Source of the DNA: Candidatus Saccharimonadales bacterium
Lineage (GTDB): Bacteria; Patescibacteriota; Saccharimonadia; Saccharimonadales; JAYRRP01
Reading direction: 5' to 3'
Length of the DNA stretch: 64,000 bases
Assembly (NCBI GenBank): GCA_041910055.1
Contig: JAYRRP010000003.1
Coordinates: 45,973-109,972, forward strand
The notes beneath the pieces were generated by a model. That model was not told the DNA's origin. It ran no database searches and worked only from the letters and a program-made list of their open reading frames with translations. Positions 1 to 64,000 of this stretch are shown one piece after another. Position numbers and translations under genes: made by a program. How positions within the stretch are numbered: the stretch's first letter is position 1; each line of letters starts with the position of its first letter.

Positions 1-5
1 TGGAA

Positions 6-1376
6 ATGCTGGGGAGAATTAGCGATGTGCTGAACAAGCCGCTCATTAGTCTCACGGGCGGTTCGGTGAATTTAAAAGTCGAGGGCGGCAAGGAACTGCA
101 CGGGAGTATCGCCACAAAAGTATCTAAGAACGCGGCGGTAGCTCTGCTATTTGCTGCTCTACTCAATAAGGGCACGACGCGCTTGAAGCGTATGCCTCGC
201 ATCGAAGAAGTAAATCGTCTTATCGAAGTCCTGGTTAGTATCGGTGTACAGGTAAAGTGGCTCCCGGACAACGATTTGGAAATCAAACCACCTGCTTCGT
301 TGCGATTAGATCACATTGACAAACAGGCAGCCCGAAAAACCAGAAGTGTGCTGATGATGCTTGGCCCCCTCATGCATATGTTTAAAGAGTTCAAGCTTCC
401 CTACGCCGGTGGCTGTAAATTAGGTCGCCGAACTGTAAGGCCACACTTATATGCGCTACAGGAACTTGGTGTGGACATTGCTGCCCGTAATGGCTACTAC
501 CACGTTTCGGTTAACAAAAAGCACGTGGATCAGATTGTCCTCTATGAAGCAGGTGACACTACGACTGAAAATATCCTTATGGCTGCGGCTAGATTCGAGC
601 AGGAGACCGTCATCAAAATGGCTAGCGCTAATTACATGGTGCAAGACCTGTGCTTTTTCTTGAGGAAACTCGGCGTGAAAATAGATGGCATAGGCTCCTC
701 AACGCTGCGGGTGCGCGGTGTGAAAGATATCAAGAAAAATGTTACCTATGCTCCGAGCGAGGATCCGGTTGAATCCATGACGTTTGTAGCCGCGGCAGTG
801 ACAACCAATTCCAAGATCACTGTTACTAGGGCACCAATTGAATTTTTAGAACTGGAGCTACTTAAATTAGAGAAGATGGGGCTTATCATTGAAGTTTCCA
901 ATCACTACAAGGCAGAAAACGGCGAGACAAATCTGGCCGATATTACTGTTCACAAACACAATGGCAAACTGAAGGCACCCGAGGAAAAAATTCATCCTAA
1001 CCCTTATCCTGGCCTTAATATCGATAACCTGCCATATTTCGTTCCAATTGCAGCCGTAGCCAAAGGTCGGACGCTGATACACGACTGGGTCTATGAAGAA
1101 CGAGCGCTCTACTACACCGAGATGCGTAAACTGGGGGTAAACGTTACATTAGCTGATCCGCATCGTGCTTTCATTGATGGTCCTACTACTTTTAACCACG
1201 CTGACATCGTCTGTCCGCCAGCATTACGGCCGGCTGTCATATTGCTTATCGGTATGTTGGCGGCCAACGGTACCTCTATACTTAGTAACGTATATTCAAT
1301 TAACCGCGGCTACGAAGATTTGGCCCAACGACTCAATAGCATCGGCGCTCACATCACTGTATTGCACGAAATTTAA
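6..1376 (+). CDS. murA: UDP-N-acetylglucosamine 1-carboxyvinyltransferase (MurA)
   Basis: 456-aa ORF. KVSKNAAVALLFAALL and the Cys loop PYAGGCKLGRRTVRPH are typical of MurA. The start is 5 nt from the window edge, so the true start could lie upstream. Confidence 0.92.
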   Translation: MLGRISDVLNKPLISLTGGSVNLKVEGGKELHGSIATKVSKNAAVALLFAALLNKGTTRLKRMPRIEEVNRLIEVLVSIGVQVKWLPDNDLEIKPPASLRLDHIDKQAARKTRSVLMMLGPLMHMFKEFKLPYAGGCKLGRRTVRPHLYALQELGVDIAARNGYYHVSVNKKHVDQIVLYEAGDTTTENILMAAARFEQETVIKMASANYMVQDLCFFLRKLGVKIDGIGSSTLRVRGVKDIKKNVTYAPSEDPVESMTFVAAAVTTNSKITVTRAPIEFLELELLKLEKMGLIIEVSNHYKAENGETNLADITVHKHNGKLKAPEEKIHPNPYPGLNIDNLPYFVPIAAVAKGRTLIHDWVYEERALYYTEMRKLGVNVTLADPHRAFIDGPTTFNHADIVCPPALRPAVILLIGMLAANGTSILSNVYSINRGYEDLAQRLNSIGAHITVLHEI

Positions 1377-2653
1377 GCGCTAGCGGTGACTTCTTGCCCG
1401 CGTCTTTTCGGCGACACCCACCTACTGTCAGTCTTGCGTCGCAGTAGTACCTGACTCGGGTTCATCAGGCAACGAAAGATTGCCACTACCTGCACTGCAT
1501 CCATCAGATAAAAAATGAAATACAGCACTGGTGCATAGAAGCTTAAGGCTACCTTTTGACGCTGGCTGTGGTACTCGTCCGGCCAAATATTCCACAAAAT
1601 ATACAGCGTAATAGTCATGTAGGCGCCGATAAACAATTGGGGGGTGTGATATATAAAACTCAAATAGGTAACGTAAGCTAACATAAATGGTTGGAAAATG
1701 AGCATGAGCTCACTGAAGAAGGCCATAGGAATACGGTAAAAGGTAAGCGTTCGGCTATAACGTCGGCTCGAATTAGCCAGTAAGTTTTTATGCTTAATAA
1801 GATTCTGAAGACTGCCGAGTTTCCACCTGTAACGTTGTTTCAATAATGCCCGAAGGGTTTGTACACCTTCAGTCATAGCTACTACGTCAGCTGCATACAC
1901 AATTCTGCTGGCACGATTGCCGCTGGCAACCACCTTCATGCTCAGACCAATGTCTTCAGTTTGGGTATTTGTATCATAAAACATTACACTCTTAAGCACG
2001 TCCTTGCGGTAGGTCGAAGCGACTCCACCGACAATAAATTCACAATTCGTCAGACTATAAAACTTTTTCGAACGATAACCGATCATGTGTTCAAACTTCT
2101 GCAGAAGTCCAAGGATTGTCGGACTGTCCATGATCCTGACATTTGCTGCGACACCAGCAACCTGGGGATCTTTAAAGTACTTCACGGAGTTTCTCACAGC
2201 ATCACGATGCAGGATCGAATCGGCATCCAATGTCATTATCAGTTCACCTTGTGCGTAACGTTTAATACAGTAATTGGCACCCCCGGCCTTACCGGCTTGG
2301 TGTCGACGGTTCACTAAGCGCAAGGCCATTTTGGGATATCGTTTCTGGTAAGTCTTTACCAGTTTCGCTGTTTGATCTGTGCTGTTGTCATTGTGCACTA
2401 TTACCTCAAGTTTGGGATAAGAACTGCGACGAATTGAGTCAAGACAGCGGACAATTACCAATTCCTCGTTATGAGCAGGTACCACTACTGTTACTAAAGG
2501 TCTACGGACCCACAGACGGCGAGGCATCCGTCTCTGGCGTCTAAATTGCCAGATGTCATACATGTTTGCACCGCCAACATAGAGTCCAATGTGTAATAAG
2601 TTTACTGTCCCTAGAGCTACAAAAACTGGGAACACTACTTCGGTCCAATTCAT
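1373..2653 (-). CDS. Processive family-2 glycosyltransferase (PgaC/NodC/cellulose-synthase-like) with N- and C-terminal TM helices
   Basis: Motifs VVVPAHNEE, DADS, TEDIGLS and QRYRW (QxxRW). Start moved to MNWTEV (ATG 2653), which forms an ATGA overlap with the sortase stop. The ORF track's 2716 start would overlap the sortase by 67 nt. Confidence 0.85.
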   Translation of the reverse strand: MNWTEVVFPVFVALGTVNLLHIGLYVGGANMYDIWQFRRQRRMPRRLWVRRPLVTVVVPAHNEELVIVRCLDSIRRSSYPKLEVIVHNDNSTDQTAKLVKTYQKRYPKMALRLVNRRHQAGKAGGANYCIKRYAQGELIMTLDADSILHRDAVRNSVKYFKDPQVAGVAANVRIMDSPTILGLLQKFEHMIGYRSKKFYSLTNCEFIVGGVASTYRKDVLKSVMFYDTNTQTEDIGLSMKVVASGNRASRIVYAADVVAMTEGVQTLRALLKQRYRWKLGSLQNLIKHKNLLANSSRRYSRTLTFYRIPMAFFSELMLIFQPFMLAYVTYLSFIYHTPQLFIGAYMTITLYILWNIWPDEYHSQRQKVALSFYAPVLYFIFYLMDAVQVVAIFRCLMNPSQVLLRRKTDSRWVSPKRRGQEVTASA

Positions 2654-3249
2654 GCTCGTGCTCCTACGAGGTCGAAGGTAAACAAACGCCGGTTCTGGTA
2701 CCATATGCCGGAACAAGTTTGCATGGTTAAAATGGGCTTACCGTGATAGGCAAATAAGGAGTCATCGTTGGGGTTCGTGTCATACGCGGAACGAAAGCTG
2801 TAAGTGAATGTGTGACCATTGTCTGTATGGACAACTACCATGTCACCAGGTTGTAATCGAGAAAGGTTGGCAAAGACTTCACGACGGTTATGACCATAGA
2901 TAAAAGTATTGCCGGCTTGGTTGTTTGCCAGCGCTGTGATAAGTGCATAGTGTGCTTTGTCTTTGCTAAGAGTCCAAGTTTTAGATTTGGCGTTGTAGGT
3001 ACCGTCTGCTACCTGCAAATCCAAACCAAGACGCGGAATCAGCAAACGTGAAGGCTTACCTTGCAACGGTGCTACATCTGCAGTGGCATTTACCTGGGCG
3101 GCTTGCACCTGAGATGCCGTCCCACTGCTAGGTGACAGAGGTTGGCCACGGCCCTGCAAGTAGTGCATCAACGGATCAAATCCCAGCAACAAGCTGGCAC
3201 CAATAAAAAGTACCCCTAAGCTTAAGCGATAGCGTAATTTCACCTTCAT
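2650..3249 (-). CDS. Sortase family transpeptidase
   Basis: N-terminal signal anchor (LSLGVLFIGASLLLGF), catalytic His context IYGHNRR, TLxTC-type motif LTMQTCSG, and a downstream Arg (NRRLFTF). Confidence 0.85.
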   Translation of the reverse strand: MKVKLRYRLSLGVLFIGASLLLGFDPLMHYLQGRGQPLSPSSGTASQVQAAQVNATADVAPLQGKPSRLLIPRLGLDLQVADGTYNAKSKTWTLSKDKAHYALITALANNQAGNTFIYGHNRREVFANLSRLQPGDMVVVHTDNGHTFTYSFRSAYDTNPNDDSLFAYHGKPILTMQTCSGIWYQNRRLFTFDLVGARA

Positions 3250-3253
3250 GAGT

Positions 3254-3290
3254 AAAAAAGGAGGAACTCCGCTGAACGCGGCTTTCCTCC
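3254..3290 (-). terminator. Rho-independent terminator after the LPXTG gene
   Basis: On the minus strand: GGAGGAAAGCCGCGTTCAGCGGAGTTCCTCC followed by TTTTTT. The outer stem is GGAGGAA/TTCCTCC and the inner stem is CCGC/GCGG. Confidence 0.7.
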
Positions 3291-3316
3291 ATTCTTAAAA
3301 TTTAGCAGGTGACCGC

Positions 3317-3496
3317 TTAACCTTTGTAAGCTTTCTTTGCCACCAGGCGAGCCAAGGTCGTAACTGTTACGACGATACCGACAGCCAAAGTAATGGTTGC
3401 CGCAATGGCGAGTGCGCGGTTAGAACCAGTGTTTGGCAACACAATGGCAGCCGCTGTGGTTGTGGTCGCACCAAGTACTACTCCACCTCCGTACAT
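3317..3496 (-). CDS. LPXTG-motif micro-protein (59 aa), putative sortase substrate
   Basis: MYGGGVVLGATTTTAAAIVLPNTG followed by a hydrophobic helix and a KK-rich tail, which is a canonical cell-wall sorting signal. ATG 3496 is preceded by AAGGAG at 6-nt spacing. The ORF track's GTG start (3592) lies upstream of a TATAAT box, so it is probably promoter rather than coding sequence. Confidence 0.6.
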   Translation of the reverse strand: MYGGGVVLGATTTTAAAIVLPNTGSNRALAIAATITLAVGIVVTVTTLARLVAKKAYKG

Positions 3497-3583
3497 CTCA
3501 CGCTCCTTTTGCACATAGGGAACTAACCCCTGTGCCACATTAGTGTTATTACCAGCTACACCCACCGTAACCGTATGGGGTAC

Positions 3584-3611
3584 ATTATACACAATTATGC
3601 TTTTTTGTAAA
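3584..3611 (-). promoter_or_regulatory. sigma70-type promoter TTTACA-N16-TATAAT for the LPXTG gene
   Basis: Read on the minus strand: -35 TTTACA (3611-3606) and -10 TATAAT (3589-3584). Confidence 0.5.
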
Positions 3612-3668
3612 TAATATTATATAATGTTTATGTTTACCCTTGTCTTTCATGCACGTTCAAATAATAAA

Positions 3669-3677
3669 TGTTATAAT
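3669..3677 (+). promoter_or_regulatory. Extended -10 promoter (TGTTATAAT) of the tRNA-Gly/tRNA-Arg pair
   Basis: TGnTATAAT lies 14 nt upstream of the tRNA-Gly 5' end and is followed by the CTCCCCTGTT discriminator shared with other tRNA promoters. Confidence 0.5.
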
Positions 3678-3691
3678 CTCCCCTGTTATTC

Positions 3692-3766
3692 GCGGGTGTC
3701 GTATAACGGCTATTATGCTAGCCTTCCAAGCTAGAAATGGCGGTTCAATTCCGCCCACCCGCACCA
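3692..3766 (+). tRNA. tRNA-Gly (anticodon UCC)
   Basis: Manual cloverleaf: acceptor GCGGGTG/CACCCGC, anticodon stem CTAGC/GCTAG, loop CTTCCAA, T arm GGCGG-TTCAATT-CCGCC, encoded CCA. Confidence 0.9.
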
Positions 3767-3789
3767 GGAAATCAAAATTGCGTTGACGC

Positions 3790-3866
3790 GCCCCGGTAGC
3801 TCAGCTGGATAGAGCAGGACGGTTCTAACGTCAAGGTCGTGGGTTCGAGTCCTACCCGGGGTACCA
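3790..3866 (+). tRNA. tRNA-Arg (anticodon UCU)
   Basis: Acceptor GCCCCGG/CCGGGGT, D arm GCTC-AGCTGGATA-GAGC, anticodon loop GTTCTAA, T arm GTGGG-TTCGAGT-CCTAC, encoded CCA. There is one mismatch at the base of the anticodon stem. Confidence 0.85.
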
Positions 3867-3878
3867 CTTTACTTATGC

Positions 3879-3907
3879 TTGCAACAGTATAGATTTGACC
3901 AGATAAT
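3879..3907 (+). promoter_or_regulatory. Promoter TTGCAA-N17-GATAAT, 8 nt upstream of ATG 3916
   Basis: Hexamers and spacing were read directly. There is no Shine-Dalgarno sequence between the -10 and the ATG. Confidence 0.5.
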
Positions 3908-3915
3908 GGCTGGTA

Positions 3916-5244
3916 ATGAGTGATTTCGAAGAGGAAGATTACTTTAGTGAACAGCAACAATGGAACCAGCGTGCAATCGCTGAACCAAATTTTGATTACT
4001 TCGAAGCCTATAGACCAGACCAGCCGAAAGCTGCTATAGGCCAGTACGTAGCAGATGAAGGGTTCAGTGTACCCCTCATTACCGACCAAGAGGAGTGGAA
4101 AAAAGCTTTTGACAATGGTACCGCCATGCTCCGTAGTGAGCTGCCTCAAGATTATGATGGTTTATCGGGCTTATTGTCTAGTGAGAAGCTGAGAGATTCT
4201 TTGCCTCAGCGATGGGCAGAGGTGCCTGAAGGATTCGTTCATGACCTTGGAGAACTCATACTGAGAGGTTTGCGTAGTGGTGAACTCCACCCTTCAGACT
4301 ACATGAAAAACTTTAGGGGGCCCTACATGAACTGGACTTCTGAAGAAGCTGAATTGGTACAAACAGCTGCCAATTTTGGTGGGCTGGATTATTTGAATAT
4401 GCACAATGCAAGTGCAAGCCAGTGGCACTATATTGAAGGCACCAATGTATCGGTTTTCGCCGATCCGCATGTCGAAGGACGGTATCATTTTGGTGTTGTA
4501 CCTTTTGATCCTGAAAACCCACAGCAATATCAAGGTATAGGCGGCTATCAATTTGAGGCCGACGAGTACGATACGCCAAAACAATTTAGAAAGCATGATC
4601 AACCTTTTGTTGCCTGGCCGTTCGTTGAGTATTATGAGCAAATCCGAAACTTACCACGCTTTGATACAACGCAGTGTCCGGTTCTTGAGTTGCAACAAGA
4701 CGTAGAAGGAAACATACACTTTTTGCAGTACTTAAAAACTGGGCAAAGGAAAGACTATATAGAGCCCTTTGATCTGCCTGTTTCCGAGGATATACTCCAC
4801 ACCACGAATGTGCGAGGGATTACGCCACCTGACGGAAAGCAAATGCGCATGTTTATGGCTCCTAATTTATTGAAGAAAGGCATGGAAGATCAAGCTATTT
4901 TTTGTAGAGTAACAGAGCCCCGGTATTTAGAAGTACAGTTAGCCGCAAAAGCAGCGTCATTTATTTTGCACGAAGCGTATATAAGTTTTCAGGATAATCA
5001 CTTTGATTCTTCGCCCCTATATAGTCCACCGCTGGCTGCCGGCTTAAGTGGAGGCTACGACAGCTCCCAGAAAGTTCGAGAAAAAGTAAGTGCAGTTTTA
5101 GAAGATGCTTCAGTTAGAAGGATTAATCATTTTGACAGGGAGAACGTGGCTTATCTTGATATTCAAGTAACGTCTAATGGTCGTGAAGCTGCCATTGAAA
5201 GCGATTGGGAAGTTAAAGTTATCCCGTATGAAGAAGTAAGGTAG
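3916..5244 (+). CDS. Hypothetical cytosolic protein (442 aa, acidic N-terminus)
   Basis: Long uninterrupted ORF with its own promoter. I recognise no family motif. Confidence 0.7.
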   Translation: MSDFEEEDYFSEQQQWNQRAIAEPNFDYFEAYRPDQPKAAIGQYVADEGFSVPLITDQEEWKKAFDNGTAMLRSELPQDYDGLSGLLSSEKLRDSLPQRWAEVPEGFVHDLGELILRGLRSGELHPSDYMKNFRGPYMNWTSEEAELVQTAANFGGLDYLNMHNASASQWHYIEGTNVSVFADPHVEGRYHFGVVPFDPENPQQYQGIGGYQFEADEYDTPKQFRKHDQPFVAWPFVEYYEQIRNLPRFDTTQCPVLELQQDVEGNIHFLQYLKTGQRKDYIEPFDLPVSEDILHTTNVRGITPPDGKQMRMFMAPNLLKKGMEDQAIFCRVTEPRYLEVQLAAKAASFILHEAYISFQDNHFDSSPLYSPPLAAGLSGGYDSSQKVREKVSAVLEDASVRRINHFDRENVAYLDIQVTSNGREAAIESDWEVKVIPYEEVR

Positions 5245-5285
5245 AAACAGTTGCCAAATTTGTGCACTTAGATTGCACGAGGCTT

Positions 5286-5294
5286 TGTTAAGAT
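5286..5294 (+). promoter_or_regulatory. Extended -10 (TGTTAAGAT), 6 nt upstream of ATG 5301 (leaderless candidate)
   Basis: TGT-TAAGAT-AAGAAA-ATG, with no SD. Confidence 0.4.
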
Positions 5295-5300
5295 AAGAAA

Positions 5301-6137
5301 ATGAGACGTACTGTCCGTACGCAATTGTTGCCAATTGCCCTCACCGTCATTATCTTTTTTTGCCTATGCATATTGCTATGGCTGGAAATCCATTTATTAA
5401 ATAAGTTCACGGCAACGGATATTGAGATACATCTCCGAATCGGTGCCATTCTTGTGGGACTCACTATTTATTTAAAAACATCAATTGATTTTGCTATTTA
5501 TATTGGTCGACTTATGGACAAAAATCCAGGCACCCGAGGCCGTATTGCTATCGAACTCGGTACTGCCCTCGGAAACGCTGCAGGCACCATGATCATTTTG
5601 GCAGTTTGGACATTCTTTAAAGAAATCCGCTGGTTATTGGCGATTATGATATTAATCGCCGCTCTCGTTCTGTTGCGGTTAGCAGAGGAAGGCCTGGAGC
5701 ATGTCAACTCCTCTGAAAAACGCTACTCCCGTCAATTTTACAGATTTGCAGATAAGTTTCATATCGCATTAACCAGGTTCAACCGCGTTTTTGAACCATT
5801 TTTACGACGAATTGTCCCCTCCACAAAAGTAAGTAGCCAACGCGCTATGCAGTTTTTACCGCTTTTATTACTTAGCTTTAGCGTACCGTTTATTCTGGGA
5901 CTTGATGACTTTGCAGGATACGTTCCGCTCTTTAATATTGTCAACGTCTTTGGATTTTCAGTCGGCGTATTCTTAGGCCACATGATATTGAATATGCTGC
6001 TCTACCTTTCACCCCGCCACACTATCGCTGTCGTGAAGAATTCAGTAATATCACTACTTGGCAGTGTTGCCTTTGTCGGATTATCGGCGTGGGGGTTCAT
6101 TGAAGTGGTAAAACTGCTCTTCCTCCACCATAGCTAA
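5301..6137 (+). CDS. Polytopic membrane protein, unknown function
   Basis: 278-aa ORF with multiple hydrophobic helices across its length. Confidence 0.7.
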   Translation: MRRTVRTQLLPIALTVIIFFCLCILLWLEIHLLNKFTATDIEIHLRIGAILVGLTIYLKTSIDFAIYIGRLMDKNPGTRGRIAIELGTALGNAAGTMIILAVWTFFKEIRWLLAIMILIAALVLLRLAEEGLEHVNSSEKRYSRQFYRFADKFHIALTRFNRVFEPFLRRIVPSTKVSSQRAMQFLPLLLLSFSVPFILGLDDFAGYVPLFNIVNVFGFSVGVFLGHMILNMLLYLSPRHTIAVVKNSVISLLGSVAFVGLSAWGFIEVVKLLFLHHS

Positions 6138-6150
6138 CCCTCATAAGTCA

Positions 6151-6159
6151 TGGTATAAT
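6151..6159 (+). promoter_or_regulatory. Extended -10 promoter (TGGTATAAT) of tRNA-His
   Basis: Lies 20 nt upstream of the tRNA and is followed by the CACCCCTGTT discriminator motif. Confidence 0.5.
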
Positions 6160-6179
6160 CACCCCTGTTGAAATTACAT

Positions 6180-6257
6180 GGCGAACGTAGCTCAGTTGGT
6201 TAGAGCGTCGGGTTGTGGTCCCGAAGGCCGTGGGTTCGAGCCCCATCGTTCGCCCCA
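6180..6257 (+). tRNA. tRNA-His (anticodon GUG) with genome-encoded G-1
   Basis: An extra 5' G pairs opposite discriminator C. Acceptor GCGAACG/CGTTCGC, anticodon loop TTGTGGT, T arm GTGGG-TTCGAGC-CCCAT, encoded CCA. Confidence 0.92.
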
Positions 6258-6265
6258 TTAAAAGT

Positions 6266-6294
6266 CCTGAGTTTCCGCTCGGGTTTTTTATTTT
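6266..6294 (+). terminator. Rho-independent terminator after tRNA-His
   Basis: CCTGAG-TTTCCG-CTCGGG hairpin (one G-U pair) followed by TTTTTTATTTT. Confidence 0.65.
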
Positions 6295-6351
6295 GTAAGT
6301 CATGACTCACCCTACTGATGACTCCTCCCTAGAGGCGAAAGAGCAGTTTTT

Positions 6352-6360
6352 TGTTATAAT
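6352..6360 (+). promoter_or_regulatory. Extended -10 (TGTTATAAT), 6 nt upstream of GTG 6367 (leaderless candidate)
   Basis: TGT-TATAAT-AAACAT-GTG. The ATG at 6365 is out of frame and hits TGA immediately. Confidence 0.4.
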
Positions 6361-6366
6361 AAACAT

Positions 6367-8262
6367 GTGAAATTGAGGCGGAATTTGCTGCGCCTATGGC
6401 GCTTTTTTAAACATTATCGTCGACTAGGTTTGGTAATAATATCCATCCTCGTTGCTTTGCCACTTGACTTGCTTGGTTATGACAAGGCTGCTCACATCAT
6501 TCTTATAGTGAGTGCCAGTTTGAATCTTATACCACTCGTCTGGGGCATGCTGCAGGATTTACGTTCTGGACAGTACGGAGTGGATATCCTGGCTGCGACT
6601 GCTATTGCTACCTCGTTAATAATGCGTGAATACTGGGCGGGCATTGTCATCGTATTGATGCTTACGGGAGGCGAGAGCCTGGAGGATTACGCCCAAGGTC
6701 GGGCCAAAACTGAACTCAATGCCTTGCTTGCTCGGAGCCCGAAACAAGCCCATATTCTAAGGGGTCGTAAGACTATTGATGTGCCGGTGGACAAAGTTCA
6801 AGTAGGAGACAAATTACTGATAAAACCAGGTGAAGTGGTGCCGGTAGATGCCACTATACTGGACGGCACCAGTAGTATTGATGAGTCCAGCCTCACCGGC
6901 GAAAGCCTACCGGTAGCAAAAAAAGCGGGAGAAGAAGTGCTAAGTGGAAGTGTAACAATCGATGGCGTCTTAACCGTCCGGGCTCTCCATGCCGCCGAAG
7001 ATAGCCAATTCGAACAAATTATTAAACTGGTGAAAGCGGCAGCTTCCAGCAAGTCGCCCATGGTACGCCTGGCTGACCGTTACAGCATTCCCTTCACCAT
7101 TATCTCTTTTAGTATTGCGATTGCGGCCTGGGTGATAAGTGGCGAGTCAATTCGCTTTCTGCAAGTCCTGGTAGTAGCCACCCCTTGCCCGCTTATATTA
7201 GGAGCGCCAATTGCCCTTATATCAGGTATGAGTCGCGCAGCAAAACATGGAATCATTCTGAAATCTGGCGCGGCACTAGAGCGTTTAGCGGCAGCACGAA
7301 CGATGGGGTTTGATAAAACCGGTACGCTTACTGTTGGTAAGCCAAAAGTTGGAAAAATTAAGACCTTCAATAGTTTCAAGAGTAGCGACGTTCTAAGCTT
7401 AGCGGCGGCCCTCGAGCAAAATTCTACCCACATACTAGCTCGAGCTATTGTTGACTCGGCCAGACAAACCAACATAAAAATCCCGAAGGCAAAACATGTG
7501 CAGGAATTTGCCGGACATGGTCTTCAGGCACGAATTAAAGGCCAGGAGATACTCGTAGGTAGGAGTAGTTTTCTGCAAGAACGGAATGTTGCACTAACGG
7601 ATACAAGTAGCCAGGTACAACAGACTGCTGCTTTCGTGGCAGTCGATGGCAAACTGGCAGGGATTATTAGTTTTGAAGATGAGATCCGGCCAGAAACTGC
7701 ATCAACGTTACGACGCCTTACTGAGCTTGGCATACGGCATTTCTTAATGGTGACGGGGGACAATAAAGCGACTGCCCAGGCAATCGCCAAAAAACTTGGT
7801 ATTCAACAAGTAGTAGCGGAAGCCTTGCCGGCAGATAAGATCCAGGCAATTGAAACTGTTGAGACAAAGCCTGTGGGATTTGTCGGCGACGGTGTCAATG
7901 ACGCACCAGTGTTAGCAACCGCTGATGTTGGTGTGGCATTAGGCGCCCGTGGGTCAACTGCTGCCAGTGAATCTGCCGACGTTGTCATTATGCTTGACGA
8001 CGTATCCTACGTCGCGATTGGCGTCGCGATTGCTAAACGGACCATATACATTGCCAAACAAAGCATCCTGATTGGTATCGCTATCAGCATAGGTCTTATG
8101 TTGGTATTCGCAACTGGACGGTTCAAACCAGTCTACGGTGCCTTGTTGCAAGAAGTTGTCGATATAATCGTTATATTTAACGCACTTCGGGCACACGGTT
8201 CGTGGCGCAAAGATAAACCAAAACTTAGCTCAGCAATTGCAGTGAAGACAGAGCCGCGATAA
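6367..8262 (+). CDS. Heavy-metal-translocating P1B-type ATPase, no N-terminal metal-binding domain
   Basis: Motifs DKTGTLT, TGES, MVTGDN and GDGVNDAP. The TM metal motif reads ATPCPL (TPCP) rather than CPC. No CxxC domain is present. Confidence 0.9.
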   Translation: MKLRRNLLRLWRFFKHYRRLGLVIISILVALPLDLLGYDKAAHIILIVSASLNLIPLVWGMLQDLRSGQYGVDILAATAIATSLIMREYWAGIVIVLMLTGGESLEDYAQGRAKTELNALLARSPKQAHILRGRKTIDVPVDKVQVGDKLLIKPGEVVPVDATILDGTSSIDESSLTGESLPVAKKAGEEVLSGSVTIDGVLTVRALHAAEDSQFEQIIKLVKAAASSKSPMVRLADRYSIPFTIISFSIAIAAWVISGESIRFLQVLVVATPCPLILGAPIALISGMSRAAKHGIILKSGAALERLAAARTMGFDKTGTLTVGKPKVGKIKTFNSFKSSDVLSLAAALEQNSTHILARAIVDSARQTNIKIPKAKHVQEFAGHGLQARIKGQEILVGRSSFLQERNVALTDTSSQVQQTAAFVAVDGKLAGIISFEDEIRPETASTLRRLTELGIRHFLMVTGDNKATAQAIAKKLGIQQVVAEALPADKIQAIETVETKPVGFVGDGVNDAPVLATADVGVALGARGSTAASESADVVIMLDDVSYVAIGVAIAKRTIYIAKQSILIGIAISIGLMLVFATGRFKPVYGALLQEVVDIIVIFNALRAHGSWRKDKPKLSSAIAVKTEPR

Positions 8263-8908
8263 TTAGCAAGGGGACGAGAACATTATCAATTCCCCAAATC
8301 CCAATGTTTTCTGTAAGAGTGGCCGCCAATGGCAACCAGATTAGTAATGGAATTGCTGCGCTGGTCAAGGTCGGGTCCAGCGTGACGGTAAGTGAAACAA
8401 TAGCCAGCGAAGCAACCCAGAAAGCTAAGGTACCGGCCATAGATTTGGATTGCTTTCCAATATGATAAGTATTGTCTTTCCCAAAATGACCGCCGACAAT
8501 AGCAGCCAACCCATCAGCAATACTGAGATGTAATATCGCGGCTGTAAAAATGCCCTTGGAAGTAGTCAGCGTTGCGGCCAGGCCAACCCCAATTGCAAAT
8601 AATGCTTCCCCCCAAGTGGTACGCCCTACCCCATGAATCGACTTGAAGACATTGTACCGTTGCGAAATTAAAACTACGGCCAAAAAGCCTAAACTGATTA
8701 TTTGGATGGCACGAAAACTCATAAAGTAGGGCCAGAAAGCCACAAAAGTGCCGACGGTAAGATGAACAAATTTACGGGCTTCTTCGCCGCGAAGTTTTTT
8801 GTGTCGCCATAACCACTCGGAGAAAATGAGGAGGCCAAAGACTACTGAAATCGCGAACGCGATCTGCACCATGCTAAGTATTAAACTGCAGCCGATATCT
8901 GAACGCAA
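8225..8908 (-). CDS. CTP-dependent polyprenol (dolichol/phytol) kinase / phosphatidate cytidylyltransferase-family membrane protein
   Basis: Motifs ARKFVHLTVG, IADGLAAIVGGHFGK and KSMAGTLAFW on a polytopic scaffold. The 3' end overlaps the ATPase 3' end by 38 nt (convergent). The start could be the internal MVQIAF. Confidence 0.7.
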   Translation of the reverse strand: MRSDIGCSLILSMVQIAFAISVVFGLLIFSEWLWRHKKLRGEEARKFVHLTVGTFVAFWPYFMSFRAIQIISLGFLAVVLISQRYNVFKSIHGVGRTTWGEALFAIGVGLAATLTTSKGIFTAAILHLSIADGLAAIVGGHFGKDNTYHIGKQSKSMAGTLAFWVASLAIVSLTVTLDPTLTSAAIPLLIWLPLAATLTENIGIWGIDNVLVPLLIIAALSSLQLLS

Positions 8909-8952
8909 GCATAATGGTCTAATACGCTACTGTTTATAGACCAGAGACGACT

Positions 8953-8961
8953 TGATACAAT
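8953..8961 (+). promoter_or_regulatory. Extended -10 (TGATACAAT), 7 nt upstream of ATG 8969 (leaderless candidate)
   Basis: TGA-TACAAT-ATCTATT-ATG, with no SD. Confidence 0.35.
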
Positions 8962-8968
8962 ATCTATT

Positions 8969-9343
8969 ATGCTTACTGCCATTTCGCTATTCCGCTGGTG
9001 GTATGGTTCTGGTTGGCTTTGGTGTATCAATCAAGGCAAAAACCAGATCAGCGGATTGGTAGATCAATTCTCAGTATTCACCTTATTGAGAACCTTAGGC
9101 GCGCCCTGGAAACAAATTATCAGCCGCCCAACCCAACAAACTGGATTGGACACAAAGTTCCGGGCTGTTATTGACAACATGGTGTCACGCATCGTTGGCT
9201 TTGGAGTGCGCAGTATTGTGCTCATCGCTGCTGGCCTGCTTATTTTATTTTGGACAATTGTGAGTGGGGTGACAATCCTGGCATGGCCATTCATACCGCT
9301 ATCTCCATTGGCTTTACTCCTCGCATCGGTGGGAGTGTTATAG
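8969..9343 (+). CDS. Small membrane protein, stop overlaps the start of the Clp-like gene
   Basis: 124-aa ORF with a C-terminal pair of hydrophobic helices. The TAG stop (9341-9343) shares its G with the downstream GTG. Confidence 0.55.
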   Translation: MLTAISLFRWWYGSGWLWCINQGKNQISGLVDQFSVFTLLRTLGAPWKQIISRPTQQTGLDTKFRAVIDNMVSRIVGFGVRSIVLIAAGLLILFWTIVSGVTILAWPFIPLSPLALLLASVGVL

Positions 9344-11775
9344 TGCAAGTCGAATTTGACATAAATAACCCAAGGGTTAGGAAAGCCCGTTTAGGTGCAA
9401 GGCTCAGTAAACCAATGCGTCTTGCCTTTCTCAAGTTTACAGTTGCCTTGTTGCTAGTCGGCATGATCTTTGTCGTCATTACTGGTCATAAGTTCGGCTA
9501 TCTCCTTGGCATACCAGCAATACCATTACTTATGGTGTGGGTATGGTACAAAGGAGAGTTGCAGGCTCTGCCTCCCACCTTTCAACCAAACGCGACAGTC
9601 ATCAAATTGCATGAGGCACTTGATGCGAGAGTTGTCGGACGATTGAAGACCAGTCAACCTTCTCCGTATGACATATGGAAAGCCGTCAATGGGATGTGGC
9701 GGCAACAGTTTTTCTCCGTACGGTTCGGCATTGGTACGGATATTTTCGAACAATCTTTGAGCCGCGACCCTACGCACACACCAGTAATTATCGAGCAAGC
9801 CGTTCACTTCGCCGAAATCGAGCAGCAATCCGGCATCAGTGGCTCCGCACTCACAGTTGCCTTGCTCTTTAGTATCCAAGGATATGAGTCTTACTTGCAA
9901 CAATTGCAACTTGAGCCTGACGATATTGTCGCCGGGCTAAGATGGCAACAACGTATAGTGGCCATACTTGGTTACTTGGCTGAGCGACACAGTGCAGGCG
10001 GCATCGCACGGGATTGGACTGCAGGCTATACCCCACTATTGAACCAAGTTGGGCATAATGTGAGCCAAGAAGTACAACTCAACAAAGGGTTGCTTCTCCA
10101 TGATACCGAGAGCCATCAGCAGACTATCCAGCAGCTGGTCGGTTTCCTGAAGCAAGGTTCACGTAATAACGTCGTGCTTGTCGGTGATGTGGGGGTTGGC
10201 AAAACAACCGTTGTAAAAGCTTTTGCGCGCAATCTCTTATTTGATAGGGATGTCCCTGAGGAAATCAGATATGCCCAAGTATTCTCGCTGGATGCGGCGG
10301 TCATACTCGCTAACACCAAAGGCAGAGCAGCGCTTGAAGATATCGTCTTGCGTATTCTCAATGAAACTTACCATGCAAAAAATATCATCCTCTTCTTAGA
10401 CGACGCTCAGCTATTCCTAGAGGAAGGCACTGGTTCCGCCGATTTGAGTAACCTGCTCTTGCCAGTTATGCAGGCTGGTAATCTGCGGATTGTATTATCA
10501 ATGACCCCGCAACAATGGCAGCATCTTTCCGCCCACAATTCGGCATTGGCGGGATTGCTGAACGCAGTTATGGTCCAACCGCCTACCCAGGAAAATATTA
10601 TGAATATCATGGAAGACCAGGTGCTCTTAGTTGAGTACCATCATAAAGTAACTTTCATGTATCAAGCCATCCAGGAAGCGTACCGTCTGGCTGACCGCTA
10701 TATGTCCGACACCGCTTTTCCGGGTAAAGGTATCCGTTTGCTGGAAACGGCAGTCAACAATGCAGCAGGAAGCTTAGTCACTGCTGAGTCAGTACAAAAA
10801 AGCATCGAGAGTTCACTGGGAGTCAAGGTCTCTAAAGCCACCCACACCGAGAAACAACAGTTGCTGCATCTGGAAGACGAACTGCATCAACGCATGATCA
10901 ATCAATCCCGTGCGGTACAAGTGGTGTCTGACGCACTGCGCCGTTCACGTAGCGGTGTGGGCAACCCAAACCGGCCAGTCGGCACCTTCTTATTCCTAGG
11001 ACCAACTGGTGTCGGCAAAACAGAACTTACAAAGGCACTGGCCGATGCGTACTTTGGCGGTAAAGAGCATATGGTCCGTGTTGATATGAACGAATACGTG
11101 CAAAGCAGTGACGTAGAACGATTGCTTGCCAGCAGTGCTGCAGAAAACACCAACAGCTTCTTGAGCCAGATGAAGCGAGACCCCTTCAGCGTGGTCTTGT
11201 TTGATGAAATTGAGAAGGCCCATCCCGATATCGTGAATACCCTTCTACAGCTTATAGATGAAGGTAGGATTCGTGACAGCGATAACCGTGAAGTCTCCTT
11301 CCGCGACGCTATTATTATTGCTACTTCAAACGCCGGAGCAAATGAAATCCGCCAACGTATTGAGGCTGGCCAGAACCTAGAGACTTTCGAGCAGGAATTT
11401 ATAGACCAGCTCGTAGCTACAAATCAATTCAAGCCAGAGTTTCTGAACCGCTTTGACGAAATCGTCTTGTTCAGACCCCTTAATAAAACCGAGCTACTCC
11501 AAGTAGTTGAATTGCTTATTCAAGAAGTAAATGTAACCCTTAACCGTCAAAAAGTCCGGGTAGAACTTACAGATGCTGCCAAACAATGGATAGTCGATAA
11601 TGGTTATGATGCGCGGCTCGGTGCCCGACCGATGCGCCGAATGGTACAGCGATCGGTTGAGAATATTGTTGCCAAACGCTTGCTGCAAACCGATTCAGCA
11701 GCCGGTAATGTCTTTACGCTGGATGTCGCCGAACTCGCCGCGGAACATAGCGCATCATCAAAACCAACCTCCTAA
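9343..11775 (+). CDS. Membrane-anchored two-ring AAA+ Clp/Hsp100-family ATPase (ClpA/B/C-like, no M-domain)
   Basis: Two N-terminal TM helices and a Clp_N-like repeat region. D1 Walker A is GDVGVGKTT, with Walker B FLDDAQ. D2 Walker A is GPTGVGKTE, with Walker B VVLFDEIEKAH and ARPMRR. Start set to GTG 9343, but the exact start is uncertain; the 9250 start of the ORF track lies inside the upstream gene. Confidence 0.85.
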   Translation: MQVEFDINNPRVRKARLGARLSKPMRLAFLKFTVALLLVGMIFVVITGHKFGYLLGIPAIPLLMVWVWYKGELQALPPTFQPNATVIKLHEALDARVVGRLKTSQPSPYDIWKAVNGMWRQQFFSVRFGIGTDIFEQSLSRDPTHTPVIIEQAVHFAEIEQQSGISGSALTVALLFSIQGYESYLQQLQLEPDDIVAGLRWQQRIVAILGYLAERHSAGGIARDWTAGYTPLLNQVGHNVSQEVQLNKGLLLHDTESHQQTIQQLVGFLKQGSRNNVVLVGDVGVGKTTVVKAFARNLLFDRDVPEEIRYAQVFSLDAAVILANTKGRAALEDIVLRILNETYHAKNIILFLDDAQLFLEEGTGSADLSNLLLPVMQAGNLRIVLSMTPQQWQHLSAHNSALAGLLNAVMVQPPTQENIMNIMEDQVLLVEYHHKVTFMYQAIQEAYRLADRYMSDTAFPGKGIRLLETAVNNAAGSLVTAESVQKSIESSLGVKVSKATHTEKQQLLHLEDELHQRMINQSRAVQVVSDALRRSRSGVGNPNRPVGTFLFLGPTGVGKTELTKALADAYFGGKEHMVRVDMNEYVQSSDVERLLASSAAENTNSFLSQMKRDPFSVVLFDEIEKAHPDIVNTLLQLIDEGRIRDSDNREVSFRDAIIIATSNAGANEIRQRIEAGQNLETFEQEFIDQLVATNQFKPEFLNRFDEIVLFRPLNKTELLQVVELLIQEVNVTLNRQKVRVELTDAAKQWIVDNGYDARLGARPMRRMVQRSVENIVAKRLLQTDSAAGNVFTLDVAELAAEHSASSKPTS

Positions 11776-11822
11776 AGTCTCAGATATCATTGAGTCAAAT
11801 CTGGCACGCAGTTACATAAAAA

Positions 11823-11849
11823 CTCCAGGCTGAGGCCTGGGGTTTTATT
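11823..11849 (+). terminator. Rho-independent terminator after the Clp-like gene
   Basis: CTCCAGGC-TGAG-GCCTGGGG followed by TTTTATT. Confidence 0.7.
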
Positions 11850-11864
11850 GTAATATTAAGATTA

Positions 11865-12464
11865 ATGAAAGACCTTTTACTGCTTCTATCAGCGCTTATT
11901 ACAATTGGCGGTGTAGTACCTTATATTCTTGACATTCTTAAGGGCAAAACCAAGCCTAATATTGTCTCTTGGATTACCTGGACGCTTCTTACAGGATTGG
12001 CAACCGCCGCATTGATAGCAGCACATGAATACCGAGCAGCTTTCTTCACGGGAGCTGCAGTGATTGAGACGGCATCGGTTGTAATACTTGGGCTAAGACA
12101 TGGGTACGTTAAGTACACTCAATTTGATGTAATATGCCAAATTGCAGCAGTCGTTGGACTAATCCTGTGGCAGATATTTAACACACCATTCATAGCAGTC
12201 TTCGCTGCCGTAACAATAGATCTCATAGGCGCATTACCTACCTTCAGACACTCCTGGCAAAAACCATTTGAAGAAACTTGGACTACCTATGCTTTATCGG
12301 GTATTGGAGCGTTGGTAGCATTGTTCGCCCTTGTGTCTTACAACTGGACAAGTCTTTCATACCCCGTGTATATAGTTCTTGTAAACATACTTATTACTAC
12401 TACTATCCTCATTGCGAGAAAAGTTAGCTTACAGAAAAACAGTACCCATTCTCGTACAAAATGA
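11865..12464 (+). CDS. Polytopic membrane protein (about 6-7 TM), unknown function
   Basis: 199-aa hydrophobic ORF placed between two terminators. Confidence 0.65.
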   Translation: MKDLLLLLSALITIGGVVPYILDILKGKTKPNIVSWITWTLLTGLATAALIAAHEYRAAFFTGAAVIETASVVILGLRHGYVKYTQFDVICQIAAVVGLILWQIFNTPFIAVFAAVTIDLIGALPTFRHSWQKPFEETWTTYALSGIGALVALFALVSYNWTSLSYPVYIVLVNILITTTILIARKVSLQKNSTHSRTK

Positions 12465-12493
12465 AAAATAGCAACTAAAAGATTGCTGTTTTT
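12464..12493. terminator. Bidirectional A/T-flanked hairpin terminator
   Basis: AAAAATAGCAA-CTAAAAGA-TTGCTGTTTTT. It sits between the 11865 gene and the displaced tRNA-Pro 3' fragment. Confidence 0.6.
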
Positions 12494-12496
12494 CAT

Positions 12497-12514
12497 TGGT
12501 CGGGGTGAGAGGAC
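12497..12514. repeat. att direct repeat, distal copy (TGGTCGGGGTGAGAGGAC)
   Basis: Perfect 18/18 match to 19901-19918, which is the 3' end of tRNA-Pro. Confidence 0.8.
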
Positions 12515-12576
12515 AGCGCTCGGGCTCACGCGCCGTGCTAACCTCCGATGTCGTCGGTTCAATTCTGGTACCATCA

Positions 12577-12612
12577 TGCAAAAAGCTCAGGCTTTGGTCT
12601 GAGCTTTTTGCA
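12577..12612. terminator. 14-bp-stem bidirectional hairpin at the left edge of the element
   Basis: TGCAAAAAGCTCAG-GCTTTGGT-CTGAGCTTTTTGCA. The core is GCTCAG/CTGAGC, flanked by an A-run and a T-run. Confidence 0.55.
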
Positions 12613-12754
12613 TGGTCGGGGGTAACAGATTTTTCTCAAACTTTAGATTTGATAATCCGCCAACGCCAAAACCTTAACATTATGGTAGAACGTCTGACTG
12701 CTGTTAGCAAATATGACGATAAGAAATTATCACTAATAAGTCTATAATGGTGGT

Positions 12755-12961
12755 ATGGGAAATCTGTATGAACAGACACAAACTCTGCAATATATTAAGG
12801 ATATGATTGTTCTAGACCCAGTGGGTAAGCCCTCAGATAGTACTCCATTGGAAGAAAGGCTAAAAAACTACCCCAAAGATCTAAATCCAATAGACAGTCC
12901 TGCGACAGTATTCTGGCACGTAAAAGACAAGCCCCCTAAGGATAAAAGAAGCAAAAAATAA
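12755..12961 (+). CDS. Hypothetical small protein (68 aa), Lys-rich C-terminus
   Basis: ORF preceded by TATAAT (12743-12748) at N6 from the ATG. No recognisable family. Confidence 0.4.
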   Translation: MGNLYEQTQTLQYIKDMIVLDPVGKPSDSTPLEERLKNYPKDLNPIDSPATVFWHVKDKPPKDKRSKK

Positions 12962-13057
12962 CTTAGCGTAAGTTAGCTCAAACTTGTACTAGTGTGGACC
13001 GAAAACAAGACTTGCCTTGTTGCAGAGTTATAAACTATTATTAGTGTACAAACGTTA

Positions 13058-13108
13058 GTGCTTATGCTTGTACCGCTTAAAAGCACCAGAGTGTACAAGC
13101 AAGAGCAC
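13058..13108. repeat. 16-bp imperfect inverted repeat with 19-nt loop
   Basis: GTGCTTATGCTTGTAC ... GTACAAGCAAGAGCAC, with 14 Watson-Crick pairs, one G-U and one mismatch. Intergenic inside the element. Confidence 0.5.
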
Positions 13109-13129
13109 CGAAAAGAAACGACTCCCTAA

Positions 13130-13444
13130 CTATTCACGAGTAGAGGGAGTCTTTTTATATGCGTAAACGAACTTTGTTGTGTGGTCGCCACCACCAGGAC
13201 CGCCGTCAGTGCCAAGTCGTTCAATGAAGAACAGTTCAACATTACGGGCTGCCGTTTGGTTGCCAGCATCACGGTAAATCCAGTAGCCGTTGTCTTTATC
13301 AACGTTGTGGTCAACAAAGAGCCGTTGTTCTGGTGCCGATGCAATGCCAACATACCAATCAGCATAACGGGGATGTCGGAGCTTTATGTGCTCGTCTATA
13401 GCAACCGCAGTCTGCTGTTCAACAGGTGTCAGTGTAATTTGCAT
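13130..13444 (-). CDS. Small protein with weak GIY-YIG-like signature
   Basis: 104 aa. WYVGIASAPEQRLFVDHNV resembles the YIG...RL..H segment of GIY-YIG/T5orf172-type domains. The assignment is tentative. It is divergent from the repressor gene. Confidence 0.55.
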   Translation of the reverse strand: MQITLTPVEQQTAVAIDEHIKLRHPRYADWYVGIASAPEQRLFVDHNVDKDNGYWIYRDAGNQTAARNVELFFIERLGTDGGPGGGDHTTKFVYAYKKTPSTRE

Positions 13445-13568
13445 ATTTGCCTTTCTGATTTTTTACCTTATACCCCCGTACGACCTCTGCTCTCTGGTTT
13501 GCAGTTCGGGTTACTACAAAATATATAGGATTTTAACAGATGAGTCAAGCCAATCAAGACGATTAAGA

Positions 13569-13596
13569 TTGACAACATCATCAAAACGACTATAAT
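13569..13596 (+). promoter_or_regulatory. Near-consensus sigma70 promoter TTGACA-N16-TATAAT of the repressor gene
   Basis: Hexamers read directly, followed by the AGGGGTGA SD and ATG 13607. Confidence 0.65.
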
Positions 13597-13606
13597 TAGG
13601 GGTGAT

Positions 13607-14239
13607 ATGCACGAGCTACAGAGTAAAATACTTGAGCTAGCCGAGAATAACCAGCTTGATGGGATGAACCTTAGGGACATTGGTGATTCTGTTGGTGAAA
13701 ACCACCTACAGAAGGTCAAACATCACCTTAACCAACTACTAGCAAAGAACTTCATTGGCATTGACTCAAATGGTAACTACAGGGTTATTAAAAGTGGTCA
13801 AAATCAGCTTAGGAGCGGGGGCATTATTAGTATTCCTATCTATGGGGCTGCTAATTGTGGTCCCGCCGAAATCTTTGCAGAAGATAACTTAGAGGGTTAC
13901 CTTGAAGTCTCCGAGAAACTAGTAAAATACAGCCAAAGCCTAATAGCACTCAGAGCCGTTGGCGACTCTATGAACCGATCAAACCTTTCAGGCAATGCTA
14001 TTGACGCTGGAGACTACCTTATTATTGACACTGATGACAAGAGACCAAAAGACGGAGACTATGTACTGTCCATATTCAACAATATGGCGAATATAAAAAG
14101 ATTCTTTTTTGATAAGATTACAGGCACAGTTACTTTGGTATCTGAATCAAATAGAGCCATCCCACCAATAGTTGCCGACCCAGATGACGATTATATGGTG
14201 GCTGGTAAAGTGCTAAGAGTAGTTAAATCATACTCTTAG
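13607..14239 (+). CDS. LexA/CI-like repressor: N-terminal winged-helix domain plus C-terminal S24 self-cleaving peptidase
   Basis: S24 Ser motif AVGDSMN, Lys motif ANIKRF, and a candidate cleavage region GAANCGP between the domains. Confidence 0.85.
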   Translation: MHELQSKILELAENNQLDGMNLRDIGDSVGENHLQKVKHHLNQLLAKNFIGIDSNGNYRVIKSGQNQLRSGGIISIPIYGAANCGPAEIFAEDNLEGYLEVSEKLVKYSQSLIALRAVGDSMNRSNLSGNAIDAGDYLIIDTDDKRPKDGDYVLSIFNNMANIKRFFFDKITGTVTLVSESNRAIPPIVADPDDDYMVAGKVLRVVKSYS

Positions 14240-14240
14240 A

Positions 14241-14489
14241 CTAAATGTCTTGCTTTCTTTCCTTGTACATATCGTAGATTAACTTTGCTAGAGCTTCCGC
14301 ATCTTCTTTTCGTTTATCCCTGATCACAAGGTCGTCTAATTGTTTCTTGGTTATTGGCTGGTAGACAGTTTTTACCTGCAATAACAGCATCGTAAGTTTT
14401 TTACGTGCAATCTGATAGTCCAGCTCTTTCCCAAACTTAGATTTGTATAAGTCTTGAAACTTTTTTACGTCTTTTTCGGTTATCTCCAT
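14241..14489 (-). CDS. Hypothetical small helical protein (82 aa), Lys/Glu-rich
   Basis: Its stop lies 1 nt from the repressor stop (convergent). It is divergent from dcm. No family recognised. Confidence 0.5.
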   Translation of the reverse strand: MEITEKDVKKFQDLYKSKFGKELDYQIARKKLTMLLLQVKTVYQPITKKQLDDLVIRDKRKEDAEALAKLIYDMYKERKQDI

Positions 14490-14587
14490 CCGTCAATTCT
14501 GCACTAAATGTACCTATGTTGTAAAATGCTAATGCTGTCTTTTTTACGTCATATTCGTCCGTAAGAATACGCTATACTATAAGCACT

Positions 14588-15640
14588 ATGAGACAACAAC
14601 AATTACTGGACAATACTGCACCATTTGCCCCAAAAAACGGCAAGAAAACTTCGTTTACTTTTATAGACTTATTTGCAGGTATCGGTGGTACACGCCTTGG
14701 TTTTGAATCTGCTGGTGGAAAATGTGTATTTACATCTGAGTGGGACATACACGCACAAAAAACATATCAGGCTAATTTTGGCGATATTCCTCACGGAGAT
14801 ATAACAAAGATAGATGCTAATGATATACCTGACTTTGATGTACTACTCGGAGGTTTCCCTTGTCAGCCATTTAGTTCTATAGGCAAACGGCAGGGTTTTC
14901 AGCATACAACCCAGGGCACATTGTTCCACGACATAGCAAACATAATAGACATTAAAAAGCCGAAAAGTTTTATGCTTGAAAACGTGCCTGGCTTACTAAC
15001 GCACGATGGTGGTAACACGTTCAGGGTGATTTTAGATAGTCTTGATGACCTCGGCTACAAAGTCTGGTATAAGGTATTAGACTCCTCACATTTTGGTGTT
15101 CCTCAGCAAAGAAAACGAATCTACATAGTGGGTTTTAGAAAAGACCTTATTGAGAAGGGGTATGAGTTTGTGCATCCCGTTGGCAAAAACAACAAGGTTT
15201 ATATCAACAAGTTCATTGAGAAAAACGTTGAAGGCTATTCAATCTCAGAACATTTGCAAAAAACCTATATGTACAAGAAGGACGACGGCAGACCAATGCT
15301 GGTTGACCAAAACTCTAAAGTCCACGTTAAAACTCTAGTTTCTACTTATCACAAGATACAGCGACTTACTGGCACATTCGTGAAGGACGGTCCAACGGGG
15401 CTACGGTTATTTACGGTGGATGAGTGCAAGGCGATAATGGGCTTTCCTCCTAACTTTGTAGTGCCTGTTTCAAGAACTCAAATGTACAGACAGTTTGGTA
15501 ATTCCATAGTTGTCCCTGTTGTTGAAGCAGTCGCAAAGGAATTATCTAAAACTCTGAAAGTTATTGAAGCAAATGAAAAAAAGGCTATTAAAGAGATTGA
15601 GAGTATTAAGCCAGTCTTAGCTGACGCATTATCAGCCTAA
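14588..15640 (+). CDS. dcm: DNA (cytosine-5)-methyltransferase
   Basis: Motifs I FAGIGG, IV GFPCQPFS, VI ENVPGL, VIII QQRKR, and X QFGNSIVVPV. Confidence 0.93.
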   Translation: MRQQQLLDNTAPFAPKNGKKTSFTFIDLFAGIGGTRLGFESAGGKCVFTSEWDIHAQKTYQANFGDIPHGDITKIDANDIPDFDVLLGGFPCQPFSSIGKRQGFQHTTQGTLFHDIANIIDIKKPKSFMLENVPGLLTHDGGNTFRVILDSLDDLGYKVWYKVLDSSHFGVPQQRKRIYIVGFRKDLIEKGYEFVHPVGKNNKVYINKFIEKNVEGYSISEHLQKTYMYKKDDGRPMLVDQNSKVHVKTLVSTYHKIQRLTGTFVKDGPTGLRLFTVDECKAIMGFPPNFVVPVSRTQMYRQFGNSIVVPVVEAVAKELSKTLKVIEANEKKAIKEIESIKPVLADALSA

Positions 15641-16212
15641 CTTATATGACCGTCAATGCCGAAACGATCGTAAGTTTCTAGAATCGCCTTACAGAAATCT
15701 ATCATTTCCTTATCGCCTTCCGACTTAGCGTTGGCTTGGAGACGTAAGAACATTTTTTTACCCATTTCTGACTGACCATAGGTTTTTTTCTGGAAATTAT
15801 GCTGTGCACAAAGCGTTTGTCCGTTTTCTATTGTTGCTTTACCGTCATATTCTTTAGGTTTTACGTGGTCAATTTGAAGTTCTACGCCATTCTCTTTACC
15901 CCGCCCACAGATAACACACTTGTAACCATCTCTTTCCAGTATCGCCTGTTTTTGCACAGGTGTGAAATCCTCAAGTTCTCGCTTGATAACGTATTCAGGG
16001 TCATATTTGTAGATACCCTTACCGACCTTTATAAGTAAGCCTTCTTGAGCCATTTTGCGAATTGCACGGTCTGGGTCACGTAGTATTTTGCCAGTTTGTT
16101 TGTTGTATTCTTGAGTTGCCCAATCTACCGCTTTTGAATGGGGTATATTTTGCTTGGGGCGGTCCTTGTAGTATTGCAATATCAGTGTGGCTTGCGAAAT
16201 GTTATTAGTCAT
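15637..16212 (-). CDS. HNH endonuclease, probable cognate restriction enzyme
   Basis: C-terminal CVICG...QIDHVKP...NGQTLCAQHN HNH/zinc motif and an N-terminal winged-helix-like domain. Its 3' end overlaps the dcm 3' end by 4 nt. Confidence 0.82.
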   Translation of the reverse strand: MTNNISQATLILQYYKDRPKQNIPHSKAVDWATQEYNKQTGKILRDPDRAIRKMAQEGLLIKVGKGIYKYDPEYVIKRELEDFTPVQKQAILERDGYKCVICGRGKENGVELQIDHVKPKEYDGKATIENGQTLCAQHNFQKKTYGQSEMGKKMFLRLQANAKSEGDKEMIDFCKAILETYDRFGIDGHIS

Positions 16213-16333
16213 TAGTAAAAAGTATACTTCAACACCTTATATATAAAAATCATCTTGTCAAAAACCGTTAAGAAAATGCAGATTGACACAGGTTTACTAT
16301 TATGGAAATATAATTGAATTAACAGAGGTCATT

Positions 16334-16342
16334 TGCTATAAT
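16334..16342 (+). promoter_or_regulatory. Extended -10 (TGCTATAAT) upstream of the MgsA_C-like gene
   Basis: TGnTATAAT lies about 37 nt upstream of ATG 16379, which has a GGGGG SD. Confidence 0.4.
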
Positions 16343-16378
16343 ATAACTACATTCTTTAACAATTTGGGGGTAAAAATT

Positions 16379-17008
16379 ATGACAAATAATGACACCAAAA
16401 GCACAGCCAAAAAGTCATCATATCGTGGTGGCTATGAGCTAAAAGTAATCGGCGACTATGAGTTTGACGAAGTCAGTTCTGCAATGCAGAAGATGATTCG
16501 CCGAAATCAGGAGTATGAAGCCTGCTGGTGGGCGTACGTGCTACACGATAGCGGTTACTACAAATACGTCTGGCGTAGGTTGATGATAATAGCCTCGGAA
16601 GATATTGGTAACGCTAACCCGATGGCAGCCATAATGGTAAATACCCTCAGACAGAACTATGAAGCCACTATGGACAGTAAGACCAGGTTCGGTGGCAATG
16701 GTGCATTATTCTTGTTTCAAGCCATTATGTACCTCTGTTCCTCCGAAAAGGTACGAGAAGCCGATACCCTAGCTAACTTGGTTATCAAGGAGTTCAAGGA
16801 CGGCAAACGCCTAGAAATACCCGAGGTCGCCGTAGACGTACACACTGCTAGAGGCAAGACTATACACGGTAAGTGGGAACAAGGCACTGACGAGGAAAAG
16901 AAAGAGCGGGCGAAGAAATGGTATGAGATTTGGTCAGCCGTAACCCCAGCTTCAAAAATGCCTGATAAGTATCTTGATAAGTGGAAGAAATTGGAGGGTC
17001 ATCTATGA
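16379..17008 (+). CDS. Stand-alone RarA/MgsA C-terminal-domain (MgsA_C-like) protein, no AAA+ module
   Basis: FDEVSSAMQKMIRR, RRLMIIASEDIGNANP, AIMYLCSSEK and VDVHTARGK align by eye with E. coli RarA YDLISALHKSVRGS, ARRCLAIASEDVGNADP, AIVYLACAPKSN and VPVHLRNAPTK. Start set at the ATG after the SD; the TTG 16283 extension was rejected. Confidence 0.72.
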   Translation: MTNNDTKSTAKKSSYRGGYELKVIGDYEFDEVSSAMQKMIRRNQEYEACWWAYVLHDSGYYKYVWRRLMIIASEDIGNANPMAAIMVNTLRQNYEATMDSKTRFGGNGALFLFQAIMYLCSSEKVREADTLANLVIKEFKDGKRLEIPEVAVDVHTARGKTIHGKWEQGTDEEKKERAKKWYEIWSAVTPASKMPDKYLDKWKKLEGHL

Positions 17009-17898
17009 ACACTCTAGTTAAAGCGACAATTCCTAAAGATTACACGGCCCTCTTTGATAACTTGGACGTAGCCGAAAGTACCAGAGCAGATTATTGTTAC
17101 CGTTTGCCATTATTCGTGTCCTACGTGAACCTGTATGGCTTTGATACAAACACCTATTTACACTATAAGAGGTATCTACGAGCGACTAAATGGTCGGTAT
17201 CAACCAAGAACAAGCATCTAATAGTGGCGAGGGTTTTCCTAAAGGAGATGCACCGCCAGGGCTTACTGCCAACCGACATTACACATAACGTAAAGGCTTT
17301 TAAGCAAAGTAAGAAGCACAAGAAACGTGGCTTGAATGATATTGAGGTCAAGAGACTTACTACTTGGCTTGCCGATCTGCCAGAAACGCCAGAAAGCGAT
17401 AGGCTCAAAGCAATTTTTAGCCTGCTGTTGTTACAGGGTTTACGTCTTATAGAAATATGCAGGCTAGACTTTGAGGACTTAGACTTTGAAAACGATAGAC
17501 TGTTTGTATGGGGTAAAGGCAGAGACGATAAAGAACCAGTCCTGTTAATTCCCCAGACTGTTACGTACCTGCGAGAGTATTTAAGAAGTAATGAAGTAAG
17601 AGACGGTGCGTTATTTAGGAGTAATAGCCATAGCCAAATGGGCAGCAGATTATCTACTCGTGGACTTCGTGAGATTATCTCGGTCATATTCAAGATGTTA
17701 CATATAAACAAGACCGCTCACGGGACACGCCATTATTACACCAGCAAGCTATTAAAACATATGCCTGGGGAGTTACTTGATGTGGCTCAATTCACACGAC
17801 ACCGAAGCATTGAGATGTTGCGTGAATACGATAATCGCAATAAACAGGACTTTGCCCTAGACAAAGTGGTTGCGGCATTTGCAGGTGTCAATTTTTAA
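17005..17898 (+). CDS. Tyrosine recombinase (XerC/D / phage integrase family)
   Basis: Catalytic signature: GLRLIEICRL (Arg), HGTRHYY (HxxR) and RHRSIEMLREY (His...Tyr). ATG 17005 forms an ATGA overlap with the upstream stop. Confidence 0.88.
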   Translation: MNTLVKATIPKDYTALFDNLDVAESTRADYCYRLPLFVSYVNLYGFDTNTYLHYKRYLRATKWSVSTKNKHLIVARVFLKEMHRQGLLPTDITHNVKAFKQSKKHKKRGLNDIEVKRLTTWLADLPETPESDRLKAIFSLLLLQGLRLIEICRLDFEDLDFENDRLFVWGKGRDDKEPVLLIPQTVTYLREYLRSNEVRDGALFRSNSHSQMGSRLSTRGLREIISVIFKMLHINKTAHGTRHYYTSKLLKHMPGELLDVAQFTRHRSIEMLREYDNRNKQDFALDKVVAAFAGVNF

Positions 17899-17915
17899 GC
17901 TAAATGCCCAAACAA

Positions 17916-18099
17916 TTCCCTGCAATTTCCCTAAACAAGTCCTATAAAGGTGCTGTTTTCATACCAGATTGCCCTAATGTTGTCGGATTTACACGCGATA
18001 AAGTTAGGGAAATGATAGGGAGAATATAGGGAACGTCCTAACATAGACCCCCTAACCTAAAAACCAAATAGTCTAGGAAATTGGTAGGCGATTGGTAGG
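17916..18099. repeat. Array of 11-bp-phased short repeats (TAGGGA family and ATTGGTAGG)
   Basis: TTCCCT at 17916 and 17927; CCCTAA at 17972 and 18050; TAGGGA at 18005, 18016 and 18027; ATTGGTAGG at 18080 and 18091. There is a perfect 10-bp inverted pair, ATTTCCCTAA (17925-17934) and TTAGGGAAAT (18004-18013). Confidence 0.65.
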
Positions 18100-18223
18100 A
18101 AATGAGCTAAATTAAACACCCATTTACTGCCAATAACACTAATTACAAGCACTAACATTACACCTTAAATTATTTGAGCCTTTGAACTCTAGCAAACTAT
18201 AATAAACGTAGGAGAACTACAGT

Positions 18224-19912
18224 TTGAGCGATAACAATATAGACCTATTCAAAATTATCCAAAGTCAGGTAGCACCAACTGCACCTAAGGAGATTGACCC
18301 TACGCAGCTTCGTTATGCTATATATGTCCGCAAGTCTACCGAAAGTGAAGAAAGACAAATCCGCTCTATACCAGACCAGATTAGTGATTGTATGGAGCTA
18401 GTAGTTGAGCCAAACGGTATTGTAATCAACCAAAAGACTGACATCTTCAAGGAGGAAAAGTCTGCAAAGGAAGCGGGTACAAGACCTGTATTCCGAGAAC
18501 TAATGAACAAAATTGCTGATGGCAAATACGATGCCCTGATATCGTGGCACTACGATCGCATCGCCAGAAATATGAAAGAAGCGGGTGAGATAATTGACCT
18601 AATAGACCGAGGGCAAATCAAAGACCTTAAACTTGCAAAAGCTACATTTGAAAACACTCCAAATGGCAAGATGATACTCGGTATAAGCTTTGTGCTGTCA
18701 AAGCACTATTCAGACCACCTAAGCGAATCGGTATTGCGAGGTAATAAAAGTAGTACCGAAAAAGGCAGGATACTCGCACACCAAGTACACGGCTACCGTA
18801 TCAGTGAGGATAGAAAGCTAATTGCCGACGACAGCAATTACTTAATTATTGAACACGCTTTTAGAATGAGACTTGAAAATAAGTCATTGAAAGACATAGC
18901 AAAGTACATTAACGATAACGGCTACAGGGTACATAGACCAAGCATAGGACACAGAATTAGTATTTTTGACGAGGATAAAGTCTCTAAACTGCTAAGAAAT
19001 CCAGTTTATGCAGGTGTTAATGTCTATGGTAAGACAGTAGTACGTATGGCAGATATTGACCCAGACTTTACGCCAATGGTTAGTGAAGAAGATTTCGTTG
19101 CCCTTAATGGTAAGGGTAGCTTTTTACCTTACACAATGACAGGTTCAAAGCGAATCGCACCTAACGATGTGTCTGACTTTTTACGACAGTTTATAATATG
19201 CGGACACTGTGGTCGTAAACTGGGTACGAGCGTAACTTCAAAGTATACGACAAATAACGGCGTTAAGAGTAAACAGCCAGTCCACTTCTATTTCCGCTTC
19301 AAGTGCAATAACAAGGTCTGCGAAGCATTTGGCAGTGGTCCGAAAGGCTCACTAATAAAAGATTATGTAGCAGATTTTCTACAATCTCACCTATTTACTA
19401 CCAAAAGCAACTATAAACGATACCTAGAAGATGCTCAGACGTTTCTAGCGACACGAAAGGCAGAACTTACGTCTGCCAATAAAAGTCTAACCATACTACT
19501 AAGCAAGAAACGCCGAGAGTACGATGATGCTAAAACTATTGCTGCCGATAACAATAACCCCCTATCCGTACACTACACGCCAAAGCACCTAGATAAGCTA
19601 AAAAACGAAGTGGACGATTACGACAAGCAGGTGCTGGAGATTCGGAAGGAACTTGAGGACCAAAATACTGCTTTGGTGTCTTATGACGAGTTTCTCAAAC
19701 TTTACGAAAATGCGGCTGAATTACTTCGTACAACCTATGGTATGACGATGGCTGACGAACTTATACGGATTTTCTTCTCAAACTTGACTGTAATAAGCAA
19801 ACCATACGGCAAAAAATTGAAACAAAAACAGTGGTCGGTAACTGACCACTGCCTTAACGAACCGTTTGACGATTTCGTCAAAAACGGTGATTTTCTTGTA
19901 TGGTCGGGGTGA
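18224..19912 (+). CDS. Large serine recombinase
   Basis: Resolvase catalytic segment YVRKSTESE...R, a recombinase domain, the zinc-ribbon CGHCGRKL...C..C, and a C-terminal coiled coil. TTG start with AGGAG SD. The last 4 codons and the stop lie inside the att repeat and tRNA-Pro. Confidence 0.9.
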   Translation: MSDNNIDLFKIIQSQVAPTAPKEIDPTQLRYAIYVRKSTESEERQIRSIPDQISDCMELVVEPNGIVINQKTDIFKEEKSAKEAGTRPVFRELMNKIADGKYDALISWHYDRIARNMKEAGEIIDLIDRGQIKDLKLAKATFENTPNGKMILGISFVLSKHYSDHLSESVLRGNKSSTEKGRILAHQVHGYRISEDRKLIADDSNYLIIEHAFRMRLENKSLKDIAKYINDNGYRVHRPSIGHRISIFDEDKVSKLLRNPVYAGVNVYGKTVVRMADIDPDFTPMVSEEDFVALNGKGSFLPYTMTGSKRIAPNDVSDFLRQFIICGHCGRKLGTSVTSKYTTNNGVKSKQPVHFYFRFKCNNKVCEAFGSGPKGSLIKDYVADFLQSHLFTTKSNYKRYLEDAQTFLATRKAELTSANKSLTILLSKKRREYDDAKTIAADNNNPLSVHYTPKHLDKLKNEVDDYDKQVLEIRKELEDQNTALVSYDEFLKLYENAAELLRTTYGMTMADELIRIFFSNLTVISKPYGKKLKQKQWSVTDHCLNEPFDDFVKNGDFLVWSG

Positions 19913-19918
19913 GAGGAC
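19901..19918. repeat. att direct repeat, tRNA-proximal copy (TGGTCGGGGTGAGAGGAC)
   Basis: Identical to 12497-12514. It corresponds to the tRNA-Pro T-arm 3' strand, acceptor 3' strand, discriminator and CCA. Confidence 0.8.
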
Positions 19919-19977
19919 TTGAACCTCCGACCTCCTGGTCCCAAACCAGGCGCGCTAGCCAACTGCGCCACACCCCG
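19901..19977 (-). tRNA. tRNA-Pro (anticodon UGG)
   Basis: Acceptor CGGGGTG/CACCCCG, D arm GCGC-AGTTGGCTA-GCGC, anticodon stem CCTGG/CCAGG with loop TTTGGGA, T arm GGAGG-TTCAAGT-CCTCT, encoded CCA. Confidence 0.93.
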
Positions 19978-20012
19978 GAATTATTTATCTTTAAGGACAG
20001 AGGTGATTATAG

Positions 20013-20468
20013 CTAAATCTTGCTTTTTCTACCAGATGCAGCTGCCAACAGTCGAGCAGGATTTATTTTTTGCATAGCTGGTTGAGGGGTTACCCAAGCC
20101 AGTGCATCATCAGCACTTCTAAACAGTTTCACCTGCTTTTCTTCACTCACAAACTGAACCATATTTTTTGCCACGTTTAGTACTCCTGGATAACTCCCGT
20201 ATATTGCCAGTCGGCGGAATGGCACACTCTGAATAGCAATAACAGCCTTTTGGTATGCAACTGCATCGATGGCTGATATTTCGCAAATACAAATCAAGAT
20301 ATTTCGGGGCGCAAACTTCTTATTCATCAAAGTCTGGACTTGCTGGACAGCTTGTTCAACAATTTCACCGGTGAGATCACAGGCAAGTTTCACACGGATT
20401 AAACCATTGTCCTGTGTAACAATGGTTGCGGGCTTCCTCACCTCTGATTTGCGTTTTCCCATTTGCAT
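20013..20468 (-). CDS. Hypothetical protein, possibly STAS/SpoIIAA-like fold
   Basis: 151-aa ORF whose alternating hydrophobic pattern and C-terminal ...LFRSADDALAWV resemble anti-sigma-antagonist-like domains. Weak assignment. Confidence 0.55.
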   Translation of the reverse strand: MQMGKRKSEVRKPATIVTQDNGLIRVKLACDLTGEIVEQAVQQVQTLMNKKFAPRNILICICEISAIDAVAYQKAVIAIQSVPFRRLAIYGSYPGVLNVAKNMVQFVSEEKQVKLFRSADDALAWVTPQPAMQKINPARLLAAASGRKSKI

Positions 20469-20507
20469 AAGTCTATTAACCTCCTAGCGATAATAATATG
20501 AGATTTC

Positions 20508-21311
20508 TCACATATTAAGGTGTTGATTAATGGGTGTCACGCTTTCAGCAAGACCACTTGCAATATTCACTTCTATAAGTACGGCGTTAAACTGCAGAGT
20601 TCCCATTTCTTCAATCTCGTTTTTAGTAAGTTTACTGTCGCGCCACCGAGGTATAACAGAAGCAAGCGTTACCCCAAGACTAGAATGTAAGGCACCACAC
20701 ATACCGACATCAGTAATATGGGCCGTGCCTTTCGGCAAGACCATGGCATCAGCTGTCGGCACATGCCAATGGTCACCTATTACTGCCGATACTTTTCCAT
20801 CAAGATAATATCCGATTATTATCTTCTCACTCGAAAAGTCACCATGGAAATTAACGATGGTCGCGATATGTTTTATGTGCGCTGTTTCGTCAAGAATTTT
20901 GTCAACTATCTGCAAGGGATTATCAACCGGCTTTTCCGCGTCCCGACCAACGATTTGACCCAATAGACTTATGACTAATATTTTCCCAGCCGGTGTGCTA
21001 ATGAATGTATAACCTTTTCCAGGAGTAGTCGCTGGATAATTGGCAGGGCGTAGAACTGGCTCGTTAGTGTCTTCAAGGAATGGCAGAAGAGTACGTTGAT
21101 GTAAGCTCCAATTGCCACCAGTAAAACACTCCACACCAGCAATCTGTAAACGACGCATGTCAGAAGGCGTCATGCCGCGTCCCTCAGTAACATTCTCACT
21201 CTGGGCAATAACAACATCAATCTGTTGCTGGCGCCGCAACTCCGGCAGCACCTGCTCAACTGTTTTTATGCCTGGCTCGGCATAAATATCTCCGATGTAG
21301 AGGATTCTCAT
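20508..21311 (-). CDS. ymdB: YmdB-family metallophosphoesterase (2',3'-cyclic-nucleotide phosphodiesterase)
   Basis: MRILYIGDIYAEPG N-terminus and a GNWSLH / NFHGD metallophosphoesterase pattern. It lies immediately downstream of rny, as in Firmicutes. Confidence 0.85.
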   Translation of the reverse strand: MRILYIGDIYAEPGIKTVEQVLPELRRQQQIDVVIAQSENVTEGRGMTPSDMRRLQIAGVECFTGGNWSLHQRTLLPFLEDTNEPVLRPANYPATTPGKGYTFISTPAGKILVISLLGQIVGRDAEKPVDNPLQIVDKILDETAHIKHIATIVNFHGDFSSEKIIIGYYLDGKVSAVIGDHWHVPTADAMVLPKGTAHITDVGMCGALHSSLGVTLASVIPRWRDSKLTKNEIEEMGTLQFNAVLIEVNIASGLAESVTPINQHLNM

Positions 21312-21335
21312 ACCTCTAGTGTAACCCTAGACTTA

Positions 21336-22850
21336 TTATTTTGCGTATTCTACAGCTCGAGTTTCTCGGATGACATTTACCTTAATGGTGCCTGGGTATT
21401 GCATGGTGCTCTCAATTTTCGTAGCAATATCTCTCGCCAGTTTAATAGCAGAGAGATCGTCAATGTCTTTTGGTTTTACGAACACCCTTACCTCCCGGCC
21501 CGCGCTGATGGCATAAGCCTTGTCAATACCACTAAAGCCGGTAGCGACATTTTCAAGGTCTTTCATACGTTCAGCAAAGTTCTCTGCACTTATGTTGCGT
21601 GCACCCGGACGTGCAGCACTAATTGCGTCCACTACACGGACGATTAAAGCTTCAACGGTAGTTGCTTCCATATCATCATGGTGCGCTTCAGCCGCGTGGG
21701 CAACTTCCTCAGGCACCCCATATTTACGCAATATTTCTCCGCTAATATGATGGTGTTTGCCTTCCATCTTGTGCGTAAGCGCCTTACCTAAGTCATGGAC
21801 AAGGGCTGCATATTTCGCGGTTCGTACATCTGCACCTAATTCTTCAGCAATTATCCCGGCAATGTGAGCCATTTCTGTTGAATGTTTCAGGACATTTTGC
21901 CCATAACTTGTCCTGAATTTCAGCTCACCAAGATATTGAAGTACTTCTTTGGGTATACCAATAACACCAACCTCACGGGCAGCGTCTTCAGCCGCTCTTA
22001 CTACATCTTTTTGGACATTCTTTTGGGCTTTCTCAACTACTTCTTCGATCCGGCCTGGATGGATACGGCCGTCCTTCATCAGCATTTCAAGCGACTGGCG
22101 GGCAACCTCCCTACGGACGGGATCAAATGAACTCAGCACGATCATGCCAGGTGTATCATCCACCATGATGTCCACGCCAGTGGCTCGCTGCAAGGCCTGG
22201 ATGTTTCGGCCTTCTTTGCCAATAATCCGGCCTTTCATCTCTTCGTCTTCAAGTTTGACTGCGGTAACTGTCCTCTCGGCAGTTACCTCGCTGGCCATAC
22301 GCTCCATTGCAGTCGTGATGACTAGGGCAGCCTGTTCTTCGGCGTTTTCCTGAGCATCCCTTTGCAACTTAGAAACCATACTAGTTAGGTCGGTACGAAT
22401 ATCCCGCTCTGTCATCTTCAGCAACTTATCGGCCGCTTCCTCTTTGGTTAGTTTAGCGATCTTCTCGAGCTTTGTTTGTTGCTTTTTGCGAATATCGCGA
22501 ATTTCGTTTTTAAGTTGTTCTACCTCATCTTCACCCTTGCGAAGTGATTCACCTCGCTTGTCGAGTTGGTCCAACTTTTTATCGAGAGATTCCTCGCGTG
22601 ATAAAAGACGGGCTTCAATATCCTTAAACTCACGGCGACGAGCTTGATCTTCTTTTCGAGCTTGATCTCCCAACTTCCCCGCCTCTTGGCGGGCATCAGC
22701 CAGCACTTTATCTGCTTCTCTTTTAGCTTTTTTTAGTTCTTTCTCCGCAGCTGCTTCAACTGAACCAATTTTACGGCGCGTCATTACCTGGTTCGCACCA
22801 AAACCGACACCAATACCAACAACACCCAGAACAATGGTTATTGGATCCAT
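21336..22850 (-). CDS. rny: Ribonuclease Y
   Basis: N-terminal TM helix, a long Lys/Glu coiled coil, a KH domain (GRIIGKEGRNI) and an HD domain (LVHDLGK). Confidence 0.93.
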   Translation of the reverse strand: MDPITIVLGVVGIGVGFGANQVMTRRKIGSVEAAAEKELKKAKREADKVLADARQEAGKLGDQARKEDQARRREFKDIEARLLSREESLDKKLDQLDKRGESLRKGEDEVEQLKNEIRDIRKKQQTKLEKIAKLTKEEAADKLLKMTERDIRTDLTSMVSKLQRDAQENAEEQAALVITTAMERMASEVTAERTVTAVKLEDEEMKGRIIGKEGRNIQALQRATGVDIMVDDTPGMIVLSSFDPVRREVARQSLEMLMKDGRIHPGRIEEVVEKAQKNVQKDVVRAAEDAAREVGVIGIPKEVLQYLGELKFRTSYGQNVLKHSTEMAHIAGIIAEELGADVRTAKYAALVHDLGKALTHKMEGKHHHISGEILRKYGVPEEVAHAAEAHHDDMEATTVEALIVRVVDAISAARPGARNISAENFAERMKDLENVATGFSGIDKAYAISAGREVRVFVKPKDIDDLSAIKLARDIATKIESTMQYPGTIKVNVIRETRAVEYAK

Positions 22851-22990
22851 AGCGTTCCTTTCTATCGTGCAGGCGTCACTTTACGCAATCACTCTCACTT
22901 CATTAGCGCAAGCCAGCCTGAAAATCGAATTGGATTAAAGTAATTCTTCAAAAGGATTTTGTTCCCAAAACGTCAAAAATCCTACTGAAA

Positions 22991-23020
22991 ACTATACCTT
23001 GTGCTATGGGGCAGGGTCAA
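22991..23020 (-). promoter_or_regulatory. Candidate promoter TTGACC-N18-TATAGT with long rny leader
   Basis: Read on the minus strand. It lies about 140 nt upstream of the rny ATG, inside a 228-nt intergenic region. Confidence 0.4.
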
Positions 23021-23078
23021 ATTGTCAGATATGGGCTACATAAATGGCTGATTATTTTTTGGTTACTTATCAATCGGC

Positions 23079-23471
23079 CTATTTCCTGGGAGTAGTCGTA
23101 CGGACAGGCGCGCCATAATCTGGCAAGATAATGTGTTTTTTTCCGTGTTGCACACACTCTAATCCATCGTTAAGCCAGCTTGCACCTGTAGTACCCACAA
23201 TTGGTATGCCAAGTTCTGATGCCAGAGTATTTGCTACGGTTAAGCCAATCCTTAAGCCTGTAAAACTGCCCGGCCCTTGGTAGCAAACTATACCTTCCAC
23301 ATCAGCCCAATTAAGCTTCTCTTCTGAGAGCAGAAGCTTAATTTTATAATGGAGAGTAGCTGAAAGTTCCCTGTGAGCCTGCCACATCTTATAGGCAAGT
23401 TGATGATCTTTGCCAACATAAAGGCCGATTTCTGCCTCAGGTTTATCGGTGCGAATAGTAAGGATAATCAT
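23079..23471 (-). CDS. tsaB: tRNA t6A biosynthesis protein TsaB (short, N-terminal domain only)
   Basis: GPGSFTGLRIGLTVANTL motif. Only 130 aa. Confidence 0.8.
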   Translation of the reverse strand: MIILTIRTDKPEAEIGLYVGKDHQLAYKMWQAHRELSATLHYKIKLLLSEEKLNWADVEGIVCYQGPGSFTGLRIGLTVANTLASELGIPIVGTTGASWLNDGLECVQHGKKHIILPDYGAPVRTTTPRK

Positions 23472-23938
23472 CGTTTTACTCCTTTTAGCAGATAAGCAAG
23501 TTTCGGTGGATAGTGAAATGTAAACTGCCGCTCATTCTCACCAGTAGTCCGTATCATGATAATCATACGTTCTTGGGGCAATACTTCACGAATAGTATCC
23601 GCCCACTCTACTACAATCACATTATCAGGACTATCCAACATTTCAGATAATTCATGAGCGAGTAATCCTGGCTCTTTCAAACGATAGAAATCAAAGTGAT
23701 GAAGTTGAAACTTTTTTGAGGCGTAGACTTTGCCAACGGTGAAAGAAGGGCTCGCAACATGTTCGTTGCTTCCTATGCCTCGTGCTAAACCGCGAACAAA
23801 AGTGGTCTTCCCGCTCCCCAGATCACCCACTAATTCAATGGTTTCACCGCCGAATAAACGCGCGCCAATAGCTTCAGCCAGCTTTTCTGAAGCGGCGGAG
23901 CCGGTAGAATGCGTTCGCCAAATCCTGTCTGTACTCAT
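23468..23938 (-). CDS. tsaE: tRNA t6A biosynthesis ATPase TsaE
   Basis: Walker A GDLGSGKTTFVRG and a typical C-terminus. Start set at MSTDRIW; the longer ORF-track version is an out-of-frame read through the upstream gene. Confidence 0.85.
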   Translation of the reverse strand: MSTDRIWRTHSTGSAASEKLAEAIGARLFGGETIELVGDLGSGKTTFVRGLARGIGSNEHVASPSFTVGKVYASKKFQLHHFDFYRLKEPGLLAHELSEMLDSPDNVIVVEWADTIREVLPQERMIIMIRTTGENERQFTFHYPPKLAYLLKGVKR

Positions 23939-25235
23939 ATACTCCGTATAGTAACGCGCTGCCACCAACGCCCGCAAGAATCCAGGGGTGGATGCGGGAA
24001 GCAGGTGAGTCCTGCGCATCGCTCCCGCCGGCCCCTGCCCCATTACCATTCTTAGCTGCCTTACCAGCACTTGTTTTAGCAGCGGCAGTCTTAGCGGTAG
24101 ACTTACTGGCAGTAGCCTTTTTAGCGGCAGTTTTACCGCTCGTAGATTTCGTTGCTGGTGCTGAAGGTGCGGTAAACATGTTGGCCGCGTTCGGTGTCGG
24201 TGTGGTTGTCCACTGCCATGAACTGCCATTCCAGGCCCACGCTTCACCGTCGTCAGCAGTTCCATACGCTAATGTCTCGCTGACTACTTGGCCAGCTGGG
24301 CTCACCAAGCGAGCCTGGCCACCACTATTGGCAAGCGTCGCGTTTGTTTGAGAAACGTAAAACGCTTCATAACTATTGGCGGCAATTGTATCACTTCCTT
24401 TGAACGTATAACTGTGGCTGTATGTCGAACCAGTTTGTAGTTTATAGCCCTCTAAATCAATGTCATCCCCGAAAGGATTAAACAATTCGACGAATTCATC
24501 ATTGGCATCTGTAGCTGGAGAAGCCGGATTAGGCAAAAGCTCAGTAATTTGTGGAGAGTTGGATGGAACGACAATAGAATCAGATTGCACTGCGGGAGTT
24601 GAACTACTATTATCTGTCAACACTGTCGATTGTGTTGGAGTTACCTCTTCTTCAGAAGCGTCGCCTAATAATAAAGTCCCTTGGGGCGTCGGATCGGCTT
24701 GTTCAAAATCAGCAAATGTATCACCGGTATATATAAGCTTGCCCTTCTCATCCGCTTTACGTTGAAGACTTTTGCCTGATTCAGGTGCCGGCACACTCGT
24801 TGTGTCCTTCATGGCTACTTTACCCCACGCCAGTACATCCGCTTGGTCATTACTATGGACAAGCCTTACTACTCCTGCTGTTCCAGAAAGAGTAGAGCTA
24901 AAGTTATCATTGGCTGAACCACTCAGATAATCTTTGGAAGCCAACAAGTAGTGTTCACTCGCTGGCAAAACCCCGTGTAATATAAAGCTGCGATATGGTT
25001 TGCTGAAATCCGCTGCACTGGCTGAGAAGTACTCCACCCTCCAGTCCGAAACATTTACCGCTTGGTCTGTTACATTTGTTAATTCGATAAATTCTTCGTT
25101 CGCCGAGGCTGCGCTTCCTGTTTGAACTTCTGAAATCACTAAAACTGGCATGGGGGAGGCTCCTGCCCATACAGGCAATAACAATATAGCTGGTAGCAGA
25201 AATCCTAGCCGGTAGTATCGCCTCCAAACCCTCAT
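23874..25235 (-). CDS. Secreted lamin-tail-domain (LTD) protein with Ala/Lys-rich tail and C-terminal TM anchor
   Basis: Signal peptide; two LTD-like modules (ISEVQTGS...EFIELTN...DWRVEY and ITELLPNP...EFVELFN...GYKLQ); low-complexity KTAAKKATASKSTAKTAAAKTSAGKAAK; and a terminal hydrophobic helix. Confidence 0.8.
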   Translation of the reverse strand: MRVWRRYYRLGFLLPAILLLPVWAGASPMPVLVISEVQTGSAASANEEFIELTNVTDQAVNVSDWRVEYFSASAADFSKPYRSFILHGVLPASEHYLLASKDYLSGSANDNFSSTLSGTAGVVRLVHSNDQADVLAWGKVAMKDTTSVPAPESGKSLQRKADEKGKLIYTGDTFADFEQADPTPQGTLLLGDASEEEVTPTQSTVLTDNSSSTPAVQSDSIVVPSNSPQITELLPNPASPATDANDEFVELFNPFGDDIDLEGYKLQTGSTYSHSYTFKGSDTIAANSYEAFYVSQTNATLANSGGQARLVSPAGQVVSETLAYGTADDGEAWAWNGSSWQWTTTPTPNAANMFTAPSAPATKSTSGKTAAKKATASKSTAKTAAAKTSAGKAAKNGNGAGAGGSDAQDSPASRIHPWILAGVGGSALLYGVYEYRQDLANAFYRLRRFRKAG

Positions 25236-25308
25236 GTGCGTATCATAGTAACTCCATTTTTATAAATTACAAAACATTTTTTGTATTAGCACAAGCTTTA
25301 TACTCCCC

Positions 25309-25317
25309 TGCTATACT
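25309..25317 (+). promoter_or_regulatory. Extended -10 (TGCTATACT), 6 nt upstream of ATG 25324 (leaderless candidate)
   Basis: TGC-TATACT-AAAAAC-ATG, with no SD. Confidence 0.4.
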
Positions 25318-25323
25318 AAAAAC

Positions 25324-25851
25324 ATGTTGCTTCTAAGCCAGTCATTCATAGACCGTCCTGTCTTGAGCCTTCGGACCAATGGCCCTATTGCGACTACACT
25401 CTCAGCAGTGATTAACCCGAATAACCTTAAGATAGAGGGTTTCATGTGCCAGGACCGGGTAGAAAAAAAGAAACAGTTAATTCTGCTGACACAGGATATA
25501 CGCGATATTATCGAACAAGGAATAGTTGTTAATGACCACGAGGTATTGGTAGTCCCAGAAGAACTGGTACGCCTAAAAGATATCCTGAAAATTAACTTCA
25601 ACCTGATTGGTAAACCAGTAATAACTGTCAGCAAAAGCCGTTTGGGTAAAGTGAGCGACTATGCTGCCGACAACACCTCTTTGTTCATTCAAAAACTCTA
25701 CGCTTCCCAATCAGTGTTAAAAAGTTTTTCTGGCGGTAGTCTTAGTATTGATCGCAGTCAAATTGTAGAAATTACAAATCGGAAGATTGTGGTTGCTGAT
25801 CTGTTGAAGGTGAAACCGGCGGCTGCTCCCGTGCCGGCTCCGGTGCAATAG
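25324..25851 (+). CDS. PRC-barrel domain protein (two PRC-like modules)
   Basis: The pattern SQSFIDRPVLSLRTNGPIATT...NLKIEGF and a second module LIGKPVITVSKSRLGKVSDY are typical of YlmC/PRC-barrel proteins. Confidence 0.72.
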   Translation: MLLLSQSFIDRPVLSLRTNGPIATTLSAVINPNNLKIEGFMCQDRVEKKKQLILLTQDIRDIIEQGIVVNDHEVLVVPEELVRLKDILKINFNLIGKPVITVSKSRLGKVSDYAADNTSLFIQKLYASQSVLKSFSGGSLSIDRSQIVEITNRKIVVADLLKVKPAAAPVPAPVQ

Positions 25852-26095
25852 GCAAAGACGGTGAGCCTAGCTCTGAAACAGCCGTACCAGGCGTTTCATT
25901 TGGTGTTTTTTCATTAAGCGCATGCCACCTGGCAAGTTGCCCGTCTTCACTAAAGATAATCCGTGCAATTCTTTGGAGCTTACCTTTAGGTAGAGGTTTG
26001 TGGGCAATTTCCTGATAAGCAGCTTCAAGGTTGTCTGACTCTTCTCCAAACCATTTCACTTCAATTATCTCCTTTAATAACTGCCTTGATTTCAT
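25772..26095 (-). CDS. Doubtful hypothetical ORF (107 aa)
   Basis: It fills the gap downstream of recX, but it overlaps the PRC-barrel gene 3' end by 80 nt and the recX 3' end by 35 nt. Pro/Ser-rich tail. Confidence 0.3.
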   Translation of the reverse strand: MKSRQLLKEIIEVKWFGEESDNLEAAYQEIAHKPLPKGKLQRIARIIFSEDGQLARWHALNEKTPNETPGTAVSELGSPSLPIAPEPAREQPPVSPSTDQQPQSSDL

Positions 26096-26663
26096 TATAA
26101 CTAAAGCCTTGGCGTGAAAGATACTGCATCAACTTTATATCATCCTGGTATTTTGTCTGTCTTCGCTTGGCCATAACCAGCTCCCTTAATACCGCTCTCT
26201 CGTCAGTTTCATCTTTCTGTAATGCGGCGTCAATTATCTCATCTGGGACTCGTTTTTGTCGAAGCTCCTGACTAAGACGACGGCGACTCACTAGTTTCAA
26301 TACACGCCGGTTCTCAATCCAACTGTTCGCAAAAGCCACGTCATCAAGGTAGCCTTCCTGACACAACCTCTTGGTCAAACGCACTGCCAGGGTTTCATCG
26401 TAGCCTTTGCGTTTTAAGTACTGTGCCACTTCCCACTCACTACGTTTCCGTCGCAGAATCAACTCAAGTGTCTGATAATACGCCTTATCAAAGCGGGCGT
26501 CTCGTTTGAACTGAGTAACTTCAGAATTAGTCAGTTCCTGGTCAATTCTTAGTCCACTTTCTAGTAGAGCGGAGGCACTTAAAGAGAAAACAAACTTTCC
26601 ATCAATAAATACAGAATAGCGGTCATCGCGATGTTTTTGCCGGGTAATAGCAGAGATCTTCAT
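26061..26663 (-). CDS. recX: RecA regulator RecX
   Basis: Three-repeat helical pattern (RRKRSEWEVAQYLKRKGYDE..., LDDVAFANSWIENR). Lies in the recA-nudix-recX string. Confidence 0.85.
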   Translation of the reverse strand: MKISAITRQKHRDDRYSVFIDGKFVFSLSASALLESGLRIDQELTNSEVTQFKRDARFDKAYYQTLELILRRKRSEWEVAQYLKRKGYDETLAVRLTKRLCQEGYLDDVAFANSWIENRRVLKLVSRRRLSQELRQKRVPDEIIDAALQKDETDERAVLRELVMAKRRQTKYQDDIKLMQYLSRQGFSYNEIKAVIKGDN

Positions 26664-27175
26664 GGCATAAGCGGCCGAATTTTTGTGAAGTAATCAATCA
26701 CCCCGTCAGTAAAAGTTTCCGGTGATGCCTGAATAAAGGCTACCAATTCTTTGGCGCCAAACCATTGGGTCATGGATACTTCGCCAGTATTAAAGTTTTT
26801 TGGGGGATCATCATTATATCTTGCTTCAAACACCTTATTAAAACGTTTATGTTTTTTCCCTCCATAAATTATCTCGCTGTAATAGCTACTGACTGCTGTC
26901 AGTGTGATTCCGGTGATGCCAAGTTCTTCTTCAAGCTCACGCACTGCGGCTTGTACATACGACTCACCTTCGTCTACTTTTCCAGCTGCACTGTTATCCC
27001 AACGTCCCGGAAACAATGCTAAATGGTCAGCGCGCTTCTGCAATAGAAACCGATTATATCTATCTGTAAGCATCACCCGCGCTACCCGAAAAATATAACC
27101 GTTCTCAATCGCTTCTTGTGTTGAACCTTTCCCTATCGGCTGATCATGACTATTGACAAAAAGAATGTCTGCCAT
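26660..27175 (-). CDS. NUDIX hydrolase
   Basis: Nudix box GKVDEGESYVQAAVRELEEELGI. Confidence 0.85.
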   Translation of the reverse strand: MADILFVNSHDQPIGKGSTQEAIENGYIFRVARVMLTDRYNRFLLQKRADHLALFPGRWDNSAAGKVDEGESYVQAAVRELEEELGITGITLTAVSSYYSEIIYGGKKHKRFNKVFEARYNDDPPKNFNTGEVSMTQWFGAKELVAFIQASPETFTDGVIDYFTKIRPLMP

Positions 27176-27198
27176 TTGGCGTAATTAATCTTGTAGGC

Positions 27199-28212
27199 TT
27201 ACTTGGTTGCCTGCTTGGCTGCTTCAGTCACTTTTTTGGCAACTTCGTCTAATACCTTTGGGTTGTCCTGCAGATATTGTTTTGCTGCTTCACGGCCCTG
27301 GGCAATTTTTTGATCCTTATAAGAAAACCACGCACCCGCTTTTTCAATGATATTGTGGCTCACTGCCAGATCTAGAACATCACCGGCTCGACTAATACCT
27401 TGGTTGTACATGATGTCGAACTCAGCTTCTCGAAATGGCGGTGCGATTTTATTTTTTACAACTTTTACTCGTGTACGGTTCCCAATTACTTGATCACCTT
27501 GTTTAATTTGAGCAATCCGCCGAATATCCATCCGCACGCTCGAATAAAACTTAAGGGCATTCCCACCGGTGGTAGTTTCTGGGTTACCAAACATGACACC
27601 AATCTTCATGCGAATTTGATTGATGAATATCACTGTAGTCTTGGATCGGCTGATTACACCAGTCAATTTGCGAAGCGCCTGGCTCATTAAGCGTGCTTGT
27701 AAGCCCATGTGAGAATCACCCATCTCACCTTCTATCTCAGCCCTGGGGACCAAGGCCGCCACAGAATCAACTACCACAAGATCAACGGCATTGCTGCGAA
27801 CAAGCGTTTCGGTAATTTCCAAGGCCTGCTCGCCATTATCAGGTTGAGAGAGTAGTAAATTCTCAACATCCACCCCAATTTTTTTGGCATAAGCGGGATC
27901 CAGTGCATGTTCAGCATCAATAAACGCGGCAGTGCCACCTTGTCGCTGTATTTCTGCAATTGCATGGAGGGCAACAGTTGTCTTGCCAGAGCTTTCAGGG
28001 CCATATATCTCTATGATGCGTCCTTTGGGTAACCCCCCGCCCAGAGCGAGGTCAAGCGATAAACTTCCGGAAGGAATGCATTCGATATTAGCAGTATGGA
28101 CTTCGCCAAGCTTCATAATGGAACCCCGGCCATACTGTTTCTCTATCGAGTCGAGTGCCAGATTAAGGGCTTTTCTTTTACCTTCTGACTGAGCTGCTTT
28201 TGTATCTGACAT
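27199..28212 (-). CDS. recA: Recombinase RecA
   Basis: GPESSGKTT Walker [10 protein letters not shown], and the L1/L2 regions. GGAGGT SD. Confidence 0.97.
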
Positions 28213-28323
28213 ACTACCTCCGTTATGCTTATCGCACCCACCGCCGTTTTCTCTTTCGTGAAGGCATTATAGCAAAACTATTCAAGAGTGATAGGATATA
28301 TTTAACGCGCTTGTGCTTTACGA

Positions 28324-28332
28324 TGTTAAAAT
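28324..28332 (+). promoter_or_regulatory. Extended -10 (TGTTAAAAT), 6 nt upstream of ATG 28339 (leaderless candidate)
   Basis: TGT-TAAAAT-AAATCC-ATG, with no SD. Confidence 0.4.
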
Positions 28333-28338
28333 AAATCC

Positions 28339-28908
28339 ATGCCTTTATTGCCAAAAGTGGGTGCCAGAAAGCCTGGTTTTACCCTGATTGAAATCCTTAT
28401 TGTCATAACAATTATTGGTATGCTGGCCGGTTTAATTTATGGATATGCTGTACCCCACTACCGTGAGCGCACTTACTTTACACGCGCCAGTGCCGAACTT
28501 AATACTATGGCGAATGCGGTCAACCTTTATGTGGCCAAGTACAACGATTATCCCACGGATGTGACTCGCGGTATTCCCCCGGGCCTCGAGGAGTTTCTGC
28601 AATCCCAACAAGGCAGCAACCAGTGGCCAAACGCTCCTTGGCCAGGCAGTGTATTTGACTATGACAATTGGCCACCTGATAGTAATGGGCCACAGCAAAC
28701 TTACCAAATCAGCATACGTTTTTGCGCAGCAGGCGATACAGCAACCTGTAAACAAAATTTCCCGAAGGAATCATGGGTAACCAGCAGCTGGGATAGTTAC
28801 AGTGCTGTGTACTACTGCCTGAAAGGCTCCTGTCGTTCCCACCAGTCAAAACCAATGAACTACCCTGGCTACTGCATCAATTGCGGCAACAAGAGCCAAT
28901 TCTACTAA
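28339..28908 (+). CDS. Type IV pilin-like protein (prepilin N-terminal methylation motif)
   Basis: KPG/FTLIEILIVITIIGMLA class III signal with Glu5. Cys-containing C-terminal domain. Confidence 0.8.
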   Translation: MPLLPKVGARKPGFTLIEILIVITIIGMLAGLIYGYAVPHYRERTYFTRASAELNTMANAVNLYVAKYNDYPTDVTRGIPPGLEEFLQSQQGSNQWPNAPWPGSVFDYDNWPPDSNGPQQTYQISIRFCAAGDTATCKQNFPKESWVTSSWDSYSAVYYCLKGSCRSHQSKPMNYPGYCINCGNKSQFY

Positions 28909-28956
28909 GCGCAAGCTTTATGTAGAGCAGGCTTTTTTATATAATGCAAAATAACT

Positions 28957-30768
28957 ATGCGAATATCTGATGCTTTGGTGGAGAAGCTGCTCCGTGACAA
29001 AAGTAAGGTCACTGACGAACAAATTGATAGTTTGCGTGAGCAGGAAAAGTCAGAAAAGAAACCGCTTCAAGACTTGGTTATCAAAAATAACCTCATCACT
29101 GAAAAAGACTTGACGGGGCTATATGCCGACGAAATCGATGTTCCTTTCGTGGAACTAAACCCTAAAGACATCAAACATGACGACCTGACCTTACTGCCAG
29201 AACGGATTGCACGCCAGTACAAAGTCGTGGTATTCGGCGTCGACAAAGACAACCGCAAACAACTCGCTATGGAAGATCCTGATGACATCCAGGCCATTAA
29301 TTTCCTGCGCAAACAACTTGGCACTGATCTCACTATATATATTGCGACAGAGAGTAATATCCAAGCGGCTTTAGACCAGTATCGTGGCAGTATGAACAGT
29401 GAGCTCACAAAAGTTATCTTGCCGGAAACCACAGAAGAAGAGGAAGAAGAGGAAATCGATGAAGAGGACCTGGCTGAGAACTCACCCACTGCCCAGACAG
29501 TAAACTTACTCATTGAATATGCGGTAAAAGCAAACGCCAGTGATATCCATATTGAACCCCGAGAAGATTACGTTTTAATACGTTACCGAGTGGACGGTTT
29601 GCTACGCGAAGCTAACAAACTACCCAAAAAGTTGCTCAATGCATTAGTGTCACGGATAAAAATACTTTCAAACCTGAAAATTGATGAGCGCCGCGCGCCT
29701 CAAGACGGGCGGTTTAAGATGCAAGTGGGCGAACAAATTTTTGCCATCCGTGTTTCAACCTTACCAACAGTTGATGGCGAAAAAGTTGCTATGCGAATAC
29801 TTAACGAATCGGCAAAGTCAGCCACATTGGAGGATCTTGGTTTTTGGAATGGTGCATTGCAAATAATAAATAAGGCTATCGTGCAACCCCATGGCATGAT
29901 TCTTGTGACTGGTCCAACCGGTTCAGGCAAATCGACTACCCTTTTCAGTGTACTAAGCCTGTTAAATAAGCCGACCATTAATATTTCAACGGTCGAAGAT
30001 CCAGTGGAATACCGTGTACCGGGTACTAATCAGATCCAAGTTAATCCAGTAGCAGGAATGACATTTGCCAATGGACTACGCGCCCTGCTTCGCCAGGATC
30101 CAAACATCATTATGGTTGGTGAAATACGGGATTCCGAAACAGCAAATTTGGCAGTCCAAGCTGCCCTTACTGGCCACTTAGTGTTCTCAACGCTCCATAC
30201 CAACAATGCCGCCACTTGCTTACCACGCTTGTTGGATATGGGTATTGAACCATTCCTAATCGCTTCAACCGTGCGGGCAGTGATCGGTCAGCGTCTAGTG
30301 AGACGGCTCTGCCTGGACTGTCGTGAGACTGTGACACCTGATGAAAGTGCCCAAAAACAATTAAACGAAATATTCAACACCGAAAACAGTGGAGTTATGA
30401 AACAAATACACCAACTTGAAATGCAAGCCAAGGAAAGTGGCATTGGTACTACAAGTGGTAAATCAGGCCAGGGAGAAGCGATTGAATTAAGTACTACTGA
30501 ATCGGGAATTATTCGTTTTTGGAAGGCGCATGAAGATGGCTGTGACACATGTGGTCATACCGGTTACAAAGGCCGGATGGGCATTTATGAAGTACTCCCC
30601 ACCTCCCCTGAGATCCAAAGCTTAATTGTGGGCAGCGCCACTAGTGAAACCATTGAGCAACAGGCCAAGAAAGAAGGTATGCTCACCATGCAGATTGATG
30701 GCCTCATTAAAGCCCTACGCGGTCAAACTACTATCGAAGAAATCCTGCGCGTAACGAGCGAAAGGTAA
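28957..30768 (+). CDS. pilB: Type IV pilus assembly ATPase PilB (GspE family)
   Basis: T2SSE_N-type N-domain, Walker A GPTGSGKST, Asp/His boxes, and the tetracysteine CLDC...CDTC. Confidence 0.93.
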   Translation: MRISDALVEKLLRDKSKVTDEQIDSLREQEKSEKKPLQDLVIKNNLITEKDLTGLYADEIDVPFVELNPKDIKHDDLTLLPERIARQYKVVVFGVDKDNRKQLAMEDPDDIQAINFLRKQLGTDLTIYIATESNIQAALDQYRGSMNSELTKVILPETTEEEEEEEIDEEDLAENSPTAQTVNLLIEYAVKANASDIHIEPREDYVLIRYRVDGLLREANKLPKKLLNALVSRIKILSNLKIDERRAPQDGRFKMQVGEQIFAIRVSTLPTVDGEKVAMRILNESAKSATLEDLGFWNGALQIINKAIVQPHGMILVTGPTGSGKSTTLFSVLSLLNKPTINISTVEDPVEYRVPGTNQIQVNPVAGMTFANGLRALLRQDPNIIMVGEIRDSETANLAVQAALTGHLVFSTLHTNNAATCLPRLLDMGIEPFLIASTVRAVIGQRLVRRLCLDCRETVTPDESAQKQLNEIFNTENSGVMKQIHQLEMQAKESGIGTTSGKSGQGEAIELSTTESGIIRFWKAHEDGCDTCGHTGYKGRMGIYEVLPTSPEIQSLIVGSATSETIEQQAKKEGMLTMQIDGLIKALRGQTTIEEILRVTSER

Positions 30769-30769
30769 T

Positions 30770-31993
30770 ATGCGCTTTACCTACACTGCCATCAATAAAG
30801 AGGGGAAAACTATCCACGGTTTCACAGAAGCCGCCAACAAAGAAGCGGTCGCCTCTTCTTTAAGCCACCAGGGCATCCACGTTTTAGTCATTAGACCTGA
30901 CAAAGAAGAGCACGGATTACTCTCAAGACTGCACGGTGGTAATCATGTGAAAACCAAGGATCTGGTTGTGTTCACACGACAGCTCTCTACTATGGTTTCA
31001 GCAGGAGTTCCTCTCACTAGGGCTCTTTCCACCCTTCAGGCACAAACTGAAAGTAAATACTTTCGCCGAGCCATTAGTTCCATTAGCAAAGAGGTAGAGA
31101 GCGGTATTCCACTTGCGGATGCCTTCGCAAAATTTCCACGCATCTTCTCAAACGTATACATAAACATGGTAAGAGCAGGCGAAGCCGGGGGCATACTAGA
31201 TGAAATTCTTAAACGTCTGGCTACCCAGGTTGAACAAGAAGCCAGCATGAAGAAAAAAATCAAAAGCGCTATGGCATACCCGCTTGTCATCCTTACTATT
31301 ACAATCATTGCATTTTTCGGCATTATGCTGTTTATCATTCCAAAGCTCAGCAAAATCATGAAGGACTTAGGAGGAGAACACGCGACGTTACCAATTTACA
31401 CGCGCGCAATGCTCAGTGTCAGTGATTTTGTGCAACACAATATTTTGTTTATTATCATTGTCACTGCAGCCAGTCTGTTTCTGATCCGTCGTTATATAAA
31501 GACAAAAAAGGGGCGTTACCAGTTTGATAAACTCTTGCTCCGACTGCCTGTCCTTAAACTTGTGATCGTGAAAGTAGCTATAGCCCGTTTTGCCCGCACG
31601 TTTGCTTCACTGATGGCTGCTGGTGTAGGAGTGTTAGATGCACTTGATGTTACCGGCGCTGCCATTGGTAATAAGGTAATCGAAGCGGAGCTTAAAGAGG
31701 CTGCGAAAGGTGTCAAAAATGGCAAACAGTTGTCAGAAATGCTCAGCGATTCACCTAATTTCCCTCCTATAGTGAGTCAAATGTTAGCGGTAGGGGAAGA
31801 AACCGGACAAATTGATACTATCTTGGTGAAAGTGGCAGATTTCTATGAAGAAGAGGTTTCAGCAGTCATTGATGGACTAAGTGCCCTGATAGAACCTCTT
31901 ATGATAATTGTTCTAGGTGCTCTAGTAGGTCTTATTGCGGCCAGTGTTATGGGACCAATTGCAAACCTGAGTAAGAACATCGGAAATAATTAG
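30770..31993 (+). CDS. pilC: Type IV pilus platform protein PilC (GspF family)
   Basis: Two GspF repeats and three TM segments. Starts 2 nt after the pilB stop. Confidence 0.92.
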   Translation: MRFTYTAINKEGKTIHGFTEAANKEAVASSLSHQGIHVLVIRPDKEEHGLLSRLHGGNHVKTKDLVVFTRQLSTMVSAGVPLTRALSTLQAQTESKYFRRAISSISKEVESGIPLADAFAKFPRIFSNVYINMVRAGEAGGILDEILKRLATQVEQEASMKKKIKSAMAYPLVILTITIIAFFGIMLFIIPKLSKIMKDLGGEHATLPIYTRAMLSVSDFVQHNILFIIIVTAASLFLIRRYIKTKKGRYQFDKLLLRLPVLKLVIVKVAIARFARTFASLMAAGVGVLDALDVTGAAIGNKVIEAELKEAAKGVKNGKQLSEMLSDSPNFPPIVSQMLAVGEETGQIDTILVKVADFYEEEVSAVIDGLSALIEPLMIIVLGALVGLIAASVMGPIANLSKNIGNN

Positions 31994-32096
31994 ACTCTCT
32001 TGACTGACAAACGCTTATGTTTATAATCATTGCTAGATGCTTGCCGCTATTAAGGCAGTCATTTAATAAAAATAACAACAAGGAGGGTGGGTCCTC

Positions 32097-32558
32097 ATGA
32101 CTCTACAACGTAAGCAACAAGGTTTCACCATTGTGGAACTTTTGATTGTCATTGTCGTAATAGGCATACTAGCGGCATTGGTAATTGTTACCTTTACTGG
32201 CGTGCAGCAAAAAGCACGCAATACGGAACGGCAAACCGATATTAAAGCTATCCATGGTCAGTTGGAAGCTTACAATGCACAGAAGGGTAACTATCCAACA
32301 CTCGATAATATGAATGACGCGAGTTGGCGCCAGACTAACTTGAAGGGGCTTGATCCGGATGCTTTAAAGGATCCTAAGGGCGCAGCCCAGACTCTAGTGG
32401 CAGCCCCGGTATCTAATGCCTATTCTTACGAAGTGACTAAGGATGACGGCACCGCTTGCGATAATACCACTGGCAATGAGTGTAGTAAGTACACTCTAAC
32501 CGCGACCTATGAAGGTCAAGTAAATGGCCAGAGTACATTCGTAAAGAACAACTTATAA
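32097..32558 (+). CDS. Major type IV pilin
   Basis: QG/FTIVELLIVIVVIGILAA signal, strong AAGGAGG SD, and a strong terminator directly downstream. Confidence 0.85.
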   Translation: MTLQRKQQGFTIVELLIVIVVIGILAALVIVTFTGVQQKARNTERQTDIKAIHGQLEAYNAQKGNYPTLDNMNDASWRQTNLKGLDPDALKDPKGAAQTLVAAPVSNAYSYEVTKDDGTACDNTTGNECSKYTLTATYEGQVNGQSTFVKNNL

Positions 32559-32581
32559 GTTCTTAAAGCATCGCATTTTAG

Positions 32582-32612
32582 AAACGCCCAAGGCTGACGC
32601 TTGGGCGTTTTG
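32582..32612 (+). terminator. Rho-independent terminator after the major pilin gene
   Basis: AAACGCCCAAG-loop-CTTGGGCGTTT followed by TGT. Confidence 0.7.
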
Positions 32613-32632
32613 TAATATAATAGATAAAAAGC

Positions 32633-33055
32633 ATGAGCAAGATAGTAAATGATAGTAGCGGTTTTTCGATTGTGGAACTGCTGATTACGCTCATAGTCAT
32701 TGGGATAGTATTTGGTGCGTTCATGGTTACATTTACCGCTATACAGTCCATTCACAAAAAATCTACCGACATGCATGCTGCCAATACCTTAGCTTTTGCC
32801 AAGGTCCAGCAATATGAAAATACTTCATTCAATAACCTACCAAACACAACTCCGCAAAACTCCCTACAGTCAGTAGAAGATTTCAGTAGCAGTCTGCCAA
32901 CTTACCTGGCTTCGCCGCGTAGCGGTACAGTTTATATTAATACGGTGTCACCCAGTCTAAAACAAGTGATAGTAAACATTAGCTATGGTAGTGGAAGTGG
33001 CCAGCAGACTGTTCAGTATGCGAACTTCATCCAGAAAAATGGTCTTGGCAGATGA
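32633..33055 (+). CDS. Minor pilin
   Basis: SG/FSIVELLITLIVIGIVF prepilin motif. Confidence 0.78.
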   Translation: MSKIVNDSSGFSIVELLITLIVIGIVFGAFMVTFTAIQSIHKKSTDMHAANTLAFAKVQQYENTSFNNLPNTTPQNSLQSVEDFSSSLPTYLASPRSGTVYINTVSPSLKQVIVNISYGSGSGQQTVQYANFIQKNGLGR

Positions 33056-33813
33056 GAAGATTGCCACCCTTCTTCCGCAATAGCACCCACTCTCCCTCCC
33101 TGCAAAAAGGTTTTACACTATTAGAAATTTTAATCATGTCTCCTGTGGTGTTCATTACAGTGATTGTAATTATTGGTTACCTTTTCGGACAGTATGGTCA
33201 ACTAACCCAGCAAGGCGCATTGATTAACCTTCAAGTAGAGGCTCAAAATGCGACTTTCAGCATGCAAGATGATATCTTTTTTGCACGCGCATTTAACACT
33301 ACCATCAACAATAACCTCGTCGACCCGTTTCAACCAAACGGTGGTTGGACCTATAATTCTAACCCACCACGTCTCATCGTTAGTACAGTGGCCACCACTG
33401 CTGATCATCGTAGTCCAGACCGTAAGCCAGTGTATATAAATACTTACGGATGTTCTCCTCAAGAAACACTGGAGAAAAATGATGAGCTCTACAACAATGT
33501 TATCTATTTCGTAAGCGGTACGACACTTTATAAGCGGACATTAACTGCGCCAAGTGGTATGGCGACCTGTGGTAGCAGTTACTTAAAGCAAAACTGCCCG
33601 GCCGCAAATGCTAACAATGCGTGTCCAGCCGATCATGTCCTCACAGATAAACTCCAAAGCCTAATAATTACTTATTATGACACCGGCAATAATGTTACTA
33701 GCTCACCGGCCGCAGCTGAAAAAGTACAAGTTACTGTCAATCTCAAAGACAGAGCCTTCGCCGAGGATATTACCGCAAATTCCAGTATTACTATGAGAAA
33801 GCTTAATTTATGA
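33052..33813 (+). CDS. Minor pilin (PilW/GspJ-like position)
   Basis: KG/FTLLEILIMS prepilin motif. ATGA overlap with the upstream gene. Confidence 0.75.
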   Translation: MRRLPPFFRNSTHSPSLQKGFTLLEILIMSPVVFITVIVIIGYLFGQYGQLTQQGALINLQVEAQNATFSMQDDIFFARAFNTTINNNLVDPFQPNGGWTYNSNPPRLIVSTVATTADHRSPDRKPVYINTYGCSPQETLEKNDELYNNVIYFVSGTTLYKRTLTAPSGMATCGSSYLKQNCPAANANNACPADHVLTDKLQSLIITYYDTGNNVTSSPAAAEKVQVTVNLKDRAFAEDITANSSITMRKLNL

Positions 33814-35705
33814 ATAAAAAACATCCCTTACACAAGCGTCAACAAGGCTTTATTATGCCCACTGTCATTCTGTTGATGTCCATCATGGCATTTGTCGCCT
33901 ACGCTGCACTGCTACAAGCCAGCAACGGCCTTAACCTATCTTATAAGCAGGCCTACATTCAGATGGCACGAATTGCCAGCAAGTCCGCTATTGATTATGC
34001 ACAGGAACAATTCGATAATTCAGCATGCGGTAACTACACCGGTACAGCAGAACAGGATTTAGTCAGCAATAGCCGTTATCGTCTGACCTTTAAAAGTGAG
34101 GTAGTGAGTACCTCAGCAGATGGATTTGAAAAGACTATTAAGGGCACTGGGAGTGTCTACCTGCCCCGTTATTCGAATACTGCTCGCTATGTGTTTGATA
34201 TTCGTTCAGAAATTGTCCGAACCTATGCCGTATGCAAAACCCCCGATAACTTTGCACCGTTGGTCTGGTTAGATGCCAGTGATACAACTACTCTGAAACA
34301 CACCGGCACTAGTACAACTACTGTTTCAGTCCAGACTAATTTTGGAAACGTAGCAGATGCAACGAGAGATACTCTTGAGGAACGTGCCGATGATGGCTCC
34401 CAAACCACCAGCTCCTGGCAAAGCAATGACCTAGAAATGCACCGGTGTGACAGCGCAGAATTCTCAAGTAGTATATGCAGCAGCAACACAACCCGCTTCT
34501 TAAACACCGGGCTCATTTTCCAAAACGTCAATATCCCCAAAAATGCTACTATCGTATCAGCCAATATCTTATTCAACGGGGGGACACCTTCTGGTACAAG
34601 CGGCCCAGTGACTCATCGTGTATATGGCATATACAAGAACTCGGGCAATCCTCATCCTAACTTATTTAGCCAAAACAGTGCCAATCAACTACGTACTCCC
34701 CTTACTACAGCCAATCTGCACACCACTGCTTATAGCGATGTTTCAACCAATAACTTCCCGCCTGGCAACACCACTTCATTCGATGTAAAAGCTGTAGTGC
34801 AAGAGATTATTAATAATACAAATTGGAATGCAGCCTCAAACGGTGGTCGGATGGGTCTTGGAATTCAGTATCAAAGTGGTAACGGTTCGCGGCGGGGCTT
34901 AAAAGATGGCGTTACCCTCAATATTACCTACGCCACTAGTTCTGTGGCGCAAGCCAACAACGGCGATTCAATCGGCGAATGGTTGGATAAATCCGGTCAT
35001 CAGTTCCACGCTAAAGCAGCTCTGGGCAACGCACCCACCAGAGTCGATAATCAAATTAATAATAAAACTATTGTCCGGTTTAATAATGGTAATCTTCTCA
35101 GTACAATTGCTCCCGCGCTCACCGGCAAGCGAGAAATGACTGTCTTAGCAGTAATTAAGCCAAATTTCAGTACATCCAGCAGTGATGGCAGAATAATTAG
35201 CGGTATGACCAGTAGCGGCACGAATGACACAACCGCTGGCAGCTCCATTGTGCCTTTATTGAGGTACGCGAGCAATACAGGCTTCTCAAGTCTTTATTCT
35301 GGTAATAATAGTGCTTATAGAACGGATTATTCATGCGGCAGCACCTGTAATAACTTACCCTATTTATTTACCTCTGCTTTCACCATCGATACGGCAACTA
35401 ACAAGATAAATAGTGTGTTAAAGGGTAACGGCGCCCAGGTAGCTACTAAGAGCGGGATTAATCCCTCGGGCTCACCTTATACGTTCAGTATTGATCAACT
35501 TTATTTCGGCGGGCGGCGTAACGGGGCAATGCCAGGTACGGGCGTAGATTATTTAAATGGTGACTACGCCGAACTTATCGTGTATGACTCGGCACTTACT
35601 TGCCGGCAAATTGAGTCGCTGGAGGATTACTTAAGAGACAAGTGGGCTTTAAGCGCTAGTCAATATAGCGATAGTTGTCCGGCCGACCAAGTTCCCACCC
35701 TTTAA
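33810..35705 (+). CDS. Large minor pilin / putative tip protein with C-terminal LamG-like lectin domain
   Basis: PilX-like hydrophobic N-terminus without Glu5 (QQGFIMPTVILLMS). The C-terminal DYAELIVYDSALTCRQIESLEDYLRDKW is typical of LamG/concanavalin-like domains. Confidence 0.75.
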   Translation: MNKKHPLHKRQQGFIMPTVILLMSIMAFVAYAALLQASNGLNLSYKQAYIQMARIASKSAIDYAQEQFDNSACGNYTGTAEQDLVSNSRYRLTFKSEVVSTSADGFEKTIKGTGSVYLPRYSNTARYVFDIRSEIVRTYAVCKTPDNFAPLVWLDASDTTTLKHTGTSTTTVSVQTNFGNVADATRDTLEERADDGSQTTSSWQSNDLEMHRCDSAEFSSSICSSNTTRFLNTGLIFQNVNIPKNATIVSANILFNGGTPSGTSGPVTHRVYGIYKNSGNPHPNLFSQNSANQLRTPLTTANLHTTAYSDVSTNNFPPGNTTSFDVKAVVQEIINNTNWNAASNGGRMGLGIQYQSGNGSRRGLKDGVTLNITYATSSVAQANNGDSIGEWLDKSGHQFHAKAALGNAPTRVDNQINNKTIVRFNNGNLLSTIAPALTGKREMTVLAVIKPNFSTSSSDGRIISGMTSSGTNDTTAGSSIVPLLRYASNTGFSSLYSGNNSAYRTDYSCGSTCNNLPYLFTSAFTIDTATNKINSVLKGNGAQVATKSGINPSGSPYTFSIDQLYFGGRRNGAMPGTGVDYLNGDYAELIVYDSALTCRQIESLEDYLRDKWALSASQYSDSCPADQVPTL

Positions 35706-35752
35706 GCCGTTCTGATATACTACAGAGTAAGCGTATGCTTTGATGGGCAAGC

Positions 35753-36808
35753 ATGAACACATATTACAAAGACAAACCACTTTTTGGCCTTGATATAGGC
35801 TCCAGGTCAATAAAAGTCATGCAACTAGATTGCACCGGCAAACTACCCCAGGTAGTCGGCTATGGACTTGCTGAGATTGACGATACTGCAGTCAAAGACG
35901 GGGTGATCATCAACCCCGAAGCAATCGCCAAAGAAACAGTCGAGCTTTTCAAACACGGCTTAGAAGGCGATATTACCACTCGGCGTGTTGCTATGAGTGT
36001 GCCCGTAGCCCGCACTTTTAATCGGGCTATTAAACTGCCCACTCTTAATCGACGTGAAATGGATGAAGCCGTCAGAATGGAAGCCGAGCAGTACATACCA
36101 GTGCCTATGGATAATCTGTACCTTGATTATCAGATTATCCGCTCTGATAAGAAAGAAACTGAGTTATTTGTGGTAGCTGTACCCAAAACGATTGTAGATT
36201 CTTACCTTCTGCTCGCCCGTTTACTTGGGCTAGAAGTCATCGCAATGGAAACAACCATTAGCTCAGCCGCACGGCTTTTCACTTATACCGAGAAAACTAG
36301 GGTCCCTACTGTACTAATTGACTTTGGTTCAAACTCTGTTGATGTCACGATTTATGATAAGACTCTAGTCGTTACTGGCACGGTAGGAGGCGGCAGCGAA
36401 CATTTTATCGAACAGATCGCTAGTCATTTAGGTATAACCAACCAAGAAGGCCGCATTATTAAAGCAAAATACGGCCTCAATCTAAGTAAGAAGCAACGCG
36501 AAATTAATGAAGCCTTGAGTCCAGTGCTCGAACAACTCATCAAGGAAATTCGACGCATGATTCGCTATTATGAGGAGCGTTATGGAGATAAACACAAGAT
36601 TAATCAAATCGTGACCATGGGTGGCGGGTCGACAATGCCAGGACTAGCTGGTTATCTTACTAATACGTTGCGTTTGCCAGTCCGTACTTATGACCCCTGG
36701 CGCTACTTTTCGCTAAAGCACCTGAAAACTCCCTCGCTTGAAAACCGTTCCGTGTTCGTTTCAGTTGCAGGACTCGCCCTCTTAAAGCCCGGAGAGATAT
36801 TTGTATGA
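35753..36808 (+). CDS. pilM: Type IV pilus assembly protein PilM (actin-like ATPase fold)
   Basis: FGLDIGSRSIKVMQL phosphate-1 motif and operon position. Confidence 0.88.
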   Translation: MNTYYKDKPLFGLDIGSRSIKVMQLDCTGKLPQVVGYGLAEIDDTAVKDGVIINPEAIAKETVELFKHGLEGDITTRRVAMSVPVARTFNRAIKLPTLNRREMDEAVRMEAEQYIPVPMDNLYLDYQIIRSDKKETELFVVAVPKTIVDSYLLLARLLGLEVIAMETTISSAARLFTYTEKTRVPTVLIDFGSNSVDVTIYDKTLVVTGTVGGGSEHFIEQIASHLGITNQEGRIIKAKYGLNLSKKQREINEALSPVLEQLIKEIRRMIRYYEERYGDKHKINQIVTMGGGSTMPGLAGYLTNTLRLPVRTYDPWRYFSLKHLKTPSLENRSVFVSVAGLALLKPGEIFV

Positions 36809-37413
36809 TCAATTTACTCCCTCCTGAAACTAAACAAGAGCTCGGCTACGCTCGCCGTAATTCACGCTTACTCCGTTGGGGAGCCATAATATTCTGTTGT
36901 ATTCTAGGTGCCTGGCTAATTATTTTTGGAGGTCTATTCTACACCCAAAATTCGATCAAGTCATATACCAAACAAAGTGTGGCTGCTAAGGATCAACTCC
37001 AAAGTCAAAAGCTTGAAGAGACTCAAGCAAAAGTTCAGGATATCTCAAATCATTTGAAATTAGTTGTACAAGTACTGTCGAAGGAAATATTGTTCTCAAA
37101 ACTTCTGCAACAAATCGGGTCAGCCATTCCACCCAAATCAATCCTCACCGACCTGAAGATTACCAAATTGGAGGGTGGTATTGATTTGACTGCTATTGCG
37201 TCGGATGAGTTTACCGCAACACAAGTTCAAGTTAACCTTCAGGATCCTTCTAATAAAATTTTTGACAAAGTCGATATAGTTAATATTACCTGTGCCTCTA
37301 CCAGCACTTCTGACCCTCGCTATCCATGTACCGTCACTCTACGCGCTCGTTTTAATAAAAACAATCCGTTTCTCTTCATCAATCCTAAAGCCACTACTGG
37401 GGCTAAGCCATGA
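36805..37413 (+). CDS. pilN: Type IV pilus assembly protein PilN
   Basis: MINLLPPE N-terminus and a single TM. ATGA overlaps on both sides. Confidence 0.78.
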   Translation: MINLLPPETKQELGYARRNSRLLRWGAIIFCCILGAWLIIFGGLFYTQNSIKSYTKQSVAAKDQLQSQKLEETQAKVQDISNHLKLVVQVLSKEILFSKLLQQIGSAIPPKSILTDLKITKLEGGIDLTAIASDEFTATQVQVNLQDPSNKIFDKVDIVNITCASTSTSDPRYPCTVTLRARFNKNNPFLFINPKATTGAKP

Positions 37414-38078
37414 ACAGCAAACGTGTATATTACCTGATGATAGGCGGAATAGTGTTATTAGTAGGTGGTTTGTTCACGACAGTGTATTTCGGTAATAAAC
37501 TCTTGAGCGCAAAGTCCCAAAAGTTAGTAAGTCTGAAACTGGATAACCGAATACTGGACGAGCAACAGACCGCGCTTACACAGGCAAACAAAGATATCGA
37601 AAAATATACTGAGTTGGATAAAATCGCGAAAACTATCGTGCCGCAGGATAAAGATCAGGCTCAAACGGTGCGCGAGATTGTAAAGATTGCCGATCAGAGT
37701 GGTGTGAAATTGAGTGCTATCAACTTCCCCTCCTCCACCTTAGGCCAGCCTACCCCAAAAACTACCACCACGCAGGATGACACCTCAACAAATAAAAAGA
37801 ATACGAATGATACACCCACAAAACCAGCTACCCCAGCTACCCCGCCAGTTACTCAGGTGAAACCGGTTGATGGCATGCCTGGGGTCTATGTAATGGAGGT
37901 AACTCTCCAGCAGGATAGCTCAAAACCAGTACCCTACAGCCGTTTTATTGATTTTCTGCAGCGCCTTGAGCAAAATCGCCGGACAGCCCAAGTAAGTAGT
38001 ATCACCGTACAGCCCAACGTCCAAGACCGCACCAAACTTACCTTTACATTAACTGTAAACGTGTACATAAAGCCATGA
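37410..38078 (+). CDS. pilO: PilO-like pilus assembly protein with Thr/Pro-rich linker
   Basis: Single TM, coiled coil, and position after pilN. Confidence 0.6.
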   Translation: MNSKRVYYLMIGGIVLLVGGLFTTVYFGNKLLSAKSQKLVSLKLDNRILDEQQTALTQANKDIEKYTELDKIAKTIVPQDKDQAQTVREIVKIADQSGVKLSAINFPSSTLGQPTPKTTTTQDDTSTNKKNTNDTPTKPATPATPPVTQVKPVDGMPGVYVMEVTLQQDSSKPVPYSRFIDFLQRLEQNRRTAQVSSITVQPNVQDRTKLTFTLTVNVYIKP

Positions 38079-38380
38079 AAATGAATATTGAAGTAAAAAA
38101 TATCCCTGCGCGTCTTCGCAGCTTTGTATTAAAAGCCCGTCGCTATCTCCCCATTACATTGGTGGTGATAGTCGCCCTAGTATATGGCTGGTTAATTTTC
38201 CGAATAAACGTACTAAACCGGCGCGAACCCAGCGACGATGCGGTTGCCGAAAAACTACAGACAGCCAAACGACCAAAAATCGACCAATCAACCATCGACA
38301 AAATTAACGAGCTAGAAGACAACAGCACCGAAGTGCAAACCCTATTTAAAGATGCTCGCAATAATCCTTTCCAAGAATAG
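38075..38380 (+). CDS. Small bitopic membrane protein, last gene of the pil operon
   Basis: 101 aa with one TM. ATGA overlap with pilO. Confidence 0.5.
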   Translation: MKMNIEVKNIPARLRSFVLKARRYLPITLVVIVALVYGWLIFRINVLNRREPSDDAVAEKLQTAKRPKIDQSTIDKINELEDNSTEVQTLFKDARNNPFQE

Positions 38381-38382
38381 AT

Positions 38383-38958
38383 TTACGGGCTATCGTTTTT
38401 AAACCTCTCACTGGCTTCTAGAATCTGGCGAGCGTAATAATTTGGGTTCGGGCAATAAGTGAAGTGGAAGTTTATTTGTTCGCCAGCAGTTTCAATGTTT
38501 AGAGCGCCATAGTTGAAGATAGTTGGGAATACTCCCCTTTTATCAGCTGTGACATCCTCTATATCGGCAATAGACAGTTGGGAAACCTTACGGTTAAATA
38601 ACCCATCCTGCAGTACTTGTGTAATAGTTTTGGTAGTAACAATTAATCGGCTCACACGGTATAAAACCGTAATAATAAGTAATACGACTACTAGTGCCAC
38701 AGCCACTACAAAAATTCCTGCTGCCACCATACCTCGTACTCTTGTGACATCATTCGTACCAAAGATTTCCGGAATCAGTAAATAGGCAAGCGTACTTGCA
38801 GCAGCAAGTCCAAGCACTACCTGAAAGTACAGAACTACTAAGCCAAACGGGTGACGCCGGATAACGGCAACCGGATCTTCATCAACATCAATTTGTTCTA
38901 ACCGTTGTGGTGTAACTGGAACTGTCTGGTCCTGAGCATTAGGTTCCGGAGAATCCAT
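38383..38958 (-). CDS. Membrane protein with bacterial PH domain (YdbS/YdbT-like, bPH_2)
   Basis: Two TM helices followed by ...VSQLSIADIEDVTADKRGVFPTIFNYGALNIETAG. Confidence 0.7.
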   Translation of the reverse strand: MDSPEPNAQDQTVPVTPQRLEQIDVDEDPVAVIRRHPFGLVVLYFQVVLGLAAASTLAYLLIPEIFGTNDVTRVRGMVAAGIFVVAVALVVVLLIITVLYRVSRLIVTTKTITQVLQDGLFNRKVSQLSIADIEDVTADKRGVFPTIFNYGALNIETAGEQINFHFTYCPNPNYYARQILEASERFKNDSP

Positions 38959-39986
38959 TATAACAATCCTACCTGATCAGTACCGGGTTTTGCTTTTTTG
39001 AGATGACTATACGCTTTGGGTGTTACTTTGCGGCCACGTGGTGTACGCTCAAGCAAACCAATCTGCATAAGGTATGGCTCATAGAAGTCTTCAATGGTAG
39101 TGCGTTCTTCAGCGGTCAATGCAGCAAGAGTATCAACTCCGACAGGACCGCCACGATAATTATCGATGATAGCCCGAAGCAGCATTCGATCACCAGGGTC
39201 AAGCCCTAAATCATCAATTTCAAGCAAAGCCAAAGCTTGTGAAGTTATAACCGTATCAATAATCCCGTCTCCATTCACATCTGCAAAATCACGGACACGA
39301 CGGAGTAATCGATTCGCGATTCTAGGTGTCAGGCGGGCACGGAGGGCCAATTCCTCAGCCGCTTGCTTGTCAATCGCGATGTCCAAAATTTTGGCTGCAC
39401 GCAGAATTATTTGTGCAACTTCAGAAGTGTTATAGAAGTCCAAACGGTGTATCATGCCAAAACGATCACGCAAAGGTGCTGCCAAGGCACCTGTCCTGGT
39501 CGTAGCACCAATGATAGTAAACTTCGGTAGATCCAGTCTTAGACTGCGGGCGCTTGGGCCTTTGCCGATCATAATATCCAAGCGGAAATCTTCCATCGCA
39601 CTATAAAGTACCTCTTCTACGCTGCGATGTAATCGGTGAATTTCGTCAATAAACAATATGTCGTCGTCCTGTAGATTAGTAAGCAAACTAGCCAGATCTC
39701 CTGAACGCTCAATGGCCGGTCCGCTGGTAATACGAATCTGGGCTCCCATTTCATTTGCAATCACACTAGCCATAGTAGTTTTACCAAGTCCTGGCGGTCC
39801 ATACAGCAATACGTGGTCAAGCGATTCGCCCCGTTTTTTTGCAGCAGCAATCGCCAATTGCAGGTTCTGCTTTAATCGATCCTGACCGATGTAATTCTTA
39901 AAATCTTTCGGCCGTAACGTTTGTTCTACTTCTTTCTCGCTTTCATCTTCAGTTGGCGTCTGGTTGTGAACAATTCTCTCTATCAT
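38958..39986 (-). CDS. ruvB: Holliday junction helicase RuvB
   Basis: [17 protein letters not shown], and the sensor and winged-helix regions. Confidence 0.96.
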
Positions 39987-40573
39987 ATGGCTGCATTCCC
40001 TTTCAACGCCAGGCGCACCCGGTCCTCAGCAGGCAAGTCAGTATCGATAGTCCGGAGTGCCTGGACTGCATCTGCCGGTGTAAACCCAAGGCTTATCAGG
40101 GCCGCTGCCGCTTCATCGCTCTGAATGTTCGACTCCGACTGCAGCAATCCGGCCTCACTTAGATCAACACTCTTCAGTCCTACCTTATCTTTTAATTCCA
40201 CCACTATACGTTCTGCCACCCGTTTACCAACTCCACTGGCAGTCTGTATTTTCTTGGTATCTCCAGCAGCAATAGCAGCACGAACCTCTTCACCACTACC
40301 AATATTTAAAATATTAAGTGCAACTCTTGGCCCCACGCCATTTACTTCTAGTAGCTGTACAAAAAGAAGTTTGTCAGCCTGCTTAATAAACCCATATAGC
40401 TCGTGAGCTTGTTCCCTGATGTATTCATAGATATATAACTTTTTCTTTTCGCCTGTTTTCAGTGCACTGCTATCTGCATTTGTCAGCAGGACGCCATAGC
40501 CAACGCCATGCGTTTCTACCACCATTACATCTGCTAACTTTTCGGCAATAGTGCCTTGTAGCGTTGCAATCAT
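39983..40573 (-). CDS. ruvA: Holliday junction DNA-binding protein RuvA
   Basis: OB-fold N-terminus MIATLQGTI and HhH motifs [13 protein letters not shown] / [12 protein letters not shown]. Confidence 0.93.
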
Positions 40574-40578
40574 AATCT

Positions 40579-41424
40579 CTATTGTACTGGATTTTGGGTG
40601 GAGTTGTTGTCTTGACTATTCTTAGTTTTGTCGTCCTGGGCGTTGTCTTTGGCTACATATTCTGCGATGGCCGCCACAATATCAGCGTCTGTCGGTTTAC
40701 TATAGTAAGTAGGGTTCGACTGGGTAAACGCCCCTACTGTCTCGCAGACACCTGAAGTTGCTTTTATGTCCTTAGAGCCCACTTCTTTGCCTGATTGTGC
40801 TTCGTATACAGTCATCTTATACGTAACCGCAACAAGCGGCACCGTAAATAACTGTCCGCCTGAGCTTACTCTACAGTCCATTAATTTCTCATTCGTTGCT
40901 ACCCGTTTAAAGCAGGCTACGAGCTGCGTCTTGTCAGCAGCTTTTGAATCTGCAGCCCATTGCGTATCTTTAAAGAACACGCTGTATGGCAGATAGCTTT
41001 GTGGATCCACGGGGCTAGAAATAAAGAGAGCGATTGGGTGTGGTTTAGTACCTGTCTTGTAATCAGCGGAGTTTAATACTCGGGTGCCGCTACAAACTTG
41101 ATTGAAATCGTCGAGGTTTCGGGCCTGAATTTCATTATTTTTCTTCTCTGGTGGCGTGGTGTTTTGCTGTTGTTGGGAATTATTTTGTGTAGCCGGCTTC
41201 TTTGGTTTGCTACTTACTAGCGCAAAAACTGTTACTCCACCGAGCAGTAGAACTGTCACGACAGCAGCTATGATAATGATAAGTGTCTTTTTGTTCTTCT
41301 TCGGTGGCTGAGGCGGTGGGGGAGGTGCAGGCGAAGGCGTCGGATAACCATGCTCGGCAGGGCCCTGGAAGAACTGCGGCGACTGGTCAGTTCCCGATGG
41401 CTTCTGGTTATCATTTGGTGGCAT
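40579..41424 (-). CDS. Hypothetical membrane-anchored extracytoplasmic protein, Pro-rich N-terminus
   Basis: PSPAPPPPPQPPKKNKK followed by a TM helix and a Cys-containing domain. Lies between ruvA and ruvC. Confidence 0.65.
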   Translation of the reverse strand: MPPNDNQKPSGTDQSPQFFQGPAEHGYPTPSPAPPPPPQPPKKNKKTLIIIIAAVVTVLLLGGVTVFALVSSKPKKPATQNNSQQQQNTTPPEKKNNEIQARNLDDFNQVCSGTRVLNSADYKTGTKPHPIALFISSPVDPQSYLPYSVFFKDTQWAADSKAADKTQLVACFKRVATNEKLMDCRVSSGGQLFTVPLVAVTYKMTVYEAQSGKEVGSKDIKATSGVCETVGAFTQSNPTYYSKPTDADIVAAIAEYVAKDNAQDDKTKNSQDNNSTQNPVQ

Positions 41425-41469
41425 ACTATTAATAGACCTTTTTACTTCTTGTGCTTATAGTAGCACAAT

Positions 41470-41949
41470 TTACTGTCTGCTTACATTGGCAGCACAACAG
41501 AGAGCCGCAGCTAACGCATCCGCTGCATCATCAGGCTTAGGTATCGTTTGAAGTTTGAGGATAGTCTTTACCATTTCCTGCATCTGCTTTTTGTCTGCGC
41601 GGCCGTAGCCGGTAAGAGATTGCTTAATTTGCAGTGGCGTGTACTCATGTAGTTCAAGTCCCTTTTGTTTTCCCAGCAACAACACCACACCTCTTGCCTG
41701 GCTTACACTCATAGCTGTCGTCACATTTTGGGCAAAAAATAACTTTTCAACAGAGATAATTTGCGGTTTCAACTCAGTCATTAAAGCGCCTAACTCTTTA
41801 TAAATCGTCAACAAGCGGTCTGAATCCGCCTGTTTTATTGGCGTACGTATGACCCCCGCGTCAACCAAACTCGCGGCTTGTCTCTTATCTACTTCAATCA
41901 CGCCGAATCCCAATATGCCGGTGCCGGGGTCAATGCCAAGAATCCGCAT
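41470..41949 (-). CDS. ruvC: Holliday junction resolvase RuvC
   Basis: MRILGIDPG, plus the catalytic acidic residues and the C-terminal DAADALA. Confidence 0.93.
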   Translation of the reverse strand: MRILGIDPGTGILGFGVIEVDKRQAASLVDAGVIRTPIKQADSDRLLTIYKELGALMTELKPQIISVEKLFFAQNVTTAMSVSQARGVVLLLGKQKGLELHEYTPLQIKQSLTGYGRADKKQMQEMVKTILKLQTIPKPDDAADALAAALCCAANVSRQ

Positions 41950-42768
41950 TCATTTCTCCTGTATGCATCGAGATACCACTTTTAGGGCAATACGATGAAT
42001 AGTGGGATTTGCCGACAGTATACAGCCATCACCCCAACCATCATAACGGCGTGGTTTACCGAATATATTTGTAACTACTCCTCCAGCTTCTTCAACAATA
42101 ACTGAAACAGCTGCAGAATCCCATGCTGAACCAAAACCAAAAATTGATGTAATGAATTCTCCAGATGCAACACGAGTAGCTGAATAAACTTGCGAATATA
42201 AACAATGTGGTCGATTCCCAAGCTCCCGCATTAAGTCACTGCACTTACCTGTCAGAAATTTAAAATTGTTTTTTGGATTCATACCCCCTAATACAGAGGA
42301 ATAAGTATTCTCCATTTTCGTTTGATTAGTACACTGAACTAGTGTGTCATTCAAATGCGCACCAAGACCTCTGGCAGCTGTGTACATATGATCAAGTTGC
42401 GGGTCATAAGCGACCCCAATCACTGCTTGTCCATCCGTTCTATCTACCAGCGCCAGTGAAAACATACTAAGTGGCAAACCTAAGCTAAACGGCATAGTAC
42501 CATCAATCGGATCCACCACCCAAATAAGTTGGCGTTTTGGCTCGTAGCTTGCTTCCTCGCCCAAGATCCCGTGTTCCGGATAGGCTGCCTTGACCCGGTC
42601 TATCACCTGTTGGTTAATGGTAGTATCGGCAATAGTAAGTGGTGTATTGTCTTTCTTCCATTCAGTTTTCAAATCCTGGGCCCGGAAATAGCGCTTCATC
42701 ACTACACCCGCATCGTGCGCCAGGCTCTTGGCAAAATCCAGATATTCTGTCAGAAGTGTTTCAGTCAA
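41950..42768 (-). CDS. Inositol monophosphatase-family phosphatase
   Basis: WVVDPIDGT and WDSAAVSVIVEEAGG motifs. Confidence 0.85.
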   Translation of the reverse strand: MTETLLTEYLDFAKSLAHDAGVVMKRYFRAQDLKTEWKKDNTPLTIADTTINQQVIDRVKAAYPEHGILGEEASYEPKRQLIWVVDPIDGTMPFSLGLPLSMFSLALVDRTDGQAVIGVAYDPQLDHMYTAARGLGAHLNDTLVQCTNQTKMENTYSSVLGGMNPKNNFKFLTGKCSDLMRELGNRPHCLYSQVYSATRVASGEFITSIFGFGSAWDSAAVSVIVEEAGGVVTNIFGKPRRYDGWGDGCILSANPTIHRIALKVVSRCIQEK

Positions 42769-43492
42769 TCATTACTCCTTCAGCAATATCAAAGTTTACA
42801 TGTGTATTGGTAACTTTGTCGATGTCTTCAAGAGTGTCCATCAGACGCATGATCTTGCCGGCAGTGGCTTGGTCTTGCACTTCAACGGTGTTATTCGGTA
42901 CAAATGTAAGTTCAGCCTCAGTAATTTCCAGTCCGGCTTTTTGCAGGTTACCACGGACTTTGGCAAGCTCCTTGGGATCGGTATAAATAATTGACTCCTC
43001 TCCTTCTTCAATCACGTCCTCAGCCCCCGCATCAATAGCTTGAAGCGTGACTTCATCCCCTTTTCCTCTGACCCTAATTACACCCTTGCGATCAAACTGG
43101 AAAGCCACTGCACCCTTTTCAGCAATATTACCCCCGTGCTTTGAAAACGCCAGACGCACATCAGGATAAGTACGGTTAATGTTATCTGTGGCACATTCTA
43201 CTAATATAGCCACACCGCCAGGACCGTAACCTTCATACATCACTTCCTGGATTTGTGCGCCGCCCAACTTACCACTTCCACGGTCGACAGAACGCTGAAT
43301 ATTCGCCATCGGCATATTGGCAGCTTTGGCCTTGTCTATAGCAAGGCGCAAGCTAAAGTTCGTATCTGGATCAGCACCCCCACGAGCCGCAATTGCGATA
43401 GCGTTACCTAATTTGGTGAAAAGCGCGCCACGCTTGGCGTCATTTACGCCTTTTTGTCGCTTAATTTGCGCCCATTTGCTATGCCCGGCCAT
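42761..43492 (-). CDS. yebC: YebC/PmpR-family transcriptional regulator
   Basis: MAGHSKWAQIKRQKG N-terminus. Confidence 0.93.
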   Translation of the reverse strand: MAGHSKWAQIKRQKGVNDAKRGALFTKLGNAIAIAARGGADPDTNFSLRLAIDKAKAANMPMANIQRSVDRGSGKLGGAQIQEVMYEGYGPGGVAILVECATDNINRTYPDVRLAFSKHGGNIAEKGAVAFQFDRKGVIRVRGKGDEVTLQAIDAGAEDVIEEGEESIIYTDPKELAKVRGNLQKAGLEITEAELTFVPNNTVEVQDQATAGKIMRLMDTLEDIDKVTNTHVNFDIAEGVMID

Positions 43493-44967
43493 CGCGTGTC
43501 CTCTTTCAATTTCTTCTCTGTTATTATACCATTGCTCACCCTAAAATGACTTTGTGCTATCCAAACGACTGCCACAATTAACCCATACAAAATTGCCATC
43601 TGCGCCAGAGTGAGGGACCGACTAGCGAGAACATGCGGGATACTTGCGAATAAACGGGTAATATCCAGAATGTACACAAGAACCAGCTTAGCTGGCCAAG
43701 CCACCCAACCACTTATGGCAGGCAACGCCATTCCGCAAATTCCGGCCGCTAATGACAGTAACATTGCAAGTGGCACCACCGGTACCACTAATAGGTTGGC
43801 AAGCAATGCAACTAATGAAACTTCCCCAAACACATACATAATAAGTGGTAATGTCATCATTTGTGCAGAAGAGCTTTCAATCAATACCTGTCCAACTAAG
43901 CCGGGTTGTTTATGACGATAAACCTTTTTCGTAATTACCGGTGCAACTACCAATACTCCACTAAATGCCAGAAATGACAAATACCAGCCTACATCGGACC
44001 ACACATAAATTGGATTCCAAGCCGCAGTGATTGCAGCGGCTAATAGCAGCAACACTATAGGCCTGAATTGGCGGCCGTGATACCAGGCTAAGAGCCCTAA
44101 CCCACTTACAATTGCGGCTCTTACAATTGACGCGCTAAAACCAGTAAATAGCAGAAACAGTCCGATTAAGGCGCTTGTAATGATGAGGGTTTGGAATTTT
44201 GATCTTCCCTTCAATATCCTGCTTACCGCATAAATAATAATTGTTAAGTTATAGCCAGAAACCGCAATAATATGCGTGAGCCCGACTGTTCGCAGCTCAT
44301 CTGTCGTTTTTTGGGGCAAAGTAGAACGCTGACCTATCAACAAGCCAAGTGCAAAAGAAGCATGTGGTTCAGGCAAAGCCGTCTGCATCCCAGCCTGAAA
44401 CTGTCTCCGTAAATCATCGATCTTAGAATTACCACGTTGCACTACCTTGAGATCGGCAAAGCTAATGCTGCCCTGCTTTGACCCCCGAGTTTCGTAAAGC
44501 TTTCCCTCTACTTCTACAGTATCACCACGATAAACCATGCTTGTACCAAAACCCTTAATCGCCAACTTACCTACCAGATTGACACTTTCCGGCTCCACTA
44601 CGATCAACTTACTTATATCAAAAGAAAGTTGGGATTTACCCCCATACACTGCATCGTTTTCTGCCACTCCCCGCACCACAATTTTCTGCCCATATAATGA
44701 CGGGTAGTGATGAAGCAGACGTTGATAGATTCCTCCTCGCCACAACCCAGCTAATAACCCGCACAAAACTATTCCGACAAAAGCAGCCCTGGACTGCTTA
44801 TGATAAAAAGCTATTGTAAAGATGATGGCTGGAACCAGCCACCAGACAGAAAGCCCATCTACTATTTTCGTTGCACCAATCCCAACTACAAATGCAGCGA
44901 GTCCGGCCGCCAGTAAAGTGGTGCGTCGCATACTGCTTTTCTGCTTTTTCAGGAGAGAAATGTTCAT
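43444..44967 (-). CDS. comEC: DNA internalisation channel ComEC/Rec2 (no metallo-beta-lactamase domain)
   Basis: DUF4131-like OB region plus the polytopic competence domain (LTHIIAVSGYNL). The protein ends after the last TM and has no HxHxDH motif. It overlaps yebC by 49 nt. Confidence 0.85.
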   Translation of the reverse strand: MNISLLKKQKSSMRRTTLLAAGLAAFVVGIGATKIVDGLSVWWLVPAIIFTIAFYHKQSRAAFVGIVLCGLLAGLWRGGIYQRLLHHYPSLYGQKIVVRGVAENDAVYGGKSQLSFDISKLIVVEPESVNLVGKLAIKGFGTSMVYRGDTVEVEGKLYETRGSKQGSISFADLKVVQRGNSKIDDLRRQFQAGMQTALPEPHASFALGLLIGQRSTLPQKTTDELRTVGLTHIIAVSGYNLTIIIYAVSRILKGRSKFQTLIITSALIGLFLLFTGFSASIVRAAIVSGLGLLAWYHGRQFRPIVLLLLAAAITAAWNPIYVWSDVGWYLSFLAFSGVLVVAPVITKKVYRHKQPGLVGQVLIESSSAQMMTLPLIMYVFGEVSLVALLANLLVVPVVPLAMLLSLAAGICGMALPAISGWVAWPAKLVLVYILDITRLFASIPHVLASRSLTLAQMAILYGLIVAVVWIAQSHFRVSNGIITEKKLKEDTRWPGIANGRKLSDKKA

Positions 44968-45020
44968 TAGGCACCTATAGTAGTCCCCTATTTGCCTATA
45001 AACAAAAGCGTTCGCTAGAA

Positions 45021-45048
45021 TTGACTTTTTGGAGTAAATCGTGATAAT
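45021..45048 (+). promoter_or_regulatory. Candidate promoter TTGACT-N16-GATAAT upstream of tRNA-Lys
   Basis: Hexamers read directly, about 90 nt upstream of the tRNA 5' end. Confidence 0.4.
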
Positions 45049-45138
45049 TAAGTAAGCCTTCCACCCCTATAAAAGCAGTTTGTTTTTCTACTTAGCTTTT
45101 TTGAAATCAAAAAGAAGGCGACTCCGCATTTCCAGCGC

Positions 45139-45215
45139 GGGCCCATAGCTCAGCCGGTTAGAGCACCTGCCTTTTAAGCAGGGTGTCCTGGGTTCGAGTC
45201 CCAGTGGGCCCTCCA
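45139..45215 (+). tRNA. tRNA-Lys (anticodon UUU)
   Basis: Perfect cloverleaf: GGGCCCA/TGGGCCC, CCTGC-CTTTTAA-GCAGG, CTGGG-TTCGAGT-CCCAG, encoded CCA. Confidence 0.95.
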
Positions 45216-45227
45216 AAGTGTATTGAT

Positions 45228-45257
45228 AATAATGCCGTCCAATGGCATTATTTTTTT
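45228..45257 (+). terminator. Rho-independent terminator after tRNA-Lys
   Basis: AATAATGCC-GTCCAAT-GGCATTATT followed by TTTTT, ending at the GNAT start codon. Confidence 0.65.
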
Positions 45258-45764
45258 ATGTCTGAGATGCGTCTAGCCACTTTAGAAGAGACCAAAAGTC
45301 TTCAGGGTTTGTTTATTGAATCGACAAGACACGCTAATCAGGTAGGACATATTGATAGACCGAATCAATTCGAAGAGGAATATTTCATGCCATATATCGA
45401 GGCAAGTGAGTTGCACTGCTTCGATGTTGACGATCAACTTGCCGGAGTCGTGAATCTGGCCGAGGAAGACTGTCCTCCTATCGTTTGGCAAGAAACTGAC
45501 GCACAATACCTATATATTGGGAAATTGGCGACCGCCGATATTGTGAGAGGCAAACACTTTTTCCAACAAACAATGCTACCGGATATTGAGAAGGAAGCTA
45601 TACAAAGAGGCAAACTTGGATTGAGGCTAAGTTGTTTAGGTGATAATCCAAAATTAATAAATTTTTATAACTCAGTCGGATTCGACTTGGTTGGAATGGC
45701 TGGAGTATTTTCAAATTTTTATCAAAAGCACGTTGAAGTTACTAAATTTCAGCGCGAAATCTGA
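45258..45764 (+). CDS. GNAT-family N-acetyltransferase
   Basis: The pattern YIGKLATADIVRGKHFFQQTM...GLRLSC...NPKLINFYNSVGF resembles the acetyl-CoA-binding core. Start set at MSEMRLA, because the 45183 start overlaps tRNA-Lys. Confidence 0.72.
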   Translation: MSEMRLATLEETKSLQGLFIESTRHANQVGHIDRPNQFEEEYFMPYIEASELHCFDVDDQLAGVVNLAEEDCPPIVWQETDAQYLYIGKLATADIVRGKHFFQQTMLPDIEKEAIQRGKLGLRLSCLGDNPKLINFYNSVGFDLVGMAGVFSNFYQKHVEVTKFQREI

Positions 45765-45823
45765 ATTCAGTTGTAACAGTGTGTGCAATATGGCCTCCAA
45801 ACATAAGCATTCTGAGGCAGAAA

Positions 45824-46195
45824 TTAACCCTTTAGCATATCAATTAGAAGTATCAAGAGACCGATTAACAGAATAGAACCAAACACTCTAAACGTATATT
45901 TAGTAAATTTCTCGGGGAAAAGTGTGTCACCTACATAACCTTTTGGATCGCCATAATGCTTGGCTAAAGCGGTTAAGGGGCACTTCATGCCGCTGCCAAA
46001 GAAAACTATACCTTCGACCGTTAGCAATCCTAATGACACATAAAGCAGACAGTTATAATTCTTTGCAATTGCAGCGTACACAATATAAAAAATCGCCGCA
46101 ACCATAACTAGATAGATAAAAGTATGAACGGTTTTAACAAGCATCAGCTTCTTATGATTAGGCGCAACGTTGTCCATAGTTTTACTATACGCCAC
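45824..46195 (-). CDS. Small membrane protein (about 4 TM), unknown function
   Basis: 123-aa hydrophobic ORF. Confidence 0.6.
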   Translation of the reverse strand: MAYSKTMDNVAPNHKKLMLVKTVHTFIYLVMVAAIFYIVYAAIAKNYNCLLYVSLGLLTVEGIVFFGSGMKCPLTALAKHYGDPKGYVGDTLFPEKFTKYTFRVFGSILLIGLLILLIDMLKG

Positions 46196-46278
46196 GCCTA
46201 ATTACGATTATGAATCATATTCCTCACAAAAAAGACCAAGCAATGCACTTGGCCTTTTTTAAGCCGTAAGAAATATAT

Positions 46279-46398
46279 TTATATGGATTTCTTCTTCATG
46301 TCTTTAGCCTTTTGATCCATGCGGCCCTTTGTCTCGTGAGCCTTATTCTCCATTTCATTCATCGTATTTTTGGCCTTGTCTTTAATGTCACCCATCAT
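46279..46398 (-). CDS. Unlisted 39-aa CsbD-like stress protein
   Basis: Manual translation gives MMGDIKDKAKNTMNEMENKAHETKGRMDQKAKDMKKKSI. A GAGGAG SD lies upstream and a hairpin plus T-run (46228-46262) lies downstream. It is too short for the ORF track. Confidence 0.6.
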   Translation of the reverse strand: MMGDIKDKAKNTMNEMENKAHETKGRMDQKAKDMKKKSI

Positions 46399-46539
46399 TC
46401 ACACTCCTCTCACCTTAGTTTGTAACTCAATTATGTACTTTAGGAGAGAGTAGCGCAGCAAAAATTATCACAATATAGCTACACGGCATTTTAATGGCCT
46501 CCAATTTACCCCTACGCATGTGGTAAACTTTAAATTGTT

Positions 46540-46791
46540 ATGGCTACAAAAAGAAAAACAAAATCGCATAGTAAAAAGCCGGGGGCTTGGTTTGTGAAAG
46601 TACGAGGTAGTTACCTACCCGCAAGTATGCAGGGCAAACTTACCTATATTCCCTACTTAGCATATCTGGGGTTCGCACTGGTAGTAGGTCTTAATACGAC
46701 CGACTCACTAGCACAAGCTGCATTGTTTATTGTGCCCAACTGGGTTGCGGCGGCTGTGGTGATGACGTACGTCGCTTCACACAATAGTTAG
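46540..46791 (+). CDS. Small membrane protein (83 aa), basic N-terminus
   Basis: ORF with two hydrophobic helices. TGGTAAACT lies 10 nt upstream. Confidence 0.5.
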   Translation: MATKRKTKSHSKKPGAWFVKVRGSYLPASMQGKLTYIPYLAYLGFALVVGLNTTDSLAQAALFIVPNWVAAAVVMTYVASHNS

Positions 46792-46861
46792 TATAGTTTT
46801 GCAGGTAACAGGTATTGTCGCTACTTGATTATTACTAGAGATTATTGTACTATATTCCTCT

Positions 46862-47719
46862 ATGTTAGAGATTCCCAACCTTACCGAGCTGAGATTAGAT
46901 AAATCTGGGTACGACACTAGGTATGAAATTGACGTTGCCCACCCGTTGCATAACGACCCCTTAGTGGATCCCCGAGAGCCTGAATTTGGATTCGAGGATG
47001 CGAGTAGCTATTACTCAAAGCCAAATGCCATGACAGGCGAAACTTTACCTGGTGTACCTGACGCACCATTATTACGCCTAGATGTTGCCAAAAGAATAGT
47101 TCAGGCCGAGCATTACTTACGAACTGATCCAGAAGTCCGTGAAGTTCTGGGAACGCCAGCCCGTTTACGAATAGATGACGCGTTGCGTCCATACCAGGTA
47201 CAAAAATTTGCTTTTGAAGTAGCTTGGCCAAAGGTGATAAAAGCTAAGAATCCTGATATGACTGATGAGGAAGTAGCAAAACAAGTCCCTAATTACTGTG
47301 CCCGACCTAACGCAAACCTTACGCCAACTCCTCACTTAACCGGTGGCGCAGTAGATGTAGCCTTGGTAAACCTACAGACTAATGAGGCTTTCGATCGTGG
47401 TCATAAAGGCGGTGCAATTAAAGGTACGGCATATCCTGACTTCCACGAAGGCTACCATTTAACAGAGGGCCAAAGCGACATAGAGAATTCACCCGAACAA
47501 GCAGACGTAGCACCTAAAAATAAAGAAATAGTCATGGCACGCAGAATTTTATACTACGCGATGACTGAAGTTGCAGGTCTGTATGTGAATCCTCAAGAAA
47601 TCTGGCATTATGGCAAAGGCGATCCTTTGTCCGAGTATGTATCGGGTAGCAATCACCCATATTATGGCATTGCCGAACTTCCTGAATGGTACACCGATGA
47701 AATGCGGCGTTTACATTAG
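46862..47719 (+). CDS. M15-family zinc peptidase, D-Ala-D-Ala dipeptidase (VanX/DdpX-like)
   Basis: PHLTGGAVDVAL (SxHxxGxAxD-type) and EIWHYG motifs. Confidence 0.75.
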   Translation: MLEIPNLTELRLDKSGYDTRYEIDVAHPLHNDPLVDPREPEFGFEDASSYYSKPNAMTGETLPGVPDAPLLRLDVAKRIVQAEHYLRTDPEVREVLGTPARLRIDDALRPYQVQKFAFEVAWPKVIKAKNPDMTDEEVAKQVPNYCARPNANLTPTPHLTGGAVDVALVNLQTNEAFDRGHKGGAIKGTAYPDFHEGYHLTEGQSDIENSPEQADVAPKNKEIVMARRILYYAMTEVAGLYVNPQEIWHYGKGDPLSEYVSGSNHPYYGIAELPEWYTDEMRRLH

Positions 47720-47782
47720 CACATTCTAGTTCGTTCACGCTTATGCTTGCTACTGCTACAGTGTTATGTAAAAATTTTTTAC

Positions 47783-48118
47783 ATGAGTGAAAAAAGCAGA
47801 GCGAGAAAAGCTTTTGATGCCTGCCCCAATCGCTATGTAGGCAAAATTAATCTAGATAATGCAAAACTCTTTGGAACACGCACGGATTTTAAATGTGCAA
47901 AATATCCAGAAACAAGACAGTTTGCTATTAGTGACCTGGATAGTCGTTCTGAACGTGGAAAGCTAGCTTTCATGTTAGGCTGTGAAACCTGTCCGTATAA
48001 AGACGAAGAGTACGTGGAACAGCGACAAGAGTCTGTAAGGATAGATGGCGTCATAGAAACCGTGATTGATTTTGTGCCAAAAGAACCTATAGAACCTGTT
48101 CCACTAGACGAACAATAA
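47783..48118 (+). CDS. Hypothetical Cys-containing small protein
   Basis: 111 aa. Cys residues at CPNRY, KCAKY and the CETC pair suggest possible metal binding. Confidence 0.5.
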   Translation: MSEKSRARKAFDACPNRYVGKINLDNAKLFGTRTDFKCAKYPETRQFAISDLDSRSERGKLAFMLGCETCPYKDEEYVEQRQESVRIDGVIETVIDFVPKEPIEPVPLDEQ

Positions 48119-48150
48119 AACTGTCGAAAATCAACGCAATGATCTTGATT

Positions 48151-48159
48151 TGATATTAT
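48151..48159 (+). promoter_or_regulatory. Extended -10 (TGATATTAT), 6 nt upstream of ATG 48166 (leaderless candidate)
   Basis: TGA-TATTAT-AAAAAC-ATG, with no SD. Confidence 0.4.
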
Positions 48160-48165
48160 AAAAAC

Positions 48166-48792
48166 ATGAAGAAAGTTGGAGTTTTAGGATCAGGCTTAGT
48201 CGGTCAAACTTTAGCCAATGGGCTCAAGGATGTGGGCTATGAGGTAAAAATCGGGTGCCGGACTGCTAGCAAAGTAGATAATTGGGAAGGTCCTGTCGTT
48301 ACGTTTGCAGAATGTGCAGGCTGGGCAGAGATAATTGTCCTGGCAGTCAAAGGAACGGCCGCCGAAGAAGTAGTTACCTCTGTAAAAAATGAGCTGGCGG
48401 GAAAAACAGTTATCGACACCACAAACCCTATCGCCGCTCAACCACCGGATGATGGAGTACTTCAGTATTTCACGGACATAAATGAATCGCTCATGGAACG
48501 TTTGCAGCAAAAAAGTCCGGCCGCACGATTCGTGAAAGCTTTTAACAGCGTAGGGAATGCCCTCATGGTGAAACCACAGCTTGCCAGTGGACCACCGACC
48601 ATGTTCATATGCGGTGATGATCAAAACGCTAAAAGAGAAGTGACAAAAATACTAGATCAGTTGGGCTGGGAAAGTACGGACATGGGCACAGCCAAATCGG
48701 CTCGAGCACTTGAACCATTATGCATACTGTGGTGTCTGCCCGGATTCTTACGCAATGATTGGCAGCATGCTTTTAAACTGCTCACGAAATAA
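48166..48792 (+). CDS. NADP-binding oxidoreductase (NADPH-dependent F420 reductase / ProC-like Rossmann family)
   Basis: MKKVGVLGSGLVGQTLANGL dinucleotide-binding motif and the expected length. Confidence 0.75.
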   Translation: MKKVGVLGSGLVGQTLANGLKDVGYEVKIGCRTASKVDNWEGPVVTFAECAGWAEIIVLAVKGTAAEEVVTSVKNELAGKTVIDTTNPIAAQPPDDGVLQYFTDINESLMERLQQKSPAARFVKAFNSVGNALMVKPQLASGPPTMFICGDDQNAKREVTKILDQLGWESTDMGTAKSARALEPLCILWCLPGFLRNDWQHAFKLLTK

Positions 48793-48867
48793 AGCAGCGA
48801 TATCAAATTTGGAGATTTAGTTCAGAGCCTTTATGCTTGGAACATAAATATAATCAAGGAAAACGAA

Positions 48868-49212
48868 ATGGAAAAAAGAAATCCCGTAATGGTTGCGGTT
48901 TTGGCTTTTATAACACTCGGCATTTACGGCATTTACTGGTTCGTAAAAACTAAGGGCGAGATGAACCAACGAGGAGCCCAAATACCTACCGCTTGGTTTA
49001 TTATCATACCGTTTGTTAATATCTGGTGGTATTGGAAATACTGCGAAGGAGTAGAAAAGGTCACCAAAGCCCAGCTTTCTACCGTTCTTTCCTTTATCCT
49101 ACTCTATCTTACCGGAGTTATTGGTGTAGCAATCTTGCAAAATTATTTCAACAAAGTCGATACACCCGCGGCACCAGCTCCAGCTGCGCCTGTCGCCCCA
49201 GCTGCTCAGTGA
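48868..49212 (+). CDS. DUF4234-like membrane protein with Ala/Pro-rich tail
   Basis: ITLGIYGIYWFVKTKGEMN signature. Confidence 0.65.
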   Translation: MEKRNPVMVAVLAFITLGIYGIYWFVKTKGEMNQRGAQIPTAWFIIIPFVNIWWYWKYCEGVEKVTKAQLSTVLSFILLYLTGVIGVAILQNYFNKVDTPAAPAPAAPVAPAAQ

Positions 49213-49706
49213 TGTTTGCCATGGTGCTTACCACGCTTGCGGTGGTCTGACCACAACAACAGAAAGCTCACGAGCGCACCGCCTGCAAAGATTAACGGTT
49301 GGTACTGATTGATCATTGTCCATGATTTATCAGATTCAGCTAAGGATTTTGCTCCGTATGGCAAAAGGGGAACTACCAAAACAGCTACTGCCAAACCGCA
49401 CATAGCAGCCGGAATTATATTAATAATCATCTTGGCGCCGCTGACATGTTGCCTAAGCAACAAGGCTGTAATAACTGCTGGGAGCAAGATTATGCCTATT
49501 TGGACGTAATTTTGCGATGAAGGACCGAGTTTGGCCATCAGGTCATTTAATGGTCCATTTGTGCTGTTGCTGACATATTTAGCCACTACACTACCCGTGC
49601 AAAGAGCTAAAAATACAACAGCAGCGTTACTGCGCAACCAAAAGAGGAGTACTACCGGGATTCCAACCAGTAACGCGAGCAATACGATTCCTGTCATCCA
49701 GCCCAT
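49206..49706 (-). CDS. Polytopic membrane protein, His/Lys-rich C-terminus
   Basis: 166-aa hydrophobic ORF. Confidence 0.6.
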   Translation of the reverse strand: MGWMTGIVLLALLVGIPVVLLFWLRSNAAVVFLALCTGSVVAKYVSNSTNGPLNDLMAKLGPSSQNYVQIGIILLPAVITALLLRQHVSGAKMIINIIPAAMCGLAVAVLVVPLLPYGAKSLAESDKSWTMINQYQPLIFAGGALVSFLLLWSDHRKRGKHHGKHH

Positions 49707-49721
49707 AATAGCATGAGCGTC

Positions 49722-50210
49722 TTAAAAGCTCAGCTTTTGCCCTGGAGTGAGGGCGGCTTGGTCAGTAAAGCCTGCCGGGACTTCAATTACATACTTGGCC
49801 TGCACCGCAGGACAATACTCGTGAGGGTATGTTTCGGGCGTCACGTCTTTTTCTATGTGAAGTATTTGTTTGTCTTTGCTTATCCATACGATATCAAGAG
49901 GAAATTTCGTCCCTTTCATCCAGAAGCACTGGGTACCGGATTGGCTGAAGACAAACAGCATACCTTTGTCGTGTGGCAATGAGGAGTATTTTGATAATCC
50001 CACTGCCCGTGCCTCAGGAGTGCGAACAATTTCCAAGTTCACTCGCTTCCCTCCCAACAATACTGCCACTCCTTGTCGTCGGTTCATAATCAACAACAAT
50101 GCACCAAAAATGATAACTACAGAAATGATAATAGCCAGGCTGCGTCGAGATTTATGCACCCACACGATCTTTGCGCCTTTTGCCGCGAGCGTTCTGTTCG
50201 ATATATTCAA
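49722..50210 (-). CDS. DUF192-family protein (membrane-anchored)
   Basis: GLS...GMLFVF...FWMKGTKFPLDIVWI pattern. The N-terminal 59 nt overlap the rimK 3' end, so the start is uncertain. Confidence 0.7.
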   Translation of the reverse strand: MNISNRTLAAKGAKIVWVHKSRRSLAIIISVVIIFGALLLIMNRRQGVAVLLGGKRVNLEIVRTPEARAVGLSKYSSLPHDKGMLFVFSQSGTQCFWMKGTKFPLDIVWISKDKQILHIEKDVTPETYPHEYCPAVQAKYVIEVPAGFTDQAALTPGQKLSF

Positions 50211-51054
50211 TCACTTTTTCCGCGACATTCCGGCCGGTAACTTTCTCAACTGACGATCCAGGGCTCGCATTGACTTCAAGCACTAAAGGCCCACGTCTAG
50301 AACGAATCATATCAACACCGCAAATTGACAGTCCTATTGCCCGGGCAGCTTTTAATGCAGTGCGTCTTTCCTCGTCAGTCAACTTAATAGCAGAGCCAGT
50401 GCCTCCTTGGTGAATATTAGAGCGAAAATCATCATCCAAGCTCTGTCGTTTCATACTAGCAACAACTTTACCGCCAACCACGTGTGCACGAATATCACTA
50501 CCCTCAGACTCTGCAATAAATTCTTGTACTAGAAAGTTCACACCTTCCACATAGAAAGCCTGCATTACAGCTTGGGCAGCCTTTTTGGTTTCCGCCAAGA
50601 CCACCCCCTTCCCATGCGTGCCACGGGCAACTTTGATGATCAAAGGTGTTCCACCAGCTTGCTCAATGACATTATCCAGATCGTCTGTTGCACGAGCAAA
50701 CACAGTCTTTGGAATACCAACACCTGAACGAGCCAACAACTGTGTGCTACGCAATTTGTCTCGTGAGCGCACAATGGCAATCGAGCTTGCAGTACTAAAG
50801 ACACCCATCATCTCAAATTGCCGCACTATTGAGGAACCATATTTGGTAAGATTTGTAGCAATTCGAGGGATAATGACATCTATATCGCCTAACTCTTCAC
50901 CTTCATAGTGGACTTGTGGCCGGCTTTGTTCAATCGTCACATAACATTTGGCATAGTTAATCACCCGCACATCATGTCCGCGAGCTTCAGCCTCCTGACG
51001 CAGCCTTTTAGTAGAGTAGTTACCTGGTCCTTGTGAGAGTATCGCGATCTTCAT
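50152..51054 (-). CDS. rimK: ATP-grasp ligase RimK (alpha-L-glutamate ligase)
   Basis: MKIAILSQGPGNYSTKRLRQEAEARGH closely parallels the E. coli RimK N-terminus, and ATP-grasp motifs run throughout. Confidence 0.9.
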   Translation of the reverse strand: MKIAILSQGPGNYSTKRLRQEAEARGHDVRVINYAKCYVTIEQSRPQVHYEGEELGDIDVIIPRIATNLTKYGSSIVRQFEMMGVFSTASSIAIVRSRDKLRSTQLLARSGVGIPKTVFARATDDLDNVIEQAGGTPLIIKVARGTHGKGVVLAETKKAAQAVMQAFYVEGVNFLVQEFIAESEGSDIRAHVVGGKVVASMKRQSLDDDFRSNIHQGGTGSAIKLTDEERRTALKAARAIGLSICGVDMIRSRRGPLVLEVNASPGSSVEKVTGRNVAEKVIEYIEQNARGKRRKDRVGA

Positions 51055-51056
51055 GT

Positions 51057-51500
51057 TTATGCTCTCCTGGCGTAACGATACTGTGTGCCAATGCGAACGT
51101 CAACCAAAAATCCATGACGGCGCAGAAATTGCCGACCAATTAACACCTCTTTTTTCATATTGGTACGATCACTTAGACTGATAGATACCATGTAATTGAC
51201 TTCCTCAATTTGAATCGTGGTGCGAATAACATAACGCTCTTCAAGCAACCCATTTGAAGAACGTACACGCTTTTTCCTGTAGTGTACAGTCTCCGCACTT
51301 CGCGATTCATCACCCAAAAGATGGAACTGCAATCTTTTGACACCTTCATTATCCGAAACCTCACGCATACCGGTAGCATGCAGGGCACCGGAATATGCTC
51401 CTGTGTCAATTTTAGCCACTACATCTCTTAGCTGGAACTCAGGGAAACTAACCTTTGCGAATGATCCAATAATCGGACGCTCTTTCTTTACCACAAACAA
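51057..51500 (-). CDS. Retropepsin-like aspartic protease (RimK-associated, PF05618-type)
   Basis: AKIDTGAYSGALHA motif. TTG start. Ends 2 nt before rimK. Confidence 0.78.
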   Translation of the reverse strand: MFVVKKERPIIGSFAKVSFPEFQLRDVVAKIDTGAYSGALHATGMREVSDNEGVKRLQFHLLGDESRSAETVHYRKKRVRSSNGLLEERYVIRTTIQIEEVNYMVSISLSDRTNMKKEVLIGRQFLRRHGFLVDVRIGTQYRYARRA

Positions 51501-51555
51501 CCGCCATTTAATTTAAAAGTGAGCCTACCCTATCATATTTTTATACTTTTTTCAA

Positions 51556-51672
51556 CTACGGGGCAGCGTGTCTTACGCGAAGATAGACAAATACAATGGC
51601 AGCCAAGAGGAGAGCAAGAAGCGTGAGAATCAAGGGTATAAATCCGTTTTGTCCCAGACGTTTTAATTTCAT
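51556..51672 (-). CDS. Possible 38-aa single-TM micro-protein upstream of the protease-rimK pair
   Basis: Manual translation gives MKLKRLGQNGFIPLILTLLALLLAAIVFVYLRVRHAAP. It is not in the ORF track, and there is no clear SD. Confidence 0.3.
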   Translation of the reverse strand: MKLKRLGQNGFIPLILTLLALLLAAIVFVYLRVRHAAP

Positions 51673-51712
51673 ATGTACTTATTGTAAAAGAAGAGCAAAT
51701 AAACACAAGCAG

Positions 51713-51742
51713 TTGACTAACATGGATGTTTTATGCTATAAT
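51713..51742 (+). promoter_or_regulatory. Promoter TTGACT-N18-(TGC)TATAAT, 6 nt upstream of ATG 51749
   Basis: Hexamers read directly, with an extended -10 TG. ATG 51749 sits at the expected transcription start. Confidence 0.55.
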
Positions 51743-51748
51743 ATGCAA

Positions 51749-52480
51749 ATGAATGAAGGTTTTGCCGCTGAACGTGATTTGCATCAGCGTGCTCGTCAAG
51801 CTTCCCGTGAACGTGTAGCGAATTCTACTGAAGACTTACGAGCTTTGACTACAGCCAACGCAGGTCTAAAAGCTGAGGTGCAATATCATCAGACAGTACT
51901 TGATTGGGTAAGTGCTGAGAAAGATTATTGGCGGGACCAAGCTACCCGTGATGCACTCACTGGGCTTCTCAACAAACGCGGTCTTGATGAACAGCTATCC
52001 CAAAAACTTGAACAAGCAACCGCTGAGGATAACATTGGACTGTTTTATATAGATTTGACCAATTTTAAACGGGTTAACGATGAACAAGGCCACCAAACAG
52101 GTGATGAAGTCTTGGTAGGCGTTGCAAATATCCTAGAGCATAATTTCCGCAAAGAAGACAAACTTTCTTATGTTGGCCGGACAGGTGGTGATGAGTTTAT
52201 TACACTCTGTGATCTGAAACCTCGACATGATGGCAACAATAAACTCACAACTGAAGAAAGAATGGATAGCATCAGAGAGAAGTTGACCCTTGCATTTGAT
52301 GATTTCAGCATAGGAATCATTGAAGGTGAATCCTCTCTAGAATCAATGCAATTTGACGTCTCTATTGGCCAGGCTATCTGGGAACCAGGCATGAACACCG
52401 AACAGTTTATTAAGCTGGCCGAGGAAGACATGTACCTCCATAAAGCCCAGCAGCATCAAGAAAATGGTTCTTATCGTTAA
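51749..52480 (+). CDS. GGDEF-domain diguanylate cyclase with N-terminal coiled coil
   Basis: RDALTGLLNKRG, FKRVNDEQGHQTGD and the intact RTGGDEF motif. Start chosen from the promoter geometry; the upstream part of the ORF-track version (from 51596) overlaps the promoter. Confidence 0.82.
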   Translation: MNEGFAAERDLHQRARQASRERVANSTEDLRALTTANAGLKAEVQYHQTVLDWVSAEKDYWRDQATRDALTGLLNKRGLDEQLSQKLEQATAEDNIGLFYIDLTNFKRVNDEQGHQTGDEVLVGVANILEHNFRKEDKLSYVGRTGGDEFITLCDLKPRHDGNNKLTTEERMDSIREKLTLAFDDFSIGIIEGESSLESMQFDVSIGQAIWEPGMNTEQFIKLAEEDMYLHKAQQHQENGSYR

Positions 52481-54066
52481 CGAGCCGATGGTGACGAGGG
52501 TTTCTCTTCATTCCCCCGTTTTAAAAGCAGATAAATCGCAATACCAATTATCGTAAGCCCCACGAGCGCCAGCGCGATAAAGGTAAGGTTTCGCAACTGG
52601 TACAATACTGCAAGAATCGCCCCAATCAATCCCCACTTTGTTATGGTCTTTTTTCCTACAGCCATGCCAAGTAAGACAAGGCCAATCTGTTCTAAAATAA
52701 GCAACCAACCATAACCTCCGCCCGCGTTATCTAATGCCATTAGAGCAGTCGGTGCAGTCAAGACTGTTAAAGCAAGAATAGTATAAGGTTGCTCCTCAGA
52801 TTTCTGGTGGCGATAGGCACCTATATAGGCATAGATACCAAACAAAGCCGCCCATAAATGGCTATAAACAAGGACGTGACGTTCTCCGTAGTAACCTATT
52901 AACCACTGGAACGCGGCCATACCAATTATGCCAGCCGCGTACTGGGAGGCAATATTTTTCTTTTCCTTGGCGTAAAGATAGAGCAAGCCCGCGACCAAGG
53001 CCAGATCAATGATCATCGGTATGGTTGTGGTGCCAAAGATTACTACACTTGTCGCACCTGCCGCTGCGCCAAATATAGCCACTTCTTGCCACTGACTAAA
53101 GTACTCGATTTTCTTGAGCTGATAGGCTATCCCATATATCACAATTGCCAGTAATCCAAAGATAGACGGGGAAGCAAATGAGAAATTTACATGGGTCAAA
53201 CCTAGAAACGTTCCAGCCGAAACAAACACTAGAACGCCGGCCACAGCCCATAATTCCCTGACCTTTTCATATCTACCTAAACCACAGACAATAAGAGCAA
53301 AACAGGCGCTCATCAGCGCTGCATAGAAGCGGCCACCATTCAAGGCAAGTGCGTAGGCAACCGCCAAACCTATCGTGTAAGCAGCTTGAGATGTCTGAAC
53401 TAGGAACTTATTTTGTAATTCCATTCTTACTCCAAATGCTAGGCTCGCGATACCAAGATATAACAAAGCCAACTGCGCCGCTTGCATAGCAGGGTCTAGC
53501 CAGTAGACTCCAACCACTACTGGCAAACTCAAATAGGCAACAGCTGCTACCAAAGCATTTATTGTTTGGCGAGTTAGCCGATAGATAAGCAATTGGTGTA
53601 AGACAAGCAAGAAAAGCGCAACACAAAGAAAAGCAGCTCGATCTATAAAAATTAAAGTTGTCAGTAAAATAGACGCTTGGATAATTACATAAAGTGCTGT
53701 ATCGATATTAGATAAAGCTTCTTTTGTACGCTTTCCTGATACACGCAAATAATACAAAACACCTGTCTGCACTAAAGCGATGATAGAGAGCACTATGCCA
53801 ATTGCATGAGCATTCCTTGTTATATCCCATGTCATCAATGAAGCCGCAATAGTAGCCGAAACGTTGCCAAAAATCATAAACCAGCCCCGGGCAGAATTGT
53901 CAGGATCAACATAAGAGAGAACTGAATAAAACGCGGCAGCCAGACCAAACGCAACGCTCGCTTGCAAAAAGCCAAAACGCTCTATTGAAATCAGAGCAAA
54001 CATAAGTGAAAACGGTATTAATATAGTCGAAGCAAATTCAAGTGGTCCACGTGATTCATCTGGCAC
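52477..54066 (-). CDS. Large polytopic membrane protein (529 aa, well over 12 TM), unknown function
   Basis: Almost entirely hydrophobic helices. The 3' end overlaps the GGDEF gene by 4 nt. Confidence 0.7.
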   Translation of the reverse strand: MPDESRGPLEFASTILIPFSLMFALISIERFGFLQASVAFGLAAAFYSVLSYVDPDNSARGWFMIFGNVSATIAASLMTWDITRNAHAIGIVLSIIALVQTGVLYYLRVSGKRTKEALSNIDTALYVIIQASILLTTLIFIDRAAFLCVALFLLVLHQLLIYRLTRQTINALVAAVAYLSLPVVVGVYWLDPAMQAAQLALLYLGIASLAFGVRMELQNKFLVQTSQAAYTIGLAVAYALALNGGRFYAALMSACFALIVCGLGRYEKVRELWAVAGVLVFVSAGTFLGLTHVNFSFASPSIFGLLAIVIYGIAYQLKKIEYFSQWQEVAIFGAAAGATSVVIFGTTTIPMIIDLALVAGLLYLYAKEKKNIASQYAAGIIGMAAFQWLIGYYGERHVLVYSHLWAALFGIYAYIGAYRHQKSEEQPYTILALTVLTAPTALMALDNAGGGYGWLLILEQIGLVLLGMAVGKKTITKWGLIGAILAVLYQLRNLTFIALALVGLTIIGIAIYLLLKRGNEEKPSSPSAR

Positions 54067-54069
54067 ATT

Positions 54070-54804
54070 CTAAAACTTAGGAATTAGCATAAATAAGGTT
54101 CCAGCTAGCGACATCACAATTCCAAAATAATAAACAGGCAGCTCGACTACTGCCACACCTGACATAAAAAGCGAGAGGAACGCCGCTAATAGAAAATACA
54201 CGCTAAAGGTGTGCCGGGTGCGCAATAGCGCATGGATATAAAGCAGTAACGCAATAACTGATGTAATACACCATACTACTTCGGGATTAGTACGATTCAG
54301 CATAAATACGTAGGCAGCAAATCCAACAAACGGGACGAGTATCATGCCAATAGCGATAAATGACAGTCCGGCAGGCTTCAGGCGACGGACACGACGGAAT
54401 AGATAAATACCTAATCCATAAAAGCCGCCCGCGACAAGGGCTGTCAGTACGGTACGAGCGGTACCGCCCACACCTGCAAAGGCAATAAATAAACCAACGG
54501 CAGCAGTAAATAAGAAAGCACCGAGGTAGAGCAAAATGGTGGCGTTATCGATGGGCTTCGATGAGGGGGGAGGCACTTCACCTGTTTCAATGGCAGTATT
54601 TTGCGAAATCGGGACGCTTGCAGGTACAGCCGTGGGAGCTACCGCACCAGAAGCAACTGTCTGTGCTGGCACTTGTCCGCTGTGGTTATATAACGTTGCA
54701 CGCAGATTCGCATTCTCGTCATAAAGCTCACGCAAGCGTTTTTTTGAGCTATGACTACCTATGTAAGCCCCAAGTATAAAAAACAAAATAATAAGCAAAA
54801 ACAT
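54070..54804 (-). CDS. Membrane protein (244 aa): N-terminal TM, short coiled coil, Ala/Pro/Val linker, polytopic C-terminus
   Basis: The ORF sits directly upstream of the 529-aa membrane protein with a 3-nt gap. Confidence 0.65.
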   Translation of the reverse strand: MFLLIILFFILGAYIGSHSSKKRLRELYDENANLRATLYNHSGQVPAQTVASGAVAPTAVPASVPISQNTAIETGEVPPPSSKPIDNATILLYLGAFLFTAAVGLFIAFAGVGGTARTVLTALVAGGFYGLGIYLFRRVRRLKPAGLSFIAIGMILVPFVGFAAYVFMLNRTNPEVVWCITSVIALLLYIHALLRTRHTFSVYFLLAAFLSLFMSGVAVVELPVYYFGIVMSLAGTLFMLIPKF

Positions 54805-54871
54805 ACCGCTTCTCTGGTGGAACTATACAGCCGCCCTGCAAAACGCACAAGCTTACTTCATGATTAAAGTA

Positions 54872-55966
54872 CTAATGATTGTTTAATTCTTCTAGGAGCT
54901 CCCGTTGCTTTCTGCTCAGTCTCGTCGGGGTATCTACCACCACAGTCACAATATGCGCGCCACGACTGCCACCTTTCATGTGCGGCACTCCATGGTTGGA
55001 TAGTTTAAAATCCGTACCACTTTGGGTGCCAGCTGGAACTTTCATAGTCACTGGTCCGTCTACAGTCTCTACTTCTATGTGAGTTCCCAGTGCTGCACCT
55101 ACCATATTCACATGCTCTTCACTTAAAATGAGGTCTCCCTCTCTAGTAAAATGCTTGTGGGATTTGACCCGTATATTGACGTATAAATCACCCTTGGGGC
55201 CATTGGCGACCGCTTCGCCATGTTCTCGTAATCTAATAGTAGCGCCATCATCAATACCAGCCGGAATCTTTAACCCTATTGTCTGGGATTTAACTTTTGT
55301 ACCCTTGCCACGACAAACCGTACAAGCTTTTTCTGGAACTTTCCCCCGGCCATGACATTTCGGACAAATAGAAGCTTGCTGTATGTTGCCGAAGATTGTC
55401 CGCGTCACATTCACGACCTGTCCGCTTCCCTTACAAGTGTCACATACCTTAAGTTCATAGCCTGGCTCAACGGTAGTGCCCTTACAGTGTTCACATACGT
55501 CTTCTAGATTAAGCTTTACATCAACTTCTGTACCAAAAACCGCCTGTTCAAATGTAAGCTCCACACTGGTTTCGACATCCCGCCCTCGCGCAGTGCGAGA
55601 ATGAGTCCTTGCGTTGCCGCCATTAAAACCACCACCAAAAAAACTTCCTAAGATATCGCCCAGGCCTAAGTCACCGAAATCAAAGTGGATTTCTTGCCCT
55701 TGGCCTCCGCCAAAACCAGCGAACGGATTGCCATCGCTGGCTGCGCTGCTGCCGATTCCGGCATGTCCAAATTGGTCATAGCGCTTGCGTTTTGACTCAT
55801 CTTTCAAAACCTCATAAGCTTCGTTGACCTCTTTGAACTTTGCTTCGTCTCCACCTTCTTTATCTGGGTGATACTGCACAGCTAAACGCCTGAACGCTTT
55901 TTTGATCTCATCTGGGCTAGCATTTTTGCCAACCCCCAATACTTCGTAATAGTCGCGCTTAGCCAT
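54872..55966 (-). CDS. dnaJ: Co-chaperone DnaJ
   Basis: J domain with HPD, a Gly/Phe region and four CxxCxGxG zinc motifs. Confidence 0.96.
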
Positions 55967-55972
55967 GTTCGG

Positions 55973-57880
55973 CTATTCTTTCTTGTCGTCTACGACTTCA
56001 CCTTCTACAGGCCCACCTTGATCATCTTTTTTGTCTTCACTGTATTCCGCTGGCTTTTCCTCTTTATTTGCCTGTTCATACATTTTGGCACCAATCGGCA
56101 TGATTTTATCATTTAACGTCTTTACGGCACCTTCGAGAGTTGCTTTGTCTGCTTTCTCGTCCTTCGCAACCTTCTTCGCCTCATCAATTGCTTCATTCAG
56201 AGTTTTCATATCCTCATCGGCCAATTTGTCCTTATGATCACTCTTCATTTTCTCAGCGTTATAGATGGTGCTATCCAATATATTACGAGCCTCAACTGCT
56301 TCACGCTTTCCCTTATCCTCTTCGGCGTGTGCTTCGGCCTCTTTGGCCATTTTTTCTACTTCTGTTTTGTCCAAATTGCCACTGTTTTGGATAGTAATGC
56401 TTTGTTCCTTGCCCGATCCCTTATCTTTGGCAGTCACATTAAGAATACCGTTCGCATCAATGTTAAATGTCACTTCAATTTGCGGCACACCACGTGGGGC
56501 TGGCGGAATACCATCCAATACAAACCTTCCTAGGCTCTTATTGTCAGTCACCATCTCACGTTCACCCTGTACTACGTGAATCTCAACTTGCGGTTGATTG
56601 TCGGCAGCGGTAGAAAATACCTCACTTTTGCTTGTAGGAATAGTCGTATTGCGCTCGATTAGTTTAGTGGCCACCCCACCAAGTGTTTCAATACCCAGGC
56701 TAAGCGGCGTCACATCCAGTAACAACACATCCTTCACATCGCCTTGCAACACACCACCCTGAATCGCGGCACCGATCGCTACGACTTCATCGGGGTTCAC
56801 ACCCTTTAGTGGTTCTTTGCCGAATATCTGCTTTACTTTTTCTTGAACGGCTGGCATGCGGGTCATGCCACCAACCAAGACAATGGCATCAATATCTGAT
56901 GCTTTTAGCCCAGCATCTTTAAGTGCCTTTTCGCATGGTATAGCTGTTTTGTCCACTAATTCTGCTACCAGTTGTTCCAGCTTGGCACGTGTGAGTTTGT
57001 GCTCAAAGTGTTTTGGTCCTCCAGCATCAGCAGTCAAGAACGGCAGATTGATATCTATCTCATTCGTAGAGCTAAGTTCAATCTTGGCTTTTTCAGCTTC
57101 ATCACGGAGACGTTGCATAGCAGCTTTATCATTTTTAACATCAATGCCTTGTTCTTTCTTGAATTCATCAGCAAAGTAATTCACTAGCACGCGGTCGAAA
57201 TCTGCACCACCTAAGTGAGTATCACCATTAGTACTCTTAACCTCGAAAACACCATCACCAAGTTCGAGAATTGAAACATCAAACGTGCCGCCGCCAAGGT
57301 CAAAGACCGCAATTTTTTCGTCTTTCTTTTCAGCTTTGTCGAGCCCATAAGCAAGAGCGGCAGCAGTTGGCTCGTTAATAATACGTTTTACTTCCAAACC
57401 GGCGATTTTGCCTGCATCTTTCGTCGCTTGCCTTTGACTATCATCGAAATAAGCAGGAACGGTAATGACTGCTTCAGTAACAGGTGAGCCCAAGAAACTC
57501 TCGGCATCAGCCTTGAGCTTGCCCAGCACCATGGCACTGATTTCTTCTGGGCTGTATTCTTTGTCACCCATTTTGACTTTGACACTTTGGCCACTTTTAA
57601 CCATCTCATAGCCCATGAGTTTTATGTCACGCTGGACTTCCTTGTCTTCCCAGCGGCGGCCAATGAGACGTTTGACCTCATATACTGTGTCCTTGGCATT
57701 TGTTACTTGCTGTCGTCGAGCTACTTGCCCAACCAATCTTTCACCATTTTTGTTGATAGCAACTACACTAGGTGTGGTCCGTGCACCTTCACTGTTGGCA
57801 ATTATTTCCGGCTTACCAGCTTGCATCACCGCCATTGCGCTGTTTGTTGTCCCTAAGTCAATTCCAATTATTTTTCCCAT
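55973..57880 (-). CDS. dnaK: Chaperone DnaK (Hsp70)
   Basis: GIDLGTTNS and DLGGGTFD motifs. AAGGAG SD. Confidence 0.98.
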
Positions 57881-57950
57881 AATTATTTCTCCTTACTTGT
57901 TTACTTTCTAATCAATCCTCCTACGCTAATTTTTAAACGTACCATCACTG

Positions 57951-58310
57951 TTATTCTTCCTCGTTTGCAAAATTATTCCTAATTCTTGTAACGTAATCAT
58001 TTTGCAGCTGTAATACATTAATCTCTTCTTGTAGCCTATTAATCTCGCGAGTGTTCTGTCTAGTCAGTTTGTCTACTTCTTCTAACAATGACCTTCTTAC
58101 GCCTTCAGTGACTTCATCTCTAGAGGCATTTGGATGGTAGGGAGCATGGAGGTCAATCATTTTTTCAAATGTCTCATCTGGAGTATTGATTAATCCATAG
58201 CGCTCTTCCCTGCCGGTGGCTTTCCGGAGCATATTGTAAAAGTAACCTCCATACAAACTATCTTGTACTTCTTGTATTTTTGCTTGTTGGGATGGCTCAA
58301 ACTCACTCAT
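57951..58310 (-). CDS. Hypothetical 119-aa protein inserted between grpE and dnaK, C-terminal coiled coil
   Basis: The ORF overlaps the grpE stop by 8 nt. No recognisable family. Confidence 0.6.
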   Translation of the reverse strand: MSEFEPSQQAKIQEVQDSLYGGYFYNMLRKATGREERYGLINTPDETFEKMIDLHAPYHPNASRDEVTEGVRRSLLEEVDKLTRQNTREINRLQEEINVLQLQNDYVTRIRNNFANEEE

Positions 58311-58797
58311 TCTTCTTTTCCATCCTTACTTTTACCATCGCGTGTCGGATAACTTCATCGCCAAGCTGATAGCCGGCTTGTAATTCCTCGCTCACCACCT
58401 CTATATCGCCATCACCTTCCTCCATACTAACTGCTTCGTGCAGGCGCGGATCAAAGACCTTACCCACTGTCTCTATCCGTTTGACACCGATATCACTGAG
58501 GACTTTACCAAACTGCTTAACGACCGCTTCTACGCCTTTTACGTAACCATTGCCTTCTAATTCCTTGGGTACATGCGTCAGTGATCGTTCCAGATTATCA
58601 ACCACAGGCAGAAGTTCCCGGACCACGTTCGCTTTTACAAGATTTTTGAGATTGGCAAACTGCTCATCATGGCGACGGCGGATATTCTCTGCGTCAGCCC
58701 GTTCACGCTGCAATGCTTCAGTGAGTTCACCTATCTTCTGTTGCAAATCTTCTAGTTTAGGAACAGATTTTTTACCTCTGCTAGGAGCTTTACTCAT
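58303..58797 (-). CDS. grpE: Nucleotide exchange factor GrpE
   Basis: ERADAENIRRR, LLPVVDNLERSL and FDPRLHEAV motifs. Start set at MSKAPSRG. Confidence 0.92.
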   Translation of the reverse strand: MSKAPSRGKKSVPKLEDLQQKIGELTEALQRERADAENIRRRHDEQFANLKNLVKANVVRELLPVVDNLERSLTHVPKELEGNGYVKGVEAVVKQFGKVLSDIGVKRIETVGKVFDPRLHEAVSMEEGDGDIEVVSEELQAGYQLGDEVIRHAMVKVRMEKKNE

Positions 58798-59509
58798 ACA
58801 AAACCTCCTCAAGCGCCTGGCCAGCTCGTCGCACGAGTAGCATAACATCCCGGTAGCTCTGGCGAGTTGGGCCTAGTACCCCAATATAACTTCTATCCGA
58901 ATAAGGGCTATGGAATTTACTAACGATCAGGGAGCAACCCGCTCCAGCACCAACTGGATTTTCGCTGCCAATATAGACATTTAAAGGTTGGTTAGGGGCA
59001 GCTTCGCGCAACCAAGGTTCCAAGTTATCTAGCAAGCTCGCCACTTCCCGCACCTGCTGAGAATGCATAAATTCTGGTTGGCCGAAAAGGTTGGAAAGAC
59101 CGCTCATGTACAGCTGGTCACCAATAGTGGCCAACCCTAAGTTATGTGTTAGTTCCACAAGCGTGTCCACCGCATTACGAATGGTGCGATCCGGCAAACC
59201 AGCTTTTCCTACTCTTGCGGTTAAGGCCCGTTCAGCCCGTCGCTCTGTGGCAGTTTCGTTCAGGCTTTCAGACAAATTATTCACATAATACCGGTAGCCT
59301 TTGTCAGTAGGTACACGACCAGCGCTGGTGTGAGGTTGCTGTATCAAGTCTTGGCGCTCCAGTTCTGCCATTTCCGCCCGTACGGTAGCTGAAGAGACAC
59401 CAAAGGCTTTTGCCAATAAGCTTGAACCCACTGGGCTCGCAACTTCGGCATACTGCTCGACAATTGCCTGTAGAATCTTATGCTGTCTTGCTGACAAGTC
59501 TATACTCAT
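58790..59509 (-). CDS. hrcA: Heat-inducible repressor HrcA (short form, 239 aa)
   Basis: N-terminal winged helix LSARQHKILQAIVEQY...PVGS. CIRCE operators lie directly upstream. Confidence 0.85.
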   Translation of the reverse strand: MSIDLSARQHKILQAIVEQYAEVASPVGSSLLAKAFGVSSATVRAEMAELERQDLIQQPHTSAGRVPTDKGYRYYVNNLSESLNETATERRAERALTARVGKAGLPDRTIRNAVDTLVELTHNLGLATIGDQLYMSGLSNLFGQPEFMHSQQVREVASLLDNLEPWLREAAPNQPLNVYIGSENPVGAGAGCSLIVSKFHSPYSDRSYIGVLGPTRQSYRDVMLLVRRAGQALEEVLYE

Positions 59510-59510
59510 G

Positions 59511-59535
59511 TAGCACTTAAACCTTTCAAGTGCTA
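59511..59535 (-). promoter_or_regulatory. CIRCE-like operator 2 (TAGCACTT-N9-AAGTGCTA)
   Basis: Inverted repeat 1 nt from the hrcA ATG. The spacer contains the only purine-rich SD-like element (GAAAGG). Confidence 0.7.
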
Positions 59536-59545
59536 GTTTAGCGTC

Positions 59546-59572
59546 CTAGCACTCTATAGTCAAGAGTGCTAG
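59546..59572 (-). promoter_or_regulatory. CIRCE operator 1 (CTAGCACTC-N9-GAGTGCTAG)
   Basis: Matches the CIRCE consensus TTAGCACTC-N9-GAGTGCTAA at 8 of 9 positions per arm. Confidence 0.85.
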
Positions 59573-60322
59573 TTATAATGCTTTATCTTCGATATGCGTT
59601 TTTGTTTGCTGATAGAGTTCTTCAGCTAAATTGCGAGCTTTTTGTTCCTCTAACCTATCGTGTTTATCATGGGTGGCAATCTCGTGTATTGTCTGGATGC
59701 TAGTTGCAAGTTTGTCATTAATAACAAAAGTGTAGTAATCATGGCTAAGTGCCATTTTGAACTCTTTTAAGGCACTATGGAGACGGCGATAAAACTCTGC
59801 AGGTTCCATCACCCCTCGTTCGTGTATACGTCGCTGCCACTCTTCAAAAGAAGGGGGCAGCACAAATATAGCAGTTGCGTCTGGCTTAAGTCGCATAATA
59901 CTCTCTACCCCTACTACTTCTATATCAGTAACGGGAATCTTTACCTGGCTATACGCTTTTTCGAGTTCACGCATGCTAATACCCGAAACTTGTTGGTGAT
60001 GAATAATAGCTGCCTCAAGATACCTGCCAAGCTGTAAGTCAGTTAACATCTCTTCTTCAGTCCTAAACCAATATTCCACACCATTTTTTTCCCTCACACC
60101 ATCATTAATCCGAGGTTGGCGTGTTGTGTCTGAAACAATGTAATGATACTGGCCTTTGTCGAGTAAACCACGTATCAGCGTGTTCCGCCCACTACAAGTG
60201 GGAGCTGCAAGCAGTACTAGTTTTACTGAATCCAGAGTAGCTTTTGCTGCGTTGGAAAGATGGAAGTTCGTAAGTAAGTGCTGGAACTCTTCAAGGTGGT
60301 GCAGAGTATTACCAGGTTTCAT
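59573..60322 (-). CDS. Guanylate-kinase-like protein with atypical P-loop
   Basis: SDTTRQPRINDGVREKNGVEYWF parallels Gmk S.TTR.PR..E..G..Y.F. The P-loop reads APTCSGRNT, with Arg in place of the Walker Lys. Start set at MKPGNT. Confidence 0.7.
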   Translation of the reverse strand: MKPGNTLHHLEEFQHLLTNFHLSNAAKATLDSVKLVLLAAPTCSGRNTLIRGLLDKGQYHYIVSDTTRQPRINDGVREKNGVEYWFRTEEEMLTDLQLGRYLEAAIIHHQQVSGISMRELEKAYSQVKIPVTDIEVVGVESIMRLKPDATAIFVLPPSFEEWQRRIHERGVMEPAEFYRRLHSALKEFKMALSHDYYTFVINDKLATSIQTIHEIATHDKHDRLEEQKARNLAEELYQQTKTHIEDKAL

Positions 60323-60442
60323 AGTACATTTATAGCAGATAACGCAAGAAGCGGGGAGCATAATATACTATGTGCTTGCCTTTTATATCCTAAAGGCGTT
60401 AGATAAAAACGGGTTCATAAAATTAACAAAACGGAGAAAATA

Positions 60443-60856
60443 ATGACTGTAGGAATCAACTACCTCGCCATTCTGGCAGCCGCTGCAGTGAGTATGGCTA
60501 TAGGTTTTATATGGTATGGTCCGCTGTTTGGTAAAATCTGGGCAAAGTTAGTGAAGATATCTGAAACGGACATGCAACGGAGCACTATACCAATGCTTCT
60601 AATGGTGATATTCAGTTTGCTACGGGCATTCATCTTACGCCACTTTATAGTTTACGCGGCTTATTTCTACCCTTCATATTCCAAGCTCTCACTTGGTTTG
60701 ATTACCAGTTTTTGGGCCTGGTTAGGTTTCGTACTTACTGCCATTGCAGGAGCCTACGTTTTTGCCCAACGACGTAAGAAACTCATTATTATTGATACTG
60801 GCTACAACCTAGTTAATCTCCTAGCAATAGGCGCTTTGCTGGCTGTCTGGAACTAA
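60443..60856 (+). CDS. DUF1761-family membrane protein
   Basis: INYLAILAAAAVSMAIGFIWYGPLFGKIW signature. GGAG SD. Confidence 0.7.
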   Translation: MTVGINYLAILAAAAVSMAIGFIWYGPLFGKIWAKLVKISETDMQRSTIPMLLMVIFSLLRAFILRHFIVYAAYFYPSYSKLSLGLITSFWAWLGFVLTAIAGAYVFAQRRKKLIIIDTGYNLVNLLAIGALLAVWN

Positions 60857-62634
60857 TCCTGCTTGAGTAATACTGTAAAAGCCTCGGCGGGAATATCAAC
60901 TTTACCAAAGCGTTTCAGGCGTGTTTTGCCCTTTTTTTGCTTGGCTAATACTTTTTTCTTTCTCGTGACATCACCACCATACAATCCAGTGGTAACATCC
61001 TTACGGTAAGCACTGAGGTCTTCACGGGCAATAAACTTACCCCCAATCGCGGCCTGCAAACTCACTTTAAATTGCTGGCGTGGAATAACTTCCTTGAGTT
61101 TCTCTACCGTACGTCGGCCAATAGCCTGAGCTTCACTCCTATGCACTATTACACTCAAAGCATCCACACGCTCACCAGCTACGTAGAAATCAACTTTCAC
61201 TAAATCTTCAGGCCGATAATCAGCCAGCTCATAGTTAAATGACCCGTAACCACTGGTTAGACTTTTCAGTTGGTCGTAAAAATCTGTCAGTAGGTTCGCT
61301 AGCGGCGCTTCAAAGTCAATGACCGCCAACCGTGTATCTACATAGGAAAGGTTCTTTTGGATACCTCGTTTTGCCACTATTAGCTGCAGTACTGCACCAA
61401 CATAATCCTTGGGCACTACAATTTCTCCCTTAATCCATGGCTCCTGAATTTCTTTTATATTAGCAGCGTCCGGTAAAGCAGCAGCTGATTTAATCTCAGC
61501 CCGCACGTCATTGATCATCAATAAATGATAGTCGGTAGAAGGATTTGTGATGATTAAACTTAGGTCATATTCCCTTTCTAGGCGTTCCTTAATAATGTCC
61601 ATGTGCAGTAGCCCCAAAAATCCAATCCGCACGCCAAAACCCAGGACAGGGGAATTTTCTGGTTCAAACTGCAGTGCCGAATCACTCAAAGATAGCTTGT
61701 CAATTGCGTCTTTAAGCTCCTGATAATTTTCATTGCTTTCCGGGAAAAAGCCAGCGTAGACAAACGGCTTTACCTCTTTGTAGCCGGGCAGTGGTGCATG
61801 TGCGGCATTGATAGTTAAGGTAACTGTATCACCCACCTTTGCTTCCCTAGTGCTTTTGAGATTAGTGACGATATAGCCAATTTCTCCTGTGTCAATTGCA
61901 ATTGTTGGCGACATATCCGGCGTAAGTGCGCCAACTTCCAGGGCCAGACCATGCGCCCCCGTCGCCATCATAGTTAATTGGTCATTCTTGCTGATTCGAC
62001 CGTCAACCAAACGAACGTACAAAATAACACCCCGATAATCATCGTAATAACTATCAAAAATGAGCGCTCTGGTGGGGCCATCATCTTTTCCGGCTGGCGT
62101 AGGAATTTCATTCACAATAGCCTCAAGCACTGTTTCCACTCCTTCACCAGTCTTGGCAGAAATCAGCAAAATATCTTCCTTGTTACATCCCAGCAAACTT
62201 ATTACTTCGGAACTGACGCGTTCAACGTCAGCCGCCGGTAAATCAATTTTATTGAGTACAGGAATAATCTTCAGATCTGCAGCCAAAGCCAGGTATACAT
62301 TGGCCAACGTTTGGGCTTGAATACCCTGGGAAGCGTCCACTACCAGCAATGCTCCTTCGCAAGCTTCCAGGCTCCGCGATACTTCATAACTAAAATCAAC
62401 ATGTCCAGGCGTATCAATTAAATTAAGCTCGTGACCTTTGTATTGCATGCGAACTGGTTGAAGCTTGATAGTAATGCCTTTCTCGCGTTCCAAATCCATT
62501 CGATCTAATAACTGGTTTTTCATTAGCCGTTTTTCAACTGTACCAGTTAATTCCAGCAGCCGGTCAGCGAGTGTAGACTTACCATGATCAATGTGCGCGA
62601 TGATACAGAAATTACGTATAGGCATGGGTTTCAT
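60853..62634 (-). CDS. lepA: Elongation factor 4 (LepA)
   Basis: IIAHIDHGKST, DTPGHVDF and NKIDL G-motifs, plus the LepA C-terminal domain. Confidence 0.97.
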   Translation of the reverse strand: MKPMPIRNFCIIAHIDHGKSTLADRLLELTGTVEKRLMKNQLLDRMDLEREKGITIKLQPVRMQYKGHELNLIDTPGHVDFSYEVSRSLEACEGALLVVDASQGIQAQTLANVYLALAADLKIIPVLNKIDLPAADVERVSSEVISLLGCNKEDILLISAKTGEGVETVLEAIVNEIPTPAGKDDGPTRALIFDSYYDDYRGVILYVRLVDGRISKNDQLTMMATGAHGLALEVGALTPDMSPTIAIDTGEIGYIVTNLKSTREAKVGDTVTLTINAAHAPLPGYKEVKPFVYAGFFPESNENYQELKDAIDKLSLSDSALQFEPENSPVLGFGVRIGFLGLLHMDIIKERLEREYDLSLIITNPSTDYHLLMINDVRAEIKSAAALPDAANIKEIQEPWIKGEIVVPKDYVGAVLQLIVAKRGIQKNLSYVDTRLAVIDFEAPLANLLTDFYDQLKSLTSGYGSFNYELADYRPEDLVKVDFYVAGERVDALSVIVHRSEAQAIGRRTVEKLKEVIPRQQFKVSLQAAIGGKFIAREDLSAYRKDVTTGLYGGDVTRKKKVLAKQKKGKTRLKRFGKVDIPAEAFTVLLKQD

Positions 62635-62646
62635 AGGTCACTCCAT

Positions 62647-63963
62647 TTAAAAGGGAACACGCACAGGTTTAAGGATAATGCGTTTGATACGTGATAAAAC
62701 TGGCCTCACTTCTTCTAGTCCGAAAATAGAAGATAGGCTCAAATATACGGAGAATGTAACACCAGTAATTATTCCCAATTTTGCACCCAGCGTTACGATT
62801 CCTCTATCTCCGACAGACAACGGCAAGATCGATACCATAATAAATCCTGCGACTACTGCGAACCCTGTAACTGAGAGAATCTTCCCGCAACCACTCCAAA
62901 AGGTTTTATCAAGTAGTTTATGGTCCTTAATAATCATAATTGTAAGTAAAATTACTACCTCACTCATTGCGACAATCGATTGGGCCATAGCCAGGCCCGT
63001 CACGCCATAAGCAGTTGGTCTCGAGAGCGTGTAAGCCAGAAAAAGGTTTAAACCAATTGCAAACAGCGAGACAAATAAGGGGGTACGAGTATCCTTTTGG
63101 GCATAAAACCATCTCGATACCATCGTATAAAATGTACGAAATATTATTGCTACTACCAAATAGCCAAATATAATGGCGATCTCTGGCGCATCACGCGAAA
63201 AGATGAGACGGGCAAGATAACCCCGAGCAAAGTAACTAACCACCGCAACTGGGGCAGTAATCCATATCATTGCCCTAAAAATACGCAAAAATTCGCGGCG
63301 GAAGAGATCAGGCCGTCCTTGCGATAAACGTTTTGTAAGACGAGGGAAGGCTGCAGTGGAAATAGCCGTACCAATTAGAAGTGTTGGAGCTGTGTGAAGT
63401 GTGTATGCATTTTCATAATAGCTCAAATACCCTTCGCCTAAGCGGCGCGCAAGATTCGTCTCGACGATACTGTTTAACGAATCAATGCCCTGGTCAAGCG
63501 AACGTGGGGGCAATTGACGCAAGATAAGCTTGAAATCTTTGTTTTTCCATCGAATACGAGGCCAATACCGAAAGCCCGATCCAAAAAGGCCTAATCCTGC
63601 TATGCCAAGCTGAAGTACAGCTCCAATTAATGCGCCAACTCCAATCCCAATAATTCCAAGATTATTCTTAAATACAAAAATACTGATAATGATAGATAGG
63701 TTATAAAACAGGGGGGCAATTGCATAGAAAAAGAACCGGCCGAACGTTTGTTGCACACTGGTTATCACGCCAGATATTGTAAATAGCAAAGGATTAAGGG
63801 CAATAAAACGCATGATGGTTGTGGCGTTGTGGAGCTGTTCGGGTGTTAAATTTGGTGCAACTATGTAGTGAAGTAGCGGCTCAGCAAAAACAAATATTAT
63901 TACCGACACAATAGCCATGATGATAGCCAGTAAATTCATGAGGCTATCAGATAGTTCCCACAC
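62647..63963 (-). CDS. murJ: Lipid II flippase MurJ (5' end probably beyond the window)
   Basis: Polytopic MOP-family pattern (TAISTAAFPRLTKRL...). Its 438 aa is shorter than typical MurJ, and the reading frame stays open to the window edge. Confidence 0.85.
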   Translation of the reverse strand: MWELSDSLMNLLAIIMAIVSVIIFVFAEPLLHYIVAPNLTPEQLHNATTIMRFIALNPLLFTISGVITSVQQTFGRFFFYAIAPLFYNLSIIISIFVFKNNLGIIGIGVGALIGAVLQLGIAGLGLFGSGFRYWPRIRWKNKDFKLILRQLPPRSLDQGIDSLNSIVETNLARRLGEGYLSYYENAYTLHTAPTLLIGTAISTAAFPRLTKRLSQGRPDLFRREFLRIFRAMIWITAPVAVVSYFARGYLARLIFSRDAPEIAIIFGYLVVAIIFRTFYTMVSRWFYAQKDTRTPLFVSLFAIGLNLFLAYTLSRPTAYGVTGLAMAQSIVAMSEVVILLTIMIIKDHKLLDKTFWSGCGKILSVTGFAVVAGFIMVSILPLSVGDRGIVTLGAKLGIITGVTFSVYLSLSSIFGLEEVRPVLSRIKRIILKPVRVPF

Positions 63964-64000
63964 ACCCTTGCGATCACCGCGTTCTAAGTGATCCGCAAGT

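Follow-up and report, generated by a model that had tools for sequence, protein, structure and literature searches.

The window analysed here, a stretch of 64,000 nt, comes from a small-genome member of Candidatus Saccharibacteria (CPR/Patescibacteria) and carries 69 complete genes. The first-pass annotation had singled out ten strings in which a −10-like box stands a few bases (N6 for seven, N7 for two, N8 for one) ahead of a start codon, and a sequence check found all ten in place with the spacings claimed. They are given here with strand (+ or -).

3879–3918 (+): TTGCAA-17-GATAAT-N8-ATG, start of a conserved Saccharibacteria-specific gene, 3916–5244
5286–5303 (+): TGTTAAGAT-N6-ATG, first start codon in the ORF of gene 5301–6137, for a 278-aa membrane-anchored protein
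6352–6369 (+): TGTTATAAT-N6-GTG, proposed start of the P-type ATPase gene, 6367–8262; rival TTG at 6385 after GAGG
8953–8971 (+): TGATACAAT-N7-ATG, start of a 124-aa membrane protein gene, 8969–9343
12743–12757 (+): TATAAT-N6-ATG, ahead of an unvalidated 68-aa ORF, 12755–12961; a weaker case
14575–14590 (+): TACTAT-N7-ATG (also TATACT-N9), start of the C5 DNA methylase gene, 14588–15640
25309–25326 (+): TGCTATACT-N6-ATG, start of the PRC-barrel (YrrD/YlmC-like) gene, 25324–25851, with a 175-aa product
28324–28341 (+): TGTTAAAAT-N6-ATG, first start codon in the ORF of the prepilin-like gene 28339–28908 (N_methyl motif)
48151–48168 (+): TGATATTAT-N6-ATG, start of the NADP oxidoreductase gene, 48166–48792
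51713–51751 (+): TTGACT-18-TGCTATAAT-N6-ATG, start of the GGDEF gene at 51749 (243 aa), in an ORF that opens at 51596

The start of the NADP oxidoreductase is fixed at 48166 because the Rossmann motif (MKKVGVLGSG) opens at residue 2; the ortholog in the related genome L113 has TGATATGAT-N6-ATG although spacer and N-terminus differ (conservation 2/2). The C5 DNA methylase ORF offers no start codon other than 14588 within its first 80 codons, and a Shine-Dalgarno sequence (SD) is absent. No SD was found ahead of the downstream alternative starts of gene 5301, or when one was looked for at the alternatives 28348 and 28357 of the prepilin-like gene, for which the automatic call (189 aa) agrees with 28339. 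The layout TGTTAAGAT-N6-ATG is kept with an altered spacer in the ortholog of gene 5301 (85% aa identity) in the closest relative, L001 (2/2). TACAAT or TATAAT at N6/7 from ATG precedes 21 of 22 orthologs of gene 8969, down to 24–40% aa identity; the stop of this gene overlaps the GTG of a ClpB-like gene (TAGTG at 9341–9345). A −10 box lies at N6–9 in 17 of 18 orthologs of the PRC-barrel gene, and among 120 matches listed of more than 3000 most homologs are 172–176 aa long and cover 98–99% of the product, whereas the automatic call in its own genome (L081) is shortened to 135 aa. Homologs of gene 3916 span 99–100% of its 442 aa, and the orthologs carry GATAAT-N7 (L120) and TATAAT-N6 (L121), so that the layout is conserved in 3/3; with GATAAT at N8 this is a weaker case, and the transcript would be leaderless or have a leader of 1–2 nt. 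No orthologs of the 68-aa ORF at 12755 were found in related loci, so that the case for this site is the motif itself.

At the GGDEF gene, the −35 hexamer that had been reported is indeed present: TTGACT precedes TGCTATAAT by 18 nt (51713–51742). The whole TTGAC(T/A)-17/18-TGnTAT(A/T)AT-N6-ATG unit is kept in L113 and L116 (3/3), and the orthologs are 243 aa (76% identity) and 234 aa (50% identity) long; automatic annotation of the window's genome starts the protein at GTG 51623 and makes it 285 aa long. A start at 51749 is thus well supported by sequence comparison. The spacing had also been said to fix ambiguous starts at the GGDEF and ATPase genes; the former stands, on ortholog lengths and the conserved unit, while the latter is not beyond doubt given the rival TTG at 6385.

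The list proved incomplete. Seven further sites are equally good; those at 16212, 25235, 40573, 46177, 49697 and 60322 are on the minus strand, and that at 46862 is on the plus strand.

16210–16226 (-): TATACT-N8 / TACTTT-N6-ATG, start of gene 15637–16212
25233–25247 (-): TATGAT-N6-ATG, start of the LTD-domain surface protein gene, 23874–25235
40571–40586 (-): TACAAT-N7-ATG, start of a 196-aa gene, 39983–40573 (putative ruvA)
46175–46189 (-): TATAGT-N6-ATG, start of gene 45824–46177; the automatic call (117 aa) agrees
46846–46864 (+): TACTAT-N8 / TATATT-N5-ATG, start of gene 46862–47719
49695–49713 (-): TGCTATTAT-N7-ATG, start of gene 49206–49697; kept in L113 and L116 (3/3)
60320–60337 (-): TGCTATAAA-N6-ATG, start of guanylate kinase at 60322

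Automatic annotation misplaces several box-adjacent starts. A signal-peptide-like N-terminus (MRVWRRYYRLGFLLPAILLLPVWAGASP) of the LTD-domain protein is encoded only from 25235 and is dropped by the 425-aa automatic call. For gene 49697, the automatic call in its own genome begins at ATG 49706, within the box, and in L113 a TGA closes off the upstream in-frame ATG. Guanylate kinase is called as 262 aa from 60361, whereas its orthologs are 250 and 252 aa long and TG(c/t)TATAAA-N6-ATG occurs in 3/3 genomes (window, L113, L116). At gene 46862, L113 shares all 18 nt that precede the ATG but differs farther upstream (2/2). We take gene 39983–40573 to be ruvA from the adjoining 342-aa gene, itself presumed to be ruvB. 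The 25235 and 25324 promoters lie back to back within an 88-nt spacer. At one further site, 21311, the box layout was not conserved in orthologs.

Counted as a raw string, the motif is hardly remarkable: TGNTANNNT-N6-ATG occurs seven times in the window against 2.96 expected, at least seven being reached by 3 of 100 shuffles (marginal), and the N7 form twice against 2.8 expected. The significance of the boxes lies instead in their coincidence with gene starts. Seven of the nine extended-box-N6/7-ATG matches fall exactly on a gene start; in six cases this is the earliest start codon that the ORF offers, and the seventh (49697), three codons into its ORF, is confirmed by orthologs. Under an unbiased rule, by which the first start codon of each ORF was used for the 69 window genes, TGnTAnnnT stood at N6/7 in 6/69 genes, against 0.3 expected from control offsets and 0.45 from the intergenic motif density (Poisson P = 8e-7, ~1e-6), and TAnnnT in 14/69 against 3.6–4.3 (P = 2.5e-5). 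A spacing histogram of the window made without annotation gave six at N6, three at N7 and ~0.8 at each other spacing. A two-hexamer promoter scan of the window showed no enrichment over shuffles, and a −35 is recognisable at only three of the claimed sites. With gene calls and class assignments partly manual, the predicted leaderless class comprises 16 strong (15 of them with ATG) and ~5 weaker sites among the 69 complete genes, or 18 of the ~42 genes with room for their own promoter; about a quarter of this bacterium's genes have the box 6–7 bases before the start codon.

The same signal was found in 1.31 Mb from 80 related genomes, all MAGs of Saccharibacteria/Saccharimonadales, in which we tallied the start codons that stand close to the beginning of an ORF of 100 codons or more and have an extended −10 box ahead of them. 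The counts by spacing were N6 63, N7 46, N8 21 and N9 23 against a background of ~7 per spacing, a sharp peak in the order N6 > N7 > N8–9. The signal was found in 52 of the 80 loci, and no N6/7 peak appeared in 200 kb of E. coli K-12. The N6 set has T at −17 (53%) and −15 (48%), G at −14 (53%), a weak TTG at −35 to −33, and a pyrimidine at −1 (T, 50%); roughly one promoter in two belongs to the extended −10 (TRTGn) type. The start codons of the N6 set are ATG in 87%, against 46% among control candidate starts, and GTG in 8%. With a divergent upstream neighbour the counts were 83 and 70 against 37 per spacing, and where the neighbour lay 60 nt or more away they were 42 and 53, compared with 24; at upstream gaps below 25 nt the excess was weak, not absent. 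Nine window genes keep the box-spacer-ATG layout in orthologs while the flanks drift. The architecture of the box-start unit, its statistics and its conservation are direct observations.

Other genes of the window begin differently, and the strong SDs reported for four of them were found.

28210–28230 (-): recA, start 28212, SD GGAGG
57878–57900 (-): dnaK, start 57880, SD AAGGAG
32000–32099 (+): major pilin, TTGACT-16-TATAAT, leader of ~63 nt, SD GGAGGG, ATG 32097
ATG 3496 (-): the 'LPXTG gene', a small ORF with an LPNTG motif, SD AGGAG

In this contrast class, which includes recA, dnaK, grpE, the major pilin, RNase Y, lepA and most operon-internal genes, a GGAG-type SD precedes the start by 5–8 nt, and the promoter, where recognisable, lies 20–45 nt further upstream. 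SD 4-mers in the related genomes likewise peak at spacers of 5–8 nt. Starts without an SD have 166 boxes at N6–9 against ~34 expected, whereas at starts with an SD the box is mostly 20–45 nt upstream. This bimodal distribution bears out the proposal of two initiation classes.

Since the −10 box ends 6–7 bases before the start codon, these mRNAs most likely begin at the AUG, without a ribosome-binding leader. The promoter would be an extended −10 element (T-R-T-G-n-T-A-n-n-n-T, with a slight or absent −35) read by the housekeeping sigma factor. RNA polymerase would normally start 7 bases past the −10 box, the usual distance to the transcription start site (TSS; PMC12641261), which would put the 5′ end on the A of AUG or one base earlier. 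With neither leader nor SD, the ribosome would have to bind the 5′-terminal AUG directly, as in Actinobacteria and Deinococcus; we infer both this mode of binding and the position of the 5′ end from sequence. Each computational prediction of the leaderless reading that could be put to the data (spacing, promoter features, ATG, position, conservation, the two classes, the GGDEF start) agreed with it, and we consider it highly probable that extended −10 promoters here start transcription on the AUG and that the genome has two ways of starting genes.

Among the closest known parallels to this arrangement is GeneMarkS-2 group C (Actinobacteria such as Mycobacterium tuberculosis, M. smegmatis, Corynebacterium and Streptomyces; Deinococcus-Thermus such as D. 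deserti), in which a Pribnow box lies 6–8 nt from the start of first-in-operon genes and predictions class 25–50% of operons as leaderless (PMC6028130), compared with ~18/42 promoter-bearing genes here. Shared features are the 6–8 nt distance, the lack of an SD at leaderless genes, its presence 6–8 nt from the start at the remaining genes and an ATG or GTG at the 5′ end. The window genome differs in its low G+C (45%), its CPR/Patescibacteria lineage, its extended −10 type (TRTGn) in about half of promoters and its very compact intergenic regions, with back-to-back leaderless promoters predicted in spacers of 88–98 nt; moreover, group C is backed by dRNA-seq and proteogenomics, whereas the class described here is predicted from sequence. 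The promoters themselves resemble the extended −10 (TGn) sigma-70 promoters of E. coli and Firmicutes, which likewise have TG at −15/−14, a single base ahead of TAnnnT, T at −17 (the TRTG motif) and a −35 that is weak or missing (PMC12641261). Those promoters normally drive leadered mRNAs with an SD, whereas in this bacterium a large subset has its predicted TSS on the AUG. Isolated leaderless genes occur in E. coli and its phages (lambda cI, Tn1721 tetR), where the transcript opens with AUG and is translated without an SD; these are rare exceptions in an SD-dominated genome, in contrast to the major class predicted here. Archaeal 'group D' is alike in that a large share of transcripts begin at the start codon, but its TATA box is ~26 nt upstream, against 6–8 nt for the −10 box. 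Leaderless initiation is thus a known mode, predicted here in a phylum for which the literature searched gave no description of leaderless starts. The only TSS set we found cited for the phylum, from Nanosynbacter lyticus, reportedly holds 188 sites; a later paper describes its −10-to-TSS distances as unusually variable, which counts against the leaderless reading.

Could the strings be chance pairings of an AT-rich hexamer and a start codon in AT-rich intergenic DNA, inflated by free choice of the start codon? The marginal raw counts would fit, as would the occurrence of TAnnnT at 3% of intergenic positions, but a fixed start-codon rule gives a 13- to 20-fold excess of the extended box (P ~1e-6), the peak is limited to N6–9 among 31–91 spacings tested, and the signal, which E. 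coli lacks, recurs in 52 of the 80 independent genomes and is kept in orthologs. Chance is refuted for the whole class by this excess, the spacing peak, replication and conservation, and we give it next to no credence; for the single weak sites 21311, 12755 and 14489 it is possible. It seems very unlikely, too, that TAnnnT is no promoter and acts instead as an A/U-rich signal for SD-independent translation of longer transcripts that have a leader, as in the 'group B' genomes of Bacteroidetes. The motif does stand where an SD would, and CPR ribosomes are unusual, with a shortened bS1 and, in some lineages, no anti-SD (PMC9297842). However, TG at −15/−14, T at −17, the −35-like TTG at a fitting distance and the pyrimidine-purine step where transcription is predicted to start make sense only for DNA recognition by sigma, and the GGDEF gene keeps a full TTGAC(T/A)-17/18-TGnTATAAT unit. 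Further, group B motifs precede all genes, whereas the excess here is concentrated at genes with divergent neighbours or long gaps and is weak, though present, in tight packing; and these genomes also show an SD peak.

A third possibility, improbable though less so than either of these, is that the boxes are real promoters and translation begins at a downstream in-frame codon, the first 'codons' being a short 5′ UTR, sometimes with an SD. GTG is rare in the N6 class (8%), and the clearest case would be the ATPase, with a TSS near 6367, GAGG at 6375–6378 and, at N6 from it, a TTG start at 6385. Among ~72 ATPase orthologs, ~41 are SD-led, with a leader of 20–30 nt from a similar extended −10 box and a GGAG; ~17 have the box at N6–9 and ~16 are ambiguous. 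The SD-led starts of most orthologs align with window positions 6382–6385. Against this, L001 has TGATATAAT-N6-ATG at the equivalent position, and a frame-preserving 3-nt indel separates L001 from the window between the N6 codon and the TTG. Elsewhere the upstream start is demanded by homolog coverage (25324, 3916), the Rossmann motif (48166) or the signal peptide (25235); no other start lies within 80 codons of 14588, and the alternatives at 5301 and 28339 are not preceded by an SD. Returning to leaderless initiation, the ATPase start is probably at 6367, with TTG 6385 and its GAGG as the rival, and one gene, such as that for the P-type ATPase, can switch initiation class between related genomes.

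All ten box-spacer-start strings listed in the first-pass annotation are present in the sequence, each at its coordinate and with its spacer, and the strong Shine-Dalgarno (SD) sequences it set against them were found likewise: GGAGG for recA, AAGGAG for dnaK, GGAGGG for the major pilin gene and, for its LPXTG gene, AGGAG before a small ORF (ATG at 3496, minus strand) that encodes an LPNTG motif. A pattern search of the window recovered five TGNTANNNT-N6-ATG sites and the N7 site 8969, and added one N7 site, 49697 on the minus strand (N6 and N7 give the nucleotides between the end of the -10 box and the start codon, and genes are named by start-codon coordinate). As bare strings these matches barely exceed chance, with 7 N6 strings in the window versus 2.96 expected (at least 7 in 3 of 100 shuffles) and 2 N7 strings versus 2.8 expected; the signal lies in the position of the matches relative to gene starts.

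Because the reader's freedom of start choice had to be removed, the statistics used a fixed rule, taking the first ATG, GTG or TTG of each complete ORF judged coding (n = 69). TGnTAnnnT stood at N6/7 before 6 of the 69 genes, versus 0.3 expected from control offsets or 0.45 from intergenic motif density (P = 8e-7), and TAnnnT before 14 of 69, versus 3.6-4.3 expected (P = 2.5e-5). An annotation-free count of motifs followed at distance d by an ATG or GTG opening at least 100 codons gave 6 in the window at d = 6, 3 at d = 7 and ~0.8 at other distances. The comparison of motif-to-start spacing with controls that the first-pass annotation had proposed as a check came out as an enrichment at N6/7, and the box-spacer-start pattern at gene starts is real.

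The same spacing preference extends beyond the window. The species-level genome collection held 80 relatives of the P-type ATPase (gene 6367), all from Candidatus Saccharibacteria/Saccharimonadales MAGs and 50-83% identical, and the 80 loci bearing them (1.31 Mb in all) served as the comparison set. By these relatives the window itself belongs to a Saccharibacteria (CPR/Patescibacteria) genome. Among long ORFs of these loci with a start codon close to their head, an extended -10 box stood at N6 in 63 cases, at N7 in 46, at N8 in 21 and at N9 in 23, over a background of ~7 per spacing, the N6/7 counts being drawn from 52 of the 80 loci. A metagenome scan with the GGDEF protein (gene 51749) gave nothing closer than distant matches at the domain level (27-45% identity), and no orthologs of its N-terminus. 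These matches were rejected as a control set because the set was small and mostly high-G+C, and possibly leaderless-rich itself; E. coli K-12 was therefore used instead, and 200 kb of it showed no peak in the same analysis. The 16S rRNA 3' end, sought in the related loci for its anti-SD sequence, was absent from them.

Base composition around the N6 set of the relatives identifies the signal further. T-17 (53%), T-15 (48%) and G-14 (53%) stand out, the background for T-15 and G-14 being ~23-27%, and together these bases are the TRTGn extended -10 motif. TTG is weakly favored at -35 to -33, position -1, just ahead of the ATG, is a pyrimidine, and ATG makes up 87% of start codons in the set versus 46% among control candidates. 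The excess comes mainly from genes that have a divergent upstream neighbor or an upstream gap of 60 nt or more, and is weak for gaps below 25 nt. SD 4-mers (GGAG/GAGG/AGGA) in the relatives form a separate peak at spacers of 5-8 nt. Starts without an SD numbered 166 at N6-9 versus ~34 expected, and SD-led starts mostly had their extended -10 box 20-45 nt upstream, which bears out the two distinct initiation classes proposed in the first pass. An A/U-rich translation enhancer was considered as the source of the pattern and rejected: the TRTGn motif, the TTG at -35, the gap dependence and the split between SD and no-SD starts fit recognition of DNA by a sigma-70-type factor instead. The signature is thus one of sigma-70-type DNA recognition with two separate initiation classes.

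A consensus -35 hexamer is dispensable for extended -10 promoters, so that a weak or missing -35 is expected. A two-hexamer scan of 60 kb (score of at least 9 of 12), which asks for a consensus -35 hexamer at a spacing of 16-18 nt, showed no enrichment over shuffles, and among the claimed sites only 51713, 8933 and 3879 passed 9 of 12. Transcription usually starts 7 bp from the -10 box (PMC12641261), and the predicted 5' end for N6 therefore falls on the A of the ATG. Every computational test that could be run supported the reading of the box-adjacent starts as leaderless, with 5' ends predicted from promoter position.

A partly manual inventory divided the 69 complete genes of the window into classes.

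Initiation classes of the 69 complete window genes (start-codon coordinates)
Strong leaderless-type starts, 16 of 69: 5301, 6367, 8969, 12755, 14588, 16212, 25235, 25324, 28339, 40573, 46177, 46862, 48166, 49697, 51749, 60322
Weaker leaderless-type starts, 5 of 69: 3916, 11865, 14489, 21311, 44967
Box at N10-12 (predicted leader 3-6 nt), 3 of 69: 13607, 28957, 32633
SD-led genes: strong SD, 21 of 69; weak SD, 7 of 69
Neither SD nor box, 17 of 69: mainly overlapping or tightly coupled operon-internal genes

Leaderless-type sites lie in a promoter-bearing position in 18 of 21 cases, and make up 18 of the 42 window genes with room for a promoter of their own. The 16 strong sites comprise 15 ATG and 1 GTG, and TG at -15/-14, one base 5' of TAnnnT, is present at 9 of them. 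Leaderless-type genes are mainly regulatory, membrane or conserved hypothetical; the strong-SD genes include chaperone and recombination genes and the major pilin gene. Site 21311 (TACACT-N6-ATG) was rejected as a further case, its orthologs mostly lying directly behind the RNase Y gene and having no box. Intergenic sequence occupies 7.5% of the window. At the divergent pairs 25233-25326 and 14487-14590, the spacers measure just 88 and 98 nt, and each holds two back-to-back -10 boxes that each adjoin their own ATG.

Conservation bears on the sites individually. Gene 8969 encodes a small membrane protein; of its 22 orthologs, which reach down to 24-40% identity, 21 keep TACAAT/TATAAT-N6/7-ATG, and the remaining upstream sequence cannot be aligned. 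The stop of 8969 overlaps the GTG start of a ClpB-like AAA+ gene (TAGTG, 9341-9345) with GGAG 7 nt upstream, an arrangement suggestive of translational coupling to a leaderless first gene. For the PRC-barrel gene 25324, which has more than 3000 homologs, the 120 listed mostly have lengths of 172-176 aa and span 98-99% of the 175-aa product, and a -10 box stands at N6-9 in 17 of 18 orthologs. The GGDEF gene 51749 has orthologs of 243 and 234 aa, and the unit TTGAC(T/A)-17/18-TG(c/g)TAT(A/T)AT-N6-ATG is kept in two other genomes despite different N-terminal residues. Three genomes share TGCTATTAT-N7-ATG at gene 49697, and three share TG(c/t)TATAAA-N6-ATG at the guanylate kinase gene 60322. The product of gene 48166 has a Rossmann motif from residue 2, and a relative carries TGATATGAT-N6-ATG; at 46862 the 18 nt 5' of the ATG are identical in a relative, and at 5301 a relative keeps TGTTAAGAT-N6-ATG. 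Homologs of the 3916 product span 99-100% of it, and two orthologs have GATAAT-N7 and TATAAT-N6. In surface-protein gene 25235 a signal-peptide-like N-terminus is encoded only from the box-adjacent ATG, and in 14588 there is no other start codon within 80 codons. The 68-aa ORF at 12755, for which no orthologs were found, is a case of the motif alone. At the sequence level, then, the box-adjacent start is in line with homolog lengths or N-terminal features for 25324, 48166, 25235, 3916, 51749, 60322 and 49697.

The first-pass annotation also held that the motif fixes ambiguous start codons. That appears sound for the GGDEF gene, given the ortholog lengths and the conserved unit, and is too strong for the P-type ATPase, where the GTG at 6367 has a rival in the TTG at 6385. 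GAGG precedes this TTG, which aligns with the SD-led ATPase starts of orthologs. The closest relative, on the other hand, has ATG in place of GTG at the N6 position, with a frame-preserving 3-nt indel just downstream. On balance GTG 6367 is the more likely start, by roughly a factor of two. An exact-sequence look-up of the two ATPase forms (631 aa and 625 aa) and of the 5301 protein returned no record. Upstream regions of the ~72 ATPase orthologs in L001-L080 comprise ~17 with a box at N6-9, 41 with a GGAG-type SD and a leader of 20-30 nt, and 16 that are unclear; upstream of the SD-type leader there is often a TGTTATAAT/TGCTATACT box. To judge from these regions, the family does show one gene able to switch between leaderless and SD-led modes, and suggests that it has done so repeatedly.

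Some starts of this kind are misplaced by automatic gene calling. Of the 16 strong leaderless starts, public calls for the same genome (L081, L119) put five in the wrong place, truncating two genes and extending three.

Strong leaderless starts misplaced by public automatic calls
25324, PRC-barrel gene: called from 25444, 135 aa instead of 175
25235, surface protein gene: called from 25151, 425 aa instead of 453, with loss of the signal peptide
51749, GGDEF gene: called from 51623, 285 aa instead of 243
60322, guanylate kinase gene: called from 60361, 262 aa instead of 249
49697: called from 49706, 166 aa instead of 163, the called ATG lying inside the -10 box

CPR proteomes are almost wholly predicted, and a systematic start bias therefore affects predictions of signal peptides, topology and domains. 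Start-codon correction at leaderless genes is of value for the annotation of CPR bacteria.

The arrangement resembles that of the genomes placed in group C by GeneMarkS-2. First-in-operon genes there carry a Pribnow box at 6-8 nt from their start, the other genes are SD-led, and a leaderless state is predicted for 25-50% of operons; the group is characteristic of Actinobacteria (90%) and Deinococcus-Thermus (97%) (PMC6028130). In the window and the 80 related loci, -10 boxes ending 6-8 nt before the start are likewise in excess over other spacings. The box occurs mostly at first genes, box-adjacent starts strongly prefer AUG, and a second, SD-using class of genes is present in the same genomes. 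There is likeness, too, to extended -10 sigma-70-type promoters in the TG at -15/-14, although consensus -35 enrichment is lacking here. In its defining sequence features, and with 5' ends predicted, the arrangement matches that of group C bacteria: a known mode of gene start in another lineage, and no new mechanism. In the full-text literature searched, no paper was found to describe leaderless genes for Saccharibacteria or CPR bacteria; an earlier tabulation, in the GeneMarkS-2 species table or with the TM7x transcriptome, is possible.

The actinobacterial hosts of Saccharibacteria are leaderless-rich. CPR ribosomes have a shortened bS1, and loss of the anti-SD occurs only in some Parcubacteria (PMC9297842). 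On a broader reading, given slightly less than even odds, leaderless initiation would be a major, phylum-wide mode in Saccharibacteria, possibly also in other CPR bacteria, that serves ~40% of transcription units and is driven by extended -10 promoters. Genes would repeatedly switch to an SD leader of 20-30 nt behind the same promoter, as in the P-type ATPase. The trait would be one of streamlining, tied to compact intergenic regions and reduced ribosomes with a short bS1, and shared, perhaps not by accident, with the actinobacterial hosts. A deep-branching, small-ribosome lineage would join the leaderless-rich bacteria and offer a point of comparison for how translation initiation evolved, with the ATPase as a clean example of a single gene alternating between two modes. 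Saccharibacteria have become genetically tractable only recently, and for genetic-tool design a bare TGnTAnnnT-N6-ATG cassette could serve as a native expression unit, with GGAGG leaders at strongly expressed genes.

Several other features of the window were recorded. The stretch ~11800-18000 contains genes 11865, 12755, 14588 and 16212, counterparts of which were found in none of the 80 related loci, as well as a C5 DNA methylase gene and a perfect TTGACA-16-TATAAT promoter (13569-13596), and is possibly an island particular to the strain. Near its beginning lie a G+C-rich segment and hairpin (12497-12616) matched by no tRNA or Rfam model; a search for a tRNA/tmRNA remnant beside the 12755 ORF (Rfam, permissive threshold, 12300-13200) gave only meaningless microRNA matches. 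Immediately 3' of tRNA-Lys, an 11-bp hairpin and T-run (45228-45260) end 1 nt before the ATG of ORF 45258. As this ORF is low-scoring, with neither SD nor -10 box, and the hairpin abuts its ATG, it may not be a gene.

The 59-aa ORF starting at 3496 (minus strand, AGGAG SD; region 3317-3611) encodes MYGGGVVLGATTTTAAAIVLPNTGSNRALAIAATITLAVGIVVTVTTLARLVAKKAYKG. The sortase sorting signal of this product is complete, with LPNTG, a hydrophobic stretch and a KK tail, and is preceded by just ~20 residues without a signal peptide, and a near-consensus promoter, TTTACA-16-TATAAT (3611-3584), lies ~80 nt upstream. Directly upstream of hrcA (59507-59575, minus strand) there are two tandem CIRCE-like inverted repeats, TAGCACTC-N9-GAGTGCTA and TAGCACTT-N9-AAGTGCTA. 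The loop of the first contains a -35 TTGACT, the second stops 1 nt short of the ATG, and the tandem arrangement is kept in the further loci L113 and L116.

What the first reader, a model, noticed from the sequence alone, without database searches (positions are those of the whole stretch)
12497..19918. 7.4-kb integrated element in tRNA-Pro bounded by a perfect 18-bp direct repeat
- TGGTCGGGGTGAGAGGAC occurs at 12497-12514 and at 19901-19918.
- The right copy is the functional 3' end (T-arm 3' strand, acceptor, CCA) of an intact tRNA-Pro(UGG) on the minus strand.
- The left copy sits directly against the bidirectional terminator that would originally have followed the tRNA.
- Everything between the copies is mobile or defence cargo: an S24 repressor, a Dcm/HNH pair, an MgsA_C-like protein, a tyrosine recombinase and a serine recombinase. 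It reads AT-richer than the flanking core genes.
- I can see no capsid, replication-initiator or conjugation genes. It is therefore either a minimal integrative, satellite-like element or a decayed prophage, in a lineage where mobile elements are poorly catalogued.
Basis: partly seen in the sequence, partly recalled or inferred. Interest (0 to 1): 0.78.

Follow-up and report, generated by a model that had tools for sequence, protein, structure and literature searches.

The report
Serine-recombinase island in tRNA-Pro, split integrase
A 7.3-kb mobile element carrying a restriction-modification system sits in the 3' end of a tRNA-Pro gene of a Saccharibacteria (TM7) genome, and it belongs to a large, apparently undescribed family whose serine integrase gene is cut by its own integration, so the enzyme has a long form on the free circle and a short form in the chromosome.

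Summary
The 18-bp repeat, the intact tRNA-Pro(UGG), the cargo and the AT-richness are all confirmed, and a related genome has the empty site.

- **Two tandem insertions.** One is a 98-bp remnant (12515-12612) of a small "mini-element" that occurs on its own next to tRNA-Pro in other Saccharibacteria. It ends in the displaced 18-nt tRNA end, so it is the source of the perfect repeat. The other is a 7,288-bp element (12622-19909) moved by the large serine recombinase (LSR).
- **The real attachment core is short.** It is ATGGTCGGGG (12612-12621 and 19900-19909). Comparison with four other complete relatives places the crossover within TGGTCG, the tRNA's terminal CGACCA.
- **attP lies inside the LSR gene.** In the chromosome the ORF stops at a TGA inside the antisense tRNA (562 aa). 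Rejoining the ends adds 41 conserved codons encoded at the other end of the element (603 aa; pN/pS 0.16-0.27). Natural unintegrated relatives, including a closed 5,637-bp circle, carry the uninterrupted long gene.
- **The site is a hotspot.** 10 of 57 related loci have such an LSR ending in this tRNA.

I rate it a new variant of a known kind. What the two enzyme forms do differently is inferred, not shown.

The parts
12461..12496 (.). Chromosomal bidirectional terminator hairpin that originally followed tRNA-Pro. It overlaps the stop codon of the 199-aa membrane-protein gene (11865-12464).
   Evidence: Sequence. The equivalent arrangement (tRNA, terminator, membrane gene) is seen in the empty-site relative L008.
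12497..12514 (-). Displaced 18-nt copy of the tRNA-Pro 3' end (from the T-loop to CCA). It is the outer end of the mini-element remnant and is not an att site of the LSR element.
   Evidence: Relatives L083 and L095 carry the same LSR backbone but have no such 18-mer.
12515..12612 (-). Short version of the tRNA-Pro-linked mini-element. It contains a partial copy of the T-arm 5' strand (TCGGAGGTT, 12544-12552) and a perfect 16-bp hairpin terminator (12575-12614).
   Evidence: (I12). Full-length homologues stand alone next to tRNA-Pro in L013, L015, L016, L030, L077, L006 and L064. No Rfam family matches.
12612..12621 (.). attL core of the LSR element (ATGGTCGGGG). The crossover is inferred to lie within TGGTCG (12613-12618).
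   Evidence: (D1). The occupied/empty pair L007/L006 breaks at CGACCA. Homology between L094 and L096 ends at the same hexamer.
12613..12747 (+). Detached 3' segment of the LSR gene (the 'tail'): WSG|VTDFSQTLDLIIRQRQNLNIMVERLTAVSKYDDKKLSLISL*. It is in frame with the LSR only after circularisation. The same DNA serves as the P arm of attP.
   Evidence: Translation. L083, L090 and L095 have the same length and a conserved peptide, with pN/pS 0.16-0.27. Natural uninterrupted long ORFs occur in L092/L093 and L094. Tails also sit at attL in L096, L050 and L007.
12755..12961 (+). Backbone gene o68 (68 aa, no family hit). It is the first gene after the tail and is present in all four complete close relatives. 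It is a candidate regulator or directionality factor (inferred).
13130..13444 (-). 104-aa ORF of unknown function, transcribed divergently from the S24 gene (cargo).
13607..14239 (+). LexA/CI-like S24 peptidase repressor (cargo) with a consensus promoter at 13569-13596.
   Evidence: Pfam PF00717, 2.8e-16. PHROG transcriptional repressor. Promoter.
14241..14489 (-). 82-aa ORF of unknown function, 72% identical to an ORF in L083.
14588..15640 (+). C5-cytosine DNA methyltransferase, the methylase of a type II restriction-modification system (cargo).
   Evidence: Pfam PF00145, 3.7e-99. PADLOC MTase_II.
15637..16212 (-). HNH nuclease convergent with the methylase, the probable restriction partner (cargo).
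   Evidence: Pfam HNH, 9e-08. Weak PADLOC REase_II hit.
16379..17008 (+). MgsA/RarA C-terminal-domain protein. The start is probably ATG 16379, giving the 208-209 aa seen in homologues. It is part of an optional module present in the window, L004, L083, L089 and L095 and absent in L090.
   Evidence: Pfam PF12002, 3.9e-14..
17005..17898 (+). Xer-like tyrosine recombinase (297 aa from ATG 17005). It is part of the optional module and is not the integrase of this element. A role in resolving multimers of the circle is inferred.
   Evidence: Pfam PF00589. NCBIfam XerA/XerC/XerD-like, below the curated cut-offs. Absent from L090, which has identical ends.
17907..18107 (.). Iteron-like array of TAGG(G/A/C)RA motifs. 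Two triplets are phased at 11 bp (18005/16/27 and 18074/85/96), with inverted copies at 17907-17977. It lies upstream of the LSR promoter (18174-18203).
   Evidence: The density is 6 per 250 nt, against at most 2 elsewhere in the window.
18224..19912 (+). Large serine recombinase, integrated (short) form of 562 aa. The ORF runs across attR and stops at a TGA inside the antisense tRNA.
   Evidence: Pfam Resolvase plus Recombinase.. Catalytic R/S/D-R-x-x-R residues and four Cys are invariant in 25 homologues. The AF2 model of relative P0064 matches SPbeta, phiC31, LI and Bxb1 integrases.
19825..19855 (-). Terminator-like hairpin for the tRNA, embedded antisense in the LSR coding sequence.
19900..19909 (.). 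attR core (ATGGTCGGGG), covering the last 9 nt of the tRNA plus 1 nt.
19901..19977 (-). Intact tRNA-Pro(UGG), the integration target.

Best explanation
Window 12497-19918 holds two successive insertions at the 3' end of tRNA-Pro(UGG) in a Saccharibacteria chromosome.

1. The older one is a 98-bp remnant of a 'mini-element'. It pushed the original last 18 nt of the tRNA to 12497-12514 and supplied a new terminator.

2. Later, a 7,288-bp circular cargo element integrated between the tRNA and that remnant. Its large serine recombinase (LSR) recombined an attP site with the terminal CGACCA of the tRNA. This leaves a 10-bp core repeat at 12612-12621 and 19900-19909 and an unchanged tRNA.

The attP site lies about 42 codons before the end of the LSR gene itself. 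The free circle therefore encodes a 603-aa enzyme. Integration moves the last 41 codons to the far end of the element, and the chromosomal copy ends at a stop codon supplied by the antisense tRNA (562 aa).

The element carries a type II restriction-modification pair, a LexA-like repressor, small unknown ORFs and an optional module of a Xer-like recombinase, an MgsA_C protein and iteron-like repeats.

Shown here: the boundaries, the family, the empty sites, the split ORF and its conservation, and natural circular or unintegrated forms in relatives.

Inferred: that the long form performs integration, and that the short form is a down-regulated or excision-dedicated form that stabilises or controls the integrated state. 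This is by analogy with Mx8 IntP/IntX.
For: Boundaries and empty sites:
- The left end of the element, from 12622 (GTAACAGATTTTTCTCAAACTTTAGATTTGATAAT...), is conserved in L083, L090 and L095. In each it is directly preceded by a short tRNA-end copy and a host terminator. The repeats are 10, 9, 7 and 9 bp, with TGGTCG in common.
- L008 lacks both insertions and has the same flanking gene.
- L006 versus L007 is an empty/occupied pair for an LSR element, and it breaks at CGACCA.

The LSR is the integrase:
- 10 of 57 related loci have an ORF of at least 400 aa ending in or reading through this tRNA. 12 loci have LSR hits next to it.
- Nearly all of the 120 best homologues end in the translation of antisense tRNA-Pro (WSG*, GRG*, GRGERT...).
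- L090 has the same ends and no tyrosine recombinase.

The split gene:
- The rejoined ORFs are 603, 602, 611 and about 603 aa, with a 44-codon segment of identical length. pN/pS is 0.16-0.27 for the tail and 0.10-0.21 for the LSR body.
- L092 and L093 are exact rotations of one 5,637-bp circle with 30-nt terminal overlaps. The circle encodes an uninterrupted 593-aa LSR with TGGTCG inside the ORF.
- The LSR (P0111) of the unintegrated contig L094 is 90.7% identical in protein to that (P0088) of the integrated L096. Their nucleotide homology ends exactly at the core, and the L096 tail sits at its attL in the correct frame.

LSR identity:
- Pfam domains, invariant catalytic and zinc-binding residues, and a predicted fold that matches solved serine integrases.

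Foreign composition.
Against: - No circular or attP junction was found for the window's own sub-clade. The window's long form is a reconstruction.
- No sequencing reads are available, so excision in this organism is untested.
- The tail DNA is also under nucleotide-level constraint. Its pS is 0.21-0.58, against about 0.7 in the LSR body. Part of its conservation may therefore reflect its role as an attP arm or promoter.
- In L050 the LSR frame and the tail frame differ by 1 nt. This could be a homopolymer error in a nanopore MAG or a real frameshift.
- The C-terminus of the short form depends on the host tRNA (0 to about 35 extra residues). The short form may therefore simply be tolerated rather than being a regulated form.
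- The origin of the mini-element, and so the exact history of the 18-bp repeat, remains unexplained.
Confidence: 0.85

Rival explanations
1. A single 7.4-kb element is bounded by the 18-bp repeat and was integrated by the tyrosine recombinase with a crossover in the T-loop, as in classical tRNA-targeting islands.
For: - An 18-nt repeat running from the T-loop to CCA is the typical signature of tyrosine integrases that cross over in the T-loop (established knowledge; the sublocation classes are summarised in PMC4383910).
- An apparently intact Xer-like tyrosine recombinase is present.
- The empty-site relative L008 lacks everything between the two 18-mers.
Against: - L083, L095 and L089 carry the same tyrosine recombinase (80-84% identity). 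L083 and L095, whose far ends are visible, have only a 9-bp repeat and no 18-mer.
- L090 lacks the tyrosine recombinase but has the same conserved ends.
- The 18-mer plus its adjacent segment occurs without any recombinase or cargo in L013, L016, L077 and others.
- The conserved element sequence starts at 12622, not 12515.
Confidence: 0.07
2. A decayed prophage or phage satellite, in which the recombinases are relics and the element is no longer mobile.
For: - An S24 CI/LexA-like repressor with a consensus promoter is present.
- The recombinases hit PHROG integrase families.
- No free form of this exact element was found.
Against: - No structural, packaging, lysis or replication gene was found in any library.
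- No LSR relative was found in IMG/VR.
- Five complete relatives of 4.8-9.2 kb share only the LSR and its tail, and the four closest also share o68. Their cargo is entirely different: other restriction-modification systems, dehydrogenases, kinases and lipases.
- All ORFs are intact and the LSR is under purifying selection.
- A relative exists as a 5.6-kb closed circle.
Confidence: 0.05
3. The 'tail' is not part of the recombinase. The 12613-12747 segment is conserved only as the DNA-binding arm of attP and the promoter region of o68, and the open frame across the joint is incidental.
For: - Synonymous divergence in the tail (pS 0.21-0.58) is lower than in the LSR body (about 0.7). This shows DNA-level constraint.
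- The AF2 confidence for the tail of P0064 is low.
- In the integrated copies the LSR tolerates arbitrary C-termini derived from the tRNA.
Against: - The frame is open, has identical length (44 codons) and ends at the same stop in four elements. Replacement changes are 4-6 times rarer than silent ones.
- A tail of the same size, with a similar motif (L-[ED]-L-[FI]...II...) and in the matching frame, occurs in a sub-clade only about 40% identical (L092, L094, L096).
- Gene callers found the uninterrupted 592-593-aa ORFs on unintegrated contigs.
Confidence: 0.1

Closest known systems
Phage-type large serine integrases (phiC31, Bxb1, TP901-1, Listeria A118/LI, SPbeta SprA)
   Same: - Resolvase plus Recombinase plus zinc-ribbon/coiled-coil architecture.
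- Invariant catalytic Ser/Arg and Cys residues, and a predicted fold that matches their solved structures.
- A short identity core between the att sites, with the integrase gene at the very end of the element.
   Different: - The target is the 3' terminus of a tRNA gene. This was reported as unknown or unproven for serine integrases (PMC4383910; PMC7192596 found 14 of 297 predicted cases).
- attP lies inside the integrase ORF.
- The element is a 5-9-kb cargo island with no phage genes.
Mx8 IntP/attP (Myxococcus phage), SSV-type archaeal integrases and RAP44-like Riemerella phages
   Same: The integrase ORF extends across attP, so integration remodels or splits the integrase gene (cited in PMC4383910; PMC12169736). 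In Mx8 the C-terminus changes on integration, as it does here.
   Different: Those are tyrosine recombinases. Here the enzyme is a serine recombinase, the replacement C-terminus comes from the antisense strand of a tRNA, and the trait is shared by hundreds of homologues.
SCCmec-type cassettes moved by CcrAB/CcrC
   Same: - An island with no phage or conjugation genes, moved by large serine recombinases (weak NCBIfam Ccr hits).
- Integration at the 3' end of a conserved housekeeping gene without inactivating it.
- Variable cargo and tandem or composite arrays with extra repeat copies (own knowledge).
   Different: - A single recombinase rather than two.
- A tRNA target rather than rlmH.
- A much smaller element.
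- The att site lies inside the recombinase gene.
Tycheposons of Prochlorococcus
   Same: - Small cargo-carrying integrative elements at a few tRNA genes (including tRNA-Pro-UGG) in a streamlined genome.
- Tandem accumulation, with partial tRNA copies and degenerate remnants next to the tRNA (10.1101/2020.12.28.424599).
   Different: - Tycheposons use a dedicated tyrosine-recombinase clade and usually carry replication modules.
- The host phylum is different.
CIME/ICE accretion (cis-mobilisable remnants flanked by att sites, Streptococcus thermophilus)
   Same: The layout has three repeats: outer att copy, small gene-less remnant, internal att copy, intact element, target gene (own knowledge).
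   Different: Here the outer repeat (18 bp, starting in the T-loop) and the inner repeat (10 bp, at the terminus) have different extents. The remnant was therefore probably made by a different recombination system, and the LSR has no evident means of mobilising it.

Membership tests
Large serine recombinase (serine integrase) | N-terminal resolvase catalytic domain with the nucleophilic Ser and the conserved Arg residues | tested here: met
   PF00239, 2.6e-20, residues 32-182. The Y-x-R-K-S-T and D-R-x-x-R motifs are invariant in 25 homologues.
Large serine recombinase (serine integrase) | Recombinase domain followed by a zinc ribbon with an embedded coiled coil | tested here: met
   PF07508, 2.5e-13. 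Four Cys are invariant. The AF2 model of relative P0064 has long helices at 392-475. Foldseek gives probability 1.00 to the SPbeta, phiC31, LI and Bxb1 integrases.
Large serine recombinase (serine integrase) | Recombination at a short crossover within otherwise dissimilar attP and attB sites | tested here: met
   In five complete elements the identity between attL and attR is only 6-10 bp, and the arms are dissimilar. The exact central dinucleotide was not determined.
Large serine recombinase (serine integrase) | Catalytic activity and control of direction by a directionality factor | not testable with these tools
   No directionality factor was identified. o68 (12755-12961) is only a positional candidate.
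Integrative genetic element (attL, attR, integrase, sporadic occurrence) | An uninterrupted target site in related genomes | tested here: met
   L008 is empty for both insertions. L006 is empty relative to L007. 47 of 57 related loci have no LSR at this tRNA.
Integrative genetic element (attL, attR, integrase, sporadic occurrence) | Existence of an excised circular form with attP | tested here: inconclusive
   A closed 5,637-bp circle was found for a relative with a 42%-identical LSR (L092/L093), and an unintegrated contig whose LSR is 90.7% identical to that of an integrated element (L094/L096). None was found for the window's own element.
Tyrosine-integrase tRNA island (T-loop class) | The direct repeat from the T-loop to the 3' end marks the ends of the element that carries the tyrosine integrase | tested here: not met
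   The 18-bp repeat is absent from L083 and L095, which carry the same tyrosine recombinase. It is present next to tRNA-Pro in genomes with no recombinase.
Prophage or phage satellite | Capsid, terminase, portal or other packaging or helper-exploitation genes | tested here: not met
   There are no such hits in Pfam, PHROGs or NCBIfam, and no relatives in IMG/VR.
Integrative conjugative or mobilisable element | Relaxase, coupling protein or type IV secretion genes, or an oriT | tested here: not met
   No such family was found among the ORFs of the window's element or in the gene tables of L083, L090, L095 and L096. An oriT cannot be assessed.
Integrases whose ORF spans attP (Mx8, SSV type) | The integrase reading frame is continuous across attP and is interrupted or altered by integration | tested here: met
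   The enzyme family differs (serine, not tyrosine), so this is a resemblance in mechanism and not homology.

The most novel reading that the evidence does not exclude
A large clade of Saccharibacteria/CPR serine integrases is dedicated to tRNA 3' termini and uses self-splitting of the integrase gene as a built-in state sensor. The circle makes a long enzyme that can integrate. The chromosome makes a tail-less enzyme whose activity or direction is changed. The decision to integrate or excise would then be coupled to the element's own topology, without a classical repressor/excisionase switch.

The same enzymes would be ready-made site-specific integration tools for Saccharibacteria, which are hard to manipulate genetically, because the attB site is a conserved tRNA-Pro end.
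Probability: 0.35. Interest if true: 0.78.

Novelty: new variant of a known kind. Interest (0 to 1): 0.62.

Why it matters
- **Mobile elements in Saccharibacteria.** Mobile elements of Saccharibacteria and other ultra-small bacteria are barely catalogued. This finding defines a widespread family: 711 homologues at E <= 1e-20, and about one in six related genomes occupied at this site. The family moves restriction-modification systems and metabolic genes into streamlined genomes.
- **Target choice of serine integrases.** Serine integrases were thought not to use tRNA genes. This clade does so systematically, which bears on the long-standing question of why integrases prefer tRNA targets.
- **Topology-dependent enzyme forms.** An attP site inside the integrase gene gives two forms of the enzyme depending on whether the element is free or integrated. 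That is directly testable as a control of recombination direction.
- **Annotation practice.** A perfect tRNA-derived direct repeat can be a bystander left by an older event, and not the boundary of the neighbouring island.

Tried and rejected
- **Exact-protein look-up of the left flanking gene.** Not on record.
- **Right flanking gene.** It gave only one 9-kb contig, which ends inside the tRNA. That was uninformative about population heterogeneity.
- **LSR scan of metagenome contigs.** One distant locus, at tRNA-Gly.
- **LSR scan of IMG/VR.** Nothing.
- **Degenerate attP pattern in IMG/VR.** Nothing.
- **Searches for natural long forms in the window's sub-clade.** The junction peptide found only one attL ORF (P0122) and two truncated fragments. 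The 44-aa tail against 1.84 billion cluster representatives found only P0122 plus repetitive false hits. Long forms would be hidden inside 50% clusters, so this search is inconclusive.
- **Rfam on the mini-element.** No family.
- **Mini-element as a structured RNA.** RNAalifold on 4 and 6 copies supports one stem, but the covariation term is about zero, so this is not established.
- **Mini-element as a leftover of the LSR element or its coding end.** Rejected: there is no sequence similarity, and it occurs alone.
- **Tyrosine recombinase as the maker of the 18-bp repeat.** Rejected on distribution.
- **phmmer of P0064 against the PDB.** Nothing. A profile was needed.
- **Literature.** I found no report of serine recombinases in Saccharibacteria/Patescibacteria, or of a serine integrase whose attP lies in its own ORF. 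The searchable library is incomplete, so absence is not proof.

Full report
**Observation.** The 18-mer TGGTCGGGGTGAGAGGAC occurs only at 12497-12514 and 19901-19918. No other copy appears with up to 2 mismatches, and none is expected by chance. The right copy is the 3' end of an intact tRNA-Pro(UGG) on the minus strand, 19901-19977. The left copy abuts a hairpin terminator (12461-12496) that overlaps the stop codon of a 199-aa membrane-protein gene.

Between the copies lie:
- a LexA/CI-like S24 protein;
- an m5C methylase convergent with an HNH nuclease;
- an MgsA_C-domain protein;
- a Xer-like tyrosine recombinase;
- a 562-aa large serine recombinase (LSR);
- three small ORFs with no family hit.

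The interval is compositionally foreign. GC is 0.408, against 0.435-0.468 in 43 background windows of equal size. Tetranucleotide distance is 0.244, against 0.105 +/- 0.008.

Two things were missed. A third, shorter copy (ATGGTCGGGG, 12612-12621) lies next to a perfect 16-bp hairpin. The LSR stop codon (TGA, 19910-19912) lies inside the tRNA and the repeat.

**Host and empty site.** The neighbouring RNase Y gene retrieved 80 loci, nearly all from Saccharibacteria (TM7) genomes. In L008, tRNA-Pro is followed directly by a bidirectional terminator and the orthologue of the 199-aa membrane protein (84% aa and 77% nt identity). Nothing lies in between.

**The site is a hotspot for serine recombinases.** Twelve of the 80 loci have an LSR homologue lying convergent with, and immediately next to, the 3' end of tRNA-Pro(UGG). 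In 10 of the 57 loci with enough downstream sequence, an ORF of at least 400 aa ends inside or reads through the antisense tRNA. The protein database holds 711 homologues at E <= 1e-20. Nearly all of the best 120 end in the translation of antisense tRNA-Pro: WSG*, GRG*, GRGERT* or GRGERTQTFDLSVPNRARYQLRHTP... A few end in other tRNAs, and one relative overlaps tRNA-Gly(GCC).

**True boundaries.** Four other complete relatives were recovered: L083, L090, L095 and L096.
- In L083, L090 and L095 the sequence that begins at window 12622 (GTAACAGATTTTTCTCAAACTTTAGATTTGATAAT...) is conserved. It is directly preceded by a short copy of the tRNA end and a host terminator.
- Core-to-core sizes are 7,288 bp (window), 9,208 bp, 6,599 bp and 7,604 bp. 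The repeats are 10, 9, 7 and 9 bp, and all share TGGTCG.
- L083 and L095 have no 18-mer.
- L006 and L007 form an empty/occupied pair whose breakpoint is CGACCA.
- L090 has the same ends and an 84%-identical LSR but no tyrosine recombinase and no MgsA_C gene.

So the LSR is the integrase, and the element proper is 12622-19909. The crossover falls in the last six nucleotides of the tRNA, which is why the tRNA is unchanged.

**Origin of the 18-bp repeat.** In L013, L015, L016, L030, L077, L006 and L064, tRNA-Pro is followed by:
- a terminator;
- a hairpin-rich segment of about 130-240 nt;
- a species-specific copy of the tRNA's last 18-20 nt, decayed in some genomes.

No recombinase is nearby. 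Window 12515-12612 is a short version of this mini-element. In the window, L090 and L007 the LSR element lies between the tRNA and the mini-element. The perfect 18-bp repeat is therefore a bystander from an older event.

The mini-element also contains a direct copy and an inverted copy of the T-stem 5' strand, and both track the host tRNA sequence. It has no Rfam match and weak support for a conserved RNA fold. It is patchily distributed on an RNase Y tree. I could not explain it. It may be a remnant of an element that crossed over in the T-loop, or it may be a functional structured site.

**The integrase gene is split by integration.**
- Reading from the LSR across the core into 12622 continues the frame for 41 more codons...GDFLVWSG|VTDFSQTLDLIIRQRQNLNIMVERLTAVSKYDDKKLSLISL*. 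This gives 603 aa.
- The same holds for L083, L090 and L095. The segment has identical length in all of them.
- Replacement changes are 4-6 times rarer than silent ones. pN/pS is 0.16-0.27 in the tail, comparable with 0.10-0.21 in the LSR body.
- The lower pS of the tail (0.21-0.58, against about 0.7) shows that the DNA is also constrained, as expected for an attP arm.

Natural uninterrupted versions exist.
- L092 and L093, from two samples, are exact rotations of one 5,637-bp circle with 30-nt terminal overlaps. The circle encodes a 593-aa LSR with TGGTCG 45 codons before its stop.
- The LSR of the unintegrated contig L094 (592 aa) is 90.7% identical in protein to the LSR of L096, which is integrated at tRNA-Pro. 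Their nucleotide homology stops exactly at TGGTCG. The L096 tail lies at its attL, in the matching frame.
- Tail-like peptides also lie at attL in L050 and L007. L050 shows a 1-nt frame discrepancy next to an A5 run in a nanopore assembly.
- An AF2 model of the long form has the LSR fold. Foldseek gives probability 1.00 to the SPbeta, phiC31, LI and Bxb1 integrases. The tail is predicted as two helices with low confidence.

**Backbone and cargo.**
- The four closest complete elements share only the tail, the 66-68-aa gene that follows it (o68) and the LSR.
- An optional module is present in the window, L004, L083, L089 and L095 and absent in L090. It comprises the MgsA_C protein, the Xer-like recombinase and an array of TAGGNRA repeats phased at 11 bp (18005-18102, with inverted copies at 17907-17977). 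I take this to be a maintenance or resolution cassette for the circular form. That is an inference.
- Cargo differs completely between relatives: Dam-type methylases with a putative nuclease; a dehydrogenase, a hydrolase and an APH-type kinase; or an SDR, a lipase and a methyltransferase.
- No phage, conjugation or replication-initiator family was detected.

**Mechanism.**
- Shown: site-specific insertion at the terminal CGACCA of tRNA-Pro; short core repeats; a recombinase ORF that spans attP; and long forms on free molecules with short forms in chromosomes.
- Inferred: the long form catalyses integration. The chromosomal form lacks the tail and carries a host-dependent C-terminus, and it is attenuated or acts only in excision. 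The analogy is Mx8, where integration alters the IntP C-terminus (Tojo et al. 1996, cited in PMC4383910).
- Alternatively the tail may affect stability or expression. On the circle the LSR, the tail and o68 are co-directional and contiguous, so integration also uncouples o68 from LSR transcription.

**Comparison with what is known.**
- The Islander paper states that only tyrosine integrases are known to target tRNA genes (PMC4383910).
- The TIGER survey found 14 of 297 serine-integrase elements at t(m)RNA genes. It called this previously unreported and in need of proof (PMC7192596).
- Integrase ORFs that cross attP are known for tyrosine recombinases: Mx8, SSV and the RAP44-like phages.
- I found no report of either feature for a serine integrase, and none of serine recombinases in Saccharibacteria. 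The searchable library is incomplete.
- Functionally, the closest analogues are SCC cassettes (islands moved by serine recombinases at the 3' end of a housekeeping gene) and the tycheposons of Prochlorococcus.

**Verdict.** The island call is right. The proposed boundaries and the implied integrase are wrong. The interesting content is the LSR family, with its tRNA-terminus specificity and its self-splitting gene. I rate it a new variant of a known kind, with interest 0.62.

Noticed in passing
window 12515-12612; L013:14526-14670; L015:4597-4728; L030:13720-13860; L077:13979-14116; L006:12490-12614; L007:13591-13683: A conserved, unannotated 'mini-element' lies downstream of tRNA-Pro(UGG). It consists of a terminator, an inverted copy and a direct copy of the host-specific T-stem 5' strand, a hairpin-rich insert exactly at the T-loop position, and then the last 18-20 nt of the tRNA. 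It has no Rfam hit and a patchy distribution, and its origin is unexplained.
   Followed up: partly
window 17907-18107: An iteron-like array of TAGG(G/A/C)RA motifs lies between the Xer-like recombinase and the LSR promoter. Two triplets are phased at exactly 11 bp, with inverted copies upstream. The array is conserved in L083, L089 and L004. It is absent from L090, which also lacks the MgsA_C and tyrosine-recombinase genes.
   Followed up: partly
window 19825-19855 (minus strand): A terminator-like hairpin of 12 pairs followed by a T-run lies 45-75 nt downstream of the tRNA 3' end. It sits inside the LSR coding sequence on the opposite strand, where the LSR encodes the conserved KQKQWSVTDHC motif. 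The element appears to supply the tRNA's new terminator from within its integrase gene.
   Followed up: no
L092 and L093 (Logan SRR26786778 and SRR26786779): Two 5,667-bp contigs from different runs are exact rotations of one 5,637-bp circle. The circle carries a full-length LSR plus membrane or secreted proteins (DUF5681, DUF3761) and has no recognisable replication gene.
   Followed up: partly
L082:4486-4562; proteins P0012, P0043, P0047: Members of the same LSR clade end in other tRNA genes (tRNA-Gly-GCC in L082; other antisense tRNA translations in the three proteins). Target switching between tRNAs has therefore occurred within the clade.
   Followed up: no
L050 (OY970327.1), rc coordinates 2308 and 7554: A 5.25-kb element has a tail-like peptide at attL in the GR frame, but its LSR reads the core one nucleotide out of frame, just after an A5 run. 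This is either a nanopore homopolymer error or a real frameshift.
   Followed up: partly
window 13520-13629: A perfect sigma-70 consensus promoter (TTGACA, 16 nt, TATAAT; 13569-13596) precedes the S24/LexA-like gene. It faces divergent promoter-like sites for the 104-aa ORF. This is a compact, switch-like regulatory region within the cargo.
   Followed up: no
L001 (Logan SRR26835473), end of contig: A contig with flanking genes identical to the window's right flank stops inside tRNA-Pro, at about window 19951. I did not work out why the assembly breaks there.
   Followed up: no

Follow-up and report, generated by a model that had tools for sequence, protein, structure and literature searches.

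The non-coding DNA that follows an Xer-like tyrosine recombinase gene in this Saccharimonadales bacterium probably forms, at positions 17906-18169 of the window (the whole stretch of 64,000 nucleotides that was analyzed), a composite recombination locus of the adjoining recombinase, in which 11-bp-phased repeats constitute an accessory arm beside a dif-like core. The locus lies inside a 7.4-kb island of lower G+C content in tRNA-Pro. Its repeats, its core, and the recombinase gene recur together in related islands, and the core coincides with the points at which such islands appear to have exchanged their halves.

The tyrosine recombinase gene and the serine recombinase gene that follows it both lie on the plus strand, and the gap between them (17899-18223) comprises 325 bp of non-coding DNA, as had been stated in a sequence-only reading that drew attention to the region. 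The repeat copies given there were also found at their positions: the coordinates of three TAGGGA copies at 18005, 18016, and 18027 were re-read in the sequence, and the positions of two TTCCCT copies in the opposite orientation (17916 and 17927), two CCCTAA copies (17972 and 18050), a tandem ATTGGTAGG (18080 and 18091), and a 10-bp inverted pair (17925-17934 and 18004-18013) are correct. In total, the window has two forward modules and one inverted four-unit array. The inverted array (17906-17949, minus strand) contains three exact 11-bp units, with CCT at 17919, 17930, and 17941, and one variant unit, with CCA at 17908; the same array is seen in the related loci L002, L003, and L035, and weakly in L004. 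An isolated CCCTAA (17972-17977, minus strand) occupies the spacer between the arrays, with similar lone copies in L002, L003, and L035. The distal forward module (18003-18070, plus strand) consists of three 11-bp units at 18003-18035 and ends with the palindrome TAGG-GAACGT-CCTA (18027-18040), followed by a CCCTAAC tail that decays into a core-like remnant. The proximal forward module (18071-18125, plus strand) also has three 11-bp units, with TAGG at 18074, 18085, and 18096; the pair noted previously is thus a triplet, the copy at 18074 being additional. This module ends with the palindrome TAGG-AAATGA-GCTA (18096-18109), and its tail, ending in AAACACCCATTT, directly abuts the core. The last AGG of the proximal module lies 29 bp from the core, as it does in L004, L019, L031, and L034.

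The spacing of these units is far from random. TAGGGA itself shows no enrichment over the whole window (21 copies versus 23 expected), and 4 of these 21 copies fall inside 105 bp of the repeat region. Same-strand AGG/CCT pairs at exactly 11 bp number six, versus 0.16 expected, and six or more such pairs were reached by none of 2000 dinucleotide shuffles. With a matrix derived from the units, seven phased pairs were detected in the whole 64 kb, six of them at 17915-18093, and Tandem Repeats Finder reports a period of 11 at 18005-18033. The phased multi-copy pattern, on which the sequence-only reading had placed its argument, is therefore real, with this excess of pairs and with recurrence in 13 distinct related loci. 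Folding of the RNA at 17899-18160 was also considered (z = -2.8), and a structured RNA was rejected because the inverted arrays that account for the z-score are missing from most relatives. In a search of Rfam over the island, only the tRNA was matched.

Just past the end of the region described in that reading (18099), and missed there, lies a dif-like crossover core of 28 bp, ACTGCCAATAA-CACTAA-TTACAAGCACT (18126-18153, plus strand), which was recognized from sequence, conservation, and breakpoints. It is an imperfect palindrome of 11+6+11 bp, matching the architecture of Xer/dif sites (28-31 bp, with two imperfect inverted arms of about 11 bp and a 6-11-bp center). Its left arm closely resembles that of the Bacillus subtilis dif site, ACTTCCTAGAA; the dif sequences of Escherichia coli and B. 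subtilis used for comparison were taken from the literature (PMC3025954). By analogy with Xer sites, strand exchange would take place inside 18126-18153. The core is unique within the window, in which a search for a second copy gave chance-level matches only: about ten core-like sequences match at 17/26 or better, the best of them at 18/26 (12374-12401, minus strand). Therefore, an element or cargo flanked by att copies was rejected. The alignment of the promoter upstream of the partner gene described below revealed no second site in its vicinity, and a scan of viral contigs for the core gave no matches.

Conservation sets this core apart from its surroundings. In 12 distinct close relatives (78-96% recombinase identity), 26 of the 28 positions are invariant, whereas the DNA beside the core is about 60-80% identical. 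All that these relatives share with the window is the recombinase gene, the RarA_C-like gene preceding it, and a short box at 18120-18187. The conserved right flank of the core, AACATTACACCTTAAA (18154-18169, plus strand), was delimited by alignment, with divergence setting in after about 16 bp. One core is present, on the strand of the gene, in each homologue locus whose downstream sequence could be read (43-96% identity; several CPR phyla). Distant homologues (43-53%; Parcubacteria, Berkelbacteria, Woesebacteria, and other Saccharibacteria) each have one related box on the gene's strand, at positions between an overlap with the 3' end of the gene and 3.2 kb downstream of it. The family consensus of the core is ACTTCCNATAA-CTATAA-TTACAGGAAAT, and matches of at least 20/27 number 39 across all fetched DNA, versus 0-1 in shuffles. 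There is one core per element.

The related loci were collected from genomes, metagenomes, and an exact-protein look-up; 13 distinct variants made up the intergenic comparison set, and the phasing statistic was pooled over 11 sequences (10 distinct). The sequence-only reading had proposed conservation of the motif in related elements as a test; the phased repeats recur in 13 distinct loci. In the pooled distance histogram of the 11 sequences, 44 pairs are separated by 11 bp and 22 by 22 bp, and no other distance accounts for more than 7. Phasing at 11 bp departs strongly from randomness in the window and, of 10 other sequences tested, in 8; it can also be seen in three further loci. In all 13 variants, the space between the stop codon of the recombinase gene and the core is filled with modules, and arrays are found on the gene side of the core only. 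The sequences of these arrays have diverged almost completely among the 13 variants, whereas the core is invariant, and turnover is fast even at 96% recombinase identity (window versus L022).

What persists through this divergence is a common grammar. A forward module is laid out as three 11-bp units and a tail, with a unit consensus of (A/T)(A/T)T(G/T)N-TAGG(G/A/C)AAA, and its third unit makes a palindrome, (T/C)AGG-N6-(C/G)CTA, of which 17 cases were found; AGG is followed by CCT at a distance of 9 in 8 cases, versus 0.25 expected. The tail takes the form ..CTAA..AACACCC, and the core directly follows the last one. Helical phase relative to the core is also kept, as the last AGG lies at -29/-30 (six variants) or -19 (five variants) despite differing intervening sequence. 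In L001, TGG variants of the unit occur at unchanged spacing. Each variant has 1 to 4 modules (four forward modules in the case of L023), and each locus has 6-13 units, organized in triplet modules with terminal palindromes over about 250 bp. Decayed core-like sequences follow the internal modules, one example being the remnant ATGACCAATAAC behind an internal module of L022, and these remnants suggest that the arrays grow by duplication of array plus core. A scan with the unit matrix detected no array-forming phased pairs elsewhere in the window or the related loci; outside the arrays, the window has a single isolated phased pair, and each related locus has one or two. In distant relatives, the core is present and the arrays are absent, and two relatives at 61-64% identity (L012 and L014) have weak arrays only. 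Judged from this distribution, the arrays would be a lineage-specific addition that is not essential to catalysis, which counts against the explanation preferred here.

The tyrosine recombinase (17005-17898, plus strand; 297 aa; Pfam Phage_integrase) has core-binding and catalytic domains only. The SAM-like core-binding domain starts near residue 20 (residue 27 of the 305-residue ORF), and the catalytic domain spans ORF residues 123-289. Its best NCBIfam model is XerA_Arch (2e-25), at 89.9 bits versus a cut-off of 220, and scores are likewise far below the cut-offs for XerC (71 versus 335 bits), XerD (59 versus 330), XerS (48 versus 267), and integrase_gron (24 versus 265). To judge from these scores, the protein is Xer-like only, falling outside the curated Xer families. 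Its best match in the PDB is XerA (5hxy). At least 669 homologues were found, mostly in CPR, and close relatives occur in 5 species genomes of 185,579.

Upstream of the recombinase gene, a stand-alone protein corresponding to the RarA/MgsA C-terminal domain is encoded (16379-17008, plus strand; 209 aa; Pfam MgsA_C, 3.9e-14; PDB 3bge and 3pvs), which has no AAA+ module. Its stop codon overlaps the start codon of the recombinase gene in ATGA (17005-17008). In L010, L011, and the close relatives with a recombinase identity of 61-96%, this RarA_C-like gene precedes the recombinase gene, and it accompanies the recombinase also where arrays are absent. A conserved promoter-like element, TTGAAT-17-TATAAT (16314-16342, plus strand), upstream of the two-gene operon was recognized in an alignment of nine loci and would serve as its promoter. 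Homology among the related islands begins about 40 bp upstream of this element, at a conserved TTGACA-like box (about 16280).

The island itself appears to have been placed by the other recombinase. Its two ends are formed by 18-bp repeats of tRNA-Pro(tgg) (19901-19977, minus strand), in that the 3' 18 bp of the tRNA gene (19901-19918) are repeated at 12497-12514; a further partial copy lies at 12612. The large serine recombinase gene (18224-19912, plus strand; Pfam Resolvase and Recombinase) extends 12 bp into the tRNA gene, and the serine recombinases of related islands run into tRNA-Arg(gcg), tRNA-Arg(tcg), tRNA-Glu, or tRNA-Pro. The large serine recombinase, not the tyrosine recombinase, is the probable integrase of the island. 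A candidate promoter of its gene, TTGAGC-18-TATAAT (18174-18203, plus strand), is a consensus match only, and an AGGAG ribosome-binding site is located at 18210. The genes of the island are, in order, an S24 LexA-like protein, orf82, a C5 methylase, an HNH nuclease, the RarA_C-like protein, the tyrosine recombinase, and the serine recombinase. The small conserved orf82 product (14241-14489, minus strand; 82 aa) has 29 homologues, restricted to this group; its predicted model consists of three helices (pLDDT 72), and searches yielded no fold match and no match in Pfam, NCBIfam, or PHROG. Comparison of the island with plasmid and phage DNA matched the tRNA alone. A search for an empty tRNA-Pro site in a sister strain gave no record of one flank protein of the island, and the contig with the other flank protein ends at the island border. 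The site of the tyrosine recombinase is intact and lies 1.75 kb inside the island.

Comparison of closely related islands places breakpoints at the core. Over a stretch that begins at least 700 bp upstream of the core and includes the core itself, L020 shares 99-100% identity with L019 and L022, and it is unrelated to both from about 5 bp past the core; its right side instead resembles L001 and L002 (91% in +28..60 and about 70% beyond). L021 and L005 show the same pattern, with near-identical left sides, unrelated right sides, and a break at the core. The window and L022 are 82-90% identical in the left half, with methylase and HNH cargo in common, whereas no relationship is seen between their right halves, which are in different tRNAs. 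Conversely, L004 and L023 have their right half in common with the window, with recombinases only 79-86% identical to that of the window. Because near-identical left halves are joined to unrelated right halves exactly at this point, the core behaves, as far as these comparisons indicate, as a recombination hot spot, and defense islands of Saccharibacteria appear to swap halves there. Homologous recombination within the invariant core could be an alternative source of the breakpoints. When the right half of an island is swapped, the arrays stay with the tyrosine recombinase, and an association of the repeats with the serine recombinase was rejected on this ground.

We infer protein binding to the units, the positions of cleavage, and the biological role from these observations as follows. 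Crossover would occur in the dif-like core, between two imperfectly inverted 11-bp arms around a 6-bp center, while the phased units would recruit protein in a row along one face of the DNA. The row could consist of additional protomers of the recombinase or of a small factor resembling either Xis/Cox/Apl or a response regulator, and the arm, bent or wrapped in this way, would decide which cores synapse and in which direction recombination proceeds, as happens with the accessory sequences of cer/psi, the DR1-DR2 motifs of the Tn4430 IRS, and the arrays of recombination directionality factors. The serine recombinase would place the island in tRNA-Pro, leaving the site of the tyrosine recombinase internal and intact, and that site would probably serve in the resolution or fusion of element copies in circular or tandem form. 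Such resolution or fusion could reassort the left half, comprising defense cargo, the RarA_C-like gene, and the recombinase gene, with a right half made up of cargo and the serine-recombinase integration module. With one core per element, the partner site of the reaction is unseen, which counts against this explanation. No replication gene is visible in the element, and a role in multimer resolution hence has no obvious substrate.

As for the protein that would occupy the units, the repeats resemble half-sites of the recombinase. Scored with the unit matrix, the right arm of the family consensus ranks in the top 0.03% of 11-mers. By eye, ATTGGTAGGAAATGAG agrees at 13 of 16 positions with ATTGGCAGTAAATGGG, which is the left arm and its flank in reverse complement. 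Modest matches to the matrix were obtained for the arms of the window itself, the left arm (as reverse complement) in the top 0.9% and the right arm in the top 3.8%, and this is a point against the explanation preferred here. In addition, a spacing of 11 bp is tight for full-size tyrosine recombinase protomers on neighboring units, and the terminal palindrome suggests a dimeric factor rather than the recombinase. Of the other candidates, S24 was rejected as binder because the related loci lack it, the group-restricted orf82 product gave no informative fold or family, and the RarA_C-like protein occurs also with recombinases that have no arrays. As a rough division, the recombinase is the leading candidate, at somewhat less than an even chance, followed by a small island factor, which is plausible; a host factor is less likely, and that nothing binds is improbable.

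Several known systems combine these elements in other ways. In the TnpI/IRS system of Tn4430, accessory recombinase motifs are situated on one side of the core, and these motifs (DR1-DR2) impose synapse architecture and directionality (PMC2847244). The present locus resembles the IRS in that a tyrosine recombinase core of two inverted motifs is accompanied by one-sided tandem accessory motifs related to the core motif. However, the IRS is 116 bp long and has two accessory motifs, whereas here 6-13 units extend over about 250 bp at a spacing of 11 bp; in addition, Tn4430 is a replicative transposon, whereas the host element here is an island apparently integrated by a serine recombinase, and the tyrosine recombinase is only a putative binder of the units. 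At cer and psi, the accessory DNA is about 160-180 bp long, and psi uses ArcA and PepA. Wrapping of the accessory DNA of cer by ArgR/PepA leads to resolution selectivity (PMC5357621). Like cer and psi, the locus has a dif-like core flanked on one side only by accessory DNA, and its layout matches that of such accessory sites, Tn3 res included (a core accompanied on one side by binding sites over 100-200 bp), with arrays at 17906-18109 on the gene side. Unlike XerCD at cer and psi, the recombinase here is single and element-encoded, and the accessory DNA is an explicit array of short phased repeats, in which no PepA- or ArgR-type sites were recognized.

Single Xer recombinases such as XerS and XerH are encoded beside a near-palindromic dif-like site (PMC5357621), and the present recombinase is likewise encoded next to its own site, as in XerS/difSL, XerH/difH, and archaeal XerA/dif. 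The differences are that the module resides in mobile islands, away from the expected terminus, and that it includes a translationally coupled RarA_C-like partner and accessory arrays. Direct repeats spaced by one helical turn beside att cores are the binding sites of the recombination directionality factors Apl, Xis, and Cox, and a filament of the small protein bends the arm there (PMC7498355). The arrays resemble those of lambda Xis (X1-X1.5-X2), 186 Apl, and P2 Cox in having at least three helical-turn direct repeats beside a tyrosine-recombinase core, but several modules are present rather than one, and the ends of the integrated island appear to be made by the serine recombinase; no Xis-, Cox-, or Apl-like gene was recognized in the island. 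A further comparison is offered by integrons and the pdif modules of Acinetobacter, in which variable cargo lies directly beside a tyrosine-recombinase site and reassortment occurs at dif-like sites, as here. The attI1 site of integrons has extra IntI1-binding direct repeats. For integrons and pdif modules, see PMC12907356 and PMC11705084. Unlike these systems, each element here has one core: no second attC- or pdif-like core bounding cargo was detected in a search of the cargo regions for core-like sequences, and this result, together with the low integrase_gron score, separates the locus from integrons.

Four options for the repeats had been offered in the sequence-only reading, and arm-type integrase sites came closest among them, since the repeats probably belong to the site of the tyrosine recombinase. 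Strict lambda-type arm sites are nevertheless unfit, because the repeats are one-sided, the 297-aa recombinase has no N-terminal arm-binding domain, and the site lies whole and intact inside an island whose ends are tRNA-Pro repeats. It is unlikely that the repeats are evolutionary debris, that is, decayed duplications of half-sites or cores at a hot spot that have no present function. Debris would account for module numbers of 1 to 4, for the fast turnover even at 96% recombinase identity, for the core-like remnants behind internal modules, and for the absence of arrays in distant relatives; however, neutral scars would lose the exact 11-bp spacing, and the AGG core of the units, the triplet-plus-palindrome grammar, and the phase to the core have been kept in 13 diverged variants. 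An operator array, bound by S24, a response regulator, or a small island protein and either controlling the downstream genes or terminating or insulating the upstream operon, is distinctly unlikely. Although 11-bp direct repeats with 14-bp palindromes are typical operator grammar and 70 bp separate the last unit from the promoter-like site of the serine recombinase gene downstream, replacement of the downstream genes leaves the arrays in place beside the recombinase gene and core, the arrays are located upstream of the core and at least 70 bp from the promoter-like site, and no comparable array was found elsewhere in the window or related loci. The S24 repressor array suggested in the sequence-only reading falls for a further reason, namely that S24 has no homologue in any array-carrying related locus.

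The remaining explanations assign the repeats or the core to functions outside an accessory arm. The parC centromere of plasmid R1 consists of 11-bp repeats, and this likeness, together with the presence of helically phased multi-copy repeats in the longest non-coding gap, would be in keeping with iterons of a replication origin or with a parC-like centromere for an excised circular island. This is very unlikely: Pfam searches of the window's island and all related islands detected neither a Rep gene nor ParA/ParM or ParB/ParR genes, in every relative the arrays accompany the recombinase gene and core, and the fixed position and phase beside the recombinase core would be left unexplained, so that the iteron and ParB options of the sequence-only reading were set aside. 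A chromosomal single-recombinase Xer/dif system like XerS/difSL, with the repeats as accessory sequences at the replication terminus, is highly improbable even though the core is dif-like, with a left arm close to that of B. subtilis dif, the gene adjoins the site, and the window has a peak of cumulative GC skew at about 19.3 kb and converging gene orientation at about 20 kb. It was rejected on account of the island context and of the positions in 1.3-Mb genomes: the module is inside an island flanked by tRNA repeats, relatives' islands lie at four different tRNAs, and in two 1.3-Mb records the homologue is found at 11% and 93% of the length, among mobile-element genes including resolvases. 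In addition, close relatives are sporadic (5 of the 185,579 species genomes), and no skew switch was seen at the site in other loci. One vertically inherited, terminus-located site per chromosome is therefore not what the module represents, and the skew peak of the window is suggestive but isolated. Finally, an invertible switch (17950-18002) with the inverted arrays as its borders, which one of the two recombinases would flip, is extremely improbable. An 18-bp inverted repeat, 83% complementary with 69 bp between its arms, and a weak promoter-like match inside the segment speak for it, but the segment, GCTGTTTT..., has the same orientation in all five variants carrying it (the window, L002, L003, L019, and L035), 8 of the 13 variants have no clear inverted array, and the arms are unit arrays, not a core pair; the invertible segment proposed in the sequence-only reading was accordingly dismissed.

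Overall, an accessory arm of repeats beside the core of the recombinase's own site remains the reading that we consider probable. The principle of a core with one-sided accessory repeats is well known; the recombinase family, the dif-like core, the RarA_C-like partner, the modular arrays, and the design of an island with two recombinases appear to be undescribed, and a full-text literature search on Saccharibacteria and CPR islands with these recombinases found nothing relevant. We tentatively extend the reading to tRNA-anchored defense islands of Saccharibacteria and other CPR, in which the Xer-like recombinase and its RarA_C partner, together with the core and arrays, might form a platform for swapping cargo and integration modules. 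Within the same reading, the platform could conceivably be a new system for shuffling cargo, integron-like or cassette-exchange-like and made from Xer parts, an idea that we hold just as tentatively.

If the proposed explanation is true, a recombination site would be defined for a large uncharacterized family of CPR tyrosine recombinases, with its homologues numbering at least 669, and the accessory arrays would predict built-in control of directionality. A compact, self-contained module of recombinase plus site (about 1.9 kb) would also become available from organisms for which genetic tools are scarce. Moreover, CPR defense islands would have a concrete route by which to reshuffle restriction-modification, CBASS, and other cargo and to change their tRNA target.

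In several of the islands, the reading frame of the serine recombinase (18224-19912 in the window), the probable integrase of the island, enters or fully traverses the target tRNA gene, which lies on the opposite strand. The overlaps fall at 19901-19912 in the window and, in the coordinates of each related locus, at 10290-10507 in L001, 11121-11233 in L022 and 9630-9805 in L029, and the tRNAs concerned are Pro, Arg-gcg, Arg-tcg and Glu. This places the attachment site within the 3'-terminal part of the integrase gene, and integration alters the C-terminus of the protein.

At tRNA-Pro, an att-like sequence ending in T(G/T)GTCGGGG occurs in three copies in the window, at 12484, 12600 and 19888. 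Between the copies at 12484 and 12600 are a perfect 16-bp hairpin (12575-12590/12599-12614) and a tRNA-like T-arm stretch (GGTTCAATTCTGGTACCA), and the region 12484-12621 may be the leftover of an earlier element that stood in tandem at this tRNA. A metagenomic contig, L015, carries the right-flank genes of the window, with an identical 151-aa protein, and stops at its position 9123, just before the border of the tRNA-Pro island, as would fit either a repeat at that point or variation between strains. Cumulative GC skew over 1-64000 reaches its maximum at about 19.3 kb (near 19269), and genes lie mainly on the plus strand up to about 20 kb and mainly on the minus strand beyond it; the replication terminus of the source genome may lie near the island.

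A weak match to the dif-like core (18126-18153), AGTAGTAATAAGTATGTTTACAAGAACT, with 18 of 26 positions, is present on the minus strand at 12374-12401, about 100 bp beyond the left island end and in inverted orientation. Because the window holds about ten matches of at least 17/26, this one is at chance level. In the 61-64% relatives, about 230 nt are conserved downstream of the core (L012, 7030-7290; L014, 3160-3400). This stretch contains a TATAAT box together with several hairpins rich in G+C, is followed by a DUF5659 gene and a gene like that of the small island protein orf82, and may be a structured leader or small RNA. L029 is the sole locus with unit-like repeats beyond the core, namely two short phased pairs (2014-2080) about 80-140 bp to its right, upstream of a type III methylase gene.

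Defence genes occupy the two cargo slots of the related islands, of which one lies upstream of the RarA_C-like gene and the other separates the core from the serine recombinase (L012, 1182-5293; L022, 2044-6411; L028, 7267-9036; L029, 2137-6949; L031, 293-1162; L035, 1085-1951). This cargo includes CBASS (SMODS with Cap15), type II and type III restriction-modification systems, Vsr, a HEPN protein and an OLD-like ATPase.

Finally, the Xer-like recombinase is translationally coupled to a stand-alone RarA/MgsA C-terminal-domain protein that lacks the AAA+ module (16379-17008) and matches two phage families, phrog_33349 and phrog_16866. The pairing is kept as far as Berkelbacteria, and the RarA_C-like gene lies at 5414-5833 in L010 and at 5338-5892 in L011. 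This RarA_C-like protein may be a partner or activation factor of the recombinase.
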